DNA of 64,000 nt, taken from IMG/VR virus record IMGVR_UViG_3300037516_001127, positions 33,544 to 97,543 of that record; one strand, written 5' to 3'. Positions 1 through 64,000 of this stretch are shown piece by piece. The stretch comes from a virus. Made by a program: the position numbers and the translations under genes. The notes under the pieces were generated by a model. That model worked only from the letters and a program-made list of their open reading frames with translations, was not told the DNA's origin and made no database searches. Every line of letters starts with the position of its first letter. The first letter of the stretch is position 1.

Positions 1-466
1 TACCAGCAGTCGTCCGACCCGAAACTTCACTAACAGAGAACGTCAGAGAAAAAGTTGCAGGAGCCCCAGAAGAAGCATCACCCTCAGGCTCGGTCACACC
101 AACCAGCAAAGCCAAAGGATACGCCCGCTCAGTACCAAAAACCTTCAAATCACAATTCAGATCATAAATGCTCAGATTGTAATAAACCGAACCAACCATC
201 TGACGAACAAGCTTCAAAGCCTCACCATCACGATTCGGGTCATAATGACGAGTCATTGTCATGTCACCAATTTCAGCCGGAGCACAAAGTGTCTCAGGGA
301 ACTTAGCGCCACCGTCATAGACCTTTTCGACAGATGCGGTAATCTCGCCACCGGACACCTGAGCAAAATAGCCATTAAACTTAGGACCCGTATTTGCAGC
401 CGCCCCAGTTTTAGAAGTTGGTTCAATATCTGCGACAACCTGCCGCTGCGAAATCTTATTTGACAT
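1..466 (-). CDS. Tail tube protein (3' end runs off window; not in ORF track)
   Basis: Manual translation from ATG at 466 (GGAGG RBS): MSNKISQRQVVADIEP...FAQVSGGEITASVEKVYDGG...IGDMTMTRHYDP...EPEGDASSGAPATFSLTFSV; directly follows the sheath gene. Confidence 0.8.
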   Translation of the reverse strand, partial: MSNKISQRQVVADIEPTSKTGAAANTGPKFNGYFAQVSGGEITASVEKVYDGGAKFPETLCAPAEIGDMTMTRHYDPNRDGEALKLVRQMVGSVYYNLSIYDLNCDLKVFGTERAYPLALLVGVTEPEGDASSGAPATFSLTFSVSEVSGRTTAG

Positions 467-477
467 TTTTCCTCCGG

Positions 478-1947
478 TCAGACAACGCTACTAGTCAAAT
501 TGGACTTGATTACATCAATTTCGATGCGATCCCCAACGCTGGACACACGGACACCGACCTTAGCCTTCACGATGCCTTCAGCTAGTTGCGTAATTGGATT
601 AAGCGCATCAGAAACCTCAACCGAATAACCTGCGTCGATTTGACGCCCGTCATCAGCGAAACCTTCATAAAGGCCACCAGCAGAACGGATCGGCTCAAGG
701 ATGTTGATTAGACGTGCCTCAACCCGACCGAACACTGAACGACGCCCATCGATAGTCGAAAACACGAGATCTTCAAGCGACCGATTAGCCTCAGAAGCAA
801 TATAGTTCAAAGTGTCACGAGCTGTGATGTACCGGAAATTATCGGCATCAGTCGAAGCTGAACGGGCACCATAGATCCGTACCGTGTTCTGAATGATGCG
901 GATAGCGTTAATCCCAGCCTCATCAAGACTGTCTCCGAAAGGCTTAGGAGTCGCTACAGAAATACCAGTCACAAAATTGCCGACCGAGATGATACCAGCA
1001 GCAGCCTGCCAAGCCCCATACTCGTTATGGGCCTTAGAACGCTTTGCCGCAACATAACCCTCAGGAGGAATCGTAAGCGTAACCCCACCAGCAGCAGGAA
1101 TTGTGACATACGGGTAATAGAAAGCCGCATTAGCACTATCCGGAAGTTCACGGACAGCAGCAATTGCGTTTTCAGCCTGTAGAACAGTTGTGAAGCTTGG
1201 ATCGAGTCCCAAAAGAGCAATCCGGTTATTAACCGAACCATGCTCCAAGATCGCCTCGTAAACAGTTGCTGAAAACTGTCCAGGGATCGAAACAGCGCCA
1301 GCACCATAAGCGATATCGAACAGCTCAAGCGCATCAATATAATCCGCATCAACAAGAGCATCTTCGATTGGGTCAGCTTCCTCACCACCGTCAAGAGGAA
1401 CTTCTGACACCTCAGCCAAAGTAGCTGAAGCATTCGAAGTGCTCGCAGTCACATAAAGCTTAGCGACCTGAGAAGTATTGATCTTCTCAGTAACCTGAGA
1501 AGCAGCAGTCACAAGATCAGTCGAATAGACAAGAATCCCATCGTCATAAAGACGAACCGTGAACTTGCCTACAGAAGTCAACGAATCTGTAGAAGAAACC
1601 GTCAGGTTATCCGACCATGCGCCAGCATTTGCAGCCGTAAGCGTCAAAGCCGCCACGTCTTCATCGTCAAGCAGGTCAAGAACACCAACGTCTTGAGCGT
1701 TCGAAACACGAACAACATACGCCTGGGCCCCACCCTCCTCAAAGAAAGTCTGAAGCTGCTGGTACAAAGTGAAATTCACATCGTACCCGCCGTAAATCGA
1801 TTTAAACGCTTCAAGCGAACGGACCATGCGGGCCACATCAAGTGGGCCACGCTTTGAAGTTCCGGCGACAAAAAATGTCGACGCAGGAGCGATGTTGGTT
1901 GCAGTGGGAGCACTGCGAACCGCGGTGTTAACGACTACACCCGGCAT
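478..1947 (-). CDS. Contractile tail sheath protein
   Basis: MPGV start, FFVAGTSKRGP, FFEEGG..AYVVRV, AFYYPY, GINAIR..VRIYGARS: sheath-family motifs. Confidence 0.93.
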   Translation of the reverse strand: MPGVVVNTAVRSAPTATNIAPASTFFVAGTSKRGPLDVARMVRSLEAFKSIYGGYDVNFTLYQQLQTFFEEGGAQAYVVRVSNAQDVGVLDLLDDEDVAALTLTAANAGAWSDNLTVSSTDSLTSVGKFTVRLYDDGILVYSTDLVTAASQVTEKINTSQVAKLYVTASTSNASATLAEVSEVPLDGGEEADPIEDALVDADYIDALELFDIAYGAGAVSIPGQFSATVYEAILEHGSVNNRIALLGLDPSFTTVLQAENAIAAVRELPDSANAAFYYPYVTIPAAGGVTLTIPPEGYVAAKRSKAHNEYGAWQAAAGIISVGNFVTGISVATPKPFGDSLDEAGINAIRIIQNTVRIYGARSASTDADNFRYITARDTLNYIASEANRSLEDLVFSTIDGRRSVFGRVEARLINILEPIRSAGGLYEGFADDGRQIDAGYSVEVSDALNPITQLAEGIVKAKVGVRVSSVGDRIEIDVIKSNLTSSVV

Positions 1948-2036
1948 AGACTTTCCTCCAACCTCATAGAATCGGCTACCTTAAGTTGAGGCATAGAGAG
2001 AGTTTACAGAGAGGCAACGATCTACAGTGTAGGTTA

Positions 2037-2645
2037 TTAAAAGTCTGGGTCAGCCGGTGTAGGCAAAGGCAAAGTTTCAATATCAAAAGATTCCAACTCG
2101 GCGATACCACGCCGAGAAACAGTCTCTTGCAAACTCAAATCATAACCAAGATAAGCCCCAGCCATAACCCGCTCACCTTTCAAAGGAGTCAGATCAGACC
2201 ACTCCTCCGTAAGAGAACCCTCTTCCAACAAAACATCCCTATCTTCAGTATCAGCATAAGTTAAACACGGGTAATCCAAAAGAGCGGACCGCACCACCGT
2301 CGTCAAATTATCTCGGGTTTTAGTACAGATCTCAGGACTATCACCACGACACCAAATGTAAGTACGAGTAGAATAAGTGACCTTATAAATAGGGTCACCA
2401 TCCATCTCATAATCAGAACGCAAAAACGTCTTAGTGCTTGTCACGATTGTATGAATTGAAGGCCAGGCGTCAATAGCGACCGGCTCATAATCAAGATATT
2501 TGACAGGCTCAGGGAGCAACTCATCATCAAGATTCCAGGCGTTACGATACAACTGCAATCTGCTAGGCAGATCCGCTTGAAGATAACTCGTAACAAATTC
2601 CTTTGCCACACGAGGGCCTTGCATAGGTGACCATTCAATAGTCAT
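2037..2645 (-). CDS. Putative tail terminator / completion protein
   Basis: 202 aa, lies between neck genes and sheath; positional call. Confidence 0.55.
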   Translation of the reverse strand: MTIEWSPMQGPRVAKEFVTSYLQADLPSRLQLYRNAWNLDDELLPEPVKYLDYEPVAIDAWPSIHTIVTSTKTFLRSDYEMDGDPIYKVTYSTRTYIWCRGDSPEICTKTRDNLTTVVRSALLDYPCLTYADTEDRDVLLEEGSLTEEWSDLTPLKGERVMAGAYLGYDLSLQETVSRRGIAELESFDIETLPLPTPADPDF

Positions 2646-3079
2646 GTATGAAACAGTCCCCCTCTAACAATGTGGCTTGCAGCGGCCTCTCCTACTTGTT
2701 TAGCAAACCCGGCAGGTTCAAAAACAACCTTGCGTTTAGCCATCTTCGTAGTCCCATACTGGTGAAACTTCGCATACTCCACATTAGTTCCAAATGTCGC
2801 AGATTGCGGTCCGATCACATTAGGGGGACCCGACAGTGTCGAAAGCGAAGAAAAAAGTTTTCCTGTTCGACGCATAATCGGCCAGGCGTAACGATCTTTA
2901 CGAGGGCTCCACCCGCCAGAAGGAAGCCCACTCGAAGTAAAATTCTCGGCATTAGATAACGCCAATAACCCTTTAGCGTAACCAAAAACGCCGACATAGC
3001 TTACAGACCTGGCTTTCATCAAAGCCAAATACTCTTCTGGTTTAGCCGCATCGTATTCAACTTTTATCGATAGGTCCAT
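2642..3079 (-). CDS. Phage virion morphogenesis (Mu gpG-like neck) protein
   Basis: RTGKLFSSL...FGTNVEYAKFHQYGTTKMAKR motif. Confidence 0.8.
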   Translation of the reverse strand: MDLSIKVEYDAAKPEEYLALMKARSVSYVGVFGYAKGLLALSNAENFTSSGLPSGGWSPRKDRYAWPIMRRTGKLFSSLSTLSGPPNVIGPQSATFGTNVEYAKFHQYGTTKMAKRKVVFEPAGFAKQVGEAAASHIVRGGLFHT

Positions 3080-3081
3080 TA

Positions 3082-3735
3082 TCAGATCTGCTTCCGACGG
3101 AACCTATCCACAGATTTCAATTCAGCCTCAGTAAACCCAGTACTCATAGGAGACACATCTTTAGGGTTCAAATCCTTAATACCGACAACATCATCATGCA
3201 TATTCTGGGCTTCACGCGAAGCAGCACGAAGAATCAACAATTTGAAAATCTTATTGCTAGGCCCATCCAAACCAGCAACATAAGTTACCGTCACCAGATC
3301 ATTAGACCAAACATTATAAAGATCAATCCCGAAACGTGAATCAATGTAATCAACGCCAGGTATCTGAGCTACCGCAGAGGCACCCAACGATTCGGGAGTC
3401 ACGCTTGCCCCAATGACAGACAGGACTGGGGTATTGCGGAAATAGACTGTTACTGGGGGGCTTAGTAGCTGGGCCGGTGATTGCACTGCAGAAGTTTGCC
3501 CACCATAGGGGCCAGTAGGTCCAAGCCCGTACAGGGTTATAGAACCTAACGGTAAAGGTTCCTCAGTTAGTGACAGCCGGTACGTTTCAGTGAACTCGGT
3601 TATCTCAAGAGGTTTCCCTATAAAAGATTCGAGTTCAGACTGCAAACCTTCAAGGATGTAACCAGCAGCAATTTTTTGCCTATTAGAAAAGGCAACATCC
3701 ATATAGTTTTGGAGGTCTTCGACCTCTACAAGCAT
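3082..3735 (-). CDS. Head-tail adaptor protein
   Basis: MLVEVEDLQNYM start, VTVTYVAG, C-terminal FTEAELKSVDRFRR; position. Confidence 0.75.
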   Translation of the reverse strand: MLVEVEDLQNYMDVAFSNRQKIAAGYILEGLQSELESFIGKPLEITEFTETYRLSLTEEPLPLGSITLYGLGPTGPYGGQTSAVQSPAQLLSPPVTVYFRNTPVLSVIGASVTPESLGASAVAQIPGVDYIDSRFGIDLYNVWSNDLVTVTYVAGLDGPSNKIFKLLILRAASREAQNMHDDVVGIKDLNPKDVSPMSTGFTEAELKSVDRFRRKQI

Positions 3736-3749
3736 GTCAGTCCTAGGTT

Positions 3750-4175
3750 CTAGCGACGACGGCTACGGCGACCGGTACTAACTCCGCCTGCAGCTGCACG
3801 AAGGGCGCGAGCGGCACCACGGCGAAGCCGGTTAACGACACTAGGCCTACGACTTGAAGCCCTGTTTGTGTTAGGGGCAGCAGCAGTGCCTCCAGATGGT
3901 GTGGCTGCTCGCCTTGCAGCTGCAGCCCTAGCCTCACCACGCTGAATCCTGCCAGCACCAGTGTTAGTCACACCAGCGCGAGCCAAACGCTCATCACGGC
4001 GGGCAAGACCCCTGCGACGTGAACGCTCATTCTCAACAAAGTTAAGACGGTCACGAAGACGCCGACGGGGGCGTGTAGGACGAGGATTGCGGCTAACAGT
4101 CAAATTTTCAGTCCGGCTAGGACGCTCAGACAACTCTGTATCCCTTGTATCCACCGGATCAATTTTACAAATCAT
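3750..4175 (-). CDS. Arg-rich basic protein (141 aa)
   Basis: Start re-called at ATG 4175 after GGGAG RBS; RPTRPRRRLRDR...GRRSRRR; in phase with the neck operon. Confidence 0.65.
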   Translation of the reverse strand: MICKIDPVDTRDTELSERPSRTENLTVSRNPRPTRPRRRLRDRLNFVENERSRRRGLARRDERLARAGVTNTGAGRIQRGEARAAAARRAATPSGGTAAAPNTNRASSRRPSVVNRLRRGAARALRAAAGGVSTGRRSRRR

Positions 4176-4282
4176 AAAAACTCCCAAAATTTTATGCGAC
4201 AGCCAATAACACGCCACACATAACCGGACTAAGGCTAAAAGCAAACTTTACTGCCAAAAAGGGTTACCATAGTTGAGGTTCC

Positions 4283-4825
4283 CTACTTATCAGCATTAGG
4301 CGGCCTCTCAATAACCGGAATCACAGAAGTCGCACCAGCCGGAGCCTCAACAGGAATCCACGCCGGAGAATAAGAATAATCCGCAATATTACGCTTTTTA
4401 AACAAAGTGCCATCCATCAAAAGCTCAAACTCATCAGACGACATGCGAAGCAAAACCTTCAACTCGCCATCATCCCACCTACCAGACCTAACGAGCTTTT
4501 GAACCAGACGAGAAATCTGCTTAGCATGAGGAACACCCCTAGAGCGGTTCACACGCAAATGCATAGCCATAGCTTCGATCTCATCAACATCAACAATCTG
4601 CACAGGCACATACTCGCCCAGAACTTTACGAACCTTCTTAGAATCAGCAATTTGCAAACGATAATTGCCATCTATAACAGTCCCATCCGGCATGGCGATA
4701 ATAGGCTGAAGCCACCCATATTCGATTAGCGAATCCGTTAACAAACGGACATCCGGGCGCAAAATGTAATTTGCACGCCACGAAGGCGACTTGAGCGAAC
4801 TTATAGGCATCGAAACAATATTCAT
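4283..4825 (-). CDS. ParB/Srx-like domain protein (IbrB-like)
   Basis: SLIEYGWLQPII, VIDGNYR, RVNRSRG; 4-nt overlap with the PAPS-reductase gene. Confidence 0.8.
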   Translation of the reverse strand: MNIVSMPISSLKSPSWRANYILRPDVRLLTDSLIEYGWLQPIIAMPDGTVIDGNYRLQIADSKKVRKVLGEYVPVQIVDVDEIEAMAMHLRVNRSRGVPHAKQISRLVQKLVRSGRWDDGELKVLLRMSSDEFELLMDGTLFKKRNIADYSYSPAWIPVEAPAGATSVIPVIERPPNADK

Positions 4826-5988
4826 TTTTGATCATCCTGTATATCTAGAGCGTCTAATTCGGCGTCTTGTTGAGCGGCTTGCATCCTTAACGTATGGGCA
4901 CGAGTTTTCGGCCCAACAGGATTAACCGACTGTCCTGAAAAATGATTTAACAAAAGGTTCCGTACCAACCATTCAAGCGGATACGAAACAGGGTCACGAG
5001 CATACTTCTTACGAAACTCAGCAGAATAAGACATAGCCCGACCCCTAATCCCAGGGGTTAGCATATTGTCATCTATGCAAGCTCTGACACCATCCCACCC
5101 GCCAGCAGCATAATCGGCAATCTGAGTTTCGATATCATAATCTTTCCACCACCGCCACTGAGCATCAATCTGCGGGAAACAGTGAACCAGACGATCATAA
5201 AACTCTGGTTCGGTTACAACCACATCGTTAAGTCTACGGATTGCAACAGAATGCAATGGGATACCAACACGAGTGTTAGCTCCGGTAACAGCAGCAACGT
5301 CATAGTACTCACAGTAACTAGCACCATGTTCTTCGACAACAAACTTCAAAACGTCATCGGTTGTCCAATCGTAAATGACTTTAGCGAACCGCAAAGGTAT
5401 CGATTTTTTCATCTTGAATGGGATAACAATATAGTTTTCGTGGAGTTTCTGAACACAGGACCGGTAACGGATCATTGACTCGTTTGCTCGCACACCTGTG
5501 ACAAAAGCAACCCGGCCTTTTTTGCCTTGCATTGTGTAGTAGTCGATTGATTCGGTTAAAGCCTGGTTGGGGTCTAGCCCGAAATCTTCTGCTGTGATAG
5601 CCCCCTTAGGCATGTCGCGGACCAGTCTGCCTTCGGCTTTGCGGGCACCTGACCATAACAGGATGTATTCGCGGCGTCCCAGAGTCCATAGTTCGCTACC
5701 GTAGGGCAGGCAGTACCATTCCATGTTTACCCAGTCGTATGAAGCGACTTCTTCGATGAAACTGATTGTCATCGGGGAAACCATTTCTTCATCCCGAAAA
5801 ATACAATTTACTGGCCCAAGGTTTCGTTCTTCATGTATCTCTTTAGCGAGGTACAAAACGGCGGTTGAGTCTTTACCGCCAGAGAACTGGATGCAAACAG
5901 TGTCGAACGTGTCGTACACATGCCGTAGCCGTTCTCTTGCAGCGTCAACACAAGTTATGTCATCTAAAAACATTCTTTGTCTAGTCAT
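4822..5988 (-). CDS. PAPS-reductase-family PP-loop protein (IbrA/DUF3440-like)
   Basis: FSGGKDS PP-loop, FRDEE, GVRANESMIR, IYDWTTDDV. Confidence 0.85.
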   Translation of the reverse strand: MTRQRMFLDDITCVDAARERLRHVYDTFDTVCIQFSGGKDSTAVLYLAKEIHEERNLGPVNCIFRDEEMVSPMTISFIEEVASYDWVNMEWYCLPYGSELWTLGRREYILLWSGARKAEGRLVRDMPKGAITAEDFGLDPNQALTESIDYYTMQGKKGRVAFVTGVRANESMIRYRSCVQKLHENYIVIPFKMKKSIPLRFAKVIYDWTTDDVLKFVVEEHGASYCEYYDVAAVTGANTRVGIPLHSVAIRRLNDVVVTEPEFYDRLVHCFPQIDAQWRWWKDYDIETQIADYAAGGWDGVRACIDDNMLTPGIRGRAMSYSAEFRKKYARDPVSYPLEWLVRNLLLNHFSGQSVNPVGPKTRAHTLRMQAAQQDAELDALDIQDDQK

Positions 5989-6017
5989 ATTAAACTTTCG
6001 GTAAGAGTATTTTGATC

Positions 6018-6374
6018 TTAAGAAACTGTGGCATCTTCACGCCGTTTTAGTTGCCGTGCAACCTTTTTACAATTGCTATCACAGTACAGGTGGCTTGTAT
6101 TTTCTTGCTTGAAAGGAATTCCACAAGATTTGCAAGGCTTGTACCCTTGGGGTGCTTCTGAGTTCATGCGTTCTTTGGGTCCTAAACCACCAAAGATTCC
6201 AAACCGTTCGTACCTGTTTTGTTCTAAACATTCGAGTTGGACTGTGCAGGTAGCGCAAATCTTTTTCGCTTCAATAACTTTTTGACGTTTTACTGGTTCG
6301 GGATCTTCTAGGTCGAAAAAGAATACGCTAGTATTTATCTCGGCACATTTTGCTGAGGATTGCCAGTTTGACAT
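6018..6374 (-). CDS. whiB: WhiB-family regulator with C-terminal Cys finger
   Basis: WQSSAKC...AKKICATCTVQLECL...GIFGG; extra CKSC..YCDSNC. Confidence 0.85.
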   Translation of the reverse strand: MSNWQSSAKCAEINTSVFFFDLEDPEPVKRQKVIEAKKICATCTVQLECLEQNRYERFGIFGGLGPKERMNSEAPQGYKPCKSCGIPFKQENTSHLYCDSNCKKVARQLKRREDATVS

Positions 6375-6443
6375 AGGTACTCCTAAATACGATAAGTAGC
6401 TTATAGCGTACCGTTGTTAGCGGACATTTGCAAATTTGTGCGG

Positions 6444-8678
6444 TCAGAGCGGTTTCATGTACTTGATTTCAGCTCCTTCGTTTCTGAATGTTTGTTCTGC
6501 GCCAGACCAAAAAAGTAGATCTCCGGCTTCTATCCAGTGGTTATCAAACTGCTCATCTCTTGCTGCTGCTACGAGGCGGGCTAGTTCTTTGGCTTCTGTT
6601 GCAGAACGAAAAACCTCATAAGGCACATCTTCGCTTATAAGCCCAGAAGAGCGATCTCCCTCAATTGCATTTCTCGTTACCACTCTAGTTGCCATTATCG
6701 GCCCTGGTTTATTAGCCATAATCTCATCACGATGGTTTTCCAAAGCCGCCTCAAGGATATCCAAAAATTCTTCCTTTTGATCCTCGTCAAGCCAATCAAA
6801 CCCGTTCCGAGGCCAATGCGTAGCACCCTTCATAGTCGGACCACTATTACCAGTAACTTCAATCATCTCCATGCCCATCCGCCGATAATATTCTTCGTTT
6901 CTAGCGTTAAAAGCCGAACCAATACCTAAACCTTGAGAATCATCATTTATAAATAATCTTTCATGCTGAACTACACCATCTGATCGAAAAAGCCGAGTAC
7001 TAGACCCAACTGGCATACCATCGCTAGATCGCAGCATCATTACAACAGAAACCCCAGACTCATCAAGATACGTTCGGCTCACATCACCCAAATAGGTTTT
7101 ACCATCAGCCGCTACAAATTCCTGAATCATCAACTCATCAAAAAATTCGGTCCAATTACGAATATTACCGGATTCCTCACCAAACCGAATTTTCTCCTCA
7201 TCCCAATTCGCATGGGCCAAAGCGTAATCCTCATACCCATCATCGCTACTTTCAAAATCGCTTAGTCGAGGTTCAGGATTTTCGGAAAGCCAATCATTAA
7301 GATCGCTAGCCGGATCTTGATAAGGCTCAAACTCGGAAGGGGAAACATCTGCTAAAAGGCTTTCTATGTCAGTGCTCATTTCTGGAGGTGCAGCTTCTAT
7401 AATTGCAGCTTTTTGTTCAGCGTTTTTGCGTCGCTCAAGAAAAGCCGCCTCGGCAGCAGCATCAAAAGCTTCTTCATCCAAATCACCAGAAATCAAAGTT
7501 TTTTCGATTAACTCATTTTTCTTAGATTCAAAAACCGCTGTGCGTTTCTTCTCATGATCCCGAACTGCTCTTTCAAGAGCCTTTGCAGCGTTTTGTTCTC
7601 TTTGAGTATTTTGAGCAATGGATAACTGCCTATCCGAATCAGCCGCTAACGCATAATCTTCTTTGGCTTTAGCAGCAGCTGCTTCCCAGGCTTGAATTGC
7701 TTCTTCATAAGCTTTTTCTATTTCAAAATCTGTTAAAGAAATAGGAACACCTATAGCGTCATCAAACTGATCGTTACCTGTCGGAGCTTCAAAAGTCGTG
7801 CGTTCAGGAAAAGGATGAGCATCCAGCCACCAGCTAAGATAACCAGATTGACGCCTAGCTATTTCTTCATCAGTTAAAACAGGAAGTTTTTCAATTAAAA
7901 ACTGTGGATCAGTTTCTTTCGGCAAAGGATTATCTTTATCCCATTCCTCCATATGCGAAATCAAATCTGAAGAAGCAGGAACCTTCGGAGCATCAGGTTT
8001 ATCTTTAACAACTTCAGGGCCTACACTTGTAGGCTCTGGTTTATTTGCCCGCTCCGCCAATCTAGAAGCACGCAACGCCGCCTCTTCTCGCGCCCTAGAT
8101 GCCTGCAAACCTGCATAAAAAGTTCGGGCTTTGGATTCCCACTCTTCCATCGCAGTAAACCGGGTAACCGCATGTTCACGAATCGCCTGCCTATCCGCAG
8201 CAGTCAATCGCCCGCTTGGCATGCTAGAAGTTGGGACAGGGTTTTCTTCATCCCATTTACGTTGAAAAGCGTAACGGGCAGCATCAATATCTTCGTTAGA
8301 CATAACGAGCGGGAATTCATTCTTTGGCTCATCAGGTTTTGCTGTTTCAGCTTTTGGGGCAGGAGCGCTAACACGATTAGCTACGCGTTCATCTACCGAT
8401 GTTGTACTGATTGGCTTTGGCTCTGCGTCACTATCAGGCTTATCAACAGGTTTTGGCTTCTTAGGCTTAGGAACTTTAACCGGATTCTTAGGCCGTTCCT
8501 GATTCGTGCCTTCCTGAAGCAACCCATCGTTATCAGCATCATCGGCATCAGGGTCGAACCGGGCAACACGAATGTTCTTAGGACGCTTAATCTTCCCAAT
8601 ACCTCTTTTGCCAGCATCAGATAGCCTGCCGCCAAAATCTGCTTTAAACTCAAAAGATTCGCCATCCAACTGTTTCAT
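6444..8678 (-). CDS. Putative virion-packaged protein: shared DxDxD-QEGT-ERP motif plus C-terminal GNAT-like domain
   Basis: FDPDADDADNDGLLQEGTNQERP at aa 41-63; HERLFINDDSQGLGIG and GATHWPRNGFDW. Confidence 0.7.
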   Translation of the reverse strand: MKQLDGESFEFKADFGGRLSDAGKRGIGKIKRPKNIRVARFDPDADDADNDGLLQEGTNQERPKNPVKVPKPKKPKPVDKPDSDAEPKPISTTSVDERVANRVSAPAPKAETAKPDEPKNEFPLVMSNEDIDAARYAFQRKWDEENPVPTSSMPSGRLTAADRQAIREHAVTRFTAMEEWESKARTFYAGLQASRAREEAALRASRLAERANKPEPTSVGPEVVKDKPDAPKVPASSDLISHMEEWDKDNPLPKETDPQFLIEKLPVLTDEEIARRQSGYLSWWLDAHPFPERTTFEAPTGNDQFDDAIGVPISLTDFEIEKAYEEAIQAWEAAAAKAKEDYALAADSDRQLSIAQNTQREQNAAKALERAVRDHEKKRTAVFESKKNELIEKTLISGDLDEEAFDAAAEAAFLERRKNAEQKAAIIEAAPPEMSTDIESLLADVSPSEFEPYQDPASDLNDWLSENPEPRLSDFESSDDGYEDYALAHANWDEEKIRFGEESGNIRNWTEFFDELMIQEFVAADGKTYLGDVSRTYLDESGVSVVMMLRSSDGMPVGSSTRLFRSDGVVQHERLFINDDSQGLGIGSAFNARNEEYYRRMGMEMIEVTGNSGPTMKGATHWPRNGFDWLDEDQKEEFLDILEAALENHRDEIMANKPGPIMATRVVTRNAIEGDRSSGLISEDVPYEVFRSATEAKELARLVAAARDEQFDNHWIEAGDLLFWSGAEQTFRNEGAEIKYMKPL

Positions 8679-8684
8679 TTTGAT

Positions 8685-8984
8685 TTACCGACGGGCCCTT
8701 TGCTGCTTGTAATCAGCCAGAATGTCGCGCTCTTTAGGCTTCTGCTTCTTCACATAAAAATAGGCGTCACGCGGTTCACGACCAAAAAAGTTTAGGAAAT
8801 CTGTTCGCCAGTCACGATCCCCCTCCAAATACATCAACATCAAATCATCCTGAGAAACAAAAGAATCTTCCAACGCCCCAGTTAAAGCACGAAAATCGTT
8901 TCGCTCATGCGGACCCATGCTCGCCTTCTTCAAAAGGTCACGAACACGCCTAGCAACAGCATCATCAATATCTTTAGGTTTCAA
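8685..8984 (-). CDS. Hypothetical protein (99 aa)
   Basis: AGGAGG RBS, TTG start, 6 nt before the next gene. Confidence 0.7.
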   Translation of the reverse strand: MKPKDIDDAVARRVRDLLKKASMGPHERNDFRALTGALEDSFVSQDDLMLMYLEGDRDWRTDFLNFFGREPRDAYFYVKKQKPKERDILADYKQQRARR

Positions 8985-9049
8985 AACAGCCTCCTATGCG
9001 ACTATAGTCTAGCTTGGTATCATCATTAATTTTGTAAAACAGGGAACTC

Positions 9050-9811
9050 ATGCCAACTTTTCAAGAAATGACAGAACCACCACCGGAACCAGGACCAGCA
9101 GACTGGAACGACGAAGGTGTTGTTATCAAGAAAAATTTGCTACCTGAAGAAGTACTTACTAACTACGAACAGTTTTGGCTTACCCAACACTCAGAAAACC
9201 CAAAAGGCTGGCCAGACTGCTTACCCTATATGAGACACCAAGAAGTTGCAGACCTTTACTGCAGATCAGAAATTCAAGAAGTTATCACAGAGCTACTAGG
9301 ACAACCAGCAGGACTCCACCTATGCCTCACAGGATGGGTCACCACCACTAGAAACTGGCACCAAGACTCATACCTAAACCCACATTTTGTTGGAGACAAC
9401 TATGTGGCCGTATGGATCGCCCTAGCTGACATACATCCAGACTCCGGGCCGTTCCAATATGTTGCCGGGTCACACAGATGGCCACAAGTTACCTTTTCAA
9501 AGATTTCGGAACATGTCGATACGACAGACCCATTATGGCCAAGCCATTCAGAACAAATACTTACCCCGATTTTTGAAGAAGAAATAGAAGCCAGGAATGC
9601 GGAAATCACAACCTACCTTCCGAAACGTGGTGATGTCTTATTCTGGCATGGCCGTCTCATGCACCGTGGATCTCTTGCTAATACACTAGACATGGAACGA
9701 CGGGCAGCAATAGGCCACTACTCGGGTATAAGCTCCAGACCAGACATGCCTAAGCCAGAAAAATCTGGTGGTGGATGGATCTTCCCTATTGGCGAAAAGC
9801 TTTACAGATAG
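9050..9811 (+). CDS. PhyH-family Fe(II)/2-oxoglutarate dioxygenase
   Basis: WHQD, VAVWIALAD, SGPFQYVAGSH, GDVLFWHGRLMHRG. Confidence 0.9.
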   Translation: MPTFQEMTEPPPEPGPADWNDEGVVIKKNLLPEEVLTNYEQFWLTQHSENPKGWPDCLPYMRHQEVADLYCRSEIQEVITELLGQPAGLHLCLTGWVTTTRNWHQDSYLNPHFVGDNYVAVWIALADIHPDSGPFQYVAGSHRWPQVTFSKISEHVDTTDPLWPSHSEQILTPIFEEEIEARNAEITTYLPKRGDVLFWHGRLMHRGSLANTLDMERRAAIGHYSGISSRPDMPKPEKSGGGWIFPIGEKLYR

Positions 9812-9823
9812 AAGGACTAAACA

Positions 9824-10396
9824 ATGGAATTGTTAAATGTTGGCTGCGGCACACATTATGCTAAAGGGTGGGTAAATACTGACACCTGGGAAACTGATAC
9901 GATTAAGCCTGATGTGCGAGTTGCCCCAGGTGAGCCGTACCCGTTTGAAGATAATACGTTTGACGCTGTTTACCTTGGTCATGTCCTTGAACATATTGCT
10001 TGGCCCCAAGTTGCCGCATTTTTGAAAGACATATCGCGTGTAGCTAAAACTGACGCAAAAATTTTGATAACAGGCCCTGATGTCTACAAAACCATAAAAC
10101 GTTGGTCAGATGGACAAGAACCGTGGTGGCTAGTTGAATCCGTTATGGAACAACAAGGGGTTAATTCAACCCCAGGAACAGTCGAATGGTGGGACGGAGC
10201 TTCACACCACTGGAACTGCCACAATGATCGGGTCCTAAAGCTGTTAGAAACCCTGGGTTTCACAAACATCAAAGACCGCTTTAACGATATCCCCAAAAAC
10301 ACTTCTGGTAAAACCTGGAAAAACGATGGGATTACTTGGCCTGTTGTAGGCTTCTGGCACTGGCAACTTGCTATAAGCTGCAACAACCCAAAGTAA
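9824..10396 (+). CDS. Class I SAM-dependent methyltransferase
   Basis: LNVGCG motif I, PFEDNTFDAVYLGHVLEH. Confidence 0.88.
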   Translation: MELLNVGCGTHYAKGWVNTDTWETDTIKPDVRVAPGEPYPFEDNTFDAVYLGHVLEHIAWPQVAAFLKDISRVAKTDAKILITGPDVYKTIKRWSDGQEPWWLVESVMEQQGVNSTPGTVEWWDGASHHWNCHNDRVLKLLETLGFTNIKDRFNDIPKNTSGKTWKNDGITWPVVGFWHWQLAISCNNPK

Positions 10397-10400
10397 AACC

Positions 10401-10667
10401 TCAGGTCTTAACGTAATTCGAAACAGCCTCAGACAAAGCGTCATGCGTTTCGCTGCTCGGATTATTCAAATACCGCACAGCTGCTTGTGCCGTATAATGC
10501 GATGCCACAGTATGCGGCAAACCCGCTATAAGTATCCCTAGCTGAGACCAAGCATTAGCAAGTTTTGGATCACGATTTTTTAAAGCCGTAAAACTTTCGC
10601 CAGCACAATAAACCGGATCAGGCAAATTGATTCCGTTTGAAGAATCTTCGCTTTCAAGATCAATCAT
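10401..10667 (-). CDS. Hypothetical protein
   Basis: ORF overlapping the upstream gene by 8 nt. Confidence 0.6.
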   Translation of the reverse strand: MIDLESEDSSNGINLPDPVYCAGESFTALKNRDPKLANAWSQLGILIAGLPHTVASHYTAQAAVRYLNNPSSETHDALSEAVSNYVKT

Positions 10668-10923
10668 TATCTACCCTTTTCATGTAGTCAATATAGGCCT
10701 CAATTGACGGCCAAACAGTTTCCAACACAACACGAACCGTGCAAGTCCCACAATGATAGATATCTTCATAGCGAGCGTCACGGTCATCAGACCAATCATC
10801 GTCATCAAAGTCCTGCAATTCGAGGATCTGACCTGCTTTAATAACTGATTCATCAATCAGCTTCAGATAATACAACTCATCAAATTCTTCTTCAACACGC
10901 TTCTTACGCTTAAATATGCTCAT
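10660..10923 (-). CDS. Hypothetical protein (HCGTC)
   Basis: GGAGG RBS, promoter just upstream. Confidence 0.7.
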   Translation of the reverse strand: MSIFKRKKRVEEEFDELYYLKLIDESVIKAGQILELQDFDDDDWSDDRDARYEDIYHCGTCTVRVVLETVWPSIEAYIDYMKRVDND

Positions 10924-10947
10924 TTGTCCTCCGTAGATAGTTGGCAG

Positions 10948-10976
10948 ACCATACCACCCCCTGATATACCTGTCAA
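10948..10976 (-). promoter_or_regulatory. Sigma-A-type promoter
   Basis: TTGACA-17-TATGGT. Confidence 0.6.
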
Positions 10977-11047
10977 CAATCTAAAATGCCAAAAGATTCA
11001 CATGATAGCGACACTGCCGCTTCGCCAATCACGACTATGGTCATAGC

Positions 11048-11353
11048 ATGTATTACTCAGCAGACAACGAACTTATGCTGGGAAACGTCCAAGTCGCCAG
11101 AGCGGATCGGCTACCATGTCCAATCTGCGGTCACCCAACAGGGGACTGCACAGGGACAGGTCATGCCCCCATTCACGTCCTGGGCCCAGACGCATACATA
11201 TCAATGGACTACGAAGAAACCTTTATAGTTAAAGAAGATGTCTACGAAAATCGTTGGATTTCCCCCTACACAGAATGTAGGGTAAAAGTAGCTGTAGCCG
11301 GAACAGCGATACCGCTTTCCAAAGCTAAAGCCCTCGGTCTTACTAGCATTTAA
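11048..11353 (+). CDS. Hypothetical Cys-containing protein
   Basis: CPICGHPTGDC. Confidence 0.7.
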   Translation: MYYSADNELMLGNVQVARADRLPCPICGHPTGDCTGTGHAPIHVLGPDAYISMDYEETFIVKEDVYENRWISPYTECRVKVAVAGTAIPLSKAKALGLTSI

Positions 11354-11387
11354 ATTCAACTATCCAACATCAATACAGGAGTTAACC

Positions 11388-13304
11388 ATGATTACACCCG
11401 AGTTCCTTGAATCTTACGACGCCCAAATCCCGCCCTGGGGTTTCGGTGGCATGGGCGAGGCAACAATGCTTAGAACATATTCACGTCCAATCGCAGGACT
11501 GGACCGGAACGAAACTTGGCTTGAAGTTTGCACCCGTGCAGTCAATGGGGCAATCGACATCGGAGCCGAACTCAGTACAGAAGACGCCGAAAAGCTTTTT
11601 GACCACATGTATAACCTTCGCGCATGCGTCTCAGGCAGAGCACTCTGGCAACTGGGCACACCACTAGTTGAAAGAATGGGCGGAGCAAGCCTCCAAAACT
11701 GCTACTTCAGCGACGTCGAAAAGATCGAAGATTTCGAATTCATTTTTGACATGCTAATGGTCGGAGGCGGAGTCGGATTTTCTGTAGAACGATCAAAGAT
11801 CCACGAACTACCAAAAGTAAAAAATGGTGTATCCATCACACATGAGCGCAGCAACGATGCCGATCTTATCGTCCCAGATAAACGAGAAGGTTGGAGCCGC
11901 CTCCTGCACGCAGTACTCAAATCATACTTTTACACAGGAAAGTCTTTTAGCTACTCAACAATCCTAATCCGAGAATACGGTGCGGCCCTCAACTCTTTCG
12001 GCGGAACAGCTTCAGGGCCAGGAGCGCTAATCGAAGGCATCGAAAAGATTTGCAAAATCATGGATAACCGGATTAGCAAAAAGCTTCGATCCATTGACGT
12101 CCTTGACATCGTCAACATCATTGGCGAAATGGTCGTCGCAGGCTCATCCCGACGTTCAGCCCAGATTGCTATTGGCGACCCAGATGACATCCTTTTCCTC
12201 CGAGCTAAGAACTGGGAATCAGGGACCATCCCAGGATGGCGTGGAAACTCAAATAACTCCATCTTTGCTGACGGTTGGGAAGAAATCCCGACCGAGCTTT
12301 GGAAGGGATATCAAGGTACTGGCGAACCTTATGGGCTTATTAACCGCAAGCTGGCTAGGAAAGTTGGTCGCCTTGGTGAGGTTATGCCAGATCCGAGTGT
12401 TGATGGTTTCAATCCGTGTGCCGAAATTGCGTTGGCTTCAGGAGAATCTTGCAACCTTGCAACGCTTTTCCTGCCTAACATTCGTTCGTTTGAAGAGTTC
12501 TGTGAGATTAGCCGACTCCTATATTTGGTTCAGAAGTCGACAACAGAACTTTCGTACCCTTACGAAAAGACAACTAAAATTGTTCGTAAGAACCGGCGTC
12601 TAGGACAGTCAATCACTGGCGTTTTGCAGTGTAGCGAAGAGCAGCTTTCTTGGCTTGACCCAGGGTACAAGGCTCTCCGTAAGCTTGACGCAGAGTACTC
12701 TGCTGAGCATGGTATCCCCGAGTCGATCAGACTGACAACTGTTCAGCCGTCTGGGACGCTCTCAATCCTTCCCGGTGTCCTCCCAGGGGCGCATCCAGGG
12801 TTTGCCCGCCACTATGTGCGGCGTGTCCGGTTCGGGTCCAACGATCCGCTTGTGAAAGCTTTGCGTGAACGAGGCCATGATATCGAATATGACATGAACC
12901 TTGATGGGACAAGAAACCATACCCGCCAAGTAGTTTCATTCCCTTGCATGTCCCCAGAAGGATCAATACTCGCAGAGGAACTTTCCGCTATCGACCAGAT
13001 GGAATGGGTGAAACGCCTTCAAACCGAATGGGCTGACAACGCTGTGTCGGTAACAATCTATTACCGCAAGCAAGAACTCCCAGAAATCCAGGAATGGCTT
13101 TCAAACAATTACAACAACTCAGTCAAATCCATGTCTTTCCTACTTCATCAGGACCACGGTTTCGCATTGCCTCCTTATGAAGAAATCGACGAAGAAGGCT
13201 ACAACAAGATGCTCGCAAAGATCGACCCGACCGTTCCCCTTGTCAAAACCGAAGGCGAACTGATCGACGACAACTGCGACACAGGCCACTGCCCGGTCCG
13301 GTAA
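11388..13304 (+). CDS. nrdJ: Class II (B12-dependent, monomeric RTPR-type) ribonucleotide reductase
   Basis: RTYSR, LQNCY, LMVGGGVG, RRSAQI, NPCAEI, TVQPSGTLS, C-terminal CDTGHCPVR. Confidence 0.95.
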   Translation: MITPEFLESYDAQIPPWGFGGMGEATMLRTYSRPIAGLDRNETWLEVCTRAVNGAIDIGAELSTEDAEKLFDHMYNLRACVSGRALWQLGTPLVERMGGASLQNCYFSDVEKIEDFEFIFDMLMVGGGVGFSVERSKIHELPKVKNGVSITHERSNDADLIVPDKREGWSRLLHAVLKSYFYTGKSFSYSTILIREYGAALNSFGGTASGPGALIEGIEKICKIMDNRISKKLRSIDVLDIVNIIGEMVVAGSSRRSAQIAIGDPDDILFLRAKNWESGTIPGWRGNSNNSIFADGWEEIPTELWKGYQGTGEPYGLINRKLARKVGRLGEVMPDPSVDGFNPCAEIALASGESCNLATLFLPNIRSFEEFCEISRLLYLVQKSTTELSYPYEKTTKIVRKNRRLGQSITGVLQCSEEQLSWLDPGYKALRKLDAEYSAEHGIPESIRLTTVQPSGTLSILPGVLPGAHPGFARHYVRRVRFGSNDPLVKALRERGHDIEYDMNLDGTRNHTRQVVSFPCMSPEGSILAEELSAIDQMEWVKRLQTEWADNAVSVTIYYRKQELPEIQEWLSNNYNNSVKSMSFLLHQDHGFALPPYEEIDEEGYNKMLAKIDPTVPLVKTEGELIDDNCDTGHCPVR

Positions 13305-13655
13305 ATGGGCTTACAAGCATTAGCTCTAGCAGGTGCCCCAGCCCTGCTAGAGCAAGCTTCACAACTAGTAACTAAAAGAGGCCTAGCTAAAGGCATCACA
13401 TACGACAACGGCTCAATAGACGCCACTGGGGCACTATGCCTAGCAGGCGGAGCTAAAATAAAAACACTAAACGAAGACCCCATAGCAGAACTATCCACAA
13501 TCAAAAGACCACTAGTACTAGTAATAGTAGAAGCGTTAGAAGCAGAACTAGACTCCGACCTTCACACCTGGAACGACCTACCTACCACCACCACAAACAT
13601 GGTAGCCGCCACGTTCAAATCTTTAGCAGACAAAATATCCATAGCCACAACATAA
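13305..13655 (+). CDS. Hypothetical protein (DUF6197-like)
   Basis: RGLAKG...DATGAL...TWNDLPTTT pattern. Confidence 0.55.
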   Translation: MGLQALALAGAPALLEQASQLVTKRGLAKGITYDNGSIDATGALCLAGGAKIKTLNEDPIAELSTIKRPLVLVIVEALEAELDSDLHTWNDLPTTTTNMVAATFKSLADKISIATT

Positions 13656-13666
13656 CGGCACACGCG

Positions 13667-13691
13667 AAAGAGCCCCCTCCGAAGAAGGGGC
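13667..13691 (-). terminator. Intrinsic terminator after the major capsid gene
   Basis: Minus strand GCCCCTTC-TTCG-GAGGGGGC-TCTTT (UUCG tetraloop). Confidence 0.75.
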
Positions 13692-13714
13692 CCGATCAAC
13701 TGCTTCAGACTAGA

Positions 13715-15043
13715 TCAGTCAGGAGCGCCATCGAAGTCAACCTTAACGAATGACTCAGGACGCTTCGTCGCAAGTGCCAAACGCTGCTCCGCAAGGATCA
13801 CGATAGCGTTACGAACGAAGAAGTCTGCATGCTGCTCCGAAATACGGATGCTTGCCTGCTCCCGATCGTAAATCTGTGCTCCAGTACCGAACGCACCCAC
13901 AAGAGCAGTGCCCTCAGGGATAGCAGGAGTGTCAACGATTGGCATACGCCAGATACGGGCCTCAGCACCAACCTGCATGGACATCGCCATGAGGTAAGTA
14001 CCCTGCTCGTTCTTCGTAAGCTCAATGTCTTCCCAATCGTTCGGGTGGAGAACCACACCGGACGGCTCGTAGTAAGCAAGGAAAGCAAGAGTAGCCGAGC
14101 GGCGCAGAGCGTCACCCTTCGAGTCAGGAACTGGCAGGGTCGCACCTTCGGACCATGCATACTCCTGAACACCAGCGTTCAAGATACCGAGAAGGTTCTC
14201 GCCGGTTCCATCACCCGAAAGGATTTGGTAATCCTCCTGGAGACGAAGACCATAAAGAAGCTCGTTATCAATGATTGAACGAAGCTGAGGCTCATCAGCC
14301 AGAACGTTACGGTGAGCAGCTTCCCAGTGCGCAAGAGTGCGAACCGGAGCCTGCTGACCAACGAACTGGAAGCTCGACTGAGGCTTAAGACCAAAGTCGC
14401 CGCCATTACGCTCAGCAACAGTAGAAGCCGCATTCACAGCAGTCGTCTCAGGAGTCGTGAATCCACGCATCTGGAAATATTCAATCACTGCAGCAGTGGT
14501 TGTGCGTGAAGGGAAAAGATCCCGAACACGACGAGTACGCATCGGCGGAATGACCATGTCGTCACGCTGAATCGTGCCGAACGCACCAGGAGTTCCAGTG
14601 GGAAGACCCGAGTAAACGTCCTTCTGTCCCCACATCGCACCAACATCGGAACGCTCAAGGACGAACGGCGCTGGCATGTTTGCCCCACCACGACCCGAAT
14701 CAAGAGACTTGAATTCTGGTGAATCCAAGAACAACTGACCGAGCGACTTGCCCTGAGGAGCCCAAAGACCAGAAGCGGAATCTGCGGCAACGCTAGCTGC
14801 GACAGACTCAGACTGTGCTTCAGAACCCCAAGCGTCTAGCGTCTTCAAAGATTCCATGCCCTCAATGAGAGACTTGATTTCCTTGATGTCAACCATGTTC
14901 TTATCAAAAGCTGACTTCTGCTCAGTTGTGACGATGACAGTTCCATCTTCGATGCGGAAATCATCAGCAATCTGACGATTCTCAGCAGTCTTGGATCGAA
15001 GTGCACCCTGTAGTTCCCGCAAGCGGCTTTCATCAAATGACAT
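13715..15043 (-). CDS. Major capsid protein (HK97 fold)
   Basis: Coiled N-terminus; APVRTLAHW, VLADEPQLRSIIDNEL, GDGTGENLLGIL, FVRNAIVILAEQR, RPESFVK. Confidence 0.95.
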   Translation of the reverse strand: MSFDESRLRELQGALRSKTAENRQIADDFRIEDGTVIVTTEQKSAFDKNMVDIKEIKSLIEGMESLKTLDAWGSEAQSESVAASVAADSASGLWAPQGKSLGQLFLDSPEFKSLDSGRGGANMPAPFVLERSDVGAMWGQKDVYSGLPTGTPGAFGTIQRDDMVIPPMRTRRVRDLFPSRTTTAAVIEYFQMRGFTTPETTAVNAASTVAERNGGDFGLKPQSSFQFVGQQAPVRTLAHWEAAHRNVLADEPQLRSIIDNELLYGLRLQEDYQILSGDGTGENLLGILNAGVQEYAWSEGATLPVPDSKGDALRRSATLAFLAYYEPSGVVLHPNDWEDIELTKNEQGTYLMAMSMQVGAEARIWRMPIVDTPAIPEGTALVGAFGTGAQIYDREQASIRISEQHADFFVRNAIVILAEQRLALATKRPESFVKVDFDGAPD

Positions 15044-15134
15044 TAGATTTTCTACTCCTCTATTGAGCGGTTAATTGGATTGACCCTCAGCGTAGGTTAG
15101 CACCTAGCTTTATACAGCCGATGGTAGACAACTA

Positions 15135-15163
15135 AGTATACGATGTAGTGCAGGTTTTGTAAA
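15135..15163 (-). promoter_or_regulatory. Putative promoter of the capsid gene
   Basis: TTTACA-17-TATACT. Confidence 0.55.
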
Positions 15164-15186
15164 CTTTTTGATAAAACTCTTATAAA

Positions 15187-15549
15187 TTATCTTCTGGTAC
15201 CTTTAGAACGACGAGTAGCCATTTCATCAGATGGCACCCGCTTAGAGATACGATCACCTACAGAATCAGAAACCTCCGGCCCGCCAGGACCCTCAGCCAT
15301 ATACTCCCCAGGAGACCCAGATACATACTTCTGATAATCCCTAAAAAGCTCCTTAGACTTATCACTCCTACTGTAATAATTTAAAGCCGCCAAATATATG
15401 TCCCTCTTCTCCTCAAAATTTTCAGAATCAGAAGAAAAAACCTCAGCCAAACCCAAAATATGAGAACGCTTAAAAGCAGAACCAATGTTAATAAACTTAA
15501 CCAGGATGCTCATCTTTTCTACGTCTGTAAATTCGCTCATGCTTCCCAC
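15187..15549 (-). CDS. Small hypothetical protein coupled to the 1332-aa gene
   Basis: Overlaps the stop of 15537..19535. Confidence 0.7.
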   Translation of the reverse strand: MGSMSEFTDVEKMSILVKFINIGSAFKRSHILGLAEVFSSDSENFEEKRDIYLAALNYYSRSDKSKELFRDYQKYVSGSPGEYMAEGPGGPEVSDSVGDRISKRVPSDEMATRRSKGTRR

Positions 15550-18500
15550 CTAGCCCGAGTAGTCAAATCTCTTGGGTCTCTAGCAACATTTCCTTCATAC
15601 TTAAAAGTTCCTCCAGCGTAACCACCAAAATTTTCATTCCTCATTTGCTGGCTTCGCTCACCAGCCGTCATCGTAGAATTAATCTCAGAAAATTCAAGAA
15701 CAGCTAGATACTCACCTAACCCAGGCGCAGAAAGATGAGAATGCCGTAAACTTTCACTCTTATTGATAAGGAACTCGACAAGAGCAGCCTGAGCGTCATT
15801 CAAAATAATCGAGTCAATACCAGCCCTATAATCTTGCAGCTTATCCGTCATGGCCGTCGCTAAATTCCGATAATAGTCATCATTTTGTGGCCGGAACCCG
15901 ACGCGAGCCCACACATAAGTACCATCGGAGATAGGTGTCACATTAGTGCCTACAAAACCTGCAGCGTTAGCCCACATAAATGTGTGAGGATTAAAAACTG
16001 TTTGAAATCCAGAATTTCTGGCTTCACTAGCAAATACGGTATGGATGCCAGCATCAGCCCCCATATACATATATGAGTTGTTTGTTGTAGCGCCCCCGAT
16101 GCTAGGACGGCTATAAATACTTCTGGAGAAGTGTCCAACCTTTTCCCAGTCTTGTGTATCTTCATTGAATTTAAAAATATTTCCATAAAAATTGAGTGGG
16201 ACACTACTCTCACTTCGATCTAAAACGGTTTTAAATAATGACCCATCTCTAGTCCTAATAGGAATACTTCCGTCTTCGACGCTATGCCCCCAAACGCTTT
16301 GCGCCCATCTCCACATAGCGTCTTCAGCAGCCCGATCGCCAGTACCCCTTGCCGCATCATACATCTGATAAAAATCGTCAATATTTTGAGGATTATGATC
16401 GGCATCCAACCAGGGTGCATCAGTCTGACCATAACGCTCGACAACATGATTAGCTAAAACATTTATACGGGCGTCGCGAACCCTGTTAATTATAAACTCT
16501 GCTTTTTCTTCAATAGTAACCAATTGTTCATAAGCGTTATGGACATCAAGATGTGTTGATATGGCCGCATCAATTTGTCTTGTTCGCTCAATGACATCAA
16601 ATCCTTCAAGATCTTGCTCATTCAAATATTCGACTCTGGCAATACCAAGTTCAGAAAGATAAGATTCTGATTCTTTGATTAGGTTTGTTGCTTTTTGAAA
16701 AGATTCAAAATCTCCACCATCGTACCGTTCTTCTGCAAACTTATTAAGTTTTTGGATATTTGCAAGTAAGTCTTTTTGGGTTCTATTAAATTCTGTTTCG
16801 TCTTGAATGATCGTGTCTAGACTAGATAGTGAATCTAAAGTTTCAATCAGCTCACCTGGCTTGTCAATAAATTCTTCCCTCCGGTCATCAGATAACTTTT
16901 TGATTTGAACAACCGGGCGCATTAAAAGTGGAGGCGCATCTGGGCGACTCGAAGGCACCTTGTAACTTTCAATATCACGAATAGATTGCCAATTCAGACT
17001 ACGCCAATCACGATGATCGTTTGCTTCATCCATATCCTCACCGCCTATTTCATCAGGAAGAAAAAGGAACTCTAACTGACCTGGCAAGTTATCAACACGA
17101 GCTTTTAATAGATCAAATTCCTCTCGCGAAATATAAGAATCAGGAGCACGACCAAACCTTATATCGTTAAACTTATCTAACATATTTGATCTATCACGAA
17201 AAATAGAATCTCTATCTTTTTTCAAATATCTAAAATAGTAATTCCTGTATTGAGAAATTACGTCATTGTAAAATTCGGTATCATCATCATTTTTTCTTTG
17301 CCTTACTAAACCACTTATGAAGGAACGTAACTCTTTTTCTCTATTACGAAACTCGGCCACCGCCTCTTCGGTAGCATCATCAGCAACTTGTTGCTGAGCA
17401 AGATCCATGTAAATTGTCAAAGCGCTGCCGTCGGCATTAATCTGTGCTTTTGCGTTTTCTGTAAGCGGATCTGGTGGAGCTATAGCCTTTTCCCAAAGTT
17501 CAACTATTCCATCAAACACCTCTCGGGCACGTTGTTCTCCCGCCAAACTTACACCGTTCTGAGGATCATCACTATTAGTCGCTGTAACCCAGTATTGTAA
17601 AAGGTCATCTAAATTATCGTTTGCAGCTAGAATCCGATCATCGGATAATTCACCTGCTAGTTGCCATGCATCAGTTACCCGGTCGGCTTCATCTAATTTT
17701 TGAGTTAAATCATTTAATAAAATTTCATCGTTAGCATCAAGAAGTAGTCGCTCATCGGATGAAATGTCAGATGAGCGTTGCCTTTCAAATGAAGGTGCTG
17801 TTACCCCATTTTCGGTAAGCACACGATTCCTGCTAAACGCATCCAGAGGCGAGGTTCCATTCCTTATTTGCTCCAGCTCTTGCTGCTGGAGACGGTCAAA
17901 GATGCCCGTAGGTGTAGCATTCTGGGCCATAGCATTTGTCCAAAGTCCAACTATCCGATCATGAATCGCTCTGGCATCTAATTCTCCCGCCAAACTCATA
18001 CCATTAACAGAATCATAACTGTTACTCATTCGAACCCAAGCTTCTAAAAGCTCATCCAAATTAGTCTGTGCAAGTTGAACCTGATCGTCATCCAATGGAT
18101 AACCTGCATCGAACCGCATTTGCCATCTATCAGTTACCCGGATGGCCTCATTTAACCTCGCATTTAAATCATCGCTTGCAATTTCATCATTAATATTAAG
18201 AAGCGCTTGCTCAGGATATGAAGGTTCAATTGTGCGTTGCCTATTAAATGAAGGTGCCGTTACACCATTCCTGATAAGCAAATCTCTCCTAGATTCTTGA
18301 TCCAGTCCTGACGTACCGGCTATTACTTGGCGTAGGTCTTCCGCTTCTTGATCTGTGATTGCCTGAGCGTTCCTATCAGCCCGGTCTATCCAACCGGCTT
18401 CCGCTGCCGCCCTTGCCTGCTCGTTCGCATCCAACTGCTGCTGCCGCAACTCAGCGCCTTGCTGAAGCCGCTCAGCCACTTCCCAGCCACGCCTTACGTC

Positions 18501-19535
18501 ATCCTTAACCAGGTCAAAAGCCATAGCATTCGAATCGTATCGCTCATTCAAATCATCATAAATATCGTTATAAGAATTACTTAAAGTTTCAAGTTCTTCA
18601 TCAGAAAGTGAATCAAAATCAAACTCCTTAAACATGTCATTAAGGTCAGCTGATAACTTTTCCATTTCATCTAAACGGTCCTGAAAGCCTCTTGTGTTAA
18701 CATCCCAAAAGGTTTCAAAATCGACGACTGGTCTGATAACCGTATTCCTAGATACTGCCAGGACAGCAGCCCTTGCCAAATCATCCGCATTCAAAGATTG
18801 CCTTCGATCAGAAAGCAACCTTTGAGCCCTATCAGAAACAGCAGACAGCTCCTCCTGAGCATCAACAAACGCCTCACTCGGAGAATCCTCCACCACAGGC
18901 TTATTAGCCACAGATAACTCATCCCGAACAGTCGCCTCACGCACCCGAGAAGGAGTCCTCGGAGTTTTCTGACGCGCAACATCAACCGAAACAGCACGCT
19001 CATCCGCCCGAGAAGGAAGCTCATCCTCACCCGAATCACCCTCAACAACATCACCTAAACGTTCCAAACCCCTAGCCACAGCATCACGGGCACGCCCAAC
19101 AATACCAGGAGTAGCAGGCCGCTCCTGATTCGTCCCCTCCTGAACAAGATTATCGGCATCAGCATCAACAGCGTTCGGATCATACGCAGCCACCCGAGCA
19201 TTCCGAGTTCGCCCTATAGCCCCCACAGGATTGTCAGGCTTACTACGCCTACGGCTACGACCAATACGCTCACCAGTACCACGATTAAAACGCCTACCCA
19301 AAATCTTAGTATCATCAACATCAAACTCAGCGACAAGACGACGCGTAACAGCAGAACCATACTCCCGACCAAAATCATTCGTCAACTGCCCGCCACCACT
19401 CCCAGGAGGGCACCGAAACCCTTCTAAACTTGAATCCCAAACAGCATCAAAAGACTTCGCCGCAAAAGCATAAGACGCCAAACGTTGATCATAAACAAAC
19501 GCACCAACACGGGCATCTACGACTGCTCTTTTCAC
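15537..19535 (-). CDS. Large putative virion-packaged protein: shared motif, internal repeat, C-terminal GNAT-like domain
   Basis: YDPNAVDADADNLVQEGTNQERP; RCPPGSGGGQLT; EARNSGF...DGTYVWARVGF. Confidence 0.7.
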   Translation of the reverse strand: MKRAVVDARVGAFVYDQRLASYAFAAKSFDAVWDSSLEGFRCPPGSGGGQLTNDFGREYGSAVTRRLVAEFDVDDTKILGRRFNRGTGERIGRSRRRSKPDNPVGAIGRTRNARVAAYDPNAVDADADNLVQEGTNQERPATPGIVGRARDAVARGLERLGDVVEGDSGEDELPSRADERAVSVDVARQKTPRTPSRVREATVRDELSVANKPVVEDSPSEAFVDAQEELSAVSDRAQRLLSDRRQSLNADDLARAAVLAVSRNTVIRPVVDFETFWDVNTRGFQDRLDEMEKLSADLNDMFKEFDFDSLSDEELETLSNSYNDIYDDLNERYDSNAMAFDLVKDDVRRGWEVAERLQQGAELRQQQLDANEQARAAAEAGWIDRADRNAQAITDQEAEDLRQVIAGTSGLDQESRRDLLIRNGVTAPSFNRQRTIEPSYPEQALLNINDEIASDDLNARLNEAIRVTDRWQMRFDAGYPLDDDQVQLAQTNLDELLEAWVRMSNSYDSVNGMSLAGELDARAIHDRIVGLWTNAMAQNATPTGIFDRLQQQELEQIRNGTSPLDAFSRNRVLTENGVTAPSFERQRSSDISSDERLLLDANDEILLNDLTQKLDEADRVTDAWQLAGELSDDRILAANDNLDDLLQYWVTATNSDDPQNGVSLAGEQRAREVFDGIVELWEKAIAPPDPLTENAKAQINADGSALTIYMDLAQQQVADDATEEAVAEFRNREKELRSFISGLVRQRKNDDDTEFYNDVISQYRNYYFRYLKKDRDSIFRDRSNMLDKFNDIRFGRAPDSYISREEFDLLKARVDNLPGQLEFLFLPDEIGGEDMDEANDHRDWRSLNWQSIRDIESYKVPSSRPDAPPLLMRPVVQIKKLSDDRREEFIDKPGELIETLDSLSSLDTIIQDETEFNRTQKDLLANIQKLNKFAEERYDGGDFESFQKATNLIKESESYLSELGIARVEYLNEQDLEGFDVIERTRQIDAAISTHLDVHNAYEQLVTIEEKAEFIINRVRDARINVLANHVVERYGQTDAPWLDADHNPQNIDDFYQMYDAARGTGDRAAEDAMWRWAQSVWGHSVEDGSIPIRTRDGSLFKTVLDRSESSVPLNFYGNIFKFNEDTQDWEKVGHFSRSIYSRPSIGGATTNNSYMYMGADAGIHTVFASEARNSGFQTVFNPHTFMWANAAGFVGTNVTPISDGTYVWARVGFRPQNDDYYRNLATAMTDKLQDYRAGIDSIILNDAQAALVEFLINKSESLRHSHLSAPGLGEYLAVLEFSEINSTMTAGERSQQMRNENFGGYAGGTFKYEGNVARDPRDLTTRARWEA

Positions 19536-19798
19536 GGTTCAAAAATCCCAACTTTGATTAAGCCTTTAACTTCGTCAGCTACTTCGTCCTCAAAGATTTC
19601 GTAAAGCTCTTTATTTGAGTAACCCCAGCCGGAACCGATGAGCGGCTCAAGTTTCTTAATATTTTTGATGTAAATACGTTTCGCCCATTCGGTTGCTTCT
19701 TGTTCATAAGCTGGATCGCAGTAAACTTCGACGCCTTTGTCATTTTCGACAAATGCGTACATGAGTGTCTTGTTGTAAATAATTTTTCCAATTCTCAT
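19532..19798 (-). CDS. Small hypothetical protein
   Basis: AGGAG RBS, GTGA overlap with the next gene. Confidence 0.75.
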   Translation of the reverse strand: MRIGKIIYNKTLMYAFVENDKGVEVYCDPAYEQEATEWAKRIYIKNIKKLEPLIGSGWGYSNKELYEIFEDEVADEVKGLIKVGIFEP

Positions 19799-19837
19799 CT
19801 TTTTCTCCTATTTAAAATATTTGTGAAACCTAAAAAA

Positions 19838-22800
19838 TCAGACTGCACCATTTGGAATAATTGATTCCAGAATAGAATCAGGATCTGTATCCAAAATCCA
19901 TTGTATACGATCAGCGGTAGTGCTTACCGATTCGCTCGCCGTAAAGTCGGCACCTGCACCATACATGATTTCAGCTATAGCAGCGCTCACCTCTTTAGCA
20001 GAATCTGCGTCGCGTAGACGACCCTGCGCCCGCTGAATAGCACTTATGAGCTCTGCTCTGGTTTCAACCCAGTTGTCACGACCGGGTCCACTACGTTTAT
20101 AAATTTCCAAAACAAGATAATTAGTTCTTCTACTGCCACCCTCGGCGCTATGACTCCATTCGCTAAGAGTAGTCCATTGGGGATCGTGGGGGTTAAACCC
20201 TGCCCCAAATCCCATTCCGTGATCAATTGGGATCAGGCTAACTCTACCTTCAGCATCCCGTGTGCTCATGATGTTAGCTATGTGTCGGTCGTCGTTAAGG
20301 ATTGTCCAGTCTAGCAGAGTCATTGATATTAGGTCATCTGCCCCAATATCGGTTGGTTGTCCTGCTATACCCATAGAGACATCGTCACCAAAACTGTTTT
20401 GAGCTAATTCGATAACGATTGGCCTGGCAACAGAACCAGTATTACCTACCCCATATTCGCGATGAATAATGGGCACGCCATCAATGGGTGCTTGTTCGAC
20501 AGGCCGGGGGGCACCCCATCTGAATGAGCTTGTAGCGAACCCAAATCTTTCAGCAATATGTGCTCCGAGCATTTCAGAAAAATCTTCACGAATGCCAGTA
20601 GAGACACTATTTCCGTATTTGATGGCGATACGTTGTTTTGTTTCACGGTCATAGAACATTTGTATGCCGTTAGCGCCTTGATCCGAACCGCCGATTGGGA
20701 GGAATCTTTCGCTCATAGGGTTATCAGCAATAAAGTCGATTAGTTCTTGTTTGTCCTCTTCCCATACCCTGACTTGATCAGGGCGAGTAGGTTTACGGTC
20801 ACCCCTCTCCGTAACTATCATTGCATCTAGATCTGATTTAGCTAGAATGGTTTCAGCATCAGAAGCATCCAATTGATCTACATATGTTTGAATATCTTCC
20901 GGGTCAACATACGTTGAATACCTTGGCAGTTCTAAAGACTCAACGTCAACACTATTATCAACAATTGAGTTGGCAAGAAGATCATCAGGGACCTCAGACA
21001 AAGCGCCACCACCCGAAACATGATCCTTAGCTTCGGCAGCATTATGGATACCAGGTTCGCCCTCAGCAGGTGTCGCTACCTCGCCTGGCAAGTGGAAACC
21101 GGCAGCGTCAACGCCACCGAGTTTAGCGTCCAACCCGTCATCAACTTTTTGGGCTAAACCTGTAGCCGCTTCACGGGCTTTAGAAGTAGATGCGGTAGAT
21201 GGGTCAGAAATACCTTCTGGTTTAGGTGGATACATTTCGTTGCGTGTACGAACGTTACGCTCTTCAAGCCTCTGGATGTGGTCCATGAGAGCTTCGGCTG
21301 CAGGTACGTTATTACGCTCCATCAGTTCCGATGCTTGAACCCAGAGTTCCCGAGCGTATTGTTCGCTATCAAAAATGCTTATAGGGCTTTTACCGTCAAC
21401 TATTGTGTCAACACTAGTTTTGATGCTTTGAACTAGTTGTTCTTGCTGCTCGGCTTCAGCTTTGGCTTGGGCTTCTCGTTCGTTAACGTCTCGTGCTAGT
21501 CGGCTAGAGGTATCTACACGATCAGCGATATCCGAAGTGACATTTCTAGGTGTGGGATCGACCGCATCTGGGGTCGTCGGAGCAGGAACTACGTCTGGCA
21601 CAGCAGCTTGCGCTTTTTCTATATCGTCTAGTTTCTGCTGCTCATCTTTAAGGCCAGCGTCAATAAGCTTGTCTATCATTTGACCCACCCGCATCTGGTC
21701 ACGTTGCAGGTAAGTGTTTCCAGGTTTGCGGTATGCCCTAAGTTTCTCTAAGAGCTCTTTATAAGATTCGCCACCTACCGCAGGATCGCTGATAGCTGCA
21801 TCAATTTCTTGTGTGAGGCTTTCGAATCCTTCGTTGTCAAATTCTGGTGTGCTAGGTGTTTCTGGTGGCCTTGGTGGTACCGTCCGGCCTTCTGCCTCTA
21901 TTGGCGGTACTTCTGGTGCAGGTCCAAGAGATGGGGGTGTTTCGATAGGCTGGTATTGGTCTATTACTTCTGAGGGTTGGATTGCCTCGGGTGCCGCTTG
22001 TGGTTGTCCTGGGGGGTTGGCAAATGCTTCCCAGTCTGGTGGAGCGTATTGGCGTGGGGTTTCAGTGGCGGCAGGGGTTTCTTGTGGTGACGCAGCAGGA
22101 GTTGAATCACCCCAGATATCGTCTTCAATTTTGAGCGGTTGAGGGATGTAGGTGGCTTCAGGGGTTTCAGTTTTTGGTTGCTCGGGTTCAGGTTTAGGTT
22201 CAATCCTAGGTTCAGGTTTAGGCTTCTCGGGCTTTACTTTTCTGCCTATCTCAAACCCTTTATTTACTTCAGGATCTCTATCTGAACGGGTTGATAAAGC
22301 TCTTTTTAAACTCTGATCAAACTCTGGATTCTCCCTAAAAAAATTGGCTAGGTCTTCCTCTGTAGTAGTGCCATCAAGTAGGCCTGCTCCGAGACGGTCA
22401 TATTCTTTTGCCCAATCAGTATCATAAGAAATTACACCCGTCTCATCGCTATTGACTTTAGGATTGCCATTAGCGTCAACCGAACGGAAAAGTGCTCCTG
22501 GAAGATTGGTATCATTGATACCTTCAGCTAGTTCGGCTCCAATCTCCTCACCTCCCAGGAACTCAGCTAAACGCTGCTCGCGAGTTAAACCGAGTTCAGG
22601 ATCTCGGCCCTCTGCGCCTCTAACATGTCCTGCTATTCTGCTTATAGCTTCAGAACGTTCATCAGGAGTCAAATCATAATTATCTACTTCGTATTCGACC
22701 GCACCAGCTTGTTGATCCAGTGGCAAAATTTGTGCAGCATTTACAGTTTGTAGTTTCTGAAATTCCTCTTCAGGTATATCAACATAACGTACTCTTCGAA

Positions 22801-25495
22801 CAAGGTCCTCAGGATCTTGATATGAGGTTTCACCTGTCCGGGGATCAGTGACAAGCTCTTGAACACCATCTGGCAACTTGCCAAAAGCATGACCTTCAGC
22901 CCTTCGCGCGTCTTCAGCCCACCACATTCCCGTGTACTGCTCTTCGTCTACACCATTCGTATACCGTGTTGAACCCAACGGGGTTCCCTCAGAATCAACA
23001 ATATCCCCCCTGAACAAACGGCGATAACCCTCAGGGATAGGCGGCAAACCATTCTGCGCTTCCACAACATCCGGCTGCGGTGGAGCCACAGGCAGATTCG
23101 TTACGTCATCTAGCGGTTTATCCCCAAAAGGACTTGGCCCAACAGGATTTCCGTCTTTATCTAGTCCGAGTTTTTCACGGAGTTCGATTAGGCGTCGGGT
23201 TCGACGCTCTTGAGGTGTTTCCCCTGGTGGGCCGTCTTGAGGGGTTTCAGGTGTATTTTCGGGTTCGTTATCGTTTCCACTAGTAGGTTTACGCGGTGGA
23301 CGTTTAACCGGCTTTACTTCGCCTTCGGGGGTTTCACCCTCGATCAGGGGAGTTACGTTTTCTTCACGATCGCGTTCTAAAGTCGCACGAATCCGCTCAG
23401 CTCTTTCACGGTTACGTTTCTGAGCAGCAGTTTCCTTAGGCTTCTCAACGAAAGGATTGGGACCCTCTTCAGGTCGTTCCGCTGGAGGCTCAATACCCTC
23501 AAAAGGATTCGGAGGCCCTTCAGGCTTATCCGCTTCGGGGACATCACCTTCGCCCTCAAGCAGGGGAGTTATGTTTTCTTCAGCACCTTCAGGCGGCTTT
23601 AGCCTTGCCTGAATCCGTTCGCGCATTTCCCGATTACGCTTTTGGGTAGCAGTTTCCTTAGGCTTGACAGGTTCGGGGGGAACTTCAGGAGCGGCCTGTG
23701 GTTCGCCTGACTCAGGGGTTCCGTCGGGCTTGTCAGCTTCGGGAACATCACCTTCAGGCTTGTCAGCTTCAGGGACATCACCCTCAAGCAAGGGGGCTAC
23801 GTTCTCTTCACGATCGCGTTCTAAAGTCGCACGAATCCGCTCAGCTCTTTCACGGTTACGCTTTTGGGCACGCGTCTCTTTGGGCTTTGGTGGTTCTTCC
23901 GGCCCACCCGGCTCAGGAGTCGGAGTCTCCTCTGGCTCAGGAGTCTCTTCAGGAGTACCTGGCTCAGGTTCACCCTCTGGTGGCTCTTCAGGGTTTGGAA
24001 TCTCCTCACGGGCACCAGGTTCAGGAGGAGCCTCAGGAGCTGGAGTCTTCTCCGGCTCACCTGGCTTAGGAGTCTCTTCAGGCGGAGCTTCAGGTGGCTC
24101 TTCTGGTTTACCGGGTTCAGGAGTAGCTTCAGGTTTATCCTCAGGAGCAGCTTCGGGCTCACCCTCTGGAGTCTTTTCAGGAGTTGCCTCAGGAGTTCCT
24201 GGCTCAGGAGTCGGAGTCTCTTCAGGAGTCGGCTCAGGTTCACCCGGCTCAGGAGTCGGCTCAGGCGTAGCTTCAGGCGGAGCTTCAGGCTTACCCTCAG
24301 GCTTACCCTCACCCTCGCGTTCGCGTCGCATCATCTCCTCAAAATCTTTGAGGTCCTGCTTCGCTTTCTCCCTCTCCTGCTTCGCTCTCTCCTTTTCCTC
24401 CTTTATTCTCTCCCTCTCCTCTTTCTCCCTCTCCTTTAGCCATTCATCAGATTCTCTATCACGTTTGAAATATTTTTTATCAAGATATTCTGCTATCTGA
24501 TCCAGATCTTCAGAACTATAAGGATTTTCATTATTACGCTTCTTAATCCAATCTAACCATGCGTCAATTTCCGCAAGATCCCTGTCTCGTTCTAAGAAGT
24601 CGCTACCACCAAACGAAAGTCGTCTAGCTTCCACCTTCCGTCTTGCCTCTTCAAGAAGCTTCTTAACCTCACGTTCCTTTTCCTTATCCCTAACAACAGG
24701 CTTACCTTCCGGCTTACCCGGCTCAGGACCATCTTCAGGAGGATAAAGATCTTCCGGTTCAGGCGTTGAAGGCGTATCAACCCAAGGATCTTCCGGTCCA
24801 GAACCACCAGAATTTGGCATATTCGGGTCATTCGCCCAAACAGTCGGCGCATCAGGATTATTAGGATCATAATTAGGGTCCCAAGGACGATCAGAAGGAT
24901 TATGGGTAGCCATATATCGGTCATAAATAATCTGAGCATTTGCTTGTTCGCCTGAATCACCAAGGATATTCCTTCGGTTGCCAGACTCATAAAGAGCTCT
25001 AGCTCTAGCCGGGCTATAAGCACGACCGCTACCAGGTGTAGGAGGTGGAGTCGTACCCCCAGGAGCGTTAGGAGGTGGAGTTGCACCCCCACCAGGATTA
25101 TTGGTGCCACCAGGATTGCTGGTACCACCGCCCCCAGGACCACCACCACCCGGGTTATTAGGCCCACCACCACCAGGAACGCCACCACCAGGAACACCAG
25201 GCCGCTCCTGAGTCGTACCCTCCTGAACTAAACCATCAGCATCAGCATCAGCAGCATTAGGATCATAAGCAGCAGGACGCTTCCCCCCGCCACCACCACC
25301 GCCAACACCATCACCATCACGCCTAAAAGCCTCACCAATAGCCTCAGCTAAACTCCCACCACCACCACGACCACCACCACGACCACCCCCACCAATACGG
25401 CGAAGAATACCCATACCAAACATCTTCGCTTCAACAGCATCATCAGACGAATCAAGCGAAGCGTTAATCCGATCCTCAATTGGGACATCACCCAT
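19838..25495 (-). CDS. 1885-aa putative virion-packaged protein: shared motif, Pro/Glu linker, ART-like segment, C-terminal HipA/PI3K-like kinase
   Basis: YDPNAADADADGLVQEGTTQERP; IAIKY..EMLGAHIAERFG; LLDWTILNDDRHIANI; IPIDHG. Confidence 0.75.
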   Translation of the reverse strand: MGDVPIEDRINASLDSSDDAVEAKMFGMGILRRIGGGGRGGGRGGGGSLAEAIGEAFRRDGDGVGGGGGGGKRPAAYDPNAADADADGLVQEGTTQERPGVPGGGVPGGGGPNNPGGGGPGGGGTSNPGGTNNPGGGATPPPNAPGGTTPPPTPGSGRAYSPARARALYESGNRRNILGDSGEQANAQIIYDRYMATHNPSDRPWDPNYDPNNPDAPTVWANDPNMPNSGGSGPEDPWVDTPSTPEPEDLYPPEDGPEPGKPEGKPVVRDKEKEREVKKLLEEARRKVEARRLSFGGSDFLERDRDLAEIDAWLDWIKKRNNENPYSSEDLDQIAEYLDKKYFKRDRESDEWLKEREKEERERIKEEKERAKQEREKAKQDLKDFEEMMRREREGEGKPEGKPEAPPEATPEPTPEPGEPEPTPEETPTPEPGTPEATPEKTPEGEPEAAPEDKPEATPEPGKPEEPPEAPPEETPKPGEPEKTPAPEAPPEPGAREEIPNPEEPPEGEPEPGTPEETPEPEETPTPEPGGPEEPPKPKETRAQKRNRERAERIRATLERDREENVAPLLEGDVPEADKPEGDVPEADKPDGTPESGEPQAAPEVPPEPVKPKETATQKRNREMRERIQARLKPPEGAEENITPLLEGEGDVPEADKPEGPPNPFEGIEPPAERPEEGPNPFVEKPKETAAQKRNRERAERIRATLERDREENVTPLIEGETPEGEVKPVKRPPRKPTSGNDNEPENTPETPQDGPPGETPQERRTRRLIELREKLGLDKDGNPVGPSPFGDKPLDDVTNLPVAPPQPDVVEAQNGLPPIPEGYRRLFRGDIVDSEGTPLGSTRYTNGVDEEQYTGMWWAEDARRAEGHAFGKLPDGVQELVTDPRTGETSYQDPEDLVRRVRYVDIPEEEFQKLQTVNAAQILPLDQQAGAVEYEVDNYDLTPDERSEAISRIAGHVRGAEGRDPELGLTREQRLAEFLGGEEIGAELAEGINDTNLPGALFRSVDANGNPKVNSDETGVISYDTDWAKEYDRLGAGLLDGTTTEEDLANFFRENPEFDQSLKRALSTRSDRDPEVNKGFEIGRKVKPEKPKPEPRIEPKPEPEQPKTETPEATYIPQPLKIEDDIWGDSTPAASPQETPAATETPRQYAPPDWEAFANPPGQPQAAPEAIQPSEVIDQYQPIETPPSLGPAPEVPPIEAEGRTVPPRPPETPSTPEFDNEGFESLTQEIDAAISDPAVGGESYKELLEKLRAYRKPGNTYLQRDQMRVGQMIDKLIDAGLKDEQQKLDDIEKAQAAVPDVVPAPTTPDAVDPTPRNVTSDIADRVDTSSRLARDVNEREAQAKAEAEQQEQLVQSIKTSVDTIVDGKSPISIFDSEQYARELWVQASELMERNNVPAAEALMDHIQRLEERNVRTRNEMYPPKPEGISDPSTASTSKAREAATGLAQKVDDGLDAKLGGVDAAGFHLPGEVATPAEGEPGIHNAAEAKDHVSGGGALSEVPDDLLANSIVDNSVDVESLELPRYSTYVDPEDIQTYVDQLDASDAETILAKSDLDAMIVTERGDRKPTRPDQVRVWEEDKQELIDFIADNPMSERFLPIGGSDQGANGIQMFYDRETKQRIAIKYGNSVSTGIREDFSEMLGAHIAERFGFATSSFRWGAPRPVEQAPIDGVPIIHREYGVGNTGSVARPIVIELAQNSFGDDVSMGIAGQPTDIGADDLISMTLLDWTILNDDRHIANIMSTRDAEGRVSLIPIDHGMGFGAGFNPHDPQWTTLSEWSHSAEGGSRRTNYLVLEIYKRSGPGRDNWVETRAELISAIQRAQGRLRDADSAKEVSAAIAEIMYGAGADFTASESVSTTADRIQWILDTDPDSILESIIPNGAV
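23340..24320 (-). repeat. Intragenic repeats: 3x KPKETxxQKRNRExxERI..EENxxPL, 3x EGDVPEADKP, PEP/ETP tract
   Basis: Near-identical DNA copies at ~23340-23445 and ~23780-23885, a diverged copy at ~23560-23665; PE-rich tract ~23900-24320. Confidence 0.85.
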
Positions 25496-25497
25496 AA

Positions 25498-25677
25498 CTA
25501 ACCCTCATCAACAGAATCAGAACCCAAAGTAGCTGGCATATCCAGAATAGCCTGAATCTCAAGCTGAACCTTAGGGTCCTCCAGAATAGCCTGCTGAGAA
25601 TAACGATGAGGAATCATAGAAAGCTTCGCAACACGTTCCCAATTCGTATTTTTATTCAAACCTGAAAACGAAGTCAC
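25498..25677 (-). CDS. Small hypothetical protein (59 aa, not in ORF track)
   Basis: GTG 25677 after AAAGG; MTSFSGLNKNTNWERVAKLSMIPHRY...GSDSVDEG; fills the gap almost exactly. Confidence 0.7.
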   Translation of the reverse strand: MTSFSGLNKNTNWERVAKLSMIPHRYSQQAILEDPKVQLEIQAILDMPATLGSDSVDEG

Positions 25678-25687
25678 AAATCAACCT

Positions 25688-28207
25688 TTATCTAGCCGCA
25701 CGAACAGGGGGAGTCCAGAATACTGGCTCAGCTTCAAAAAGCTTCAAAAGATCATCTGGATCAATATCAGTAACCTCTTTAAGTCTAGACGCAAGACCAC
25801 CCGTCACTTTACGCATATCGTCTTCAACTTCATTTCTAGCAGCATTCAATATCCGGCCAATTGCCTCATTTATCTCCAAAGCTGAATCGGCTTCCCTCAG
25901 AGAAGCCTGCGCCGCACGAATAGCAACCAGAAGATCGGCCTTACTCAGAGTATCTGCAATACCATTTTTGTCATGAGTCAAAATTTGTTGAATACGACCC
26001 ACCATATTCCGATTGTCTTGCATCAGGCCGCCAGTCAATCCATTCACAGGGTCAGCAATCGATTCACGCTCATCCATATTAGAAATGCCATGATCAATCG
26101 GCACAAACCATGCCATATCACCATCAGGATTCTCACCAACAAAATAATTTCCATAATGCCGATCCCGATTTTGGATAATCAAGTCCAAAAGCAAACCAGA
26201 AACAAGAGAATCAGCAGAAGCCTGCATCGGATACCCAGAACCAATAGCAATATCCAAACTCAAACCATCAGCAGGATCACCCGACCGATTCGCATAATTA
26301 TGCAAAAGCTCAAAAACCATTGGCCTAACAGTTCGCGGTTGCACCGCTTGCGTAGGAAAACCTCCAACCGGAGGAGCACCACCCCAACGCATCGACCCAT
26401 AAGCAAAACCTAACCGCTCAGCAATATGCGCACCCAACATTTCGTTAATATCTTCATCTGGGAAAACTGAAGTACCAAAAGCATACTTAATACCGACACG
26501 CTGCTGACTAACCCGGTCGTAATACATCACCACACCGTTAACGCCAGCTCCTCTACTGAGAGGAATAAACCTGCCAGCGATCTCACTATTAGACACTCGT
26601 TCGGCACGCTCAAGAGCAGCTAAAAATGGATGCAAATCATCCGGTGGCGGCCACTTAAAATCCGTTAAATCGACAGGGTCGTACTTTATTATCTGATCCG
26701 CACGATCAATCCCAGCTTGCAAATCGTTCTGCATTAAAACATTGCTAAAAATTGCTTCAACAAGAAAATCGTCAGGAACCTCAGATAAAGCACCACCATC
26801 AGCTAAATGCTGAACCGCACCCTCTAAATCCATTCCACCATCAACAACAGGGATCTCAACAGGCAAATGGAAACCCTCAGGGCTTCTAAGACCCAAAACG
26901 CGATCCGCGCCTTTAACAACGCTAGTCCTAGGCATCAAACCCTGACGGGCAGGCCTAAGTTCCCCATTTGCTGAGACTGATTCGTCGCGAGAAGGCCCAT
27001 CGTATTCTCTGCCCTTAGCGACCTTAGCGTAAATTTCATTAACAAAGTCCATGAGCATGACTTCTTGATCTGCGGAGATATTAGGCATTTGTTCAGCGAC
27101 GGCTTTATCGCGTTGAGCAATCCACTCGTCGAAACGTTTTTTATTCTGGTCCCTGATATCAGCATTAATTGCATCTATGCGATTACGTTCCGCACCATAA
27201 AGCTTATTATTTTCATAAATTGCAGGCTCAACCTGAAGCTCGTATTCTCGTTGATATTTTGTTTTGCCTCCAGGCCTTTGACCCCCCCTAGTTTTGATAT
27301 ATGGATCTAGCTTCTTTAATTCATCCGCCCTAGCTTTAAGTCGATCCCGTTCAGCGTTTATCTTGTCCCACTCAGGACCCTCAAAAGAAGCTCTTTTTTG
27401 CCGCAGACGTTGAGGTTCAGGATTCTTATCCACCCACTTTTTCTGAAGAAACACCTTATTTTTATTTCCGTTATTATAAATATGGGTTTTTATAGTTCTT
27501 GCTAACTCCCTCAAAGATTCAAGATCAGCAGCTGATCCAGACTCCTCAAACTTTTTTGTTAGCTTGTCATATTCTTTTTCTAAGCTATCAGCCAAACTTA
27601 TAGGTTCACGCTCCTCAGGCTTAGCGACAATAGGCTCAGCCGGAACAGGTGTACTGCGAGTACGAACCTTACGAGCGTTTCGCATAACAGCAGACCTTCT
27701 AGGCGCAGGACGCATAGCAGGCACACCAGGAGTAGCAGGACGCTCCCACGGCGTACCATCCTGAACCGTATTATCTTTACCAGGATCACCATTTATAGCG
27801 TCAGGATCATACGCCTCATCCTCATCACCAATAGCACGACCCAAAACTTTCAAACTAATAGGCGCTAAAGAAGACTTGACCCTAAGATTAGACTTAGCTT
27901 TCTTACGCTTAGAAACATTCTTCTCTAACCAAAAAAACATTTCCTCATCAAACCCATGAGCAACCATATAATCGCTAACCTCAACAGGCATAGCCCTACT
28001 CATAGAATCACCCAAAAATCTTATAATCTTAAAAAGCATTACCTCTTTTTTAGACTCAGGATCTAAACCAGGTTGAGACTCCAAGGAACCAACGTACTGA
28101 GACATCTGCCGTATAAAACTTTTACCATTCTTAGACCAATCCCAGACACGATTCTTACGGGTATCATAAGGACGATCTTTAACAATCAGATTAGATTTAG
28201 CAGGCAT
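25688..28207 (-). CDS. Putative virion-packaged protein: shared motif plus HipA/PI3K-like kinase
   Basis: YDPDAINGDPGKDNTVQDGTPWERP; GAGVNG, VGIKY, LLDLIIQNRDRHYGNY, VPIDHG. Confidence 0.78.
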   Translation of the reverse strand: MPAKSNLIVKDRPYDTRKNRVWDWSKNGKSFIRQMSQYVGSLESQPGLDPESKKEVMLFKIIRFLGDSMSRAMPVEVSDYMVAHGFDEEMFFWLEKNVSKRKKAKSNLRVKSSLAPISLKVLGRAIGDEDEAYDPDAINGDPGKDNTVQDGTPWERPATPGVPAMRPAPRRSAVMRNARKVRTRSTPVPAEPIVAKPEEREPISLADSLEKEYDKLTKKFEESGSAADLESLRELARTIKTHIYNNGNKNKVFLQKKWVDKNPEPQRLRQKRASFEGPEWDKINAERDRLKARADELKKLDPYIKTRGGQRPGGKTKYQREYELQVEPAIYENNKLYGAERNRIDAINADIRDQNKKRFDEWIAQRDKAVAEQMPNISADQEVMLMDFVNEIYAKVAKGREYDGPSRDESVSANGELRPARQGLMPRTSVVKGADRVLGLRSPEGFHLPVEIPVVDGGMDLEGAVQHLADGGALSEVPDDFLVEAIFSNVLMQNDLQAGIDRADQIIKYDPVDLTDFKWPPPDDLHPFLAALERAERVSNSEIAGRFIPLSRGAGVNGVVMYYDRVSQQRVGIKYAFGTSVFPDEDINEMLGAHIAERLGFAYGSMRWGGAPPVGGFPTQAVQPRTVRPMVFELLHNYANRSGDPADGLSLDIAIGSGYPMQASADSLVSGLLLDLIIQNRDRHYGNYFVGENPDGDMAWFVPIDHGISNMDERESIADPVNGLTGGLMQDNRNMVGRIQQILTHDKNGIADTLSKADLLVAIRAAQASLREADSALEINEAIGRILNAARNEVEDDMRKVTGGLASRLKEVTDIDPDDLLKLFEAEPVFWTPPVRAAR

Positions 28208-28209
28208 AA

Positions 28210-31200
28210 CTATGAACGCTGCCTTTCATACAAAACGTTATCATCGCCATCGCCGATCACAAGAACTTCATATTCACTTATACACCCAAAGCCAAGCATT
28301 GACAAAGAAAAAAGTCTTGATCGAGGCACGTCCATATGGAAAGTGTGTTCACCAAAAGCTTGTTGGGTAATCGTGGCAAACGAAGATAAACCATTCCATT
28401 GGGCTATAGCATCTACAGCCCAACCCTTCCCAACCGAAGCATCCAAAGCCCACGAGATATCACCATCAGTCGAATCAAGCGATCTTAAAATAACCATCAA
28501 ATCGCCCACTTCATTTCTAGCACTATCATGTGCTGTCTGAGCCGACCTGTATCTTTCCAAAAGCAACGTTTGAGCAGGGCTTAAAAATTCACCAGCCCGT
28601 GCAGCTCTGACAGTCTCCGCCCATAGAGGATTAGCATAAATTTTTTCTAATTCATCACCAAGCAACTCTTTGTTCTGCTCAGTCAAATTAAGCTCATCGA
28701 CAGTTGCAGTTCTTTTTTTCTCAATTTCCATTTGTAACTTTTCAGCTCGTGGAGTATCAGCAATTCTGTCTGGTCCTACAGTCATTGCACGACTAAGCCG
28801 AACTATTCCATCTTCAGTTATTCCCATATTTTCTAAATGGTTTTGAGTCGTCGAATAAATTGCTTTAGCTAAAATCTGGTAATCATTAGCAACTTGTTCA
28901 AGATCTTCAACTTTTCCTCCTGGAAGAAACCTAGAAGCACCACGAGGAGGAGTCCTAAAAGCAGAAAAATCTTTTCCAGCACCTCGTGAACCAACCAGTT
29001 TTGCGACAGCCACAGACATCATCCAGGCTTTCCCGGTATCCGAACCAACTGCCCATTTAGAATTCAACTCATCAAAAATAAAAACGGCTTTAGCTCTGTC
29101 GGAAATAGAATCACTAACAATGCCACGGGTTTTAATTTCTACCATAAAAGCATTAAGAAAATCATAATGTTCTACGTCTTTAGAAACCCCAACACTGGAA
29201 TCTATAAACGGGTTTGAAAACGGATCTTCTAACGGATCTACAAGCAGAAAGCCCTCTTGAAACCTATTTACAGATCGAACAAACTCATATGGACTCTCAT
29301 TATCAAAAATCCTATATAAAGCGTCTCTAACAGAAGGATCAGATTCGATCATAGCTAGTAGCGTTTCAGCCGAAGACAATGCTGAAATTTGCTTACTAAG
29401 AGCACTTCCAACCTCACTAAGAACAATAGGCTTATACGATCCGTCATCATTCTTAGGCCTGTCAGGAGCATACAAAATGGAAGATATAAAAGCTTCTTTT
29501 ATATCTTCACGACTAAAATCTTGTGGCAAAGAACTTACATACGATTCAGCTTCATCTCTAGCAATCTGACGTTCCGCCGCATGATCGGCCTCAAGCTGAT
29601 CTCTCCGCTTACGCACATTTTTTAGAAGGTCGCCTAATTTCTTAGAAAGCTCATCACTCCCATTATTAACAGAATCTATTTGCGCCGAAATCTCTTGCAT
29701 TTTTTGCATATCAAAATCGCGATCAGCCTCCCTTCGGGCTTTCAATAAAGATTGCTGTTCATCATATAAAGCATATAGGGCGTCAGATAACTCTAAAGCC
29801 TCTTTATCACCAGCTAATGGCCCATCATCAGGCGTACTCCTATCAGGAATCTGAGATTCCCAATCAGGATTTTCTGCTGCCCGTGCATCAAAATTTCTAA
29901 CAAACTCAGGAATAGGATTATCCTGTTCCCATTTTCTGACAATTTCTTCCACCTTAGCTTGTATTATAATTCTTTCCATCTCAGCACTTGAAGAACCTTC
30001 AAAATTTGGGACTACAAAATCTAAGACAGTAGATAACGTTTCCCTATGCTGAGAATCACTCATTGGGCCATCAACCTTGCTACCCCATGTAGACATATCT
30101 GAAGGATCAAACTCGTCCTCATCAATACCGGGGTCAAGAGTGTTAAGAACTTGAAAGATCTCATGAATGCCAGCAGAACCATTATGAAAATCAGCTTCTT
30201 GGTCCTCAAAAACATCTTTTGGAACAGAGTACAAAGGGTCAACTTTAAGAATTTCGTCAAAAATAGTATCAGGAAGAACAGCCGTAGGATTATTATCTGC
30301 ATCAGGAATATCAAAAATTTTAGACTTTCCAACAAGCATAGAAACACCACTAGCATCAATATCCCTATCAAAAATGATACGAGCGGCAGCAGCTACCGTA
30401 GCGTCATCGTAATTAACTAAAAGTTTGTGCATAGGGTTATAATCAGCCGGGTAGGCGTCCATCTTGTCGACTTTGCCTTCAAGTTCCTGAATAGCTTTTA
30501 CTAAATCAGAGACTTCTTTAGAAACAGGTTCGGGTGGCTCGATAACCGAAACAGCAGGAGGAACCCAGTTTTCAATCTCAGCAATAATCTCAGGGTTATC
30601 AGCTACAAGTATTTCACCCTGCACAGTCCCAAACCGGCCAAGAACCAGTTCATTAGGTACATCTCGCCTAGCCCATCTTGAACCCCACTCGTCGCTGTCC
30701 TTCTCCACAACAGACCAGGAAGTGATTCCTGCATCTTCAGCTTCATATCCTGATTCGTTGCTAGACCCATATCCGAGCCCAGACTGATTTGGTTCGGTTC
30801 CTGTTTCGCTAATTAAATCACCAGAGCGGTACAAGCGAATAGCCGCATATTCGTCTCCGGCGACTTCATCAACATAGCGGCGACGAACTAGTTGCAAAAA
30901 TCGCATAACGTCAGGATCACGTTCCGATTCTGGCGCTTTTAAAGTAACTGAGATAAGCTGGCGCGCACGCATAGCATACTGCCAAGCCCCAAAATTATCT
31001 TCAGTATCACGAAAGTCTTCGTTATCATCAACAATTGACGGATTTGCTTCAAATAAGGCTTGCAGGCTTAGGTATATGTCTCGCTGTGTTGCATTTGCCG
31101 ATTCTTCTGCTGAGCCGAACCACAGCTCTGGCTTCACCAGATAGGCACCCTTATACGCTACGTTTCTTATTAAAGCCCGCTCTTCCGGTGAACCATCAGC

Positions 31201-33459
31201 GAAAATGTCACCTCCCACTCGGCGGTCCCACTCAGAGAGAATTTCCCAAGGCTCTAAATCGGAGAAACTAGCTCGGATTGTGTCTTCTCCAAAAACGCCT
31301 TCGGGAAGGTCCGTATCAACAAACCTGCTCGAAGGATCATTATAAGTATCCAATATCTGCCGAGCAGGACGCAGGCTAGAGAACCCGTCACGAGGAGAAA
31401 GCCGCTCCGAAATCCGCTCCGAAACCAAACTCCCAACACCAGGCTCAGAAACCTTATCCCCATCAAAACTAGAAACCTCAGACACCCGAGGCCTATCAAC
31501 AACTCTCCGCATAAAATCAACAAGCGCCTGCCCAGAATCGGAAAGCCCCTCAGTATCAGCATCCAACATCACAGCAGTAAAAGTCTCAGCAAAAGACTCC
31601 AACTTATTCGTAATAGAATATTGTGATATTTGCTGATTTTTAGGAATATTCAACTGCGTTACAGCATCAATAATCCGTTCAGCTTCCGCTTCCTCAGACT
31701 CGTCAAAGTAACCAGATTTTTTAGCACGATCTAGCGCTAACCGCATATCCTTTACGTTTAACCAGGTCGATTCTGGATCACCAAGCATTACAGATTGCCA
31801 GTCGTCTTCAAGTTGGCTTAACTCCTCCCAACTTTCATCTTGATAGTTATCCCATATATCTTGAAGGGCTTGCATTTCGGAGTAATAGTCAGCTACTAAC
31901 CGATCCCATTCTCTGCTAAGGTCAGTAACCGAAACCATCGGCGTAACATTGTTATTAATGACTTCGTGGAACGCGTGTCCCATCTCATGGACGACAGTAG
32001 CGACATGGTCATCTGGGCCACCTTTAATAAGGAATTCGCCTGTGACCCTTTCGGTCGCATTCGGTTCTGACCTCAGAATATAGGCACCAGTTTTTGGTTC
32101 AAAGTCATCGACAACCCCAAAGGTAACAACACCTTCGTAATATTGCCCAGCGACACCACCCGCCCAGTGAGAACCAGCGTGTGACGCTAAAACCACTAGA
32201 GGAATAGGATTGTCATACTTCTCAAAAAGTTGTGCGATTGGAGAATCAGGACCAAACTCGCTTTCAAAAACACTTTGCAGGCTCTCGGCAAGAGCAATTC
32301 CTTCTGGGGATGATAACGCTGCTACTGCGTTTTCATGACCAAACATTTCCCGATGCCGGTCTTCCCAAAAGGTATCTAAATCTTCATCCGTTTCTAAATC
32401 AGCATTAGGAGCAAGTATATCTTTTGATTCTCTTTCCTCATAAGCTCGTAGAAATTCATAAAAATTAGAAGGATCACCATGAATGGCTTGTTCAAGAAGC
32501 AAATCATCAGAATCCTTATATTGAGAATCTATATAATCACTAATATCTTTTAGATCTAATCTACCGGAATCTGATATAGGAGGATTTGAAACTACATCTT
32601 GCCAGGGGATATCTGGATCTAAATCATCAGAAAAAACTATTTCATCAACCCCTCTCGAACCATACCTTTCGAAAGCTGATTGCAATGCTAAACCTTTGAA
32701 ATAATCTACTGCCCAATCAGGTTCATCAACCTTTAACAGATTATACAGAAGCTCTTCAAATTCTCTATCAGGTAACTCATCAAAATGTGACTGCTGCAAA
32801 AGCAATCGATCTCTCATAACTTGCAATCTGCCCATTGCTGCCTCACGAGGCGAAACAGCAAGCCTGGAACGATCCCAAATCTCTTCATCTTCAGCTAACG
32901 CAGCAGCAATAGTTTCTAAACTTTCACGCGCCAATTCAATGTCTTGCCTAGTTTCCCAGTCTTCATTACCAAATCTAAATTTGGCGTTGAGTTGATCAAG
33001 CCTAGCTTGTATCTCTAATGCGGCAGCTTTGGCTTCCTCTTGCGCCTTTGCGTTATCCTCTTCTTCTACTCTAAGAATTTCATCGAAGTCGGGTTTAGCA
33101 GATCCCTTTTTACGCTTAGCAGGCTTTTTAGGCTTTTTAACTAAAGAAACAAGCTCACGGGCAGGACTATTGTCATCAAGTGGGTTACCCGACAGCACAC
33201 TCCCAGGGACTTCGAGCTTTGGCTTGGCAGGCCGCTCGTGAATTGTCCCATCCTGAATCAACCCATCAGCATCAGCGTCATCAACCACACGGTAAACGGC
33301 AGGACGTAAAACCCTTTTTAAAGGATTCCTACCCCCAGCATTACCGCCACGCCGCCTACCAATACGACTACCTCGAAGACCCCTACCCAAAATTTTTGAT
33401 TCAATATCAACAAACAACTCGTCGACAGTTACGTCATCAATGTCAGTACGTTCAAACAT
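28210..33459 (-). CDS. Polyvalent protein (~1749 aa): shared motif, zincin metallopeptidase, two ART-like domains
   Basis: Start re-called at ATG 33459; DDADADGLIQDGTIHERP; VVHEMGH...ISQYS..ESFAE; IRLYRS..ITSWS..GEILV; VRLSRA..LSSFAT..EYEVLV. Confidence 0.72.
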   Translation of the reverse strand: MFERTDIDDVTVDELFVDIESKILGRGLRGSRIGRRRGGNAGGRNPLKRVLRPAVYRVVDDADADGLIQDGTIHERPAKPKLEVPGSVLSGNPLDDNSPARELVSLVKKPKKPAKRKKGSAKPDFDEILRVEEEDNAKAQEEAKAAALEIQARLDQLNAKFRFGNEDWETRQDIELARESLETIAAALAEDEEIWDRSRLAVSPREAAMGRLQVMRDRLLLQQSHFDELPDREFEELLYNLLKVDEPDWAVDYFKGLALQSAFERYGSRGVDEIVFSDDLDPDIPWQDVVSNPPISDSGRLDLKDISDYIDSQYKDSDDLLLEQAIHGDPSNFYEFLRAYEERESKDILAPNADLETDEDLDTFWEDRHREMFGHENAVAALSSPEGIALAESLQSVFESEFGPDSPIAQLFEKYDNPIPLVVLASHAGSHWAGGVAGQYYEGVVTFGVVDDFEPKTGAYILRSEPNATERVTGEFLIKGGPDDHVATVVHEMGHAFHEVINNNVTPMVSVTDLSREWDRLVADYYSEMQALQDIWDNYQDESWEELSQLEDDWQSVMLGDPESTWLNVKDMRLALDRAKKSGYFDESEEAEAERIIDAVTQLNIPKNQQISQYSITNKLESFAETFTAVMLDADTEGLSDSGQALVDFMRRVVDRPRVSEVSSFDGDKVSEPGVGSLVSERISERLSPRDGFSSLRPARQILDTYNDPSSRFVDTDLPEGVFGEDTIRASFSDLEPWEILSEWDRRVGGDIFADGSPEERALIRNVAYKGAYLVKPELWFGSAEESANATQRDIYLSLQALFEANPSIVDDNEDFRDTEDNFGAWQYAMRARQLISVTLKAPESERDPDVMRFLQLVRRRYVDEVAGDEYAAIRLYRSGDLISETGTEPNQSGLGYGSSNESGYEAEDAGITSWSVVEKDSDEWGSRWARRDVPNELVLGRFGTVQGEILVADNPEIIAEIENWVPPAVSVIEPPEPVSKEVSDLVKAIQELEGKVDKMDAYPADYNPMHKLLVNYDDATVAAAARIIFDRDIDASGVSMLVGKSKIFDIPDADNNPTAVLPDTIFDEILKVDPLYSVPKDVFEDQEADFHNGSAGIHEIFQVLNTLDPGIDEDEFDPSDMSTWGSKVDGPMSDSQHRETLSTVLDFVVPNFEGSSSAEMERIIIQAKVEEIVRKWEQDNPIPEFVRNFDARAAENPDWESQIPDRSTPDDGPLAGDKEALELSDALYALYDEQQSLLKARREADRDFDMQKMQEISAQIDSVNNGSDELSKKLGDLLKNVRKRRDQLEADHAAERQIARDEAESYVSSLPQDFSREDIKEAFISSILYAPDRPKNDDGSYKPIVLSEVGSALSKQISALSSAETLLAMIESDPSVRDALYRIFDNESPYEFVRSVNRFQEGFLLVDPLEDPFSNPFIDSSVGVSKDVEHYDFLNAFMVEIKTRGIVSDSISDRAKAVFIFDELNSKWAVGSDTGKAWMMSVAVAKLVGSRGAGKDFSAFRTPPRGASRFLPGGKVEDLEQVANDYQILAKAIYSTTQNHLENMGITEDGIVRLSRAMTVGPDRIADTPRAEKLQMEIEKKRTATVDELNLTEQNKELLGDELEKIYANPLWAETVRAARAGEFLSPAQTLLLERYRSAQTAHDSARNEVGDLMVILRSLDSTDGDISWALDASVGKGWAVDAIAQWNGLSSFATITQQAFGEHTFHMDVPRSRLFSLSMLGFGCISEYEVLVIGDGDDNVLYERQRS

Positions 33460-33772
33460 CAGAAACACCTTCAGCCCGAGGCTTGACAACAGCTTTATCC
33501 ATAGGCGGATTCATACTTGACAACAAAGAAACAATTTTCTCATCAGCAACATTCTCAAAAACAAAAAACTCTGTAACACTCTGAGAAGAAGGCTGATTAT
33601 GATAAACAGCATCTTTTGGAATATCAAAAAGCTTACTCGAATAGCTAAATGCTTGACCATCCAAATACTCTTCATAGGTACCTGGCTCACGACAAATATA
33701 GGCATGAAAAATGCCCAACTCGGGATGCTTGTAAAAATAAACAATAGGGTAAACAGGTCGTTCAGCAGCCAT
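33452..33772 (-). CDS. Small hypothetical protein
   Basis: Starts 2 nt after the upstream kinase stop, overlaps the next start. Confidence 0.72.
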   Translation of the reverse strand: MAAERPVYPIVYFYKHPELGIFHAYICREPGTYEEYLDGQAFSYSSKLFDIPKDAVYHNQPSSQSVTEFFVFENVADEKIVSLLSSMNPPMDKAVVKPRAEGVSDV

Positions 33773-33774
33773 AA

Positions 33775-35640
33775 CTAGCCCACAATCTCTCGTCGTAACT
33801 GCCGCAAAACTTCGCTTGGCCTATCCTTCAAAGCTTGTAATCTTGCCTCGGCGACTATCCGAACAGCTTCAAGATGCTGCAACTCTTCAGAAGTCAAAAT
33901 TTTTCCTTTAGATGAAATCCGATCAACAGAAAGAATCATATCTAAACTTGTTTCAAGACGCTCAATAGCGTTCTCAACTGCAGCATTAAATTTTCGGGAG
34001 CGTACAGCATCATTCAAAAGATTCAAATTTCTATATTCAAAAGGACGACGCACGGCACTTCTTGCATAATCCTTATATGAAACAGGGGTTACTCTTTCTC
34101 TTTCGGCAAGCTGACCCACAAGCCTTATACCTAGAGTACCCACGACCGGATTTGACCCCCCATACAACAAGCCGTTATCAATCAAACCTAGTCTTAAACG
34201 CCCATCCTCATCTGTTCGAGCCATAAAATTATGCAAATGCCGATCCGTGTTATCAAATATGTAATCCATAACTAGCATTCGAGCCAGATCCCCAGGATCA
34301 ACTTTTTTAGATTTTGCTCCACTTCCGTTTATAGCCCATTCTTCCCATTTGCCAGCAGCGCGACTCGAAGGCTTATGGTCAAATTCCCAATCATCAATTG
34401 ACCTCATCATCATCCAGCGGTACGGCCTAGCAGAACCAGCCCGGTCGACACTTTGACCAACTCTAAAATTGTTTTCACGGTTGCCAAAACCTAAAACCTC
34501 AGAAGCCTTATTGCCAATATTTTCAAGTAAAGCATCATTATTGCCATAACTAGAAACTTTCACATACCAGACATCGTTATTCACCGAGTCAACAACTCTA
34601 AGTACCCGCCAAGGCTTTACACTTGAAAGGTTTCTTTCATCTTTAATTACTTCAAAATTGAATCTCCGATTTTTAAATTTAGTCTTATTACGCATAAGCC
34701 CATTTGGGCCTTCAGCCATAACTAAACTTTCTTTTGTCAACGGAACACCAGAAGGAGTTGCAAGTTCTAAATTTTCGTCAAATAAAACATCAATAATATG
34801 CTCATCGGCAACATCAGTTATATCCCCACCTTTTTCATAAACATGCTTAAGGCCCTTTTGATAATCTTGAATTCCCCATTTCTTAGCCCGTCGCGTTTTC
34901 GGTGCGCCACCTGGATCGATACGCCCGGCAAGCCTCTCTAAAGCTGAAGCAAAGAACTGGCGGCGAGGAGCGTCAGGAACCTGCACAGCAGATGGACCTG
35001 ACCACGAAGAAGGGGGAGGAGGGACATTAACAACAGCCTGCGAAGCACGAGGAGCAGGAGCGCCACGAGCAGCACGCACAGCAGGACTGCTACCACTAGG
35101 AACATCAACAGCATTAGCTATACGGTCAAGTATCCCCTGACGCCTAACAGGCTTCGCAGCACGCCTCTCACGCAGAGCTGCAACCAGGCGGCTAGGACCA
35201 ACAGGACGCTCCCACCGAGTGCCTTCCTGACGCCTCAGATCGCTATCACCATCTCGGGAGTTCGGATCATACCGAACAGGCCTACGCCTAGCCTTGCCAA
35301 ACCCCAAAACCTTGTCTTCAAATCCGTTTAAACGAAAATCAATTGAAGAAACAATTTTCTCGTTATAAAAATCTGACTTACTATCAACAGACCCCTGTTG
35401 ATAACTAAGTTTTTGGAAATCAGCCCACACCGAATCATCCAACGGTTCAGGCCCAGTAACAACCAACGAAGGGTTACTAATCGCCGACTTGATACCCTCT
35501 AAAGACGCAGGTTCCGACTCCGACCAAACAGCAAAATCTTTTAACGTACCAGAACCCGCTGCCAAAATATCAAAAGCATGTTCAATCACAATAGCCTTTG
35601 AACCAGAAAATGGATCAACAATAGTAATAGCATTAGTCAT
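33775..35640 (-). CDS. Putative virion-packaged protein: shared motif plus HipA/PI3K-like kinase
   Basis: YDPNSRDGDSDLRRQEGTRWERP; WYVK..ENIGNKASEVLG; VMDYIFDNTDRHLHNF; LIDNG. Confidence 0.78.
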   Translation of the reverse strand: MTNAITIVDPFSGSKAIVIEHAFDILAAGSGTLKDFAVWSESEPASLEGIKSAISNPSLVVTGPEPLDDSVWADFQKLSYQQGSVDSKSDFYNEKIVSSIDFRLNGFEDKVLGFGKARRRPVRYDPNSRDGDSDLRRQEGTRWERPVGPSRLVAALRERRAAKPVRRQGILDRIANAVDVPSGSSPAVRAARGAPAPRASQAVVNVPPPPSSWSGPSAVQVPDAPRRQFFASALERLAGRIDPGGAPKTRRAKKWGIQDYQKGLKHVYEKGGDITDVADEHIIDVLFDENLELATPSGVPLTKESLVMAEGPNGLMRNKTKFKNRRFNFEVIKDERNLSSVKPWRVLRVVDSVNNDVWYVKVSSYGNNDALLENIGNKASEVLGFGNRENNFRVGQSVDRAGSARPYRWMMMRSIDDWEFDHKPSSRAAGKWEEWAINGSGAKSKKVDPGDLARMLVMDYIFDNTDRHLHNFMARTDEDGRLRLGLIDNGLLYGGSNPVVGTLGIRLVGQLAERERVTPVSYKDYARSAVRRPFEYRNLNLLNDAVRSRKFNAAVENAIERLETSLDMILSVDRISSKGKILTSEELQHLEAVRIVAEARLQALKDRPSEVLRQLRREIVG

Positions 35641-36605
35641 TCGACACCCACAATATTGCCAGTTTTAATAAGTCGAGTTTCTAAAAACTCTAACATTTTA
35701 GCCTCATCCATCACTAAGCCCAACGTAATCAAAGAAGCATTTTCATCAGATTCTAAAACGTTTAACCGCTGGTTGTATGTAGCCCGAATCGTTTTAAAAT
35801 AAGCTTTTTCCGGATCAGACATGACCCCGTCAAGCCCATAACCCTGCTGATACTCATCCCAGTCAAAACCTTTTGCACGTTCCAATAAAGCTTTATACAA
35901 AGACAGAAGAGACTTACGTTGAGTTTGAGAAAGGCCCGTAAACCGGGTTTTAAACCCTTCCCAGGTTAGGTACCCCTCCCCTAGCACGAGACTACCTCTG
36001 TCTTTCAATTCGTCACTAGGCAATCCGGCACCTAAGGCGTACTGGTCAGGCACAACAAAAAGGTTTATTTTTTTGCCGTTCATAACAGGTACCAACGATG
36101 ATGGATTTCTCCGTCTTTGATCAAGTAGGTAATCAGAAATTGCTAATCGCAAAAACTGGTCATCATCAACGTCATGCAACCTAAGACGCTTTGATCGAAC
36201 AATCCGAGGCATCGACTCGGGTGTAGAAAACAGCACCTTGCGAGAAGAACCAGAATCCAGATACCTAACTTTACAAAGAGGTAGCCCAAGCCACTCCCGA
36301 ATGTCGGAAGATACCTTTATCGACAAACCGCCTAATTCACTGTTAGGACTTAAGCGATAATAAGATTCATTTTTACGTCCAGATAAAAGATCTGCCCCAG
36401 TTCCCAAACTGGTAATCTCAAAAGCGTCAGACAACCGAATAGCATCATTAAGAAACTTATCGGGAATCGGATCTATTGAACCGCCATCTAAAAGAAACGT
36501 TACGGCTTGCTTAACGTCTTGAATTTTATCAGGGATTGGCAAATCCGAGACTTCCGTAAAAAAGATTGGATTTATAGCGTTTTCGGCGTTAGGCCCAGTC
36601 CGCAT
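35637..36605 (-). CDS. Degenerate (pseudo)kinase paralog
   Basis: Same pre-kinase motif (LLDGGSIDPIPDKFL); ISDYLLDQRRRN replaces D..DRH. Confidence 0.55.
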   Translation of the reverse strand: MRTGPNAENAINPIFFTEVSDLPIPDKIQDVKQAVTFLLDGGSIDPIPDKFLNDAIRLSDAFEITSLGTGADLLSGRKNESYYRLSPNSELGGLSIKVSSDIREWLGLPLCKVRYLDSGSSRKVLFSTPESMPRIVRSKRLRLHDVDDDQFLRLAISDYLLDQRRRNPSSLVPVMNGKKINLFVVPDQYALGAGLPSDELKDRGSLVLGEGYLTWEGFKTRFTGLSQTQRKSLLSLYKALLERAKGFDWDEYQQGYGLDGVMSDPEKAYFKTIRATYNQRLNVLESDENASLITLGLVMDEAKMLEFLETRLIKTGNIVGVE

Positions 36606-36608
36606 TTT

Positions 36609-37733
36609 TCACGACTCGTTGATTTCAGTTTCCACTTCGATAACTTCAAATTCCATCAAAGAAGCCAAAAACTCGGGATCATCACTAGCCTTGATTTCAA
36701 CCTCTGGGGCAGCCTTTGATTCAAGCTCTGCCTCAGCTGCCGCATCTACGATCTCACCATCAGTAGCCACAATAACAGTGTGATCTTCGCCGTCATCAGT
36801 TTTGATCTCAACCATATAAACTTCACGATTATCAACTGCACCAGAAGTAATCTCAGTGACCTTGCCGCCAACAGACTTAACAGCAATATCTGCTGCAGCA
36901 TCAAACCCGACAACAACAACTGGTGCGACCTCAGCCGACTTCTCATTCATAGGACCGACATTGAGACGCTTCCAAGAAACACATTCGGCGGTATCTCCCT
37001 CATAAATCACCTCGACGATACGACCGTCCTTCTGCATGACGTCAACCAAAAACATGTCAGCAGTATCTGAATAACCAGAATCGAGAACCTTAACGCCAGC
37101 ATGCTCTTCCAAAGCCAAACCTTCAACCTCAACCAGGTTAGGCAAATTGCCCTCGGGGGCACAACCGCCGACACACCCAGCGCAAGGGGTTGAGCCGCCA
37201 GTCAGAACCTTCTTCTGAAGGCCACAGATGTACGCAGCGTCATCTTCAACGCCTTCAGCGGTCTTCATGCCACCCATCATCGCAAGACGACGAGCACGAG
37301 CATCACGGCGGCGCTTCATAGCTGCCTCAGGGTCCTCGGCTACAACACTTTCATCAACCTCAGAAATGTCACCTGGGTCGCTCTCATCAGAAGTAACCGT
37401 AGCCGCAGGATCTTCCATGTCCGCAAGGTTCTCACCACGCTTACGACCAGGATTTGCCACAGCCGAACGGGCAGGAATTTCGGTAGCAGGAACTTCATCC
37501 TTGCCGGGGATAGCGCTCATGGTCATAGCGCCCTTTTCATCGACCTCTTCCATGAGAGTCTCTTCTTCTTCTTCAGGAGAATTTTCGTCATCAACAGACT
37601 TTGCTTGCACAGACATGGCCCCACATTTACCGCAGACCTTGCCACCCTTGTATCCACAATCAGCGGCATCACCCATAGGGCAGGAAGTCACACTTCCATC
37701 TGCGCCAGTTTCTACAATTGCTTTTTCATCCAT
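36609..37733 (-). CDS. Acidic Cys-cluster protein with C-terminal PepSY-like repeats (scaffold-position gene)
   Basis: Start re-called at ATG 37733 after AAGGAG; CGKCG, CAGCVGGC; FDAAADIAVKSVGGKVTEI..VYMVEIKTDDG..VATDGEIV. Confidence 0.6.
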   Translation of the reverse strand: MDEKAIVETGADGSVTSCPMGDAADCGYKGGKVCGKCGAMSVQAKSVDDENSPEEEEETLMEEVDEKGAMTMSAIPGKDEVPATEIPARSAVANPGRKRGENLADMEDPAATVTSDESDPGDISEVDESVVAEDPEAAMKRRRDARARRLAMMGGMKTAEGVEDDAAYICGLQKKVLTGGSTPCAGCVGGCAPEGNLPNLVEVEGLALEEHAGVKVLDSGYSDTADMFLVDVMQKDGRIVEVIYEGDTAECVSWKRLNVGPMNEKSAEVAPVVVVGFDAAADIAVKSVGGKVTEITSGAVDNREVYMVEIKTDDGEDHTVIVATDGEIVDAAAEAELESKAAPEVEIKASDDPEFLASLMEFEVIEVETEINES

Positions 37734-37808
37734 TTTAATCATTCTCCTTGTATTCACTTAAAGTTTTGACGTACCCAGGGTGGGCCTATATTACACGGAC
37801 ATCAGACC

Positions 37809-39896
37809 CTACAGTATTGTAGAGTCCAATGAATTGATTGCACGGTCTAAAGCCATACGATGTTCTTCGGATTTGATTTCAAAAGTCATCAGATTCCCAA
37901 AATCCGTATCAATGACTACCTCAGACTTATAGTATTCACTGATTGGGTCAATATGCTGTTTGACTTTAAAAACATTCTCTGGTTCGACATGAAGGTACCA
38001 AAGGCCTTTTTCTTCTACCGTTTCAGGGATAGCCAGCGATTTAAGAATCTCATCAATCAAATCAGCGGCAAGACGCAAACGCTTCTCATTACCCCCATTG
38101 ATTGAACGCCCAACTTTCATCTGAAGAACGTTTTGAGGAACTTCAACTTCTCTACCAGTACGACTAGGCCCATCTTCATCTTCCTCATCAATCATTACGA
38201 CGACAGGCTGACCGCCGATACCGCCACGGCCCTGATTGCGCCCCTCGCAATTCTCACACCCACACGACTTAGACCAACGATCCCACTCATCATCATCAAT
38301 ATCCGACTCTTCACCGTCATCACCATCGCTATCAGCCCAATTGTCCTTATCGGACACATAGCGCATAAAATCTTCTTCTTCATTAATAAACTGGCCCATG
38401 ACTTTCATGGCGTATTCCATGTCTTCGTCAGTGATAACGTCTTCTTCGTCATCACGCTCAACAGCACCAAAATTGTCAGGAGTGCCTTCAGGGCTAGCAG
38501 AATAAAGATCCTTGCCATCAGGCTTATTATCGAAACGAGCGTTGAACTTATCATCAGAAATGATGCTGCCATTCACCACGCCACGCAATTTGCGGCGACA
38601 ATTTTTCATGCCAGGATGATGACAACCCTCGTTCGGCCAAAGACCCGTAGTCTCATGATGCAACCACGCGCACAAAGGCTTCAAAGGATACAACTCAGGG
38701 TGATCAGCAAGTATTGCTAGACAACGCGTAAACCCGCCCGGTTTACGCATAATTGGACGCCAATACCGCAAAAGCCGCTCAAGCCCGCCACGACGCGGAC
38801 CATAACCACGAAGAACATCTCCAGTGATCCGTTCCTGAGGAATAGCATCAGGCGGAGCAGCCTTTTCAGACAGCGGAAAGTCCGTACTGCCAGAACCGTA
38901 AGTAACACGAACAGCCTTAAACCCAAGCTCGTAACTAGGCTTAGTCGGCAACACTGACATTTTGTATCCAGCAGTTATATGAGGCTGAAAAGTATCTTCA
39001 GCGTCCATTGTGTCTGGACCTGTTTCATCATCAATCATACGAGAGAGACGATCTCGCTTAGAGGCCAGACCAGGAATGTTCATATAGTAAACAGACCTAT
39101 CATCAGGGCCCATAATCCCGACACCGCTACAAGAACCTTTCATGTGGTCGCCACCACAACTTTTAGTCCAGATATCAACCATTCCGTATACTTTGTCTCG
39201 GTCAGCCATTGCCCAGTTTTCAGAGCTGCCAAGCTTCTTGAGAGTCATGGTCAGATCTTCTTCAGGCTTGCCGCCTTCGACTGCCATATACCGAGCGGTC
39301 TTTTCGTCTGGAACCAACGAGATGTAAGCTTTACCCATTTCAGGAATCGGGCTAGTCATGTCGTCTGACTTAATTGACAGGGTTCCGACAAGCTGATTAG
39401 CGCCATGCAAAACTGGTGAAACTTCGTAAAGTTCAAGCTCTTTTAGAAGATTTGCTTGGTATCGTGGATCGAAATCATTCTTAAGCGTCTTATACCCGAT
39501 TGACCACTCTTGTTCTTCGCCGAAGAAAACTACGTTCGAGAAGGCTTCACGGCCACGCTCGCTCTTAAGGTTAAATTGCACTCGGGCATAGAGTCCGCCA
39601 ACTCCAGCATTTTTCATCTTGGCTGAGAGTCGCGAATCGCCAGGACTTACTTCGAAGATTTCTAATACCTTGCCGATTGGCTCATTCCAGTTATGACCCC
39701 AGACAACTCTAGGCTTACGCCTTCTCAGAGATGCTTCAAAGGCCCCAGGGACGATAATATCATTTACTGAATCCTTATTACCGATCGCAGCAACAAAACA
39801 CTCTACGATGCCTTGTGCTTCGTCGATGTTGACAGGGTTAGTTGTCGCTTTGAATTCAACGTCTTGGGGGACCTGGGTTAGGGTCTGCATAGCCAC
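37809..39896 (-). CDS. HK97-family prohead protease with fused 2H-phosphoesterase-like and further domains
   Basis: GNKDSVNDII, VVWGH..PIGK, EWSIGY, LYEVSPVLHGAN; then LTMTL...FQPHITAGY; ERLLRYW...CAWLHH. Confidence 0.9.
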   Translation of the reverse strand: MAMQTLTQVPQDVEFKATTNPVNIDEAQGIVECFVAAIGNKDSVNDIIVPGAFEASLRRRKPRVVWGHNWNEPIGKVLEIFEVSPGDSRLSAKMKNAGVGGLYARVQFNLKSERGREAFSNVVFFGEEQEWSIGYKTLKNDFDPRYQANLLKELELYEVSPVLHGANQLVGTLSIKSDDMTSPIPEMGKAYISLVPDEKTARYMAVEGGKPEEDLTMTLKKLGSSENWAMADRDKVYGMVDIWTKSCGGDHMKGSCSGVGIMGPDDRSVYYMNIPGLASKRDRLSRMIDDETGPDTMDAEDTFQPHITAGYKMSVLPTKPSYELGFKAVRVTYGSGSTDFPLSEKAAPPDAIPQERITGDVLRGYGPRRGGLERLLRYWRPIMRKPGGFTRCLAILADHPELYPLKPLCAWLHHETTGLWPNEGCHHPGMKNCRRKLRGVVNGSIISDDKFNARFDNKPDGKDLYSASPEGTPDNFGAVERDDEEDVITDEDMEYAMKVMGQFINEEEDFMRYVSDKDNWADSDGDDGEESDIDDDEWDRWSKSCGCENCEGRNQGRGGIGGQPVVVMIDEEDEDGPSRTGREVEVPQNVLQMKVGRSINGGNEKRLRLAADLIDEILKSLAIPETVEEKGLWYLHVEPENVFKVKQHIDPISEYYKSEVVIDTDFGNLMTFEIKSEEHRMALDRAINSLDSTIL

Positions 39897-39944
39897 CTCG
39901 TGTAGTCGACTTGTTCATCATAGATGATAACTACTCAGCGTAGG

Positions 39945-39986
39945 AGCACATTGATGTCAATTCGAAATAATTGATGTCAATGTGCT
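39945..39986. repeat. Inverted repeat between portal and protease genes
   Basis: AGCACATTGATGTCAATT-cgaaat-AATTGATGTCAATGTGCT. Confidence 0.8.
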
Positions 39987-39993
39987 ATTGGTA

Positions 39994-42327
39994 CTATTTT
40001 CCAGGCGTAAACCGAAGCTTGCATCTACAATTGATAGTCAAAGCGGCTGGAGCCAGAGGATCTCCAGGGAATCGGATTTTCACACCACCAACATTAAAAG
40101 CATCACCAATGCTCACAACATCATTATCCAATTCCCGATGCGCAGGGCGAACACTCTCATCACTCTTTGAAACCCAAACCTTACGACCAGGGGAACCTGA
40201 CTTGAGCGCAGACAAGAAAACCCCGGCATTAATAGCAGTCTGAGCTTCCGTCTCAGCAATAACCTTACGCCGAGAGCCCATAAGATCCGCAAAAACCGCA
40301 GCAAGGCCAACCTTTAGAGTACCTAAGCGATCTTCGCTTTCCTTCATAGCCTTAACCGTGATGATGACGCCTTCAATAGCTTTCTTGGTATTCGAATTCA
40401 CAAGAAGGATACGTTCCATCTGCTGATCTAAAAGCTCTTTAACTTCTGCAAGTTTAGGCAAAGCCTTTGTGTCAACACCAGAAAGTTCAGAACCATCAGA
40501 AAGAATCGCAGAGAGTAGCGGCTGCACGTCTTCAAGCAACTGCTTATTCCAAATATCTAGATCAAATATTTGATCAATTGACATTGAATTAGCACCTAAA
40601 GATCTCCTGGATTTAGCACCCAAAGCCTTTTCGGTAACAACTCTTTCTTGCCTGTCAAAAAATCTTTCCAAATTCTGACTTAGAATCTCCGTCCAACGAT
40701 CAGAAACCTGAGCAGCCTTAGCATTCCAGTCATCATGTTCCTCACCACTCAAAGAATCTTCAGAAATTTCAACTTCAAGTGTTTTGGATTCAGAATCTTC
40801 AAGTGCGGCTTTTCTTGACAACACCGTCTTCGGAGCCGGAGCTTCTAGATCTACACCACCCCCACCGGCTTCGGTATCAAAACCAGTACCGGGCTGTTCA
40901 GGTAGTTCAGTGGCAGCAATTTGAGATGCAAGCTCTTCAGGCGTAGGAGCAGGAGGAACCTCTGGGGCACCGGGAACTGGTGCCCCAGGCACGGGGGCAC
41001 CCGGTACAGGAGCGCCAGGAGCGCCCGGAGCGCCCGGAGCGCCAGGAGCACCAAGAGGCGCAGGAGCCTCATAAGGCTTCTCCGTATTACCGATAGGCGT
41101 CAAGTTTGGATTAGCTAACAGGGAATCCGCAAGATCAGAATCAACCTTCTTACGACCGGTACCTTCACGATACTCGTTAAAACTAATAGCCCCATTAGTA
41201 AGCTCTTCCTTCAAAAACCGATCTTTTTCCTGCTTCACAGCAATCATCGTCGGAAGCTGAGCAGTATCAAAATCCACATAATGAAGATCATCAAGCTCAT
41301 CCATAGCGCGAGCCATAATCTCAAGATGCGGCTGCATCGTTTCAATCCAGAAAACACGGACCTCTTCAGCAGCGTTAGAAAAAGTTCGCCCAGAAGCATT
41401 ACCGATAACAGACTCAGGCACACCAAAGGCAGCTAAAATCTCTTCTTTTGTGATCTGACGCATCTCCTGATAAGAAGCATCACGAGGGCTTGAACCAGTA
41501 TCAACGTAATCAACGCCATCGGCAGAAGAAATAACCGACGTCCCACCCACCTTATTCAGGTTGCCACGAAAACGTGAACGGAGTTCGTCCTTGTCATCAT
41601 CATCCATGTCCGACTTGACAACAAGCAAGCCACCAGGACGACCATCGTTTAGCAAAAAGTTACGGTTGTAAACCTTTGCAAGATTCTCAATCTCAATAGC
41701 CATACCCGCAGACTCCATGGGAGTCATTGACAGATAAGGGTTAAGAGGATGCGGTCTACGCATCCAAACAACCTTATCCGGAGACAAAATCTTCGGACCC
41801 TGACCCGGCAACGCAACCTCATAACCTTCAACAAACTTCTTAGCTGACGGAATTGGAGAAGTATAATCAGGAGGCAATAACTGAAGAGCAATAACATCCC
41901 CAGCCCGACTACGAATAATCTCAATAAAAACACCCCGACTGCTCATCAACATCTGGGCAGAAAGCCGGTAACGGAAAACAAAACTGTTTTCCCCTTCATT
42001 CGACTTCGTATTAAGAATCGACAACAAAGGGTGATCGCCCCTTCGGACAATTTCCCCTTCAGGAGAATTACCTTTACGCAGCATTACAGGTAAACGGGCC
42101 TGGTTTCCAGAAATGGCATCAATGCACCTAAAAACCCAGGTGGCCTTCTGCATGCCCTCGCGATGAGCCTTTTGGATATCCCACGCATCACGGTAACCAC
42201 GGCCCACATAGCCCTGCATTGTGGAAACCGGAGCACCCACACCAATTCCAGCCTTAGATTCTGGAACGGAATTCAATTCACCAGTAGGAATCTCAATAGA
42301 TTTCGATGAAGTACGATTCCACCCCAT
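39994..42327 (-). CDS. Portal protein (HK97-type) fused to a MuF/SPP1-gp7-like domain
   Basis: Start re-called at ATG 42327; VFRCIDAIS, NDGRPGG, EEILAAFGVP, TFSNA; C-terminal KVWVSKSDESVRPAH...FPGDP...INCRC. Confidence 0.92.
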   Translation of the reverse strand: MGWNRTSSKSIEIPTGELNSVPESKAGIGVGAPVSTMQGYVGRGYRDAWDIQKAHREGMQKATWVFRCIDAISGNQARLPVMLRKGNSPEGEIVRRGDHPLLSILNTKSNEGENSFVFRYRLSAQMLMSSRGVFIEIIRSRAGDVIALQLLPPDYTSPIPSAKKFVEGYEVALPGQGPKILSPDKVVWMRRPHPLNPYLSMTPMESAGMAIEIENLAKVYNRNFLLNDGRPGGLLVVKSDMDDDDKDELRSRFRGNLNKVGGTSVISSADGVDYVDTGSSPRDASYQEMRQITKEEILAAFGVPESVIGNASGRTFSNAAEEVRVFWIETMQPHLEIMARAMDELDDLHYVDFDTAQLPTMIAVKQEKDRFLKEELTNGAISFNEYREGTGRKKVDSDLADSLLANPNLTPIGNTEKPYEAPAPLGAPGAPGAPGAPGAPVPGAPVPGAPVPGAPEVPPAPTPEELASQIAATELPEQPGTGFDTEAGGGGVDLEAPAPKTVLSRKAALEDSESKTLEVEISEDSLSGEEHDDWNAKAAQVSDRWTEILSQNLERFFDRQERVVTEKALGAKSRRSLGANSMSIDQIFDLDIWNKQLLEDVQPLLSAILSDGSELSGVDTKALPKLAEVKELLDQQMERILLVNSNTKKAIEGVIITVKAMKESEDRLGTLKVGLAAVFADLMGSRRKVIAETEAQTAINAGVFLSALKSGSPGRKVWVSKSDESVRPAHRELDNDVVSIGDAFNVGGVKIRFPGDPLAPAALTINCRCKLRFTPGK

Positions 42328-42328
42328 A

Positions 42329-42550
42329 CTACTCACTCCCCAACAGGTAGCCATACAGACCAGAAACTAAACCGAAAGTTACAAATCCTGCAGGAAAGTA
42401 AATCAGCCCAGCTCCTAGCGATGTAAAAATAACAAAAAAAAGCATGAAAATGTAAGCAACCATTTCTCGTGGTTCCAAATCCGAATCTCGAAAAATCAAC
42501 TTTTTGTTGACCTTAGAAACTTTATCGTCTTTATCGTCTTCACCTGGCAC
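42329..42550 (-). CDS. Small two-TM membrane protein preceding portal
   Basis: Hydrophobic hairpin; ends 1 nt before the portal ATG. Confidence 0.65.
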   Translation of the reverse strand: MPGEDDKDDKVSKVNKKLIFRDSDLEPREMVAYIFMLFFVIFTSLGAGLIYFPAGFVTFGLVSGLYGYLLGSE

Positions 42551-42610
42551 GCATACACCTTACATTGACAATAGGTTTAATAATGATAACTTAACAAGTC
42601 TACTCGCACT

Positions 42611-43945
42611 ATGGAGCATATCAAGATGTCAGCACCCGATAAAGTCGACTGGAACAAAGTCCTAGATTACCTAGAACCTAAGCCGCCATTATACTCTCCA
42701 GAAGAAGCATCGCTAACCCAAAAGGTATTTTTACGGACATACGCCAGAGAAGCCCTCTTCGGAGGGGCAGCAGGAGGGGGAAAGTCTTCAGCTCTGCTAA
42801 TGGCAGCCCTACAATACGTTGACGTACCAAACTATTCGGCTATCCTCTTCCGCCGCACTTACGCAGACCTTGCGCTCCCTGGAGCGCTAATGGACCGTTT
42901 CAGGGACTGGACCGCTGGGGTTGACGATGTCCACTGGAATTCAAACAGCTATGTGGCAACATTTCCTTCGGGCGCACGAATCAGTTTCGGATACCTAAAT
43001 AACAAAGATGACTACCTTCGATACAAAGGTGCCGAGTTCCAGTTTATCGGCATGGACGAAGTCACTGAAATTCGAGAAGTTGACTACAGGTACATGTTCT
43101 CGCGTCTAAGACGACCCAATACCGGACCCCTTAGCAAGGTCCCACTCAGAATGAGGTGTGCGACGAACCCTGCCCCTAATTGGGTTAGGCAACGTTTCAT
43201 AGTTGAAGGTAAAAGCAAAGACCGCATATTTGTCCCTTCCCTACTAACAGACAACCCTGGCGTGGATCATGACTCGTATAGGGCGATGCTTTCAGAACTT
43301 GATCCGGTTACTAGGGCTCAACTGGAAATGGGCGACTGGTGGGTTACCTCATTGGGTTCGATGTTCCAAAGAGAAAACTTTGAAGTCATAGAACGAAGCG
43401 ACCTACCAATGTTCACACGAGATACAAGGGTTGTGCGTTTCTGGGACCTTGCAGCAACAAAACCCTCAAATTCAAACCCTGACCCCGATTATTCTGTTGG
43501 AACTCTCATGGCGTTCGATCAGGGTAGGGCATATGTCCTAGATGTAATCAGATTCAGAGATAGGGCTGAAGTTGTTGAACAGAAAATTGCGAATACGGCA
43601 TATGCTGATGGTCCAGAAGTCTCAATTAGGATAGAGCAAGAACCAGGATCATCAGGAAAAGGCTATATCGATCATTTCGCCAGAAACGTTGTATCTGGGT
43701 ACGACTTTTCCGGAGAACGCCCAACGGGCGATAAGATAACCAGGGCTCGTCCTTTTGCCGCAGCAGCAGCGAATGGTAACGTGCGGCTTGTTAGCGGCCC
43801 GTGGATCAGCGACTGGCTAGACGAACTATCTTCCTTTCCGGAAGCATCTCCTCACGACGATCAGCTCGACTCTTCTGTCGGCGCATTTTCATTCCTCACA
43901 GGACTGGGTGGACAAATGCGTCGGAAAGCTGCTATCATTATCTGA
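42611..43945 (+). CDS. Terminase large subunit
   Basis: GGAAGGGKS Walker A, FIGMDE Walker B, ATNP, RFWDLAA, HDDQLD. Confidence 0.95.
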   Translation: MEHIKMSAPDKVDWNKVLDYLEPKPPLYSPEEASLTQKVFLRTYAREALFGGAAGGGKSSALLMAALQYVDVPNYSAILFRRTYADLALPGALMDRFRDWTAGVDDVHWNSNSYVATFPSGARISFGYLNNKDDYLRYKGAEFQFIGMDEVTEIREVDYRYMFSRLRRPNTGPLSKVPLRMRCATNPAPNWVRQRFIVEGKSKDRIFVPSLLTDNPGVDHDSYRAMLSELDPVTRAQLEMGDWWVTSLGSMFQRENFEVIERSDLPMFTRDTRVVRFWDLAATKPSNSNPDPDYSVGTLMAFDQGRAYVLDVIRFRDRAEVVEQKIANTAYADGPEVSIRIEQEPGSSGKGYIDHFARNVVSGYDFSGERPTGDKITRARPFAAAAANGNVRLVSGPWISDWLDELSSFPEASPHDDQLDSSVGAFSFLTGLGGQMRRKAAIII

Positions 43946-43969
43946 TCTACTAAAGAATGGTTACCTATT

Positions 43970-44527
43970 ATGCCTAACGAAGACCTAGACATCCCTCTAA
44001 ACTCATACCTAAAACCAGATCAGATGGAATCTGAACCAGATTTTGTTTACCAGCTAAGAGACAGGCTAAGCCTTTTCGATGCTGACGTAGCAAGGTTTTT
44101 GGAAGATGCACCAGAGATACCAGAAATGATTGAAGCAGCCACAGCTATTGCTTTAATCGTAGATGACGCTAAAACCATTTACGAAACACTCCTGGCGCAC
44201 CTCAAAGACAAAATGCTTGAAGAGGGAACCGAAGAAGCCGTAGCCACAAACGGGCAACAAGTTGAAATATCTTTCTCTAAAACCCGTCGGGCATGGCAAC
44301 ACCGAGAACTGGCATCAATCGTAGCTGGAAGAATTTTCCAATCTGCGACAGACCCAGACACCGGGGAAATACTTTTATCCACCCAAGAAATGATTGAGTC
44401 AATGCTTGACTACGTTCAGCCAAGCGGTTGGAAAATTAAAGCACTTGAAGGTATTGGTCTCAATGCCGACAAATACTGTGACGCTGGAGACTCCAGCAGC
44501 AGAATCTATATCAGAAAGGCAAAATGA
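43970..44527 (+). CDS. Hypothetical protein in the recombination cluster
   Basis: ORF coupled (ATGA) to the Sak gene. Confidence 0.7.
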   Translation: MPNEDLDIPLNSYLKPDQMESEPDFVYQLRDRLSLFDADVARFLEDAPEIPEMIEAATAIALIVDDAKTIYETLLAHLKDKMLEEGTEEAVATNGQQVEISFSKTRRAWQHRELASIVAGRIFQSATDPDTGEILLSTQEMIESMLDYVQPSGWKIKALEGIGLNADKYCDAGDSSSRIYIRKAK

Positions 44528-45240
44528 TGTCTACAAACGAACAAGTATCAGACCTAGTAGTAGCAGAGACAGTACGGAGCGAACTAGCAAAGGATTTTCC
44601 CGACCAGTCGCTACGTCAGCTTGTAAAGCAAGGAACATCTCTAACATATGTTCCGATTGCCGAAGTGATCAACCGAATGAACCGTGTTGTTGGTATCAAC
44701 AACTGGAGTACGGAGATTGTCAAAGTTGAACGAGATGCCCTAAACCCGGAATGGGTTATTGCCTGGGTTCGAGTAAATATCCGCATCGGCGATCGGGTTG
44801 TTTCCAAGGATGGTGTTGGCGGACAACAAGTCAAGATGAAACGAGACAAATCTGGGCCAGTTGACCTAGGCGACGAGTTCAAGGGCGCTGTTAGCGATGC
44901 CACAAAGAAAGCTATTCAACAACTAGGCGTTGCCCTCTACCTTGCTCGCGATGAACAATCCGCAGCACTAGACGAAACAGAATACGCTTCAGATTTACAT
45001 AAGAAGCGTGACGAGATGTGGAAAATGTTCGAAGAGCACGCTTCCGTAATGACCGATGACGAAAAGGTCCAAGTCAAAACATGGTGGCAAGATACTTACA
45101 AAAATGCGGAAGGTGATCCACGCCCAATGAAACGCACAGAAGTTTCGTTAGAGGAAGCTGAAGCGCTACTTGTTCACGTTGCGGCAGTACGGCTTGACGC
45201 ACAACTTACGGAACTTCCAAACCCTGTAGAAAGCGAATGA
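44524..45240 (+). CDS. Rad52/Sak-like single-strand annealing protein
   Basis: LTYV..VINRMNRVVG..W; KGAVSDATKKA..LGVALYL. Confidence 0.85.
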   Translation: MMSTNEQVSDLVVAETVRSELAKDFPDQSLRQLVKQGTSLTYVPIAEVINRMNRVVGINNWSTEIVKVERDALNPEWVIAWVRVNIRIGDRVVSKDGVGGQQVKMKRDKSGPVDLGDEFKGAVSDATKKAIQQLGVALYLARDEQSAALDETEYASDLHKKRDEMWKMFEEHASVMTDDEKVQVKTWWQDTYKNAEGDPRPMKRTEVSLEEAEALLVHVAAVRLDAQLTELPNPVESE

Positions 45241-46022
45241 GCCTTCAAGAGGTGGTGGCAGGGAGCACCCTGCCACCATACCTATCCCCAAGCTCAATCG
45301 CCACCTTCAGACAATGTCCCTTGCTATATAAACTGACGCGCATTGACGGGTTGTCTGATGGTGAAACAACAGACATGCTGCGAGGGACATTCGTTCATGA
45401 GGTTCTAGAGAACCTGTTTATGCTTGAACCCGAATATCGCACCCCAGAACAATCAAAAGTAATAATGCGTGACCTCTGGGAAAAGCAATGGAACGAAAAA
45501 ATGGGAACCCATTTCGGTGACGACCCTAAAGCTATACGCCAATTCCGGTGGGAATCCTGGTGGAGAATGGAAAACTACTTCTCCATTGAAGACCCAACTT
45601 CAGTATTCCCAGAAGGCTTAGAAACAGCCATAAACGGAAAAGTCGGAGGAGTTCTCGTCAGAGGATTCATTGACCGCTGGAGCAAAGAAAACGGTCGCCT
45701 AGTCGTAACAGATTACAAAACAGGCAAGACGCCACAAGCAAGATTCAGAAGTGACAAGTTTACCCAATTAATGATTTATGCTGACTTTTTAGCAGAGCAA
45801 GAATCTTGCGAAATTGAACGAGTCGAGCTTCTTTTCCTAAAAGATGGCGGTCGCATAACGAGTCCTGCAAACGAAACTCAAATAAAAAAAATGCGAGAAG
45901 TCGTTCAAGAAACACGAGTAGGTATTGACTTGCGTTTTGAGTCCGCTAATTTTGAACCCAAGACATCAAAACTCTGCGACTGGTGTAATTTCAAAAATGA
46001 ATGTCCTGCATACAAAAAATAA
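45237..46022 (+). CDS. PD-(D/E)XK RecB/Cas4-like exonuclease
   Basis: SPSSI..QCP, GTFVH, RGFIDR, DYKTG, QLMIY, CDWC..CP. Confidence 0.9.
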   Translation: MSLQEVVAGSTLPPYLSPSSIATFRQCPLLYKLTRIDGLSDGETTDMLRGTFVHEVLENLFMLEPEYRTPEQSKVIMRDLWEKQWNEKMGTHFGDDPKAIRQFRWESWWRMENYFSIEDPTSVFPEGLETAINGKVGGVLVRGFIDRWSKENGRLVVTDYKTGKTPQARFRSDKFTQLMIYADFLAEQESCEIERVELLFLKDGGRITSPANETQIKKMREVVQETRVGIDLRFESANFEPKTSKLCDWCNFKNECPAYKK

Positions 46023-46041
46023 ACTATTTTAAGGAAATTAA

Positions 46042-46545
46042 ATGAATGATGATGTTTTTGCCCGTTTAGTGGCAGAAGAAGTTAAGAACCGTATCAGCTC
46101 AGATCAGCTAGACACTTTGATGCTTCCTGAGAACTGGGGCCGCTGGGAAAGAGCTTTGATCGCTTTAACCCATAACCTGGATCAGCAGCTAACAGATATT
46201 ACTAACCAGGAAAACAAAGCCAAAGAAACATACGGTGACTCTGGTGCCGAAGGGCTCAGGGTTCTAGCCGAGCTCTACGACAGTAACGAAATCCGTAGAC
46301 GCAAAATTGGGCGGTTCCTTTTCCATGTTGAATCACGGTTGAATGAAGTTGCCCGACGTATCGCTGTTGGAGGTTCTGATGACGACAGCGAAGGATCTGT
46401 TGCAGACTTCTTACGCAAAGCAATAGAACGACATCAGGAACTTATTAATGGTGACGAAAACATTGATGATGAACTGATCGACGAAGCCCTCTGGTCCGCT
46501 CTTGATGGGTATTGGAAGTTTCCAAGCACCTCAGCGTTGCCATGA
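46042..46545 (+). CDS. Hypothetical coiled-coil protein
   Basis: AAGGA RBS, clean ORF. Confidence 0.7.
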   Translation: MNDDVFARLVAEEVKNRISSDQLDTLMLPENWGRWERALIALTHNLDQQLTDITNQENKAKETYGDSGAEGLRVLAELYDSNEIRRRKIGRFLFHVESRLNEVARRIAVGGSDDDSEGSVADFLRKAIERHQELINGDENIDDELIDEALWSALDGYWKFPSTSALP

Positions 46546-47609
46546 AAGTAGCATTCGCCTCCTCTGACTGGTCAGGAAGCGTTTTTGATAGCACGGGCCA
46601 CCCTGTTTGGGGAGGTGCCGGATGGATCAGGCTAGGACAATACGTTAATAACCTCGAAGCGGAAGTAGTTTGTGGTGTCCTGGCTCACCAGAACGGTATT
46701 TTTGGTGTAAGAGATTGGGATCACCAATTTCATTGGGATTGCGACGTTATCGTGATGCAGCGGGTAATGTTTGAGGATATTCCCGACAAGATGGACGAAG
46801 CTAAAGCCTCAGGCCAGATCATCATAAATGACCTTGATGACTGGTACTGGGGTCTTAGCCCGCTCAATGGCGCATTCAAAGCTTCTCATCCTAAATACAA
46901 CAAGGTAGAGAACATAAACCATTACAGAAATGTGATGGCACGATCAAGCCTCGTCACTACCTCGACACCTTACCTAAAGCAGCGTCTTGGTCAATGGGTA
47001 AATTGTCCCATCATCGAATTACCGAACTGCGTGGAAGTAAAACGATTCATACGCCATGAGGACTCCGGTAGTGAGGTTCCTCTGGTCGGTTGGGTCGGGT
47101 CAACCTCGCACAGGTCGGGGGACCTTGAAATACTCAGGGGGATTCTTGAACCGCTAGTGAAGCGGGGTAAAATCCGGTTGCATCACTCAGGGCATCATAG
47201 CCAGGCTAAGAGTTTTGCTGAAGGGGTTAGTGTTGACCCCAAATATGTGAGCACTTTGCCGATGGCTTCACCTGAAGACTACCCAGGTTTGTTGTGTTTT
47301 GATATTGGGATTGTCCCACTGTCAGATTTGCCTTTCAATAGGGCTAAATCGGCGATTAAAGGCATTGAGTACGCTTCTGCGGGTATACCGTTCATTGCTT
47401 CCGATTTGGACGCATACAAGGACCTACACACCACTTATGCGTTAGGTAGGCTTGCGTCGAAACCTTCCAAATGGATTCAGCATATTGAAAAGCTTTGTGA
47501 TCCTGAAGTTAGGCAAGCCGAAGGCGAATTAGGGTTAAAAAGTGTTGATAAATGCGATATCCGTTTCGGGGTACGACGGTGGAACGCTCTACTAACTTCA
47601 TTACAGTGA
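46542..47609 (+). CDS. GT-B (family 4-like) glycosyltransferase
   Basis: Start re-called at ATG 46542 (ATGA overlap); DLDD, VGWVGS, FDIGIVPL..FNRAKSAIK.IEY..AGIP. Confidence 0.88.
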   Translation: MKVAFASSDWSGSVFDSTGHPVWGGAGWIRLGQYVNNLEAEVVCGVLAHQNGIFGVRDWDHQFHWDCDVIVMQRVMFEDIPDKMDEAKASGQIIINDLDDWYWGLSPLNGAFKASHPKYNKVENINHYRNVMARSSLVTTSTPYLKQRLGQWVNCPIIELPNCVEVKRFIRHEDSGSEVPLVGWVGSTSHRSGDLEILRGILEPLVKRGKIRLHHSGHHSQAKSFAEGVSVDPKYVSTLPMASPEDYPGLLCFDIGIVPLSDLPFNRAKSAIKGIEYASAGIPFIASDLDAYKDLHTTYALGRLASKPSKWIQHIEKLCDPEVRQAEGELGLKSVDKCDIRFGVRRWNALLTSLQ

Positions 47610-47675
47610 TACCCCAAGCCACAAATAACCGTTCTAAGATGTTCCAATGTCTCAAGAACGAATTTTTGCCGGAAT

Positions 47676-48989
47676 TTGCGCATAATGTCTTTTACTATCT
47701 GGACTCAAACAAAATCCACAGCCATAAACTCGTATCAGATACCTGAAGCGGTAAAAGAAAACGCCCGAGTAGGCTTAGAACTAAGAAAAAAGTTTGGCCG
47801 AGGAGGAACCTCAGTCGGTGAAAACACCGCAAGAACCCTCGCCGCAGGCGGAACTATCGGCATCACCAAAGTCCGACACATCGCCAAATACTTCCCACGG
47901 CACGCAGGTGACAACCTCGACGACAAAAAGTCAAACGGGTGGATCGCCTGGCAACTCTGGGGAGGGCACGCCGGACGATCCTGGGCCGAAACCATAGTAG
48001 CCAGAGCCGAAAAAGAAACCCAAAAAAGCCTCCAACCGTTCCAAACAAAAGCAATGATCGACGGCGACGGCGACGGGCGCTGCGAAGAAGCAGAAACAGA
48101 AGGCGGAATCCCCTGCATACCAGGAATGCCGCCACGCACAGTAGACAGGCTATGGGGCAGAACCGAAGCAAAACGGTTCGAAAAGCGAAGAGATGCCATC
48201 AAACGGGCACGCATCCGCAGACAAACAAAACCCCAACCAAAAATGACAGTACAAGAACTATTCGAAGCCGCCAAACAAGGACAAACCGAACAAGTAGAAG
48301 AAGAAATAAAAAAGATTTTTGAAATCACAGACCTCGGACGCATGCGAGCCAAAACCAGAATCGACTCCATACACGCAATAGTGCCCGACATGCCAATCGA
48401 CAAATACAACCCCATCGAAAACGGAGAAAGCATATGGGAAGACAACGGAATCCAAATCGAAGGACAAATCTACGACCAAAACGACATGCCAATAGGCAAA
48501 TTTGATCGCACAATAGAAATATCCGAAACCGGAAAAAGAGTAATCACACACGAAGAACTCATAATCGACGAAGCACACAAAGGACAAGGAATCGGCGGAG
48601 ACTTCATCGCAGACACACAACACGACTACATCAAAATAGGCATACAACAAATCGAAGTAATCGCAGGACTAGAAGACGGCGCATACAACTGGGCCGTATC
48701 AGGCTTCGACTGGGCAGACGAATACAACAGAACACTATTCCTCAGCTACATCCAACAAGCCATAGACGAATACCAAAAAACCAAAAACACCGAACTATTC
48801 AACACAAACGAAGAAGCAGCAGTAGTACAAGCACTAATAAGACAAGCACAACAAGAACGATTCAACGCCCCCCAAAGACTCACCCCATACGCATTCACCC
48901 TCTTCACAGGAGCAAGAAAAGCACTCAGCGACAAAGAAGGAGAAAAAGACACCAAAGTCTGGGAAGGCATCAAAAAACTCACCACTTGA
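47676..48989 (+). CDS. Head-associated-type N-terminal domain plus DGDGDG motif plus GNAT-like domain
   Basis: GGTSVG...FPRH...GWIAWQLWGG..GRSWA; TKAMIDGDGDGRCEE; HEELIIDEAHKGQGIG, DGAYNWAVSGFDW; alternative start 47685. Confidence 0.72.
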   Translation: MRIMSFTIWTQTKSTAINSYQIPEAVKENARVGLELRKKFGRGGTSVGENTARTLAAGGTIGITKVRHIAKYFPRHAGDNLDDKKSNGWIAWQLWGGHAGRSWAETIVARAEKETQKSLQPFQTKAMIDGDGDGRCEEAETEGGIPCIPGMPPRTVDRLWGRTEAKRFEKRRDAIKRARIRRQTKPQPKMTVQELFEAAKQGQTEQVEEEIKKIFEITDLGRMRAKTRIDSIHAIVPDMPIDKYNPIENGESIWEDNGIQIEGQIYDQNDMPIGKFDRTIEISETGKRVITHEELIIDEAHKGQGIGGDFIADTQHDYIKIGIQQIEVIAGLEDGAYNWAVSGFDWADEYNRTLFLSYIQQAIDEYQKTKNTELFNTNEEAAVVQALIRQAQQERFNAPQRLTPYAFTLFTGARKALSDKEGEKDTKVWEGIKKLTT

Positions 48990-49022
48990 CAAAAAACCCA
49001 ACACACAACTAACATCCCCACC

Positions 49023-49214
49023 ATGAACACAACCCAATACCAACAAGCAATCCAACAAAAAATACAAACAGCAACACCCGAACAAATCACAACAATCGCC
49101 ACACTCGTCGAAATCCTCTGCCACGACGAAACAGACCAAGCAAAACTAGAAACCGCATACGCCTACTACACCGGCAAAGCCAACTGGCAAACCGACGCAC
49201 AACAACTCCTATGA
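49023..49214 (+). CDS. Small hypothetical protein
   Basis: ORF following the GNAT gene. Confidence 0.55.
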   Translation: MNTTQYQQAIQQKIQTATPEQITTIATLVEILCHDETDQAKLETAYAYYTGKANWQTDAQQLL

Positions 49215-49384
49215 ACACAAACGAATTCCACGAAGCAATCCTCAAAGCCCTCCAACAAATAGACCAAACCATCCAACAACTCAAACAAAACCAAACCCCC
49301 AACCCATACAACTGGACACAAACCCAAAACAAAGAAACCCAAACCCAAAACAAAGAAACACCCAACACACCCCCGACGCTTTGA
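49211..49384 (+). CDS. Small hypothetical protein (57 aa, not in ORF track)
   Basis: ATGA overlap; MNTNEFHEAILKALQQ...; contains a 21-bp tandem duplication (QTQNKET x2). Confidence 0.5.
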   Translation: MNTNEFHEAILKALQQIDQTIQQLKQNQTPNPYNWTQTQNKETQTQNKETPNTPPTL

Positions 49385-49457
49385 TCTAAATACATTAAGG
49401 TAAAAAAATCCCATATAGCTACGCCCGGTTGTTTGGCGGGTTTGACAGGCCGGAGGG

Positions 49458-49495
49458 TTATCCACAGAACAGGTGTTCGTCGAATGGGTGTTCGA
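49458..49495. promoter_or_regulatory. Perfect DnaA box abutting two tandem LexA/SOS-like boxes
   Basis: TTATCCACA 49458-49466; GAAC-aggt-GTTCG 49467-49479; TCGAAT-gggt-GTTCGA 49480-49495. Confidence 0.55.
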
Positions 49496-49828
49496 TCTTG
49501 TTGTGATGGCGGTAGGGGGGGGGTGGTGGCGTCTGGGGTATCTGACATCATCCATTGTCATTATTTGATATGTGTTTGACTGCATGTCTTTGAGTTGGTG
49601 TTGGTGGTGTGACTTGTGTTGGGTCTGGGTAGTTGTGGTGTTGGTAGGTGCTTTGCTTGTGTCACTTTATGGATACGTTTCAAGCTTTGTCTTTGACTGC
49701 TTGTTGCTTGTATGTACTTGCCTGTTGCTTGTTGTTTGTTGCTTCTTGATTGTTGCCTTTGATTCAAAGGAGATTCAAAAGAGAATCAAAAAGAATCTAA
49801 ACAATTCAAAAAGAATCTAAACAATCAC

Positions 49829-49857
49829 TTGACATCACTAGTACTGTTAGTTACAAT
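49829..49857 (+). promoter_or_regulatory. Sigma-A-type promoter P1
   Basis: TTGACA-17-TACAAT preceded by repeated AAGAATCTAAACAAT. Confidence 0.8.
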
Positions 49858-49898
49858 AGCTATATAAGGTCAAGTCACCACAACAAGGAGCCAACACA

Positions 49899-50000
49899 AT
49901 GATCTGGGACATTCAACTAGGACTAAGAGACAGCATCCTCCTCGTCGGAGGCATCTACATTGCTTCCGTCCTCTACTACTGGATCATCGGTAGGAGGTAG
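49899..50000 (+). CDS. 33-aa single-TM peptide (not in ORF track)
   Basis: AAGGAG RBS; MIWDIQLGLRDSILLVGGIYIASVLYYWIIGRR. Confidence 0.7.
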   Translation: MIWDIQLGLRDSILLVGGIYIASVLYYWIIGRR

Positions 50001-50049
50001 GGCCCTTAGGGGAGAGGCAAAACAAACCTAAAAGAATCTAAACAATCAC

Positions 50050-50239
50050 TTGACATCATGACACCAGAGTGATACACTACTGATACCAGCCCTGTCCATT
50101 ACACATCACCACTACTCATCACCATGATACCATGATACCAAAACAATTACTTGACATCATGAGACCATCATGATACACTACTCATACACATCACATACAC
50201 ATCACCTAATTTGACTTGACAACTACTAACAACTACAAT
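50050..50239 (+). promoter_or_regulatory. Three further tandem sigma-A-type promoters P2-P4
   Basis: TTGACA-17-TACACT (50050-50078, 50151-50179); TTGACT-17-TACAAT (50211-50239). Confidence 0.75.
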
Positions 50240-50295
50240 CAACTACCAAACAAAACACACAAACTACTAACCAACCTAAATGGAAAGCACTACCC

Positions 50296-50514
50296 ATGAA
50301 ACAAAACAAAGACTTCTTCTTCATACAACCAGGACGCCTCATCACAACAGACCAAACAGCAGAACGATTCAACGTTCACAGAGCAACAGTCACACGATGG
50401 GTCAAATCAGGACACATCAAACCCTCATACAGAACCAACAAAGGCCTCTTTCTCTTTGATCGCATCTACGTTGACGGACTCATCAAGAAGAACAAGGTGA
50501 CATCAGATGCATAA
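50296..50514 (+). CDS. Excisionase/MerR-like helix-turn-helix DNA-binding protein
   Basis: LITTDQTAERFNVHRATVTRWVKSGHIKP..T..G..LFDR. Confidence 0.8.
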   Translation: MKQNKDFFFIQPGRLITTDQTAERFNVHRATVTRWVKSGHIKPSYRTNKGLFLFDRIYVDGLIKKNKVTSDA

Positions 50515-50929
50515 GCTACTCCTCATAGCACTACTAACAACCACTGCCATCAGTTGCGGAACCACTACCTACGAATCCCCAGAAGAAGCATACGCACCCA
50601 GCACAGATGACCCCATCACATACATAGAGAACCACCCAGAACTCACTGACACCCTCGAAGAAGGTCAAGCAGTAATGTCTGACGTAGGAGACGCAGCCGA
50701 CATCGGAAGCATCTACCTCCTAGCATCCGCATGTAGTGACCTATCCTCATACGCTGAAGATGCTCTGATCCAATGGGCTGAAGCACCTCTACCATACTTT
50801 GTTGCTTCTCTTGGTAGCCTCGCTGAAGCAGCTGACGCCTGCTTAGACGGAGACTTTGAAGCAATGGCAACAGACATGCAAAGTGCGACTAGTCTGACAG
50901 CACAACAAGTCGAATCACTAAAGGAGTAA
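50507..50929 (+). CDS. Putative lipoprotein
   Basis: Signal peptide with lipobox-like AISC; acidic body. Confidence 0.65.
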   Translation: MHKLLLIALLTTTAISCGTTTYESPEEAYAPSTDDPITYIENHPELTDTLEEGQAVMSDVGDAADIGSIYLLASACSDLSSYAEDALIQWAEAPLPYFVASLGSLAEAADACLDGDFEAMATDMQSATSLTAQQVESLKE

Positions 50930-50933
50930 TCAG

Positions 50934-51314
50934 ATGTTAGAGACTGATAGCGGAAACAAGTTTGTTGTTGTTGCTTGCAGCATCAAGGGTATCTACGGCA
51001 AACAGTCTTACGACATAGAAGTAAAGCATAACCTCGTAGGCTTGTACGCTTCTACCATTGCCAGACGTATCGCCAAGGTTGATTGCCTAGCACGCAACAT
51101 GTTGTTGAAGTCTGATGGTGCTGTCCTTCTATCTATTGAAGGCATCAAGGTATCCCCAGTTCCCAACACAGCACATATCGTATTGTCTATAATTGACGAC
51201 CGAGAGGACTCTATCTCTCTTGGTTCCTATACCACTAAGTGGATCGACGGAGACGATGAGGATACCGATGACACTGGTAGCCTGTACCAGCACATCGTTG
51301 TTGAGAAGGTTTGA
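50934..51314 (+). CDS. Hypothetical protein
   Basis: AAGGAG RBS, operon packing. Confidence 0.65.
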   Translation: MLETDSGNKFVVVACSIKGIYGKQSYDIEVKHNLVGLYASTIARRIAKVDCLARNMLLKSDGAVLLSIEGIKVSPVPNTAHIVLSIIDDREDSISLGSYTTKWIDGDDEDTDDTGSLYQHIVVEKV

Positions 51315-51493
51315 TGTCGATCTATGAGGTCACTCTGATCCGTGACAACGTCACCCCTGAGGTGGTCTTAGTGGAAGCTTCATCTCCTAAGGTTGCCAAG
51401 AGGAAAGCACAACACTACCTATCACCCAACAGCACTGCCGTATGGGTGCCTATCTCGGTCAAGCGTAAAACCCAGGGTGTTCCTTTCGCATGA
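51311..51493 (+). CDS. Small hypothetical protein
   Basis: Overlapping start/stop on both sides. Confidence 0.6.
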   Translation: MMSIYEVTLIRDNVTPEVVLVEASSPKVAKRKAQHYLSPNSTAVWVPISVKRKTQGVPFA

Positions 51494-51702
51494 ATGATCG
51501 TTCCATACAAGCAGCGATGATCTCTCAGAACGTCACCCTTGCCTCTATGGCAGTAGGTTGCCTGATCACCGATCCTGAAGTATGGAACACCCTCTCCCTC
51601 AGAGCCCTTGAACGGCACCAACAGCGTATCCGTGAGATACAAGAAGAGCTGTCTGCCATCTCTATGACTATCGCCGACAGGGTTGACTGGTACACGGAAT
51701 GA
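51490..51702 (+). CDS. Small hypothetical protein
   Basis: ATGA overlaps on both sides. Confidence 0.6.
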   Translation: MNDRSIQAAMISQNVTLASMAVGCLITDPEVWNTLSLRALERHQQRIREIQEELSAISMTIADRVDWYTE

Positions 51703-52112
51703 AACATCGTTCGGCCAAGATGACAGCACAGTACAAGCTGAGACGTCCGCTTGTAGCGAAACTGATGGAAGAACGCCCTTGGTGTCAGGCTTGCGCTGTG
51801 TTCGCTGGGTTCGACAGGTGTGAGGGCGATGATACTTCCATCTACGTTCAGGCTAGGTCGATGGATGCCCATGAGCTGATACGACGTTCTCGTGGTGGTT
51901 CAATCCTCGACGAGACCAACATCCTCATGGTGTGCCGCCCTTGCCATACACGGGTTGGTAACAGTCCTGTTACGGCTGAGAGGGTTGGCTTGGAGCTTCC
52001 CTCGTGGGCTTCTCCTGAGATGTTTGATGAGGCTAAGGACTTGCGTAAGTCTTGGTCTAGAGGTGAGCCCACTGTTCCCTCTTGGAGAGCTGAGGATACT
52101 GATGAAGGTTGA
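51699..52112 (+). CDS. HNH-like endonuclease
   Basis: CQAC...DAHELIRRSRGGS...NILMVCRPCH. Confidence 0.75.
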   Translation: MKHRSAKMTAQYKLRRPLVAKLMEERPWCQACAVFAGFDRCEGDDTSIYVQARSMDAHELIRRSRGGSILDETNILMVCRPCHTRVGNSPVTAERVGLELPSWASPEMFDEAKDLRKSWSRGEPTVPSWRAEDTDEG

Positions 52113-52623
52113 GGTTGTTGGCCTTGACCTGTCATTGACTTCGACTGGGGTTGCTTTCGGTGAGGACTTCACTCAGGCGATCTCTACTGCACACAAGGGC
52201 CCTAAGCGTCTGGCTGTCATGAGGGACCTTGTGATGACTGCTGTGGCTACTGTGAGTGCCCCCTATGTTGTCATTGAGGGCTACTCGTTTGGTTCTAGGA
52301 ACTCTCAGGCGCATTCGATTGGTGAGCTTGGTGGGGTGATCCGTGTTGCCTTGTGGGAACGGGCTATTCCCTACGTTGAGATAGCTCCGACGGCTAGAGC
52401 CAAGTTCGCTACTGGCAGGGGTAACGCTTCCAAGAACGAGGTGGTATCAGCGATCTCTGCTAGGACTGGTGTTGTCTGGTCAGGCAAGGGTGGGGACGAT
52501 CGGTGTGATGCTTGGATACTGCAGGAGATGGGCCTCGCCCATTTCGGTCAGGCACGATTCGATTGGCCTGCTTTGAACATGATGTCTTTAGACAAGGTCG
52601 ATTGGTCATCCTTTAGTAAGTAG
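52102..52623 (+). CDS. ruvC: RuvC-like Holliday junction resolvase
   Basis: Start re-called at ATG 52102; VVGLDLSLTSTG, VVIEGY, ATGRGNASK, DDRCDA. Confidence 0.85.
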   Translation: MKVEVVGLDLSLTSTGVAFGEDFTQAISTAHKGPKRLAVMRDLVMTAVATVSAPYVVIEGYSFGSRNSQAHSIGELGGVIRVALWERAIPYVEIAPTARAKFATGRGNASKNEVVSAISARTGVVWSGKGGDDRCDAWILQEMGLAHFGQARFDWPALNMMSLDKVDWSSFSK

Positions 52624-52635
52624 AATGGAGTTCTT

Positions 52636-53010
52636 ATGGTTGACAGTAGAGAACAGGCTAGACGGCGTCGTAATCGGCCCATCAGTCAAGTTGAGATTGA
52701 GGAAGAGATCCTGCGACTTGTTGAGCTCTTGGAGCATTCGACTGAGGACTTTGCTGAGCTTGCTCAGGAAGCCGCTCAGAGTGAGTCTGACTACAAGCGG
52801 GCATGGGCAGGCCAGTACCTGTCTGCTTCTGGTGCCGTGAAGGAACGAGAGGCTTGGGCAGACTTCCGGACCCAGGAAGAGTTCCAGAAGTACAAGATCA
52901 GCGAGGCGCTTGTGCGTTCCAGGCGTGAGATGCTCAACGCCACACGGACGTCTATTGACGCTTTGAGGACTTTAGCGGCTAATGTACGGTCTATGGTAAC
53001 CGGATCATGA
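52636..53010 (+). CDS. Hypothetical helical protein
   Basis: GGAG RBS, coupled to the next gene. Confidence 0.7.
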   Translation: MVDSREQARRRRNRPISQVEIEEEILRLVELLEHSTEDFAELAQEAAQSESDYKRAWAGQYLSASGAVKEREAWADFRTQEEFQKYKISEALVRSRREMLNATRTSIDALRTLAANVRSMVTGS

Positions 53011-53792
53011 CTCACAACATTCACCCCAATTTGGAATCGTTGGCTCTACCCATCGACAAGCTTGTGTTGCTTCCCACGAACCCTCGGCGTGGCGACGTTG
53101 ACGCTATTGCTGCGTCGTTGGCCGAGTTTGGGCAACTCAAAGCGGTTGTTGTACGACCCAACGATGATGACACCTACACGGTGGTGGCTGGCAATCATAC
53201 GGTTCAGGCTGCTCAGGCTAATGGGTGGACTGAGATTGCTGCCGTCCAGTTCGAAGCTGACGATGATCGTTCGATTGCGTTTGCTTTGACTGACAACCGC
53301 ACTTCCGAGCTCGGTCATACCGATTCGATTGAACTTGATGATCTCCTGGGTGACATGCTTGGCGATTACAGCGTGCTCATGGAAGACCTAGGGTGGGATG
53401 ATTTCGAGCTTGCAGCGTTGAATGAGACCGCCCAGAGGAACACTCGCACCCAGGAATCGGTGGGTGGCTACACGGCACCTGAGCTGATTTTGCCTGACGA
53501 GAACGAGTTAGCGATGCTTGATAGCGCACCCTTGCCTGCACCTTCAGACGATGTGCGCATCGTTGCCCCTCAGGACACGAACGTCAAGGATGCGATTGTG
53601 CATGGTGCTACGGCTACAGCGGCTGGTGCTGGCGCTAAGGGCATGGTGCAGTACAACCTGGTCTTTGATAGCACTGAGCAGCAGCGCAGGTGGCACGAGT
53701 TTCTTCGTTGGTTAAAGACTGACGCAGAGGTTGATGGAGATACAACAGCCGAACGGCTACTTAGTTTCCTGGAACCTCGCGCCGATTTCTAG
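53007..53792 (+). CDS. ParB/Srx N-terminal domain protein
   Basis: NPRRGDVDAIAASLAEFGQ, VVAGNHT, LTDNRTSEL. Confidence 0.85.
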   Translation: MTHNIHPNLESLALPIDKLVLLPTNPRRGDVDAIAASLAEFGQLKAVVVRPNDDDTYTVVAGNHTVQAAQANGWTEIAAVQFEADDDRSIAFALTDNRTSELGHTDSIELDDLLGDMLGDYSVLMEDLGWDDFELAALNETAQRNTRTQESVGGYTAPELILPDENELAMLDSAPLPAPSDDVRIVAPQDTNVKDAIVHGATATAAGAGAKGMVQYNLVFDSTEQQRRWHEFLRWLKTDAEVDGDTTAERLLSFLEPRADF

Positions 53793-54043
53793 TCTCTGCT
53801 TAGCATCCCTAGGATGCTGACGAGTACTACGAATATGAGCAGGCATGAGGTTGCCAGTACTGGTATCCATCCTGCTACGGCTACCCATTGAGATGCGATA
53901 GCTACGAACAGTTCCCCCAGGAGGAACACTAGGCCGAGGGTGAGCCATCCGCAGAAGTTTGTTATGCGGTTGAGCTTCTTGTTGTGGCTAGCGCTTTTAC
54001 CGTTGCCAGAGATGATTTTTTGGTTATGCATTGTTATCTCCAT
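53789..54043 (-). CDS. Small two-TM membrane protein
   Basis: Two hydrophobic segments. Confidence 0.6.
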   Translation of the reverse strand: MEITMHNQKIISGNGKSASHNKKLNRITNFCGWLTLGLVFLLGELFVAIASQWVAVAGWIPVLATSCLLIFVVLVSILGMLSRD

Positions 54044-54209
54044 TCTTAAGGGTATCCAACACCTCTGGTGCGACCAGCTTGTTGAACGTGCAGACCTGCA
54101 CTGCGGTACCCAGGTTCTTGCGAGTCAGGTATTTGCTTGCGTTTCCAGACTTGAGGCGATAAATGTTTGCTGCTTCAAGGATCGCTTTGCGTGCTTCTTC
54201 TTTTTCCAT
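54024..54209 (-). CDS. Small hypothetical protein
   Basis: TAATG coupling with the deaminase gene. Confidence 0.6.
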   Translation of the reverse strand: MEKEEARKAILEAANIYRLKSGNASKYLTRKNLGTAVQVCTFNKLVAPEVLDTLKNGDNNA

Positions 54210-54694
54210 TACATGTCCTGACTGATAGGTCGGCTTACGGCAATAGGTGCAACGCCTGATTTGACTAAGAATAGCTCTGTCTTTAGATAGTCATCGTAAC
54301 TATTGTCTGCCCAGAATGCGACTTGTTTAATACCGCAAGACGCAATAAGTTTGGCGCACCCAAAACATGGGGCCCCATTCACAACAACCGTACCATTTTG
54401 CCGAAGCCCATTGTCGGACCAGAGCAGCGCTCCTGCCTCAGCGTGCTGCGCAATACAACTATCGTAGGTAGTACCACTCTTGTGGCTGTCGTCAGCGTGT
54501 GGGCAGCCTCCGTCGTTACAATGGATGAACCCTGGTGGGCCACCGTTGTACCCGATGCCAGCAACTCGTTTGTTTGGGCTGAGAACAACAGCAAAGAACT
54601 GTCGCCTTGAGCAAGTGCTAAACAATGGTGCCATCAGGTCTGTGGCGAGCAGCCAGTTCTGTATGTACCTAGGCATGCTTTCAAATTCTCTCAA
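54209..54694 (-). CDS. dCMP deaminase family protein
   Basis: STCSRR, GYNG, HAE, PCFGCAK. Confidence 0.9.
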   Translation of the reverse strand: MREFESMPRYIQNWLLATDLMAPLFSTCSRRQFFAVVLSPNKRVAGIGYNGGPPGFIHCNDGGCPHADDSHKSGTTYDSCIAQHAEAGALLWSDNGLRQNGTVVVNGAPCFGCAKLIASCGIKQVAFWADNSYDDYLKTELFLVKSGVAPIAVSRPISQDM

Positions 54695-54975
54695 ATCTGA
54701 GCACCTTGCCGCATAGTGCTTGTGACAATACCTCGTTCGGATCGCACTCGCCTCCGTTCACGTTCACTCATACCACCCCAGACCCCATAGTGCTCATGGT
54801 GAAGAGCATGTTCTGCACATTCTTTAAGCACTGGGCAGTCGGCACAGATCTTTTTTGCTTCTTTCAAGCGAAGCCGAGGATTCTTTTGCTTATTTTCAAG
54901 GGCGAAAAAAAGCCCTGAAGAAACTGGCACATTACGACATGCAGCTTCACGCTGCCAATTTGCTTTAGCCGACAT
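54691..54975 (-). CDS. whiB: WhiB-family regulator
   Basis: WQREAAC...AKKICADCPVLKEC...YGVWGGMSERER. Confidence 0.92.
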   Translation of the reverse strand: MSAKANWQREAACRNVPVSSGLFFALENKQKNPRLRLKEAKKICADCPVLKECAEHALHHEHYGVWGGMSERERRRVRSERGIVTSTMRQGAQI

Positions 54976-54978
54976 GGG

Positions 54979-55284
54979 TTACACTCCCGATTTACTAATA
55001 GGGTACTTTGCTCGCACTGTAGAGACATATTGGGCATACATGTCTGCCTCGCAGTTAATTATAACTAGGTATGCGTATGTTCCCGCACAATCACAGAGCC
55101 ATTGCTTTGTGCACAGCACAACAGCGTTAAAGCCTTTTTCGCTAACCCAGGTATCAAGAACAACGTGGAGCGCTTCAGGCGCTATCGTGCTCAAGTCCAT
55201 GGCTACTAGGCCGCAACGACCGCTGGTGCTATCAGATTCAGCAAGTTGTAAAATGTTCTTTGTTGTAAAGTATTCAAAGTTCAT
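54979..55284 (-). CDS. Hypothetical protein
   Basis: GGAG RBS, operon packing. Confidence 0.6.
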   Translation of the reverse strand: MNFEYFTTKNILQLAESDSTSGRCGLVAMDLSTIAPEALHVVLDTWVSEKGFNAVVLCTKQWLCDCAGTYAYLVIINCEADMYAQYVSTVRAKYPISKSGV

Positions 55285-55360
55285 GCTTGTAACTCCAGCT
55301 AGTTGATTCCGCTGCTGAATCTATATGTAAAATTGTAATAGGTGGCGATTGTAGCCATAA

Positions 55361-55756
55361 TTACTTTTCGACACCACTTAACCTAAGGGTGGCATCATGG
55401 TCTAGCCAGACAACAGCGTGACCAATTTCGGTTCCATTCACCACTACGCTAATCTGTTCCATATCAATTTTGAGTCGTGCAGCTAAACCGGCTTTGATAC
55501 GACCCGCAACACCATCTATCCAAGCTAATTCAGCTTGGAAGTCGTCCGTATACCCGAAGTCAATATCTATCAATGGGGTTGGTTGCGGTTTACGGGCAAC
55601 CTCACAAAGCGTGCACCCAATTTCTTCAGTTTTAGCAGGCCGTTTGCGGTCAGCAGTATGGCCACACTCCAGGCGGTGCCGGTAAACGATTTCACCCCAG
55701 TTGCCAGATTTTGTTATTTCAACAACTTTTCGACGAGGTGCCGATCTTGAACTCAC
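55361..55756 (-). CDS. Hypothetical protein (LECGH..CTLC)
   Basis: GTGA overlap; possible Zn site. Confidence 0.65.
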   Translation of the reverse strand: MSSRSAPRRKVVEITKSGNWGEIVYRHRLECGHTADRKRPAKTEEIGCTLCEVARKPQPTPLIDIDFGYTDDFQAELAWIDGVAGRIKAGLAARLKIDMEQISVVVNGTEIGHAVVWLDHDATLRLSGVEK

Positions 55757-56154
55757 CGATAGATCTTTGGTTCAGCAAGTTCCCAGGCCTCAGCACTTTC
55801 TACAGCTTCGCCAAGTCGTGCAGCCCAAGGGAACAGAAGCACTTTTGCCCACCACTGAATAGACCAAGCAGGAATGCTTGAGTTCCCTCCGACAATCTCG
55901 GAGTGGGTAGGCAGCGGCCAGGAAACCTGCAGATTCAACATGACTGTCTCTGCACGCTTTTGCCATTCACGCTGCTGCGGAAGCCACCAATCAAAAAATT
56001 GCTGGTCCCAGCTTTCATTTAAAACAAAGTTAGCTAACTGGGATGGGGAATGTGCATTAGGTTCAATCTCTGCAGCAGTCAAAATGACAACTTTATCAAT
56101 ATCCCCCAGTATGAGATCTGAAGGGTCCATCACAGATCTCGCATCATGTTCCAA
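55753..56154 (-). CDS. Hypothetical protein
   Basis: Operon packing. Confidence 0.6.
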   Translation of the reverse strand: MEHDARSVMDPSDLILGDIDKVVILTAAEIEPNAHSPSQLANFVLNESWDQQFFDWWLPQQREWQKRAETVMLNLQVSWPLPTHSEIVGGNSSIPAWSIQWWAKVLLFPWAARLGEAVESAEAWELAEPKIYR

Positions 56155-57065
56155 GTTTCTTTATCAATCTGGCCAGTAACAGGTAGACCAAAGAACTCTT
56201 GGATTGCTCGGGTTTTCTCAATAGATTCACTGTCATGCACCCCTGTAACGGGCACGCCAACCGCTTCTTGCCAACTCGAAACTGCTTTCGCTTTAGATCC
56301 GGCTTTCAACGGGTTAGACCCACGAAAAACGGGCAAAGGCGAGATGAGCACCGGCGCAGATACTTGCGTATCGGCATAGACCTTTGTCTCAGGCAGAAAA
56401 GTATTTGCAAGATCAGCCATACCTATGTTGGCCTTAACCACCACTTCGACTGGGGCCGGTTCGGCTTCAACGGGTGCGGCGACAACAAGTTCAATCAGAC
56501 CATCAACGTTTGGCACCCCAAGATTCTTCAACATTCCAATAAAAACCTCAGAGTTGAAACGCCCTGGGTCCCATCGCGTCACCCCAGGAACATGCTGAAT
56601 ACCACAAATACCATTAAAGGTATTCCACTCAGGGACTTGCATCCGTTGTGGTGCGTTTACATCCGCAATCATTCCTGCAGCCATGCCAACAAAAGGCTTA
56701 GCGTGTGCAGGAATATCAAACTCCAAACAGATGGGCGCTAAAACCTCAGCCATCCAACCAAGATCATCATCAGTCAGATTTGTGATTTCCGAGGCCCGAG
56801 CCTCTAGCGTCACAGTAATACAGGCCTTGCCGACAATACCAAAATTGCCTTGGCCTGTTTTTGCAATGTCTGAACCCACATTATACGGGAGAGCTTGCTT
56901 TACTGAGCGGTTAGAAAAATCCAGATAAAGGTGTGTGATACCCCGACTCTGAGCTTCAAAAAATTCTGAAGTAGTCAAAATGATTCGGGATGGGCCACCC
57001 TTCGTAAATCTATTTTGTTTCCGTGTTGGAAACGAAATCTTTTGTGCTACTAGATGCCAATTCAT
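56130..57065 (-). CDS. Degenerate N-acetylmuramoyl-L-alanine amidase-like domain plus peptidoglycan-binding domain
   Basis: RIILTTSE, GICGIQHVP..WDPG; LKAGSK..VSSWQ...TRAIQEFFGLPVTGQIDKETW. Confidence 0.65.
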   Translation of the reverse strand: MNWHLVAQKISFPTRKQNRFTKGGPSRIILTTSEFFEAQSRGITHLYLDFSNRSVKQALPYNVGSDIAKTGQGNFGIVGKACITVTLEARASEITNLTDDDLGWMAEVLAPICLEFDIPAHAKPFVGMAAGMIADVNAPQRMQVPEWNTFNGICGIQHVPGVTRWDPGRFNSEVFIGMLKNLGVPNVDGLIELVVAAPVEAEPAPVEVVVKANIGMADLANTFLPETKVYADTQVSAPVLISPLPVFRGSNPLKAGSKAKAVSSWQEAVGVPVTGVHDSESIEKTRAIQEFFGLPVTGQIDKETWNMMRDL

Positions 57066-57117
57066 AGAACCAATCTTTTCTATTTGAGTATATTGTCAGT
57101 CAGTCAGAGTGTGATGA

Positions 57118-57537
57118 TTAGAATGGTTCTTCATCATAAGATGCGGAAGCCTTAGCGGGCTTTGGTGCGGGAGCAGCTCCACCTGCCTGGAACTGGCGGC
57201 GAGTAATCGACTCTAGCCCAATCACATGCGCACCAATCTCATCGACAACAAGTTCAACCTTGGATCGCTTTTGACCGCTATCTTTGTCTTCCCACGAGCG
57301 CTGCTCTAGGCGGCCAGTGACAACAACTTTAGTTCCCTTGGTGAGGATCTCACATGCTTGTTCGCCAAGCTTTCCCCAGATAACGCAATCAAAGAAAGAA
57401 GTAATTTCTTCTTCCGAATCACGAGGCTTCCGAGAAACCGCAACTGAGATATTTGCGACAGCAAGACCAGTCTTTGTAAACTTCAGCTCTGGATCTCTAG
57501 TCAGATTTCCAGAAAGATGTGTAGAGGCAATAGCCAT
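57118..57537 (-). CDS. ssb: Single-stranded DNA-binding protein
   Basis: GNLTRDPELKFT, GRLEQRSWE, acidic C-terminal EEPF. Confidence 0.95.
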   Translation of the reverse strand: MAIASTHLSGNLTRDPELKFTKTGLAVANISVAVSRKPRDSEEEITSFFDCVIWGKLGEQACEILTKGTKVVVTGRLEQRSWEDKDSGQKRSKVELVVDEIGAHVIGLESITRRQFQAGGAAPAPKPAKASASYDEEPF

Positions 57538-57609
57538 ATTTATTTACTCCTATTAGGTATATGATTCTTGTGAAATGACATTCTTACACTACTAGTATAT
57601 GCTTGTCAA

Positions 57610-57846
57610 ATGAATTCTATCGAAGAGGCCCAAGTCAACGTCTGGGAATGCATTCAGACAACTCTGATCGATCTTGCAGTCGATGAGAGTATGAGCGAAG
57701 ACGAAATCGAAGAGCTTGAAGACTCCCTTGGGAACGCAGCCGACCTCATCATTGAGGCCCTAGAGTTGAGGGTGACCAGCATCGGTGACGGCACAACCGG
57801 AACCGCTGAAATAAACATCTCTTCCTTGCTTGAAATGGGTGAATAA
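57610..57846 (+). CDS. Small acidic hypothetical protein
   Basis: Clean ORF, very acidic. Confidence 0.6.
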   Translation: MNSIEEAQVNVWECIQTTLIDLAVDESMSEDEIEELEDSLGNAADLIIEALELRVTSIGDGTTGTAEINISSLLEMGE

Positions 57847-57851
57847 GGTTT

Positions 57852-58217
57852 TCACTTAGCAACGTACCTACGACTCTTAGCCTTTTGCGACTTGTGTCGG
57901 GCAAGCCTGCATCCTTCTGAGCAGAGTACTTGATTCCTACCAGTCCGAATAAATATCTTTTGGCAATGCACGCATTTGCCCTCAGAGTATCTATTCTTTC
58001 GAATCTCTATCCGTTGACGCCCTGATGTTCCACCATAAATACCGGCACGCTCATCAAGGTTTTCCTCTAAACAGATTTCCCTGACTGGGCACTCAGCACA
58101 AATTGACATTGCCAATTCTCTGGACTCGGTAATCCCAGGAAAAAAGATATCCGGGTTAAAATTGCGGCACGCTGCGTGAGCTCTCCACTCATTCTTACTT
58201 TCTAGTTCTTGAATCAT
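57852..58217 (-). CDS. whiB: WhiB-family regulator with C-terminal Cys finger
   Basis: Start re-called at ATG 58217; WRAHAAC..FFP..ICAECPVREICL..GIYGG; CVHC..LCSEGC. Confidence 0.88.
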   Translation of the reverse strand: MIQELESKNEWRAHAACRNFNPDIFFPGITESRELAMSICAECPVREICLEENLDERAGIYGGTSGRQRIEIRKNRYSEGKCVHCQKIFIRTGRNQVLCSEGCRLARHKSQKAKSRRYVAK

Positions 58218-58485
58218 TTTCTTCCTTTTTAATAATCTGAATTGTGGCGGACGGGTGTAGCGTTCCACTTAGACCGTCTTGCCAATCGACAAGTTGGTGT
58301 TTCCTCAAATGAGTTAAAGCTGCGTGGGCAGATGAAACTGAGCAGCCTGCTCCGGCTGCGGCTTCTCGCACTGTGACACGGTGCTGCTTGCTATAAATGT
58401 TGATTACAGCAAGCAGCACACGGATTGCCACATCGGAAAGATATGTTTGGGCTACGGTCAAACCAGTTCGCTGACTTTTGACCAT
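58195..58485 (-). CDS. LexA N-terminal-like winged-HTH protein lacking the peptidase domain
   Basis: TVREAAAGAGCSVSSAHAALTHLRKHQLV resembles the LexA SVREI..S.SSV..HL..L pattern. Confidence 0.6.
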   Translation of the reverse strand: MVKSQRTGLTVAQTYLSDVAIRVLLAVINIYSKQHRVTVREAAAGAGCSVSSAHAALTHLRKHQLVDWQDGLSGTLHPSATIQIIKKEENDSRTRK

Positions 58486-59372
58486 GCGTCAACAGTCAGA
58501 AGGTGTAGGTCTACTAGACCATCCCAGGATAGGCCTTGATCGTACATGGAGCCATCGTGCCACCTGGGTTGTGACAGGTAGCCGCCAGCAAGGGTAAATA
58601 TCCCCTGCCTTTCTTGCATGAAGTCTGCGACGAGCTTTTCACGCTCGGCGAGCATCTCGTAAGTGATGCCTTCGTCGTATGGGTCCATGCCAGCGTTGTA
58701 GATAATAAAATCCCAATCCTGGTCACAGTGTGCAAGTGCGGTATGGATGTCGTCCAGGTATTTGAATCGGTCAGAAATGACCAGCCGATGTTCGCTTTCA
58801 CGAGCATCCCAAACGTCGTAAGGCGTAACCGTTACGTCGTACTGGACAACACCATCCCAGTCGCTTCCCTGTGAGCGAATGATGTCCATAGTTCCGCCGC
58901 CAGCGTGTGCATCAAAATCAAGGACAAGAATTCGTTCTGCTCCCTGTCGGCGTGCAGCAAATACTGATGCTGCCAGCCCATTGAATGTGCAGTACCCTGC
59001 GCCTCTAGAGTACGAGGCGTGGTGCAGTCCTGACGATAGGGACCCTGACAGCTGGCCCTCACCGCTAAGAATGTATTTGGTTGCGTCGACTAGACCTCGT
59101 GAGTGGGCAACGGCCATCGTGTAGATGCCCTCGTCCCAGGTGAACCCAGATGACTCAGAGAGTGTTCTCGGAGTTCCGCTCTGGATTGCTTCGATGTATC
59201 CAAGATCATGGATTTGGGCTAGGTGGCGTTCAACGTCAGTATCTGTGGGGGCGACAATGTCGACCTCTGGGCACCGGCCACCAATAATAGCTTGAGCTAC
59301 TTTTGCCGATTTGCGTGTTGTGTCGAACGAGTATTCGCACGCGTTGTATCGCTCATCATAGTAGAGGCGCAT
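58458..59372 (-). CDS. Zn-dependent histone-deacetylase-family protein
   Basis: GLHHA, GYCTFNG, LDFDAHAGGGT, YNAGMDP, LAGGY. Confidence 0.92.
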   Translation of the reverse strand: MRLYYDERYNACEYSFDTTRKSAKVAQAIIGGRCPEVDIVAPTDTDVERHLAQIHDLGYIEAIQSGTPRTLSESSGFTWDEGIYTMAVAHSRGLVDATKYILSGEGQLSGSLSSGLHHASYSRGAGYCTFNGLAASVFAARRQGAERILVLDFDAHAGGGTMDIIRSQGSDWDGVVQYDVTVTPYDVWDARESEHRLVISDRFKYLDDIHTALAHCDQDWDFIIYNAGMDPYDEGITYEMLAEREKLVADFMQERQGIFTLAGGYLSQPRWHDGSMYDQGLSWDGLVDLHLLTVDAWSKVSELV

Positions 59373-59902
59373 CAGAATGAACCTCCGATGCCGTATGAGC
59401 CACCTTCGGGGACACGGTCAAAGTTGAGTGCAAAAGTGGCGAGTGAGCCTGACTTGAGACCAAAATAGGTTTCAACGTGGCCGAGCACGAGACCGTTCGG
59501 GCAGAACCATTGGTCTGCCGGGTGGATCTCAGCGAGCTTTTCGATAGCCTCTTTGGGGGCTAGTCCACGGGCAATTGAGACGCCGATGGCTGTTGCCGTT
59601 GAGCGTGAAATCCCTGCATGGCAGTGGATGAGGATGGGTTCGTTGGTCTTTGCACCGAACTTGACAAGCCTTTGGACTTGTTCAAACTTGGGTGCCCAGA
59701 CGCTTGAGACGTCTTCGGTGTCGCCAAACTTCTCTACGCAGTGGTTGGGGTGCGACCAACGCACTTCGCTCTGTGACGGGCCAGCAGTGATGACTGAGTG
59801 GAAGTATGGGGCGAGTACTGCCGCATCCTGGATTCCTCTGACTGTCGGCATCGCTATGCCTTTGTAAATTGTTGTACTTTGAGTTTCTTTAGTAATGTTC
59901 AT
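59372..59902 (-). CDS. Cys-dependent (CX5R) protein tyrosine/dual-specificity phosphatase
   Basis: LIHCHAGISRSTA; TGATG coupling to the deacetylase. Confidence 0.9.
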   Translation of the reverse strand: MNITKETQSTTIYKGIAMPTVRGIQDAAVLAPYFHSVITAGPSQSEVRWSHPNHCVEKFGDTEDVSSVWAPKFEQVQRLVKFGAKTNEPILIHCHAGISRSTATAIGVSIARGLAPKEAIEKLAEIHPADQWFCPNGLVLGHVETYFGLKSGSLATFALNFDRVPEGGSYGIGGSF

Positions 59903-59910
59903 AGGTAGTT

Positions 59911-59939
59911 ATTATATCCTGTTCTAGTTAGTTTGTCAA
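59911..59939 (-). promoter_or_regulatory. Consensus sigma-A promoter, near-leaderless transcript
   Basis: TTGACA-17-TATAAT, ATG 8 nt downstream. Confidence 0.85.
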
Positions 59940-59960
59940 GTTGATATTTTCTTGTGGGTG

Positions 59961-59996
59961 AAAAGTGGGCACCCCGCCCCACCAAGGGGTGCCCAC
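59961..59996 (-). terminator. Intrinsic terminator after the DUF932 gene
   Basis: GTGGGCACCCC / GGGGTGCCCAC 11-bp stem followed by TTTT on the minus strand. Confidence 0.8.
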
Positions 59997-60001
59997 AAAC
60001 A

Positions 60002-61024
60002 TTACGCCAGCGACAACACCGCCTGCTGGGTAGCCACCTTACGCTTGGAAACCCAAGAGTTCTGATCCATGCTCAGAATTGCCATACGATCAACATCACC
60101 TTCACGGCCATGGTCAAGGAACTCCACAACCGCATTGTAAAGGGTCCAGCCATTGTGTCCAGCCTTACCAGCGTTCCGTGGGTTGTCCCAGATAGCCTTA
60201 ACGTGGGCAATGTTATCGTCCCTGTTGCGGCGAGAAACGTCTGTCCCATCCTCGTTGACTGGAAAAGCAACCTTCAGTACACGGTCGACGCTGTTGCTGC
60301 CTGGCACGCAGGTAGTTGCCAGCATCTTCTCAGCAGCATCGGTAAATGCGTCAGCCCAAGCCGTAGACATCCCAAGCGCAGTTTGAGCGTCCTGTAGGAC
60401 ACTTTCCACGTTTGAGGTGTGCTTGGCCTTGAATGTTGAGCGTGCCGTAGACAGACCCATCCTTACCGTGTTCTGACACACGGCACGAACGTTTGTGTTC
60501 GCATAGGTGATAGCAGTCTCACCGTCATGGCCAGTAAAAACGAGCAGATTGCGAGCAATGCTATCGTTCGCTCCAAGCGGATCAATGATAAGTGAGCCTA
60601 GATCGAGCGAAGCAAAGAACTTGCGGCCCTCGTCTAGCACACCGCAAGTGTCCACTACAGCGCCACCCTTGGACGACCCGACAATGGCGAGCGCCCGAGT
60701 AAGTACCTCGCTGTTTTGGACGGGCACATAGCGCTTCCCAACAATGGCGAGAGCGTTTCGGTCACCGTCGACATCGTCACGGATAGTTGCACGAGCGCTT
60801 TCAACGACAAGTGGCTGACCGGACTCATCCAAGATGAGATTGCCGTCTTCGTCAATTGCAGCGACCCGAGTTGTGCGAACCGTATAGTCGGCCATTGCAG
60901 CCTTGAGCATTTCTTCAGCGGTTTGCAATCCCTCCATTGGGACGCCAAGCTGATGCCATGGGCTTGTGTGGTTTGCGTAAGCGAATCGGGTGCGTTCGCC
61001 GTTGATTTCTAATTCATGTGCCAT
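60002..61024 (-). CDS. DUF932-family phage/plasmid protein
   Basis: MAHEL..PWHQLG, VGKRYVPVQN, GHDG, NVRAVCQNT, KHT, WTLYNAVVEFLDH. Confidence 0.9.
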   Translation of the reverse strand: MAHELEINGERTRFAYANHTSPWHQLGVPMEGLQTAEEMLKAAMADYTVRTTRVAAIDEDGNLILDESGQPLVVESARATIRDDVDGDRNALAIVGKRYVPVQNSEVLTRALAIVGSSKGGAVVDTCGVLDEGRKFFASLDLGSLIIDPLGANDSIARNLLVFTGHDGETAITYANTNVRAVCQNTVRMGLSTARSTFKAKHTSNVESVLQDAQTALGMSTAWADAFTDAAEKMLATTCVPGSNSVDRVLKVAFPVNEDGTDVSRRNRDDNIAHVKAIWDNPRNAGKAGHNGWTLYNAVVEFLDHGREGDVDRMAILSMDQNSWVSKRKVATQQAVLSLA

Positions 61025-61055
61025 TTGTATTGCTCCTTGTTAGTAGTTAGATCTA

Positions 61056-61084
61056 ACTATACATAAGATTAAGGTTGCTGTCAA
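61056..61084 (-). promoter_or_regulatory. Sigma-A-type promoter
   Basis: TTGACA-17-TATAGT, then AAGGAG RBS. Confidence 0.8.
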
Positions 61085-61085
61085 G

Positions 61086-61159
61086 TGGGGCCAACGGGAT
61101 TCGAACCCATGACCGGCGCATTATGAGTGCGCTGCTCTAACCAACTGAGCTATAACCCC
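61086..61159 (-). tRNA. tRNA with CAT anticodon (elongator Met or Ile2), CCA not encoded
   Basis: GGGGTTA-TAGCTCAGTTGGTTAGAGC-A-GCGCA-CTCATAA-TGCGC-CGGTC-ATGGGTTCGAATCCCGT-TGGCCCC-A cloverleaf. Confidence 0.92.
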
Positions 61160-61440
61160 TGGGAACTCTTCCAAACTAAATAATCTTCATAAGATATATC
61201 ATCCCAAAATGTCACAGCATCACACCTAATGCAAACCATGCCATCAGCGGTTCGCGTGTCATCCGTCCGCTGCCATCCAGGGCCGACAATCGTAAGAGCT
61301 CTCACGGTTGCACCTTTATCAACAAACTTGCCCTGGACGGCATCATCTTCCGATTCCATCTTTCTGACAAGAATCCATTTGTGATTCCCGCCGAAAAATC
61401 TGAAAATCTTACAGAAGATCACAAGAAATATTGTGCGCAT
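61150..61440 (-). CDS. Hypothetical protein
   Basis: AGGGG RBS; last 10 nt overlap the tRNA 5' end. Confidence 0.6.
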   Translation of the reverse strand: MRTIFLVIFCKIFRFFGGNHKWILVRKMESEDDAVQGKFVDKGATVRALTIVGPGWQRTDDTRTADGMVCIRCDAVTFWDDISYEDYLVWKSSQGL

Positions 61441-61448
61441 ATTTCCCC

Positions 61449-61814
61449 TTAGCCAGTGAAGCTAATTGGTTCATCCGCAAAACCTTCTTTGGTTTGTGGG
61501 CGAAATGGCGCTGGCACCGTGGTCGTAGTCACTGGCGGCAAAGTTGTTGTAGTTTTCGGCATTGAGGTCGTAGTCGGCGCTACCGTTGTGGTCGTTACCG
61601 GTACCTCTGTAGTCGTTACCGGCACAGTGGTCGTTGTGGTCGTTGTGGTCGTTGTGGTCGGCTTACAGCGATCACCCTCATGTTCTGAGCTAAAACTTGC
61701 CTCATAACAATTACCATTTTCCCGGTTAGGCGTAGCAGAAACGATATTAGTCACACTAAACACCACAAAACCAATTACAAAAATGCTTACAACAGCTACA
61801 GAGAGCTTTTTCAT
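61449..61814 (-). CDS. Secreted Thr-rich protein
   Basis: Start re-called at ATG 61814 (GAAGGAG); signal peptide; poly-Thr from a 9-bp tandem repeat. Confidence 0.75.
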   Translation of the reverse strand: MKKLSVAVVSIFVIGFVVFSVTNIVSATPNRENGNCYEASFSSEHEGDRCKPTTTTTTTTTTTVPVTTTEVPVTTTTVAPTTTSMPKTTTTLPPVTTTTVPAPFRPQTKEGFADEPISFTG

Positions 61815-61906
61815 TATTTCTCCTTCCACAAAGAAATGTAGGGCAAGTGCATAAGCACCTGCCCTACAATATCAAAATGGATTGACGGTACTGTCAAACT
61901 TTCTCA

Positions 61907-61928
61907 ATTAGGGTCTTTAGACCCTAAT
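61907..61928 (-). terminator. Hairpin after the transglycosylase gene
   Basis: ATTAGGGTC-ttta-GACCCTAAT. Confidence 0.55.
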
Positions 61929-61936
61929 AAGGCTTA

Positions 61937-62344
61937 CTAGCAGCCTGTGCCATTCCAGGCACTAGACCAACCCGAATCCACAGTGTACTGAGCTACTGCA
62001 TCCTGAACCCACGGCGGTGCATACCGTGCCGAACCCCAACCGCGATGACCCGCACGAGCGCTCATCGTGCGCCAAGTGCTGTCAAGGAATTGATACGCTC
62101 CGCTGGCGGTACTCACAGGATTCTTCGCCTGATAATTCCCACCACTCTCATGTCTGCGCACGCAGGCAAGAAAACCCCCAGGAGGAGAATGTTCTGGCAC
62201 CGGAGCCGGAGTCAGCGCCTCATTCACAGCAGCCTGCTCTGCAGGATTAAGCGTATTGTAAACTGCTACTTGCTCAGGCGTGCAGGCCGCTACAGATCCA
62301 ACAACCAATACCGAAAAAACTACAACTCTCATAAATTTGAACAT
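61937..62344 (-). CDS. Lipoprotein with Rpf/SceD-like lytic transglycosylase domain
   Basis: Lipobox VAAC; CVRRHESGGNY, SGAYQFLDSTW, AP..QD. Confidence 0.88.
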   Translation of the reverse strand: MFKFMRVVVFSVLVVGSVAACTPEQVAVYNTLNPAEQAAVNEALTPAPVPEHSPPGGFLACVRRHESGGNYQAKNPVSTASGAYQFLDSTWRTMSARAGHRGWGSARYAPPWVQDAVAQYTVDSGWSSAWNGTGC

Positions 62345-62475
62345 AACAATGTTAACCTTTCATAGTTGGCTCCGGGGAGTGGCTATTCAACCCAGAGCTG
62401 CGAGGTCACTACTGTAGCACACATATTACAGAAGTGTTACAACCTTTTTGATTTGACACAAAAGAAAGACACCAA

Positions 62476-62808
62476 ATGACCGAAATATACAGGAATCTAC
62501 ACAGAAAAGACTGGTCAATAAGAAACCAAGGAATCGTCACCCAACACACAAAAACAGCAGCAATCAGCTCAGCCAAATTCGTAGTACAACCAGCCGGACG
62601 AAAAAAAGTCCTCAAAGAACAACGCAAAAACGTCCACGCCTTCGTCAGAGGACAACTCACCACCATCCCAAAAGACTGGCAAACCTGGAAACAAGCAAAA
62701 TACAACCCATACCTATTCGACCACTTCTACGACGTAGACACCCTTAAACGCATCGACACAGCCACCGTTGTCGTGCTTGCCGAAGACGGCAGCGCCTACT
62801 ACCAATAG
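62476..62808 (+). CDS. Conserved phage hypothetical protein
   Basis: YRNLH..WSI..FVV..GR..RKNVHAFVRG..YNPY pattern. Confidence 0.7.
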   Translation: MTEIYRNLHRKDWSIRNQGIVTQHTKTAAISSAKFVVQPAGRKKVLKEQRKNVHAFVRGQLTTIPKDWQTWKQAKYNPYLFDHFYDVDTLKRIDTATVVVLAEDGSAYYQ

Positions 62809-62810
62809 TA

Positions 62811-63123
62811 CAAGCCCCGCCCCCAGTCTTACCCCCAAAATGTGACCCCTTTTTGGTGGTTGGTTGTGGTGGTTTCGGGGCTGTGGTTTGGTGGGGCTTT
62901 TTGTATTTGATTGGTTTCGGGGCTGCGAGGTTGGTGGTGGGTTGTTTTGAGAAGGTGCTCGGTTTCGGGGCTGCGAAACTGGTGTCTTGGGAGAGGCAAA
63001 GCCCCGCCCCCCTTGTTTTTCCCCAGAGTTTGCGCCCCCCCCTTTTTTTGACCTGATCGGTTTCGGGGCTGCGAAACCGGTGACGCGTTTTTGAGACCTG
63101 CTCGGTTTCGGGGCTGCGAAACC
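62811..63123. repeat. Cluster of GGTTTCGGGGCTG(CGAAACC) and AAGCCCCGCCCCC repeats
   Basis: First motif at 62871, 62913, 62961, 63059, 63104; second at 62812, 62999. Confidence 0.9.
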
Positions 63124-63150
63124 GAGGGGAAGGCCGTAGCCCTTCCCCTC
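63124..63150 (-). terminator. Hairpin after the Zn-ribbon minigene
   Basis: GAGGGGAAGG-ccgtagc-CCTTCCCCTC. Confidence 0.6.
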
Positions 63151-63161
63151 TCGCTTGCTAC

Positions 63162-63320
63162 TCACGCACGCTTGAACGGGCGACCGTGAGCGTCAAGGTT
63201 CCTGACTGACCAGTGCCGCCAGCACTCCACACACACATGAGAGTCAATGTCGGGGTAGTGGGCGGTTGACGTCTTGCAGTACACGCAAGACACTGGATGG
63301 CAAATCTCGGATAGCTCCAC
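63162..63320 (-). CDS. 52-aa Zn-ribbon-like protein
   Basis: Start re-called at GTG 63320 after AGAGGAG; CVYC...CVEC. Confidence 0.7.
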   Translation of the reverse strand: MELSEICHPVSCVYCKTSTAHYPDIDSHVCVECWRHWSVRNLDAHGRPFKRA

Positions 63321-63349
63321 GGCTAACTCCTCTGGTAGGTGAAACACTG

Positions 63350-63378
63350 ACAATACACCCTGCCGCCGAGGCTGTCAA
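63350..63378 (-). promoter_or_regulatory. Sigma-A-type promoter
   Basis: TTGACA-17-TATTGT. Confidence 0.7.
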
Positions 63379-63538
63379 GTCATTAGCCCGACTGCGCAGG
63401 ATGCGATTCTAGGCGTGCAATCTCTTGACGGGTACAAGTACCGCCGAAACTCAAGAACGCGCCTAGAACGCGCTTGTGGACGCTCTAGAGCGAATATCCG
63501 CCGACTGACTAGCCTCACAAACAATCTGAAACAATGAC

Positions 63539-63567
63539 TTGACAAGGGTTCTCGGATGACCTAGTCT
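63539..63567 (+). promoter_or_regulatory. Sigma-A-type promoter sharing the upstream motif of P1-P3
   Basis: AAACAATGAC-TTGACA-17-TAGTCT. Confidence 0.75.
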
Positions 63568-63604
63568 AAGTACATCACCTAGCAACCACCGAGAGGGGGA
63601 CAAC

Positions 63605-63757
63605 ATGCACAACAGCCAATTTGACCGGGTCATGCCGGGCGGAGGGTCCGACTGGATCTGGGCGGCCAACGCCGCCGACGACGCCGCCGAGTACGACGAG
63701 GACGATCTCGACGAGGATGATCTCGACGAGTGGCCACCACGCCGAGAGGACTGGTAA
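63605..63757 (+). CDS. 50-aa acidic protein (not in ORF track)
   Basis: GAGAGGGGG RBS; MHNSQFDRVMPGGGSDWIWAANAADDAAEYDEDDLDEDDLDEWPPRREDW; GC hairpin at ~63765-63786 follows. Confidence 0.72.
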   Translation: MHNSQFDRVMPGGGSDWIWAANAADDAAEYDEDDLDEDDLDEWPPRREDW

Positions 63758-63884
63758 AGCCAAAGGGGGGGCCGGACGGCTCCCCCACCCTCTTTTCCTT
63801 TTCCTTGCGTCCCGCACACCCCAAACCCATATCACCCCAACGGGACCCCCAAACACACCACCCCTGGAACACACTCGAAAGACA

Positions 63885-63985
63885 AAGCCCCGCCCCCAGG
63901 ATCTACCCCCCCTCCTTTCTGATACCTGATCGGTTTCGGGGCTGCAAAGTGGTGACTCCGAAAAGCACAAGCCCCGCCCCCCGTT
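63885..63985. repeat. Second cluster of the same repeats (continues off window)
   Basis: AAGCCCCGCCCCC at 63885 and 63969; CCTGATCGGTTTCGGGGCTGC with core at 63932. Confidence 0.85.
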
Positions 63986-64000
63986 TTCTCCCCCGAATCC

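Follow-up and report, generated by a model that had tools for sequence, protein, structure and literature searches.

A short motif shared by six otherwise dissimilar proteins of an uncultured phage and its possible role as an N-terminal handle for head cargo

Why should six otherwise dissimilar proteins of one virus carry the same short sequence element? The question is raised by a stretch of 64,000 nucleotides (nts) of the virus record IMGVR_UViG_3300037516_001127, here called the window, in which the motif [YF]DPxAxDxDxDxxxQ[ED]GTxxERP occurs six times, always on the minus strand and inside six long open reading frames (ORFs). An earlier note on this DNA took the motif to be a tag that docks proteins to the phage head, and this interpretation was partly supported by our analysis. 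The explanation that we favor, tentatively and with a little less than an even chance of being right, is that the motif is a portable N-terminal handle of head cargo that is processed by a protease, that it is kept after processing, and that it probably binds Ca2+.

The six copies, at the positions reported in the earlier note, were confirmed in two ways. A six-frame scan of the window with the regular expression Q[ED]GT..ERP gave exactly six matches, all on the minus strand and each within a long ORF, and the same six copies, with no others, came out when the entire virus record (97.5 kb) was searched with a profile (E values of 7e-21 to 6e-14). Copy 1 (FDPDADDADNDGLLQEGTNQERP; positions 8490 to 8558) is in a 744-amino-acid (aa) protein (ORF 6444 to 8678), and copy 2 (YDPNAVDADADNLVQEGTNQERP; 19116 to 19184) is in a 1332-aa protein (ORF 15537 to 19535). 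Copy 3 (25199 to 25267) belongs to a protein of 1885 aa (ORF 19838 to 25495); copy 4 (27737 to 27811), which has a 2-residue insertion in the Asp loop, to one of 839 aa (ORF 25688 to 28207); copy 5 (33229 to 33294), which is without the [YF]DP start, to one of 1759 aa (ORF 28210 to 33489); and copy 6 (35203 to 35271) to one of 621 aa (ORF 33775 to 35640). When the six copies are aligned, D, D, Q, G, T, E, R, P, and P are invariant; the loop Gly position is occupied by G, N, G, N, G, and L, while the Asp residues are kept. The Q of the motif is at residues 55, 132, 91, 149, 79, and 138 in copies 1 to 6, respectively, and thus all the copies are N-proximal, as the earlier note held. Low-complexity Gly/Arg-rich and Pro-rich stretches flank the motif, and apart from the motif and a lysine (Lys) box upstream of it, the six proteins are dissimilar. 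The DNA of the copies is 59 to 86% identical over 69 nts, with many synonymous differences; the copies are therefore not recent duplicates, and their conservation is at the level of the protein, again as proposed.

The sequence DGDGDGRCEE (positions 48060 to 48089, plus strand; residue 129 of ORF 47676 to 48989) had also been put forward as a variant of the motif. We rejected it: it is without the QEGT..ERP half and did not match the motif profile at E ≤ 10 in a search of the virus record. Its ORF has no Pfam match, and the Excalibur domain (PF05901) was absent at E ≤ 1.

The phage of the window has a tailed-phage capsid, and its genes include those for a portal, a terminase, and a tail sheath. 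The window operon, all on the minus strand, comprises genes for a portal-MuF fusion protein (39994 to 42354), a prohead serine protease of 695 aa (37809 to 39896; S78 domain at residues 25 to 168, followed by a long C-terminal extension), five motif proteins, and the major capsid protein (13715 to 15043), a close homologue of HK97 gp5. The five motif genes, encoding proteins of 621, 1759, 839, 1885, and 1332 aa, occupy positions 15537 to 35640 together with the small ORFs between them, with the protease block on one side and the major capsid gene on the other. The sixth, encoding the 744-aa protein (6444 to 8678, minus strand), lies outside the main head operon, directly upstream of a WhiB gene. 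The only Pfam matches in the six motif proteins were to kinase-like domains, found in two of them: PI3K/PI4K-like kinase matches at the C termini of the 1885-aa and 621-aa proteins.

Beyond the window, 956 protein clusters matched the motif profile at E ≤ 1e-3, and 444 at E ≤ 1e-10, among 1.84 billion cluster representatives; almost all came from viral metagenome contigs. Judged by sequence, the motif is a member, ∼25 to 30 residues long, of a large undescribed family: it corresponds to no Pfam family, it has no match among PDB sequences (profile search, E ≤ 10), and we found no description of it in the literature. It was not found in 50,697 isolate phage records by short-query tblastn, and it is near-absent from cellular genomes (13 motif stretches among 185,579 species, all on contigs of metagenome-assembled genomes). 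The phages that carry the family are probably a large lineage of uncultured, HK97-like, actinobacterial phages. For position statistics, we fetched a sample of 192 family members. The first copy of the motif starts within 10 residues of the N terminus in 95 of the 192 and within 100 residues in 162; at least two copies are present in 56. Across the family, the motif is seen in N-terminal, internal, C-terminal, and tandem positions. Its Q-[ED]-G-T-x-[WF]-E-R-P half is 86 to 100% conserved, and conservation stops at ERP, 14 residues past the loop, with low-complexity sequence on either side of the motif.

What follows the motif is very diverse, as the earlier note had predicted for a profile search, and most of the downstream regions have no Pfam match. 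Those that do include PI3K/HipA-like kinase, Zeta toxin, ADP-ribosyltransferase (ART), GNAT, RNase T, and ParB-N domains, as well as pentapeptide repeats, DUF3626, LysM, and PG_binding_1. These partners are typical delivered effectors rather than structural proteins. Where the motif is internal, a copy stands ahead of each effector module. One relative, P0120, has portal, motif, motif, GNAT, ART-PolyVal, motif, and metallopeptidase in one chain; P0054 combines Zeta toxin and ART, and P0058 combines RNase T and DUF3626. In six dereplicated clusters, an S78 protease is fused N-terminally, followed by a K-ALG box and then the motif, and the end of the window's own protease coincides with the ...ETATK-ALG point of these related protease-cargo fusions. 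Natural fusions to a prohead protease or a portal argue that such modules are located in the prohead.

The head operon enrichment predicted in the earlier note was largely borne out by the gene neighborhoods. Among the commonest neighbors in 109 neighborhoods are the portal-MuF gene (21), the capsid protein gene (22), and the large terminase gene (17), an enrichment for head genes with a binomial P of 2e-5 against an assumed background of ∼7%, although the clusters are related and thus not independent. Genes of the internal type cluster with head genes, but those of the N-terminal type were near head genes in only 7 of 34 cases and adjoined a primase-helicase gene in 10 of 34. N-terminal-type genes are thus mostly outside head operons, and their products could be early, unpackaged effectors. 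A portal-MuF fusion was present, once each, in all five of the large relatives tested. Small motif proteins are also encoded on siphovirus contigs; these contigs are incomplete, and no MuF was detected on them. Genes for small motif proteins sit between neck and major tail genes, or the proteins bear LysM or PG-binding domains.

These neighborhoods bear on the possibility that the motif has nothing to do with the virion and is instead a shared regulatory, localization, or host-factor-binding element of early or host-directed effectors, placed at the N terminus of phage enzymes whose site of action is the infected cell. This would account for the usual location of N-terminal-type genes, which is far from the portal gene and next to genes for primase-helicase and regulator-like proteins, and for partner domains that are enzymes and not structural proteins; it also agrees with the fact that docking was not predicted. 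It does not account for the natural fusions to prohead protease and portal domains, the clustering of internal-type genes with head genes, or the small motif proteins amid neck and major tail genes or with LysM or PG-binding domains. Furthermore, a DxDxDG loop would be largely empty at cytoplasmic Ca2+ levels. We consider this explanation fairly improbable.

The Lys box is the candidate processing site. In five of the six window proteins, K-[IVM]-[LF]-G occurs 13 to 55 residues upstream of the motif: K77-I-L-G for copy 2 (19296 to 19307), K24-M-F-G for copy 3 (25415 to 25426), K120-V-L-G for copy 4 (27839 to 27850; position-specific scoring matrix [PSSM] score of 10.2), K32-I-L-G for copy 5 (33385 to 33396; PSSM score of 10.0), and K110-V-L-G for copy 6 (35302 to 35313), all on the minus strand. 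Upstream of copy 1 there is a looser version, K12-A-D-F followed by G (8634 to 8645, minus strand; PSSM score of 5.7). The Lys site and Gly/Arg-rich stretch upstream of the motif described in the earlier note were thus both recovered. Box-like lysines also occur in the linker that joins the portal domain to the MuF domain (K576 and K630). The capsid protein has two candidate maturation sites, which leaves its own site ambiguous: K99-SLG is similar to the box, yet the position equivalent to HK97 K103 is at or near K141 (K141-DVY).

In the family, K[ASG] is found 8 to 40 residues upstream of 90 of 123 (73%) internal copies versus 29% at random positions, and the conserved logo around this Lys is hydrophobic-[ED]-x-K-A-L-[GR]-R. 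The spacing from the Lys to the aromatic residue peaks at 8 to 13, equal to the spacing from Met to the aromatic residue in N-terminal copies. Lys-Ala is present at 73 of the 90 internal sites and Met-Ala at 70 of 98 N-terminal proteins, so a cut after the box Lys would produce an Ala-first N terminus identical to that of the stand-alone proteins. Such cleavage is what we predict from these patterns. No conserved site was found downstream of the motif, and as the candidate site is upstream, the motif would stay on the mature protein. By their layout, the six window proteins belong to a proprotein type in which a short acidic pro-piece precedes the Lys box; a Gly/Arg spacer leads from the box to the motif, and a Pro-rich linker leads from the motif to the enzymes.

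The tight coupling of Lys box and motif, and the position of the box after the protease domain in natural fusions, could also mean that the motif is a mere recognition element (exosite) that holds the Lys-Ala bond upstream of it in place for cleavage by the prohead protease, with the pro-pieces or other contacts targeting the protein to the head. But about half of the family has the motif at the very N terminus, fully conserved and with no bond upstream of it to be cut, and the pro-pieces of the six window proteins have nothing in common beyond the box itself. We give this possibility only a slim chance.

In the DxDxDG loop of the family, Asp is at loop positions 1, 3, and 5 in 98, 97, and 99% of copies, Gly is at position 6 in 94%, and Val is at position 8 in 91%. 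The D-x-D-x-D pattern of the proposed Ca2+ loop therefore holds family-wide, but position 12, where EF-hand-like loops have an acidic bidentate ligand (Glu or Asp), is Thr in 99% of copies, the acidic residue being found at position 10, and the window copies are degenerate at the Gly. Judging from the DxDxDG pattern alone, the motif probably binds Ca2+. AlphaFold2 gave no confident structure for the motif, with pLDDT values below 50 for the isolated module and of 30 to 39 in a natural protease fusion, and no helices were predicted beside the loop; neither docking nor a fold was predicted for the proposed docking peptide.

The loop, with its hydrophobic residue at position 8, the placement of the motif between low-complexity Gly/Arg-rich and Pro-rich stretches, and its N-terminal, internal, C-terminal, and tandem occurrence would all fit a generic Ca2+-binding stabilizer or spacer that has no specific partner and serves the disordered linkers of proteins facing the external medium. 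A plain metal loop has no need of the highly conserved Q-[ED]-G-T-x-[WF]-E-R-P half, and neither the strong N-terminal rule nor the equal Met and Lys spacings would be expected of a spacer; this explanation is doubtful. A Ca2+-triggered element that cleaves itself at the [DN]-Pro bond, in the manner of FrpC, is very improbable: the D-P-x3-D-x-D-x-D-G spacing is identical to that of FrpC and D or N precedes Pro in 88% of copies, but the conserved sequence is far shorter than the FrpC module, FrpC is not among the results when PDB sequences are searched with the profile (E ≤ 10), some copies have K, V, or I instead of D or N, and one window copy is without D-P.

Under the handle explanation, the motif would be the core of a portable N-terminal module that marks effector (cargo) modules. 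The mature module would start with Ala-x-[RK]-L-[RK]-x-E-P, in some cases have a Gly/Arg-rich spacer, and continue with [YF]-[DN]-P-[DN]-A-x-D-x-D-x-D-G-[IL]-V-Q-[ED]-G-T-x-[WF]-E-R-P. Stand-alone proteins would have this N terminus straight from their Met-Ala start; proproteins, polyproteins, and fusions to the protease or portal would obtain it through a cut between K and A in hydrophobic-[ED]-x-K-A-L-[GR]-R. The most likely cutting enzyme would be the S78 prohead protease, since its homologue in HK97 cleaves the capsid protein of that phage, gp5, at K103/S104, within an unstructured stretch (PMC10275583). The retained motif would then fold around Ca2+ via the DxDxDG loop and serve as the handle by which the head takes in or retains the cargo module; the portal-MuF protein and the capsid interior are candidate partners. 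At infection, the motif may in addition guide the module out of the head together with the DNA. It is possible, although rather unlikely, that the Ala-start basic stretch plus DxDxDG-VQ[ED]GT-x-WERP is a self-sufficient Ca2+-dependent signal for loading and ejection, so that any carrier with this free N terminus would enter the HK97-type proheads of the lineage and be delivered with the DNA, polyproteins being cut after the box Lys to give one signal per module.

To our knowledge, how cargo is chosen for carriage in the head and for injection is largely unknown outside T4 and the giant phages, and we know of no sequence signal for head cargo in HK97-like phages. The motif plus the Lys box is a concrete, testable candidate for one, and roughly a thousand clusters of proteins from uncultured aquatic phages contain it. 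With such a signal, sequence alone would be enough to predict which effectors a phage packages, among them kinases, ADP-ribosyltransferases, Zeta toxins, nucleases, DNA mimics, and many unknown domains, and the signal would also define module boundaries within polyvalent proteins. Should the motif by itself bring about loading, it could be used as a small tag to direct foreign proteins into phage capsids.

In T4, the capsid targeting sequence of IPI to IPIII and Alt is an N-terminal element of ∼10 residues that is cut off after use, and both T4 and giant phages such as SPN3US have head proteins that are cleaved by the prohead protease and delivered as cargo with the DNA. The earlier note's analogy to T4 stands insofar as a short N-terminal element is common to unrelated proteins and, by our prediction, coupled to prohead protease cleavage. 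It fails insofar as the T4 tag is removed at its C-terminal end, whereas here the predicted cut is upstream and the motif is retained. The motif is also longer (∼30 residues), has a Ca2+ loop pattern, and is conserved across hundreds of clusters, and the protease belongs to the HK97/S78 type, its predicted site being Lys-Ala-like, in contrast to LxE in T4 and AxE in giant phages. The cargo-loading peptides of encapsulins, also offered as an analogy, are short, usually C-terminal, and bind a shell encoded nearby; we rejected this comparison, as the motif is N-terminal and the shell is a tailed-phage capsid. HK97 itself has a protease and capsid protein homologous to those of the window phage, and its residues from K103, which we take to be K-S-L-G, resemble K99-S-L-G of the window capsid protein; the difference is that here the same kind of site is predicted on cargo proteins and polyproteins.

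With EF-hand-like and dockerin loops, the motif family has in common Asp at positions 1, 3, and 5, Gly at 6, and Val at 8, but it differs in having Thr at position 12, no predicted flanking helices, and no match in Pfam or the PDB. FrpC has D414-P415 and then D419, D421, D423, and G424, in a module of ∼177 residues that also contains three other EF-hand-like sites and the W451/W519 pair (PMC7078468). The motif has the same spacing from Asp-Pro to the incomplete EF-hand as FrpC and ApxIVA but is without the remaining ∼165 residues, and its Pro is preceded by Asp in 69%, Asn in 19%, and Lys in 8% of copies.

The polyvalent proteins of Iyer et al. 2017 (PMC5512222) are large proteins with several enzyme domains, encoded alongside portal and terminase genes and predicted to be packaged and injected; the words calcium and linker did not turn up in a term search of the paper. 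The single chain of P0120 and the portal-MuF fusion of the window are similar. Motif genes are likewise encoded with portal-MuF and head genes in the window and are fused to portal or protease in relatives. The difference from the polyvalent proteins is that here the effectors are mostly encoded by separate genes, each headed by the motif and not fused to MuF.

A six-frame scan of the 64-kb window for Q[ED]GT..ERP gave six matches, all on the minus strand and all within long open reading frames (ORFs) (744, 1332, 1885, 839, 1759, and 621 residues), at the places where the earlier note had put them. The source IMG/VR record is 97.5 kb long, with an estimated completeness of 66%, and the window is its bases 33544 to 97543; a profile search of the whole record returned the same six copies and no further ones. 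The copies align as [YF]DP[ND]AxD[AG]DxD[GN]xxQ[ED]GTxxERPxxP, with nine invariant columns, and detectable similarity among the six N-terminal regions is confined to the motif and a short upstream box. DNA identity between copies is 59 to 86% over 69 nucleotides, with many synonymous differences; thus, conservation acts at the protein level, as had been claimed. The site DGDGDGRCEE at 48060 had been listed as a variant, but the motif's second half is missing there, and the site belongs to an unrelated plus-strand ORF (47676 to 48989) encoding a 437-aa protein, in which it lies at residue 129; with no profile or Pfam match, this protein stands outside the motif family.

The motif is a portable, highly conserved, virus-restricted module. 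No Pfam family covers it, even at an E value of ≤1. A profile built from the six window copies found 50 proteins out of 5.8 billion and 193 stretches in IMG/VR; the wider profile A2, built from 56 copies, found 956 clusters at an E value of ≤1e-3 and 444 at ≤1e-10 among 1.84 billion representatives. Among prokaryotes (one genome for each of 185,579 species), there were 13 motif stretches only, all on contigs of metagenome-assembled genomes. When motif segments were run as short tblastn queries on 50,697 isolate phage records, no real match emerged, although the low-complexity filter may mask such queries, which makes the negative weak evidence; matches to Gordonia "minor tail proteins" (E of about 0.2) proved on reading to have no motif. 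Searching the PDB sequences with both profiles yielded chance matches only (GGA2, obscurin, and a hemolysin-related FG-GAP-like stretch). Over 253 copies the consensus is [RW][RG][GR]-L-R-x-E-P-[YF]-[DN]-P-[DN]-A-x-D-[AG]-D-x-D-G-[IL]-V-Q-[ED]-G-T-x-[WF]-E-R-P, with D, D, D, G, V, Q, G, T, R, and P each 91 to 100% conserved; the window copies are somewhat degenerate members. In many proteins of the N-terminal type, which carry the motif at their start, the module is lengthened to about 75 residues, and a variant with Tyr or Phe for Gln is present in true polyvalent proteins. The family and the Lys box described below appear to be undescribed so far; in a term search, the polyvalent-protein paper yielded neither "calcium" nor "linker".

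Motif position follows a free-N-terminus rule. Of the 192 family members fetched, 95 have their first copy beginning no more than 10 residues from the protein start, 122 no more than 20, and 162 no more than 100, and at least two copies are present in 56. Small proteins with two N-terminal copies in direct tandem also occur (P0071, P0075, P0076, P0080, and the protein at L047:2956-3465). Internal copies precede effector modules: the order in P0120 is portal, motif, motif, GNAT, ART-PolyVal, motif, metallopeptidase, and in P0054 it is motif, unknown region, motif, Zeta toxin, ADP-ribosyltransferase. Partner domains recognized by Pfam include PI3K/HipA-like kinases, Zeta toxin, ADP-ribosyltransferases, GNAT, RNase T, ParB-N, KTSC, pentapeptide repeats, DUF3626, DUF7178, LysM, PG_binding_1, and DUF7936; no capsid or tail domain was among the Pfam matches of the partner regions, and about four-fifths of the motif proteins have no Pfam hit whatever. 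A 3404-aa motif protein (L005:9653-19867) has a very long pentapeptide-repeat region (Pfam E of 4e-88); this cargo protein may mimic DNA.

In the window phage, the head operon begins with a portal-MuF fusion (39994 to 42354), followed by an S78 prohead protease with a long extension (37809 to 39896; 695 residues), a 382-aa protein (36609 to 37757) and a 322-aa protein, five motif genes with small ORFs in between, and the major capsid protein (13715 to 15043), all on the minus strand. The large terminase (42611 to 43945) is transcribed divergently. A plus-strand island of about five genes (9050 to 13655) breaks the minus-strand head-to-tail block and separates the capsid gene from the sixth motif gene (6444 to 8678, minus strand). 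Genes for a WhiB-like regulator (6018 to 6374), a PAPS-reductase-like protein (4822 to 5988), and a ParB-like protein (4283 to 4825) lie between the head and the neck and tail genes; after ParB come the neck genes and then a tail sheath, and the phage is therefore a myovirus. Because the closest isolate portals are from actinophages (37 to 41% identity) and WhiB genes recur beside the motif in relatives, the genes point to an actinobacterial host. Behind its S78 domain, the protease protein has a region that relatives encode as a gene of its own (about 215 aa), then Cys-rich and very acidic stretches and a C-terminal domain common to protease-cargo fusions; a scaffold role is conceivable. The 382-aa protein, encoded immediately behind the protease, contains two clusters of Cys and long runs of acidic residues and matched no known family; its homologues, of 350 to 700 aa, are found with the protease at most related loci, and it could be a scaffold or decoration protein. 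The capsid protein is a close homologue of HK97 gp5 (E of 9e-49 to 1OHG). Their alignment conserves LKPQS/LKPES, FVRN/FVKN, and AEQRLALA/CEERLALA, stretches that contain the residues of the HK97 chainmail cross-link, and the window capsid may be covalently cross-linked likewise.

Motif genes are enriched near head genes. Gene contexts were drawn from IMG/VR loci and 12 genome contigs, and the census covered 109 dereplicated IMG/VR motif genes with six genes on each side. Neighbors included the major capsid protein (22/109), portal-MuF (21/109; the directly upstream gene in 8), large terminase (17/109), WhiB (14/109), and primase-helicase (12/109), and three unnamed families, which likewise flank the window protease, were also common. 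The portal count has a binomial P of 2e-5 if the background is taken to be about 7%; the clusters being related, this is not a true probability. Considered as a possible universal partner, MuF was found in all five large genomes and in none of five incomplete contigs (two siphovirus contigs included); four large relatives have their motif genes tens of kilobases away from the sole portal-MuF gene. In a third context, siphoviruses encode small motif proteins of 87 to 114 residues, with a neck gene of the Neck1 type on one side and the major tail protein gene on the other. These (L023:9878-10165, L034:9806-10150, and L052:8101-8364) share a conserved start of NTRTGK..VPDHY.GH, then a Lys-rich stretch, then the motif at the C-terminal end. 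Other small proteins join the motif with LysM or PG_binding_1.

The earlier note had anticipated head-operon enrichment and diversity downstream of the motif. The profile search bore out the diverse partners, and enrichment held for internal-type genes, which have a domain or pro-piece before the motif (36 of 75 lying close to head genes or forming a fusion with the protease), but not for N-terminal-type genes (only 7 of 34), 10 of the 34 being beside a primase-helicase. With such counts in hand, the motif might instead be a virion-independent N-terminal module of early effectors, a reading that we consider unlikely but not negligible.

The motif is coupled to a Lys box. As had been noticed, a Lys site and a Gly/Arg-rich stretch lie upstream of the motif in five window proteins: K-[IVM]-[LF]-G occurs 13 to 55 residues ahead of it, with acidic residues before and a Gly/Arg-rich spacer after. 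The 75 residues upstream of internal copies in relatives contain K-x-[LFM]-G at eight times the density seen elsewhere in the same proteins, and by a looser definition K[ASG] lies 8 to 40 residues upstream of 90 of 123 internal copies, compared with 29% of randomly chosen positions. These sites give the logo [ILV]-[ED]-x-K-A-L-[GR]-R. Residues between the box Lys and the aromatic start of the motif peak at 8 to 13, and the initiator Met of N-terminal copies is spaced alike. Ala follows the box Lys at 73 of 90 sites, as it follows the initiator Met in 70 of 98 N-terminal proteins; a cut behind the Lys would thus give the Ala-first N terminus of the stand-alone proteins. This coincidence, hard to explain otherwise, suggests that internal copies are exposed by proteolysis and that the motif must be located close to a free N terminus.

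We infer that the enzyme cutting at the Lys box is the S78 prohead protease, which the window phage encodes. In some members the motif module is fused to prohead components: in six dereplicated clusters an S78 domain stands ahead of ...ETATK-ALG-(Gly/Arg)-motif-cargo, and the window protease protein terminates at the position of that fusion Lys. An AlphaFold model of the protease fusion places the Lys box at the edge between the folded domain and a disordered stretch; the homologous protease of HK97 cuts its capsid protein at K103/S104, within an unstructured stretch (PMC10275583). Among the 192 fetched proteins, a search for fusions with the protease or with MuF turned up the portal fusion P0120 alone. 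With a Lys-box position-specific scoring matrix (PSSM) trained on other phages, 7 of the 10 top window matches fell in head-operon proteins, but since these proteins hold half of the window's residues, the support is weak. The portal-MuF linker has box-like sites of its own, K576 and K630, the latter having the top PSSM score of the whole window. This Pro/Ala-rich linker (40456 to 40629; residues 576 to 633), between the portal and MuF domains, reads VTEK-ALG at K576 and VDTK-ALP at K630, and the MuF domain may be freed from the portal by cleavage during maturation. In most of the lineage's capsid proteins, [KR]-[ST]-[LIV]-G is found around residue 100, but the position equivalent to HK97 K103 is closer to the invariant K141, so the capsid cleavage site is ambiguous. 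The six pro-pieces, compared in pairs among themselves and against the capsid delta region, the protease tail, the portal linker, and the 382- and 322-aa proteins, showed no similarity other than the Lys box. Stand-alone motif proteins have nothing else in common able to act as a signal. That the motif beside the box serves solely as a protease exosite is, in our judgment, quite improbable.

AlphaFold2 predicted neither fold nor docking for the 103-residue extended module (pLDDT 57, with the motif below 50) or for the natural protease-motif fusion (pLDDT 30 to 39 over the motif). The nearest ESM Atlas clusters, gamma-glutamyltransferase fragments (score 0.90, 150 shared features), were below the stated level of reliability and taken as chance; they align with a hairpin further along the extended module rather than with the motif. 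A Ca2+ ion would be bound by the DxDxDG loop, in which positions 1, 3, and 5 are Asp, 6 is Gly, 8 is Val, 9 is Gln, and 10 is acidic. A plain Ca2+ linker seems very improbable. Self-cleavage as in FrpC is barely credible, since, despite an exact match in the spacing D-P-x3-D-x-D-x-D-G (PMC7078468), the rest of the 177-residue module is missing, the Asp of Asp-Pro varies across copies, and the PDB sequence search gave no profile match.

We tentatively favor, at somewhat less than an even chance, a reading in which motif proteins would be carried in the prohead and trimmed by its protease; the motif would be kept on the mature cargo, with Ca2+ in its loop, and it would act as a handle holding each module in the head and perhaps leading it out. 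The earlier note had proposed a Ca-stabilized docking peptide for capsid or scaffold, comparable to the T4 capsid-targeting sequence or to encapsulin cargo-loading peptides. Its core survives, in that motif proteins are probably head cargo and the motif is probably a signal; a removable tag of the T4 kind does not fit, the Lys box being upstream of the motif. The main difference from the T4 capsid-targeting sequence, which is removed, is that here the motif would stay on the mature cargo.

Follow-up and report, generated by a model that had tools for sequence, protein, structure and literature searches.

A polymorphic array of tagged genes between the prohead protease and the major capsid protein of an uncultured myovirus: probable cargo of the phage head

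The window analysed here is a stretch of 64,000 nucleotides from the 97.5-kb contig of an uncultured, WhiB-encoding myovirus, whose head operon lies on the minus strand. The order in this operon is portal with MuF, S78 protease, g382, g322, g621, g106, g1759, g839, g1885, g1332, g120 and HK97-type major capsid protein (MCP). This gene order bears out the interval of about 22 kb of large genes that had been described between the prohead protease and the capsid gene, and five proteins of 621-1885 aa were identified in it. The features are listed below by window position, TAG1 and TAG2 being the leader motifs described later.

478-1947, sheath gene
6444..8678, minus strand, g744, the sixth tagged protein, downstream of the MCP: TAG1, helical region, GNAT-like domain
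13715..15043, minus strand, HK97-fold MCP with an N-terminal delta domain of about 140-160 residues
15187..15549, minus strand, g120, small, untagged, just upstream of the MCP, in closest relatives only
15537..19535, minus strand, g1332: TAG2, TAG1, internally repeated helical region of about 850 residues, GNAT-like domain
19838..25495, minus strand, g1885: Gly-rich N-terminus, TAG1, spacer, middle region, PI3/4K-like kinase
25688..28207, minus strand, g839: TAG1, helical linker, PI3/4K-like kinase
27626..31361, minus strand, 3.7-kb payload-plus-tag block, where the closest relative has about 245 nt instead (blastn)
28210..33489, minus strand, g1759: TAG1, helical region, HExxH domain, about 1050 residues without detectable homologue
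between g621 and g1759, minus strand, g106, a small gene
33775..35640, minus strand, g621: TAG1, basic/Pro-rich linker, PI3/4K-like kinase
35637..36605, minus strand, g322, stand-alone kinase-fold domain, untagged, predicted pseudokinase
36609..37757, minus strand, g382, acidic, untagged, with two Cys clusters, directly after the protease
37809..39896, minus strand, g695, prohead protease polyprotein: S78 protease, 2H/LigT-like, P344 and C-terminal modules
38448..38513, minus strand, MCP-like segment of 22 residues (462-483) in the protease, copying MCP segment 141-162
39994..42354, minus strand, portal protein of 786 aa with a Pro/Gly/Ala-rich linker and a C-terminal MuF domain
42611-43945, terminase
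47676..48989, plus strand, g437, paralogue with a GNAT-like domain in the operon on the terminase side, Excalibur-type loop DGDGDGRCEE, a doubtful member

An actinobacterial host, as originally assumed, is supported because a WhiB gene is present and the nearest cultured relatives are Gordonia and Brevibacterium myoviruses; the host would be of freshwater type. The MCP (Pfam Phage_capsid, E=4.9e-40, residues 164-437) is 47-48% identical to those of Gordonia Bendigovirus and Brevibacterium Cantare, and 428 relatives of it were found in IMG/VR, from which 80 were kept, each at least 68% identical. The portal matches Phage_portal (E=1.7e-51, residues 73-397) and Phage_Mu_F (E=2.4e-8, residues 693-780), the latter being the sole MuF domain, with none in the array proteins. 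The g382 protein is a candidate scaffold or core protein, without match in Pfam and PHROG searches, with homologues in 61 related loci and its position kept in four relatives. Genes for a deacetylase of HDAC type and a phosphatase of DSP type are present as well.

The protease polyprotein comprises an S78 protease (residues 1-185; Peptidase_S78 E=2.6e-12, PHROG head maturation protease E=1.3e-28), a 2H/LigT-like module (185-345, where residues 191-344 match RNA-ligase PHROGs), the conserved P344 module (344-530) and then the C-terminal module. P344 was identified in 72 related loci, often as a separate ORF of about 215 aa. Its MCP-like segment is 59% identical over 22 aa to the MCP (BLASTP), at the site where the junction between delta domain and mature protein is expected. 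The copy is missing from the P344 modules of more distant relatives, the MCP segment itself being conserved, and it is private to this sub-lineage.

The common N-terminal signature of the original prediction corresponds to TAG1, a motif of about 35 residues ([FY]DPNAxDxDxDGxVQEGTxxERP) present in one copy in each of the five large array proteins, at residues 59-160, and in g744. The HMM E-values in these six proteins range from 1e-11 to 1e-16, and no other TAG1 was identified elsewhere in the 97.5-kb genome. The core of the motif is the loop D-x-D-x-D-G-x-V-Q-E, with D20, D22, D24 and Q28 at least 90% conserved in alignment A1. TAG1 can be described as a putative calcium-type, Excalibur-like DxDxDG loop flanked by [FY]DPNA and QEGTxxERP; the Pfam Excalibur domain gave no match in the window proteins. 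TAG2 (RCPxG..GGxFTD..C) lies beside TAG1 in g1332. In alignment A1, TAG1 is not followed by a conserved motif ending in Glu, and no protease cleavage motif could be defined, an L/I-x-E-like site not being found.

In g621, TAG1 (residues 116-149, window 35194-35295, HMM 53 bits) precedes a kinase domain at residues 238-616 (window 33793-34929; Pfam PI3_PI4_kinase E=7.6e-6) which is part of kinase alignment A2. In g839 the corresponding positions are residues 125-160 for TAG1 (window 27728-27835, 44.5 bits) and 444-825 for the kinase (window 25733-26878). TAG1 of g1885 (residues 69-102, window 25190-25291, 49 bits) is followed by Pro/Glu-rich and repeated basic segments that span about 700 residues, and the kinase occupies residues 1465-1880 (window 19856-21103; PI3_PI4_kinase E=6.7e-4); g1885 and g839 are 30% identical over 492 aa. 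Three HipA/PI3K-like kinases had been predicted, in agreement with what was found. Profile A2 matches PI4K-beta (E=1.8e-6), and the AF2 model of the g839 kinase (pLDDT 76.8) has fold matches to CtkA (Foldseek E=8e-6, probability 1.0), PI4KIIa, PI3K and HipA. The ATP-binding Lys, the Glu, DRHxxN and IDxG are intact in g621, g839 and g1885, which look functional as PI3/4-kinase-like protein kinases, judging from alignment and model. The fourth kinase fold, g322, was pulled in by the iterated kinase HMM and lacks the catalytic Lys, DRH and Asn, the aligned changes being K to R, DRHxxN to RRNPSS and IDHG to VPDQ. Its homologues in 32 related loci are the C-terminus of proteins of about 680 aa bearing TAG2.

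Three GNAT-like domains were identified by profile and fold where one GNAT had been proposed, with weak matches, and they form one superfamily: g1332 (residues 1006-1324, window 15564-16520), g744 (residues 500-744, window 6447-7181) and g437. Profile A4 matches the GNAT structure 2q0y over motif A (E=0.0017). For the AF2 model (pLDDT 87.5), all 40-odd top Foldseek matches are acetyltransferases, at E 0.009-0.08 and TM of about 0.25; g744 matches Acetyltransf_10 at E=0.0045, below the Pfam cut-off. The leaders of g1332 are TAG2 at residues 36-68 (window 19332-19430, 35.9 bits) and TAG1 at residues 109-143 (window 19107-19211, 57.6 bits). Two further members had been placed elsewhere in the window, of which g744 carries TAG1 (residues 34-66, window 8481-8579, 54.9 bits) and g437 has no real tag, the TAG1 HMM reaching only 8-10 bits without significance. 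The latter protein is 28% identical to g744 over 116 aa, with phrog_2859 at its N-terminus.

Each array protein of the window shows one recognisable enzyme; g1759 may hold more, the HExxH domain alone being seen. TAG1 of g1759 lies at residues 59-91 (window 33217-33315, 41 bits). The predicted zincin is retained as a weak assignment, with HEMGH at residues 501-505 (window 31975-31989) and a sub-threshold match to Peptidase_M3 (E=0.011 over 33 residues); the ATLF part of the Atlas lead given below would point the same way, at a score under the tool's reliability bar. Motifs resembling ARTs can be picked out by eye (LYRSG...TSWS...QGEILV at residues 880-970 and SSFAT...SEYEV near the C-terminus). 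Searches of residues 700-1759 for homologues and of the PDB gave no match, nor did g1759 match an ART profile built from tagged proteins. The up to three ART-like domains initially proposed were not corroborated, the sole signals being a sub-threshold DRAT match in g1759 (E=0.095) and a language-model (Atlas) lead, ATLF+ADPrib_exo_Tox, with a score of 0.86, below the reliability bar of the tool. Taken as a whole, the original prediction stands for gene order, shared signature, kinases and GNAT-like domains, is weak for the zincin, uncorroborated for the ARTs, and doubtful for the membership of g437.

The exchange of payloads can be followed by blastn of positions 1-8600 of the relative G001, which is 80-90% identical, against the window. 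The 3.7-kb block comprises residues ~710-1759 of g1759, the stop/start, and residues 1 to ~194 of g839 with its own TAG1. Where the window has two genes, G001 encodes one 1652-aa fusion, g1759(3-726)+g839(159-825), with one tag. At the DNA level, the g839 tag and that of the G001 homologue of g621 share 81% identity, the g839 TAG1 being a copy from another array gene. Phages whose MCPs are 70-100% identical differ in their payloads, and the tags seem to be also module boundaries where payload cassettes are gained, lost, fused and split.

A TAG1 profile built from 60 copies, searched against 1.84 billion representatives, identified the motif in at least 1017 clusters of metagenomic proteins (E<=1e-3), of which 509 reach E<=1e-10; no cultured phage carries it. 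Among 150 representatives, 88 have their first copy inside the N-terminal 60 residues, and 56 have 2-4 copies. Hundreds of related contigs keep TAG1 but exchange the domains that follow it: Zeta toxin, DUF3626, ADPrib_exo_Tox, ART-PolyVal, NUDIX, RNase_T, GmrSD_C, HTH/sigma70_r4, PG_binding_1, pentapeptide repeats, GNAT, PI3_PI4 kinase and S78. This comparison across related phages, with a conserved N-terminal motif, swapped domains and payloads that are not invariant, gives good support to the pattern of conserved loader and variable payload of the original prediction. TAG2 and a DUF3721 leader appear to play the same part in relatives. In the loci anchored on the protease, all 74 tagged ORFs lay on its strand, at or downstream of it; in those anchored on the MCP, 61 were upstream, 11 downstream and one on the opposite strand. 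When ORFs of 400 aa or longer are counted, 130 of the 224 within the protease-to-MCP interval are tagged (the other 94 have no recognised tag), versus 10 of 148 outside, mostly just after the MCP. Of 62 distinct protease ORFs, which reach 3222 aa, 11 combine TAG1 and the S78 protease in a single chain.

The reading that we favour, with a fair degree of confidence, is that the interval is a polymorphic tagged head-cargo array, where leader-addressed enzymes would be packed in the capsid and ejected at infection. Each large protein has a short conserved leader, a disordered or helical spacer and a variable enzyme. The leader would address or dock the chain, alongside the S78 protease, at the inner side of the prohead during assembly, and the protease would then trim or separate the tagged proteins; the cargo would remain with the DNA in the capsid, exit by way of the tail when a cell is infected, and phosphorylate, acetylate or cleave host proteins ahead of phage gene expression. 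A placement inside the prohead is plausible from the sequence because TAG1 shares a chain with the S78 protease and the position between protease and capsid gene is strict. TAG1 is often at the extreme N-terminus and is therefore more likely an address or joint than a propeptide cut site, and most likely would mark proteins packed in the capsid and injected with the DNA. Several points count against this reading: TAG1 has no sequence relation to any proven capsid-targeting peptide and is carried by no cultured phage, a cleavage motif could not be defined, 94 large ORFs of the interval are untagged and ten tagged ones lie outside it, an inverted metabolic cassette separates g744 from the head genes, Excalibur-type loops are typical of extracellular proteins, and proteins of 1300-1900 aa would need unfolding to pass the tail tube. 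Precedents for packaged effectors are the phage polyvalent proteins, T4 Alt and the T4 capsid targeting sequence (CTS) (PMC5512222; PMC9026906).

A possible but clearly less likely explanation is that these are late-expressed effectors or toxins outside the virion, acting in the infected cell or after lysis (a "Trojan horse"), with tags that are calcium-binding or regulatory elements or recombination joints. Position in a late operon is by itself no proof of packaging, cassette boundaries fall at the tags, which are copied from gene to gene, and the phage deacetylase and phosphatase could balance intracellular writers. Freshwater actinophage ARTs have moreover been interpreted as toxins against grazers (PMC6802176), which differs from the cargo reading. 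Against this explanation, tags occur in one chain with the prohead protease, which works inside the prohead, tagged ORFs are confined almost only to the protease-to-MCP slot, and the payload repertoire matches that of proteins argued to be head-packaged (PMC5512222).

Internal structural proteins (scaffold, core or inner body) setting head size or organising DNA, which would stay in the capsid or be degraded within it and whose enzyme domains would be secondary or degenerate, are improbable. Every catalytic residue is kept in three kinases, payload turnover at 70-100% MCP identity is unexpected for parts that determine architecture, and the payloads include host-directed types such as HTH/sigma, NUDIX, RNase T, Zeta toxin and ART; these outweigh, in our view, the long helical and low-complexity regions that dominate g1332 and g1885, the predicted catalytically dead g322 being the most conserved kinase-fold domain across relatives, and the protein bodies that giant phages build in the head (PMC7411985). 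Finally, an extracellular, cell-wall or tail-associated calcium-binding module decorating the virion exterior or tail is very improbable, since the payloads are overwhelmingly cytoplasm-acting enzymes and DNA-binding domains, the tail genes lie away from the array (the sheath, and other large ORFs further downstream on the contig) and fusion to the prohead protease places chains inside the shell, even if the DxDxDGxx[C/Q]E pattern is similar to the extracellular calcium loop of Excalibur, a full Excalibur domain occurs in one tagged representative and PG_binding_1 in several small tagged proteins, and the cultured relative DalanDe has "minor tail protein" and lysin B annotations between portal and protease.

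Among known systems, encapsulin cargo-loading peptides are short and address diverse enzymes to the interior of an HK97-fold shell; their likeness to the array leaders would be functional only, as they differ in sequence, are mostly C-terminal and involve no DNA, protease or ejection. MuF-fused polymorphic toxins of temperate phages, reportedly described by Jamet and colleagues in 2017, also join a conserved head-associated N-terminal part to a variable C-terminal toxin or enzyme. Identity with them was rejected, MuF being joined here to the portal and not to the payloads, and the conserved part being a short peptide and not a folded MuF. T4 IPI-III and Alt share with the array a short N-terminal peptide common to otherwise unrelated proteins of the head module, expression with head genes, a prohead protease in the same module and a host-modifying enzyme as one payload class, with the DNA-coupled delivery proposed for the array. 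The T4 targeting sequence is unrelated to TAG1, which has about 35 residues and a DxDxDG loop and can also be internal and multi-copy. A T4-type gp21 protease with an L/I-x-E site after the tag was likewise discarded, the protease being of S78 (HK97 gp4) type and no such site being found.

We know of no shared DxDxDG-type tag in the ejection proteins of giant phages (SPN3US, phiKZ-like) or the Dar proteins of P1. As in the proposed array, these comprise many large head-packaged proteins, processed by the prohead protease and ejected, some of which counter host defences, but they belong to other phage lineages, with other protease families and cut motifs (PMC7411985, PMC10052503, PMC12810830).

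The closest comparison is with the polyvalent proteins (Iyer, Burroughs, Anand, de Souza and Aravind 2017, PMC5512222), a paper that also discusses MuF fusions. The general idea of capsid-packaged effectors, whose domains include kinase, GNAT, ART, metallopeptidase, 2H and assemblin-like protease, is already published there, and the finding is therefore less novel than first implied. Both groups are large and encoded with portal, terminase and head genes, the array being flanked by terminase, portal-MuF, S78 protease and MCP. The two groups take their conflict domains from a common set (kinase, GNAT, ART, metallopeptidase, Zeta toxin, 2H phosphoesterase and assemblin-like protease), vary like cassettes and are argued to be head-packaged and injected with DNA. 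Relatives of this phage encode typical polyvalent chains of 2000-3200 aa. Clear multi-domain chains in relatives combine, for example, Zeta toxin, pentapeptide and DUF3721, or HTH/sigma and others, and the protease is fused to a 2H domain. No mention of a TAG1-like leader was found in the passages searched, and the word "calcium" is absent from the text. In that paper the kinases are of a truncated Ser/Thr/Tyr-kinase clade, the assemblin-like peptidase is C-terminal and the slot is MuF-linked, whereas here the kinases are PI3/4K/CtkA-like, the protease of fused chains is N-terminal and the slot runs from protease to capsid gene. Unlike the polyvalent proteins, the array of the window consists mostly of separate genes, with one enzyme each and its own TAG1/TAG2 leader.

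The array of large polymorphic proteins was noted to lie between the protease and the capsid genes, and it does: in a long head operon on the minus strand the order is portal-MuF, S78 protease, array and HK97-type capsid gene. After the protease come g382, g322, g621, g106, g1759, g839, g1885, g1332 and g120 (each protein being named by its length in residues) and then the capsid gene. The window spans bases 33544-97543 of a 97.5-kb phage contig, and its landmarks are:

478-1947: tail sheath
6018-6374: WhiB
13715-15043 (-): HK97-type capsid gene
37809-39896 (-): S78 prohead protease with extra domains
39994-42354 (-): portal fused to MuF, one 786-aa protein
42611-43945 (+): large terminase

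The portal and MuF parts of the 786-aa protein (39994-42354 (-)) are joined by a (PGA/PVPGA)n linker. The prohead protease contains a 2H/LigT-like phosphoesterase domain at residues 185-345 (38862-39344 (-)), identified by PHROG 'RNA ligase' families and a HITAGY motif; DalanDe and Cantare, two cultured relatives, have the 'RNA ligase' as a separate gene adjoining the portal. The acidic g382 (36609-37757 (-)) has a conserved position immediately behind the protease, seen in 61 related loci. Its Cys residues form two clusters, CPMGDAADCGYKGGKVCGKC and CGLQ..CAGCVGGC, and it is a possible scaffold or zinc-binding core protein.

The signature common to the five large proteins (g621, g1759, g839, g1885 and g1332) was identified as TAG1, a leader peptide of about 35 residues with the pattern [FY]DPNAxDxDxDGxVQEGTxxERP, found once per protein at 59-160 residues from the N-terminus. 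The g744 protein (6444-8678), proposed as a further member, also carries TAG1, and the HMM E-values in these six proteins are 1e-11 to 1e-16; no other copy was identified in the 97.5-kb genome. A second leader, TAG2 (RCPxG..GGQxT..FG), is located in g1332, 40 residues upstream of TAG1. The other outlying candidate, g437 (47676-48989), had to be withdrawn, with only an Excalibur-type DGDGDGRCEE loop scoring 8 bits on the tag model. No Pfam model matched TAG1 or TAG2.

The payloads comprise kinases, putative acetyltransferases and a candidate zincin. The three HipA/PI3K-like kinases of the original prediction are well founded, since the Lys, the Glu, DRHxxN and IDxG are all intact in g621, g839 and g1885. 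When 37 kinase-like domains of the window and its relatives were aligned, the alignment matched the catalytic and activation loops of PI4K-beta (E=1.8e-6), and also CtkA, Fam20 and PI3K; the AF2 model of the g839 domain (pLDDT 76.8, pTM 0.80) matches the folds of CtkA, PI4KIIa, PI3K and HipA. At the catalytic positions g322 presents R, RRNPSS and VPDQ, and it is predicted to be a pseudokinase. One superfamily unites the C-termini of g1332, g744 and g437, since the iterated search with each retrieves the others. Its profile matched the acetyl-CoA motif region of a GNAT structure (E=0.0017), and the top fold matches of the AF2 model (pLDDT 87.5) are acetyltransferases only, although weak (E 0.009-0.08); these domains are read as probable divergent GNATs. 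The candidate zincin in g1759 comprises HEMGH at residues 501-505 and a sub-threshold M3 match, and a language-model look-up, useful as a lead only, gave anthrax-lethal-factor-like (ATLF) and ART clusters as nearest neighbours (score 0.86). The ART-like domains expected in the array could not be confirmed, every test being negative or sub-threshold: a relaxed Pfam search and a PDB sequence search found nothing above threshold, two Atlas look-ups were negative or sub-threshold, and an ART profile from tagged proteins had no match in the window by hmmsearch and hhalign. Two homologue searches detected no homologue of g1759 residues 700-1759.

Residues ~400-900 of g1885 (22800-24300 (-)) contain long Pro/Glu/Thr-rich stretches; its repeated basic units (KPKET..QKRNRE..ERI...L......EEN..PL.EG) differ in copy number between the window and the closest relative. 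The two genes of an operon at 58458-59902 (-) code for a deacetylase of the HDAC family (Hist_deacetyl, E=6e-20) and for a phosphatase of the dual-specificity type (DSPc, E=2.4e-6, under the Pfam cut-off); they are possible 'eraser' counterparts of the kinase and GNAT 'writers' in the head array.

The closest relative, an IMG/VR contig of 128 kb with 80-90% DNA identity to the window, shows ~245 nt where the window has bases 27626-31361. It consequently encodes a single-tag protein of 1652 aa formed by the N-terminal part of g1759 with its HExxH and by the spacer and kinase of g839. What the window has in addition is an orphan payload of 1050 residues together with a stop, a new start and a new TAG1. 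The break point lies within a few residues past this new tag, whose DNA is 81% identical to that of the tag of another array gene of the relative. The comparison therefore indicates that each separately translated chain has its own tag, that tags are copied between genes and that they mark the cassette boundaries.

The major capsid protein (MCP) shares 47-48% identity with its counterparts in the Gordonia Bendigovirus phages and in Brevibacterium phage Cantare, all actinobacterial myoviruses. Together with WhiB, these relatives support an actinobacterium as the probable host; that it is of the freshwater type is suggested by WhiB, the G+C content of the contig (47%) and the sample series. When the interval was compared with phage records by megablast, no cultured phage was close in DNA. 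Elsewhere in the window, an inverted metabolic cassette between the capsid gene and g744 (9050-13655 (+)) encodes a PhyH-type dioxygenase, a SAM methyltransferase, a class II (B12) ribonucleotide reductase and DUF6197. Other genes are a PAPS-reductase-like protein (4822-5988 (-)), a Rad52-type annealase with a PD-(D/E)XK nuclease (44524-46022 (+)), a ParB-N protein (53007-53792 (+)) and DUF932 (60002-61024 (-)).

IMG/VR contains 428 relatives of the MCP, the best 80 of the 428 being at least 68% identical. Wherever a relative offers enough sequence, large ORFs of up to 3224 aa fill the 10 kb on the upstream side of the capsid gene, and the protease-to-capsid distance is 16-29 kb where both genes share a contig. 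The conserved elements of this slot are the protease, its residues 344-530 (the P344 module), g382 and a g322-like domain; the remainder is variable. A conserved tag with variable payload finds good support in this comparison: tags recur across relatives, and most large slot ORFs have no BLAST similarity to window proteins. Among 161 partial loci, TAG1 was identified in 57, TAG2 in 86 and either one in 101. A third leader is Pfam DUF3721 (LGCxGAHxxxDGxWxPC), in Pfam only a DUF, with W.xLGxRGxxGIDTLxGGGLVS behind it, often placed just before TAG1 (L071:1062-9350, the merged contig L118/L066, P0166 and other related loci) and present twice in a 377-aa protein directly upstream of one capsid gene. 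Relative to the protease, 74 tagged ORFs lie at or downstream of it versus none upstream; relative to the capsid gene, 61 lie upstream versus 11 downstream; for ORFs of at least 400 aa, 130 of 224 are tagged within the slot versus 10 of 148 outside. A chance origin of the pattern is ruled out by the E-values in the six window proteins and by the split around the protease.

A TAG1 profile built from 60 copies retrieved 1017 representative clusters (E<=1e-3) among 1.84 billion, all metagenomic 'hypothetical proteins'. The tag lies within the first 60 residues in 88 of 150 representatives and is present as 2-4 copies in 56. Behind it were identified Zeta toxin, DUF3626, DUF3721, DUF7178, ADPrib_exo_Tox, ART-PolyVal, NUDIX, RNase_T, GmrSD_C, HTH, sigma-70 region 4, PG_binding_1, pentapeptide repeats, GNAT, PI3/4 kinase and S78. 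Cultured phages gave no TAG1 match (tblastn, 50,697 phage records), and neither Gordonia phage DalanDe nor Brevibacterium phage Cantare gave a match to the HMMs of TAG1, TAG2, kinase and GNAT. In DalanDe (L001) the large proteins lie between portal and protease, not between protease and capsid, and the S78 domain occupies residues 1127-1300 of the 1635-aa 'capsid maturation protease' gp27 (14934-19841).

The S78 prohead protease family acts in the prohead interior. In 11 of 62 distinct protease ORFs TAG1 lies within the protease polypeptide itself, 450-580 residues in, some running on into payloads, and this fusion is the best argument for tagged chains inside the prohead. Three other explanations compete: that the tagged proteins are late effectors outside the virion, internal structural proteins, or exterior or cell-wall modules. 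The most likely explanation is that each tag would address or dock its chain to the interior of the head during assembly, and that the tagged proteins would afterwards enter the host together with the DNA; the loading, any cleavage, the ejection and the targets are inferred. The frequent position of the tag at the extreme N-terminus favours an address or joint over a propeptide removal site. The core DxDxDGxVQE is similar to calcium loops of the Excalibur and EF types, which makes docking that depends on calcium a reasonable guess.

TAG1 as a protease cut site common with the capsid protein was rejected as a general rule; the tag HMM had no significant match in the MCP or protease of the window. 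The predicted delta/mature junction of the capsid protein, KDVYSGLPTGTPGAFGTIQRDD (14558-14623 (-)), is copied in the protease as the 22-residue KDLYSASPEGTPDNFGAVERDD (38448-38513 (-)), which has no convincing likeness to TAG1 and was not found in the P344 modules of relatives. This copy, private to the sub-lineage of the window, may be a self-cleavage site.

If the tag does act as a capsid address, it provides a simple sequence rule to find virion-delivered effectors in uncultured phages, here those of probable freshwater-type actinobacteria, as well as a short peptide whose ability to load foreign proteins into HK97-type capsids could be tested. From the payload list one would expect the host to be rewired as the phage enters, through phosphorylation and acetylation and perhaps also proteolysis or ADP-ribosylation. 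Later reversal or counter-balancing of such marks is suggested by the HDAC-type deacetylase and the DSP-type phosphatase that the genome encodes at another site. Should the packaging idea be wrong, the tags are still cassette-exchange hot spots in a very large unannotated family of hypothetical proteins. More tentatively, TAG1 (alternatively TAG2 or the DUF3721 leader) could be an undescribed, possibly calcium-dependent docking peptide that loads any protein behind it into HK97-fold capsids; an abundant freshwater-type actinophage lineage would so carry a rapidly exchanged arsenal of more than 1000 cargo families (kinases, acetyltransferases, ARTs, Zeta toxins, sigma/HTH factors, nucleases) into its hosts.

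The literature search gave nothing usable on virion mass spectrometry of relatives in the material it covered. The general concept is published in PMC5512222, whose passages searched include kinase, GNAT, ART, metallopeptidase, 2H and assemblin-like protease domains as well as cassette-like variation; they describe no common leader, and the word 'calcium' is absent from the text. The repertoire of the polyvalent proteins in that paper (Iyer et al. 2017) is largely the same as the domains behind TAG1, and the proposed delivery resembles that of T4 Alt, internal proteins and phage polyvalent proteins. If the docking-peptide reading is true, TAG1 would in effect give tailed-phage heads a natural and programmable code for loading cargo, akin to the targeting peptides of encapsulins.

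Follow-up and report, generated by a model that had tools for sequence, protein, structure and literature searches.

Predicted atypical kinases and a conserved pseudokinase encoded in the head-assembly module of a metagenomic phage

Genes A, B, and D of the phage sequence analyzed here very probably encode three kinases, and gene E one pseudokinase. The genes are located in the head-assembly module, and such a set of head-module kinases, one of them coupled to a conserved catalytically dead copy, had no precedent among phages in the literature searched. Studies of phage protein kinases are few, e.g., of T7 gp0.7 and 933W Stk. In the explanation favored here, the products of A, B, and D would be packaged in the capsid and ejected into the host; taken as a whole (kinases, pseudokinase, and the packaging and ejection mechanism), this explanation is considered moderately probable.

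Genes and gene order

The window, i.e., the whole stretch of DNA that was analyzed, is 64,000 nt long, and all positions refer to it. Four ORFs carry the modules in question, and these, like all other features located below, are on the minus strand. Gene A (19838-25495, 1885 aa) consists, by ORF and composition, of a leader, a K↓MFG site (the arrow marks the known or putative point of cleavage), a tag, linkers, a globular part, a pre-kinase segment, and a kinase module (19859-21046, residues 1484-1879). Its linkers are Gly-rich and Pro/Glu/Thr-rich, disordered as judged by composition, and contain tandem repeats, and the globular part (approximately residues 820-1100) has no assigned identity. 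The kinase module is similarly placed in the family representative P0003 (1881 aa; residues 1462-1880). Gene B (25688-28207, 839 aa) has a leader, a K↓VLG site, the tag, an unassigned middle, the pre-kinase segment, and the kinase module that was modeled (25736-26830, residues 460-824). In gene D (33775-35640, 621 aa), the leader, a K↓VLG site, and the tag are followed by the pre-kinase segment and the kinase module (33796-34869, residues 258-615). Gene E (35637-36605, 322 aa) is a stand-alone pseudokinase gene with no tag; its parts are the pre-kinase segment, a shortened N-lobe, the loop SDYLLDQRRRNPSS, and C-terminal helices.

The order along the locus is portal, protease, F, E, D, C, B, A, G, and capsid protein. 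The portal protein (39994-42354) has a C-terminal MuF/head-morphogenesis domain, the prohead serine protease (Peptidase_S78, 37809-39896) is fused to more domains, and the major capsid protein (13715-15043) is of the HK97 type (phrog_10, E-value 1.4e-53). Being flanked by the S78 prohead protease and the HK97-type capsid protein, the kinase genes are inside the head-assembly module. The capsid protein is 48% identical to those of Gordonia myophages, the closest being that of Gordonia phage DalanDe, in which large genes are also found between the portal and the capsid protein; neither the kinase nor the tag was found in DalanDe. The head region had no megablast match among GenBank phages. In NCBIfam, none of A, B, D, E, F, G, and a tagged 744-aa protein was assigned to a family, and the only PHROG among the kinase and pseudokinase genes was phrog_3162 (function not annotated), for A and B.

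Kinase modules of A, B, and D

The products of A and B share 30% identity over 492 aa (E-value 1.5e-44), and a profile of the A, B, and D modules recovers all three at E-values of 1e-155 to 1e-187. All eight peptides quoted in the original prediction (four catalytic loops and four pre-kinase segments) were located on the minus strand where they had been placed. The catalytic loops are at 20270-20317 in A (residues 1727-1742), 26144-26191 in B (residues 673-688), and 34225-34272 in D (residues 457-472), and the equivalent position in E is 36093-36140 (residues 156-171). A, B, and D all read K-E-D-N-DRH-N-IDxG, which comprises the beta3 Lys, the alphaC Glu, the catalytic loop, and the metal-binding Asp. 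Among the domain matches of the family, the beta3 Lys is conserved in 140 and the alphaC Glu in 141 of those with a residue in that column (140 and 143, respectively); the D, R, N, and DxG Asp are present in 176/176 and the His in 162/176. With these residues intact, the three proteins are probably active kinases.

The AF2 model of the B module (pLDDT 76.5, pTM 0.80) has a kinase fold with atypical kinases as its top matches. VIA gave CotH 5jda first (Z 13.7, 258 aligned residues, rmsd 4.7), then PI4KIIalpha (Z 13.5), CtkA (Z 12.4), the HipA group (Z 10.3-11.3), PIKKs (Z 10-11), MavQ (Z 10.2), and Fam20 (Z 9.9-10.6), and nearly all of the best 50 matches were kinases. Foldseek placed HipA, VPS34, and CtkA at the top, with probabilities of 0.99-1.0 for these and for PI4KB. 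For A and D, the same bilobal fold is predicted by alignment to B. When PDB was searched with a profile, FAM20C came first (E-value 7e-4), with FAM20A, PI4KA, and CtkA also among the leading matches; phmmer with D against PDB sequences had found nothing.

The three modules had been proposed as PI3K/PI4K/HipA-type atypical kinases, and the profiles, the model, and the alignment agree with that assignment, with CtkA prominent in both the profile and the structural comparison. In Pfam, the relationship is visible through PF00454 (PI3_PI4_kinase), which matches D (E-value 7.6e-6, 26.4 bits), A (E-value 6.7e-4, 20.1 bits), and B (13.7 bits) over the catalytic loop, in all cases below the gathering cut-off of 27.1 bits. 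These matches are limited to about 40 residues (profile positions ~134-177 of 241). A few relatives exceed the cut-off (e.g., P0047 with 52.4 bits), and PF00454, found in 19 of the 23 members of the family alignment, is the only recurrent Pfam match. The HipA profiles gave no match: HipA_C, HipA_2, and Couple_hipA had no match at E-value <0.1 in A, B, D, or E, and HipA_C and HipA_2 had none among the 23 members at E-value <=0.01. The Atlas neighbors are nonetheless HipA_C/HipA_2 clusters. Fam20C Pfam matched D below its cut-off (E-value 0.0019, 18.3 bits, cut-off 26.8), and CotH Pfam matched one of the 23 relatives.

Pre-kinase segment and kinase family

The segment preceding the kinase has the consensus A-[IV]-x-H-[LV]-x-x-G-G-x-L-x-[DE]-V-P-D-x-[FV]-[LV] and its motif is at 20975-21022 in A, 26762-26809 in B, 34795-34845 in D, and 36450-36497 in E. 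Its predicted structure in the B model is two confident helices round the GG-x-L-x-x-V-P-D loop (pLDDT 89-95 over residues 11-50). The motif had been regarded as private to these four proteins, but among 152 family representatives from other metagenomic phages, 90 cover the segment. As modeled, it is a family-wide two-helix element ahead of the kinase.

The kinase family is large and bears no established name; it comprises at least 602 representative clusters at 50% identity, nearly all of them metagenomic. In about half of the proteins the kinase domain is at the C-terminal end, and those proteins are often very large. No matches were obtained by tblastn against 50,697 GenBank phage records with the B module (E-value <=0.001) or with the D and P0018 modules (E-value <=0.1). 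In the family tree, the D module is in a deep branch other than that of A and B. When A, B, and D, with their orthologues from a sister phage, were forced into one clade in the AU test, the cost was 192 log-likelihood units (p-AU 1e-24). On the branch placement of D and the AU test, a recent local duplication as the origin of all four copies was rejected; of the local duplication and divergence originally suggested, at most that of A and B stands.

N-terminal tag and predicted packaging

A DxDxDG-type N-terminal tag, YDPNAxDADADGLVQEGTxxERP, is present in exactly six copies in the 97.5-kb record: in A (25187-25291), B (27725-27829), D (35191-35295), C (33217-33321), G (19104-19208), and the 744-aa protein (8478-8582). 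The leader, site, and tag of A, B, and D are thus common to three other large proteins. The tagged non-kinase proteins show weak GNAT, ART, and zincin signals. K-x-[LF]-G occurs once per tagged protein, each time upstream of the tag, and once in the capsid protein. As K-[IVM]-[LF]-G, it is at 25415-25426 in A, 27839-27850 in B, 33385-33396 in C, 35302-35313 in D, and 19296-19307 in G, and the capsid protein has K↓SLG at residue 99 (14738-14749). HK97 gp5 is cleaved at K103↓SLG when the delta domain is removed, so the K↓x-L-G pattern matches both that site and the capsid site of this phage. The tag was not described in the literature searched, which included few subscription journals.

Because the genes are between the protease and the capsid protein and share the tag and the HK97-like site, A, B, and D are suggested to be capsid-packaged, ejected effectors. 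The tagged proteins would be made late, recruited into the prohead by the N-terminal module, and trimmed by the prohead protease; they would then be ejected with the DNA, and the kinases would phosphorylate host targets, presumably proteins rather than lipids, as soon as the next infection begins. T4 Alt and the T4 internal proteins are similar in being enzymes encoded with head genes, with an N-terminal signal that is removed by the prohead protease. The tag, though, is unrelated to the T4 targeting sequence, and since it follows the putative cleavage site, it would be retained after processing. Precedents for packaged effectors, i.e., T4 Alt, MuF fusions, and polyvalent proteins, have been reviewed (PMC5512222). 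If packaged and ejected, the kinases would parallel T4 Alt, with phosphorylation as their activity, and would hit the host before transcription starts, and the shared tag could help to predict the capsid cargo of uncultured phages. Some observations count against parts of this explanation. Two distant phages (G003 and G004) have the tag once each and carry other kinases with different N-termini, which speaks against packaging, and lipid kinases (PI4KIIalpha, MavQ) are among the best structural matches along with protein kinases, which speaks against protein substrates.

The main alternative, considered rather improbable, is that the kinases are not ejected and act late inside the producing cell. 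There they might modify the host envelope or block superinfection, which has been suggested for the HipA-family kinase of 'Gratiaviridae', or they might phosphorylate head components during assembly. The late-operon position of the genes is compatible with this, and CotH, the best structural match, phosphorylates spore-coat proteins and is thus a model for phosphorylation of head components. [quoted passage not shown] The occurrence of the leader, protease-like site, and tag also on unrelated large proteins is, on the other hand, the pattern of capsid cargo and unlike that of cytoplasmic enzymes, and the very long disordered linkers are said to be typical of ejected proteins; both argue for packaging and ejection.

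The kinases of polyvalent proteins (PMC5512222) and of 'Gratiaviridae' (PMC8008677) are similar to those studied here in that the kinase domains end very large phage proteins that are encoded beside packaging or head genes and are discussed as conflict effectors. In the clade described by Iyer et al. 2017, the C-terminal subdomain has been lost, and an insert separates the catalytic His from the Asp (PMC5512222). Compared with that description, the H240-D261 spacing here is 20 residues with no evident insert, and the helices at 286-381 represent the C-terminal part. Multiple paralogues within a genome, a conserved partner that is a pseudokinase, and the N-terminal tag are reported in neither study (PMC5512222, PMC8008677).

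It is unlikely, and more so than a late intracellular role, that the domains are lipid or small-molecule kinases (PI4K/MavQ-like or of the aminoglycoside/sugar type) acting on the host membrane or envelope at entry. PF00454 enzymes, especially type II PI4K, resemble the phage domains in several respects: the DRHxxN loop is the PI3K/PI4K signature and is followed by the metal-binding Asp (IDxG) about 20 residues on, the fold is bilobal with a helical C-lobe, PF00454 is the sole recurrent Pfam match, and PI4KIIalpha and MavQ are among the structural matches (Z 13.5 and 10.2). Yet the protein kinases CotH, CtkA, HipA, Fam20C, and actin-fragmin kinase score equally well, the Pfam match spans only the ~40 catalytic-loop residues, phosphoinositides are absent from most bacteria, and the phage proteins differ from PI3K/PI4K in having no recognized lipid-binding or helical accessory domains.

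Pseudokinase E

The product of E had been predicted to be a fourth, catalytically dead homologue, and the profile comparison bears this out. By hhalign, E 26-289 aligns to positions 16-374 of the 387 in the kinase profile (probability 95%, E-value 2.8e-8 to 4.2e-8). With the motif left out, E 86-322 is still colinear with positions 138-377 (probability 90.6%, E-value 1.3e-6), compared with E-values of 0.09-0.74 for eight shuffles and 0.069 for the reversed sequence. A 645-aa relative, encoded in a 98%-complete 145-kb phage, aligns to E with a probability of 99.4% and an E-value of 4e-21. The AF2 model of E, made from five near-identical sequences, is unreliable (pLDDT 38.7), so its kinase fold is predicted from the profile alignment. 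By these alignments, E is a conserved pseudokinase of the A/B/D family, homologous over most of its length.

In E-type proteins, the beta3 Lys is replaced by Arg, Glu, or Ala, the catalytic Asp by a variable residue, the His by Asn, and the Asn by Ser or Thr. E had been described as lacking both DRH and DxG; the catalytic Asp and His are indeed lost, but D187 is kept at the position aligned to the DxG Asp. In the relatives of E, the DxG region has Asn at the aligned Asp position and the Gly is gone. The replacement loop SDYLxDxRxRNPS is invariant in four E orthologues (79-91% identity) and also in distant relatives from other phages with 28-31% overall identity. Rather than a locally diverged copy, as initially supposed, E thus belongs to an old, conserved pseudokinase subfamily with an invariant loop of its own.

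It is very improbable that E has no relation to the kinases or is a degenerating remnant, with the short motif shared by chance or through recent recombination: the plain A/B/D-module HMM detects the pre-kinase motif alone (E-value 0.003), the BLAST match to the kinases is confined to B 442-501 against E 12-72, and the AF2 model is poor, but the motif-free alignment, on which an unrelated origin was rejected, is far above the shuffles, the subfamily with its loop is kept in other phages, and so is the overlap with a kinase gene described next.

Overlap and proposed coupling of E and D

Gene E is upstream of D, and the two share 4 nt (ATGA), in which E stops and D starts. In four lineages, an E-type gene runs into the start of a kinase-domain gene with the same 4-nt overlap. 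E would be coupled in translation to kinase D, which it most likely binds and regulates or chaperones, by analogy with FAM20A acting on FAM20C or HipS on HipT. As E has no tag, the tag logic gives no reason to expect it in the capsid. No phage pseudokinase-kinase pair was described in the literature searched, with the same limited coverage of subscription journals.

A fuller reading joins the coupled pseudokinase-kinase unit, in which the dead copy is either an obligate partner or has a new activity, with paralogous kinases that are loaded by the tag and injected; it is put forward tentatively, as less probable than the favored explanation. If true, the dead copy would act in several phage lineages as an obligate allosteric partner, forming a heterodimer like FAM20A/FAM20C, or it would have gained a non-kinase activity via the DxRxRNPS loop, as SelO and SidJ have gained such activities. 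The DxDxDG-type tag would load the capsid, and the host would be rewired by phosphorylation before any phage gene expression. The kinase-pseudokinase pair could also serve as a compact non-eukaryotic model for pseudokinase regulation.

Two groups of known kinases resemble the pair and its relatives. The CotH/Fam20C/CtkA group includes the best structural matches (CotH, CtkA) and the best PDB sequence match (FAM20C), the FAM20C motif LDFLxGNxDRH...DxG resembles the phage kinase loop, and the Fam20 family has a conserved pseudokinase partner of its own, FAM20A. It differs in its low identity to the phage kinases (9-15%), in the weak and sporadic Pfam Fam20C and CotH matches, and in its biological setting. 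HipA/HipT belong to the same structural group, and a small partner gene is directly upstream, as in hipS-hipT. Unlike in HipA/HipT, no HipB-like DNA-binding (HTH) partner was seen beside the phage kinases, the phage genes are in a head operon, and E is a full pseudokinase, whereas HipS is an N-subdomain fragment.

Genome setting

The window spans bases 33544–97543 of an IMG/VR virus record that is 97.5 kb long (66% complete, CheckV), and a tail sheath gene (478–1947) identifies the phage as a myovirus. The nearest relatives of the capsid protein, 48% identical, come from Gordonia and Brevibacterium myophages, and no near DNA match was found among GenBank phages. The head-assembly operon is encoded on the minus strand. 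It starts with a portal carrying a C-terminal MuF-type domain (39994–42354) and a prohead serine protease (Peptidase_S78) with additional domains fused to it (37809–39896), and ends with an HK97-type major capsid protein (13715–15043). Between the protease and capsid genes lie, in order, the minus-strand genes for F (382 aa, acidic), E (322 aa), D (621 aa), a 106-aa ORF (33452–33772), C (1759 aa), B (839 aa), A (1885 aa), an 88-aa ORF (19532–19798), G (1332 aa), and a 120-aa ORF (15187–15549). The three small ORFs had no family match; they may encode chaperones or immunity proteins, or be spurious.

The MuF/head-morphogenesis domain occupies residues ~539–782 of the 786-aa portal, making it a portal-MuF fusion. 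In the protease gene product, the protease domain (residues 25–168) is accompanied by ~500 additional residues, and residues 191–344 match PHROGs labelled "RNA ligase". In Gordonia phage DalanDe, too, a gene located after the portal gene has this label, so the name may be wrong and may actually denote a domain of the head module. The structural region is interrupted by a PAPS-reductase-like gene (4822–5988, minus; phrog_2302, E-value 1.4e-68) and a ribonucleotide reductase gene (11388–13304; phrog_367, E-value 3.7e-127), the latter on the opposite, plus strand between the capsid gene and that of a 744-aa protein.

Assignment of A, B, and D as kinases

The original prediction described four paralogous HipA/PI3K-PI4K-like kinases, one of them apparently dead, and its eight peptides were all located in A, B, D, and E where it had placed them. 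A and B are 30% identical across ~490 C-terminal residues (E-value 1.5e-44), and D resembles both near the catalytic loop. A profile (A2) built from the kinase modules of A, B, and D and one metagenomic relative was searched against 1.84 billion representatives, yielding 602 representative clusters at E-value ≤1e-3 and 153 at ≤1e-10. The kinase domain lay ≤40 residues from the C-terminus in 85 of the 152 examined proteins, which were up to 4,500 aa long. Invariant columns in a 23-sequence alignment were K130, E145, D231, D238, R239, H240, N243, and D261 (B-module numbering). Across 140–176 domain hits, the Lys, Asp-Arg, Asn, and DxG Asp had no exceptions and the Glu was kept in 141/143; 14 hits had Asn or Thr in place of the catalytic His.

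The top matches in a PDB profile search were FAM20C (E-value 7e-4), FAM20A, PI4KA, CtkA, and type II PI4K, and PF00454 matched 19/23 family members, confined to the catalytic loop, but A, B, and D scored under its gathering score. Structure prediction returned a kinase fold for the B module (AF2; pLDDT 76.5, pTM 0.80). Structural matches to this model, obtained with no Foldseek pre-filter, included CotH (Z 13.7), PI4KIIalpha (13.5), and CtkA (12.4), as well as actin-fragmin kinase, HipA, PIKKs, Fam20, and MavQ; Foldseek was concordant. From the profile searches, residue conservation, and model matches, a kinase fold with an intact active site is well supported for A, B, and D, and placement in any single named kinase family is not. 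The kinases form a large uncharacterised phage family inside the PI3K/PI4K-CotH-Fam20-HipA structural group.

The segment preceding the kinase domain (consensus A-[IV]-x-H-[LV]-x-x-G-G-[DA]-L-[AS]-[DE]-V-P-D-[DE]-[FV]-[LV]) had been considered private. It was covered in 90/152 family representatives, not in this phage alone, and belongs to this kinase type in general as an N-terminal extension found throughout the family. In the B model, it forms two confident helices flanking a GG-x-L-x-x-V-P-D loop (mean pLDDT 89–95, residues 11–50). Since PI4K and PIKK structure alignments to the model begin at residues 1–6, there are hints that the segment corresponds to the helices ahead of the N-lobe in those enzymes.

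The pseudokinase E and its gene partner

By BLAST, E matches B in the pre-kinase segment only. In profile-profile comparison, E with four orthologues matched the kinase alignment (probability 95%, E-value 2.8e-8), and residues 26–289 were colinear with positions 16–374 of the 387 in a 79-sequence domain profile (E-value 4.2e-8). The match survived removal of the pre-kinase motif (residues 86–322; probability 90.6%, E-value 1.3e-6), and eight shuffles gave E-values of 0.09–0.74 and the reversed sequence 0.069, which makes it very improbable that E is unrelated to the kinases. AF2 gave no reliable model of E (pLDDT 38.7), and we infer its kinase fold from these comparisons.

The kinase loop LLDxxxxNxDRHxxN reads, ungapped, I-S-D-Y-L-L-D-Q-R-R-R-N-P-S-S in E. 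DRH and DxG had been reported as lacking; the catalytic Asp and His are indeed replaced, as is the Asn, but the first Asp of the loop, the Arg of DRH, and the DxG Asp (D187; Asn in E relatives) are retained. Where the kinases have the beta3 Lys, E has Arg and its relatives have Glu or Ala. E is thus a predicted pseudokinase, as proposed, and the overall identification as kinases plus one pseudokinase is very probably correct.

The loop is unchanged in four orthologues (79–91% identity), and proteins 28–31% identical to E share S-D-Y-L-x-D-x-R-x-R-N-P-S and more invariant positions. Such retention is not that of a decaying gene: E is a conserved, probable partner rather than a relic. A 645-aa relative in the distant phage G003 (145 kb, 98% complete) matched both E (probability 99.4%, E-value 4e-21) and the kinase profile (98.3%), and a fourth lineage of E-type proteins carries the loop variant D-x-R-x-R-T-A-A.

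The stop of E overlaps the start of D by 4 nt (ATGA). E-type and kinase-domain genes overlap by 4 nt at three further loci: L020 in G003 (3283–5220 / 5217–11342), L024 (7632–9572 / 9569–13852; downstream protein an hhalign match to the kinase profile at 95.8%), and L025 (7281–9515 / 9512–15805; kinase domain E-value 6.5e-27). In the sister phage G002, E adjoins D and two more kinases are present. Because translational coupling recurs in four lineages, the E-type protein and the kinase are probably stoichiometric partners. The nearest precedents are FAM20A-FAM20C and HipS-HipT.

Proteins of ~1420 aa in distant phages (L020, G003:C1:36000-54000, 11688–15938; L024, 9569–13852) contain two tandem truncated kinase-like domains reading DRHTNN and DRHDQN. 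The G003 copy also has another N-terminal motif in common with the E-type protein of that phage, G-Y-R-C-P-E-G-x-Q-F-G-G; a similar G-F-R-C-P-P-G occurs in the window only in G (residue 41).

History of the copies

Local duplication had been proposed. A 135-domain tree grouped A, B, and the G002 orthologue of each with two metagenomic proteins in one small clade and placed D on the other side of the deepest split. When a 42-row IQ-TREE tree was constrained to join A, B, and D with their orthologues from G002, the fit worsened by 192 log-likelihood units (p-AU 1e-24). A recent local burst of copies is ruled out by these results. Orthologous kinase modules bear different N-terminal parts in the sister phages: ORF lengths here and in G002 are, respectively, 1885 and 1098 aa for the A type and 839 and 1659 aa for the B type. 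The tree split, the rejected joint clade, and the differing N-terminal parts together indicate that A, B, and D are old paralogues whose modules were shuffled onto different carriers. The observation underlying the original prediction is real and most of its reading stands, but its claims of a private motif and of local duplication are wrong.

N-terminal tag and probable packaging

A, B, C, D, G, and the 744-aa protein (6444–8678, minus) have a common N-terminal tag, [YF]-D-P-[ND]-A-x-D-A-D-A-D-G-L-V-Q-E-G-T-x-x-E-R-P. The record contains exactly six copies, all minus (8478–8582, 19104–19208, 25187–25291, 27725–27829, 33217–33321, and 35191–35295). The tag is DxDxDG-like, possibly Ca2+-binding, and has no counterpart among the families of Pfam, PHROGs, or NCBIfam. 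Further copies were found near the N-terminus in 16/152 kinase-family representatives from other metagenomes, in four or five copies in G002, and once each in the distant phages G003 and G004.

K-[IVMSA]-[LF]-G occurs once each in A (25415–25426), B (27839–27850), C (33385–33396), D (35302–35313), and G (19296–19307), in every case 10–50 residues upstream of the tag, once in the capsid protein at residue 99 (G-K-S-L-G-Q; K|SLG at 14738–14749), and once in the portal. No other instance was found among the 14 head-module proteins examined, and the 744-aa protein carries nothing closer than the loose variant K-A-D-F-G-G. HK97 gp5 is cut by its S78-type protease at K103|S-L-G, and by this resemblance K-x-[LF]-G is a plausible candidate prohead-protease site. 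Substrates of that protease are located inside the prohead.

Weak matches below curated cut-offs were obtained for the 744-aa protein (GNAT, E-value 0.02) and for C (28210–33489, minus; zincin motif of Peptidase_M3, E-value 0.0097; DRAT-type ADP-ribosyltransferase, E-value 0.11), and all three classes are listed for injected polyvalent proteins (PMC5512222). A contains a Gly-rich and Pro/Glu/Thr-rich linker of hundreds of residues. Taken together, the common tag, the candidate site, these effector-class hints, and the linker suggest that the tagged proteins are probably packaged in the capsid. The linker region (22100–25400, minus) encodes ~700 low-complexity residues, first Gly-rich and then Pro/Glu/Thr-rich, and its DNA has short tandem repeats with locally reversed AT and GC skew.

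Proposed mechanism and published relatives

The tagged kinases would travel as cargo in the capsid, undergo processing and ejection, and afterwards phosphorylate targets in the host, and E would regulate kinase D. This mechanism as a whole is the best-supported inference, with slightly better than even odds. A literature search of incomplete coverage found no account of the tag, of a pseudokinase partner in phages, or of genomes with several such paralogues. A kinase clade within polyvalent proteins, in which the C-terminal subdomain is lost and a His-Asp insert is present, was described by Iyer et al. 2017 (PMC5512222); the present domains have no obvious match to either feature. [quoted passage not shown] 2021; PMC8008677).
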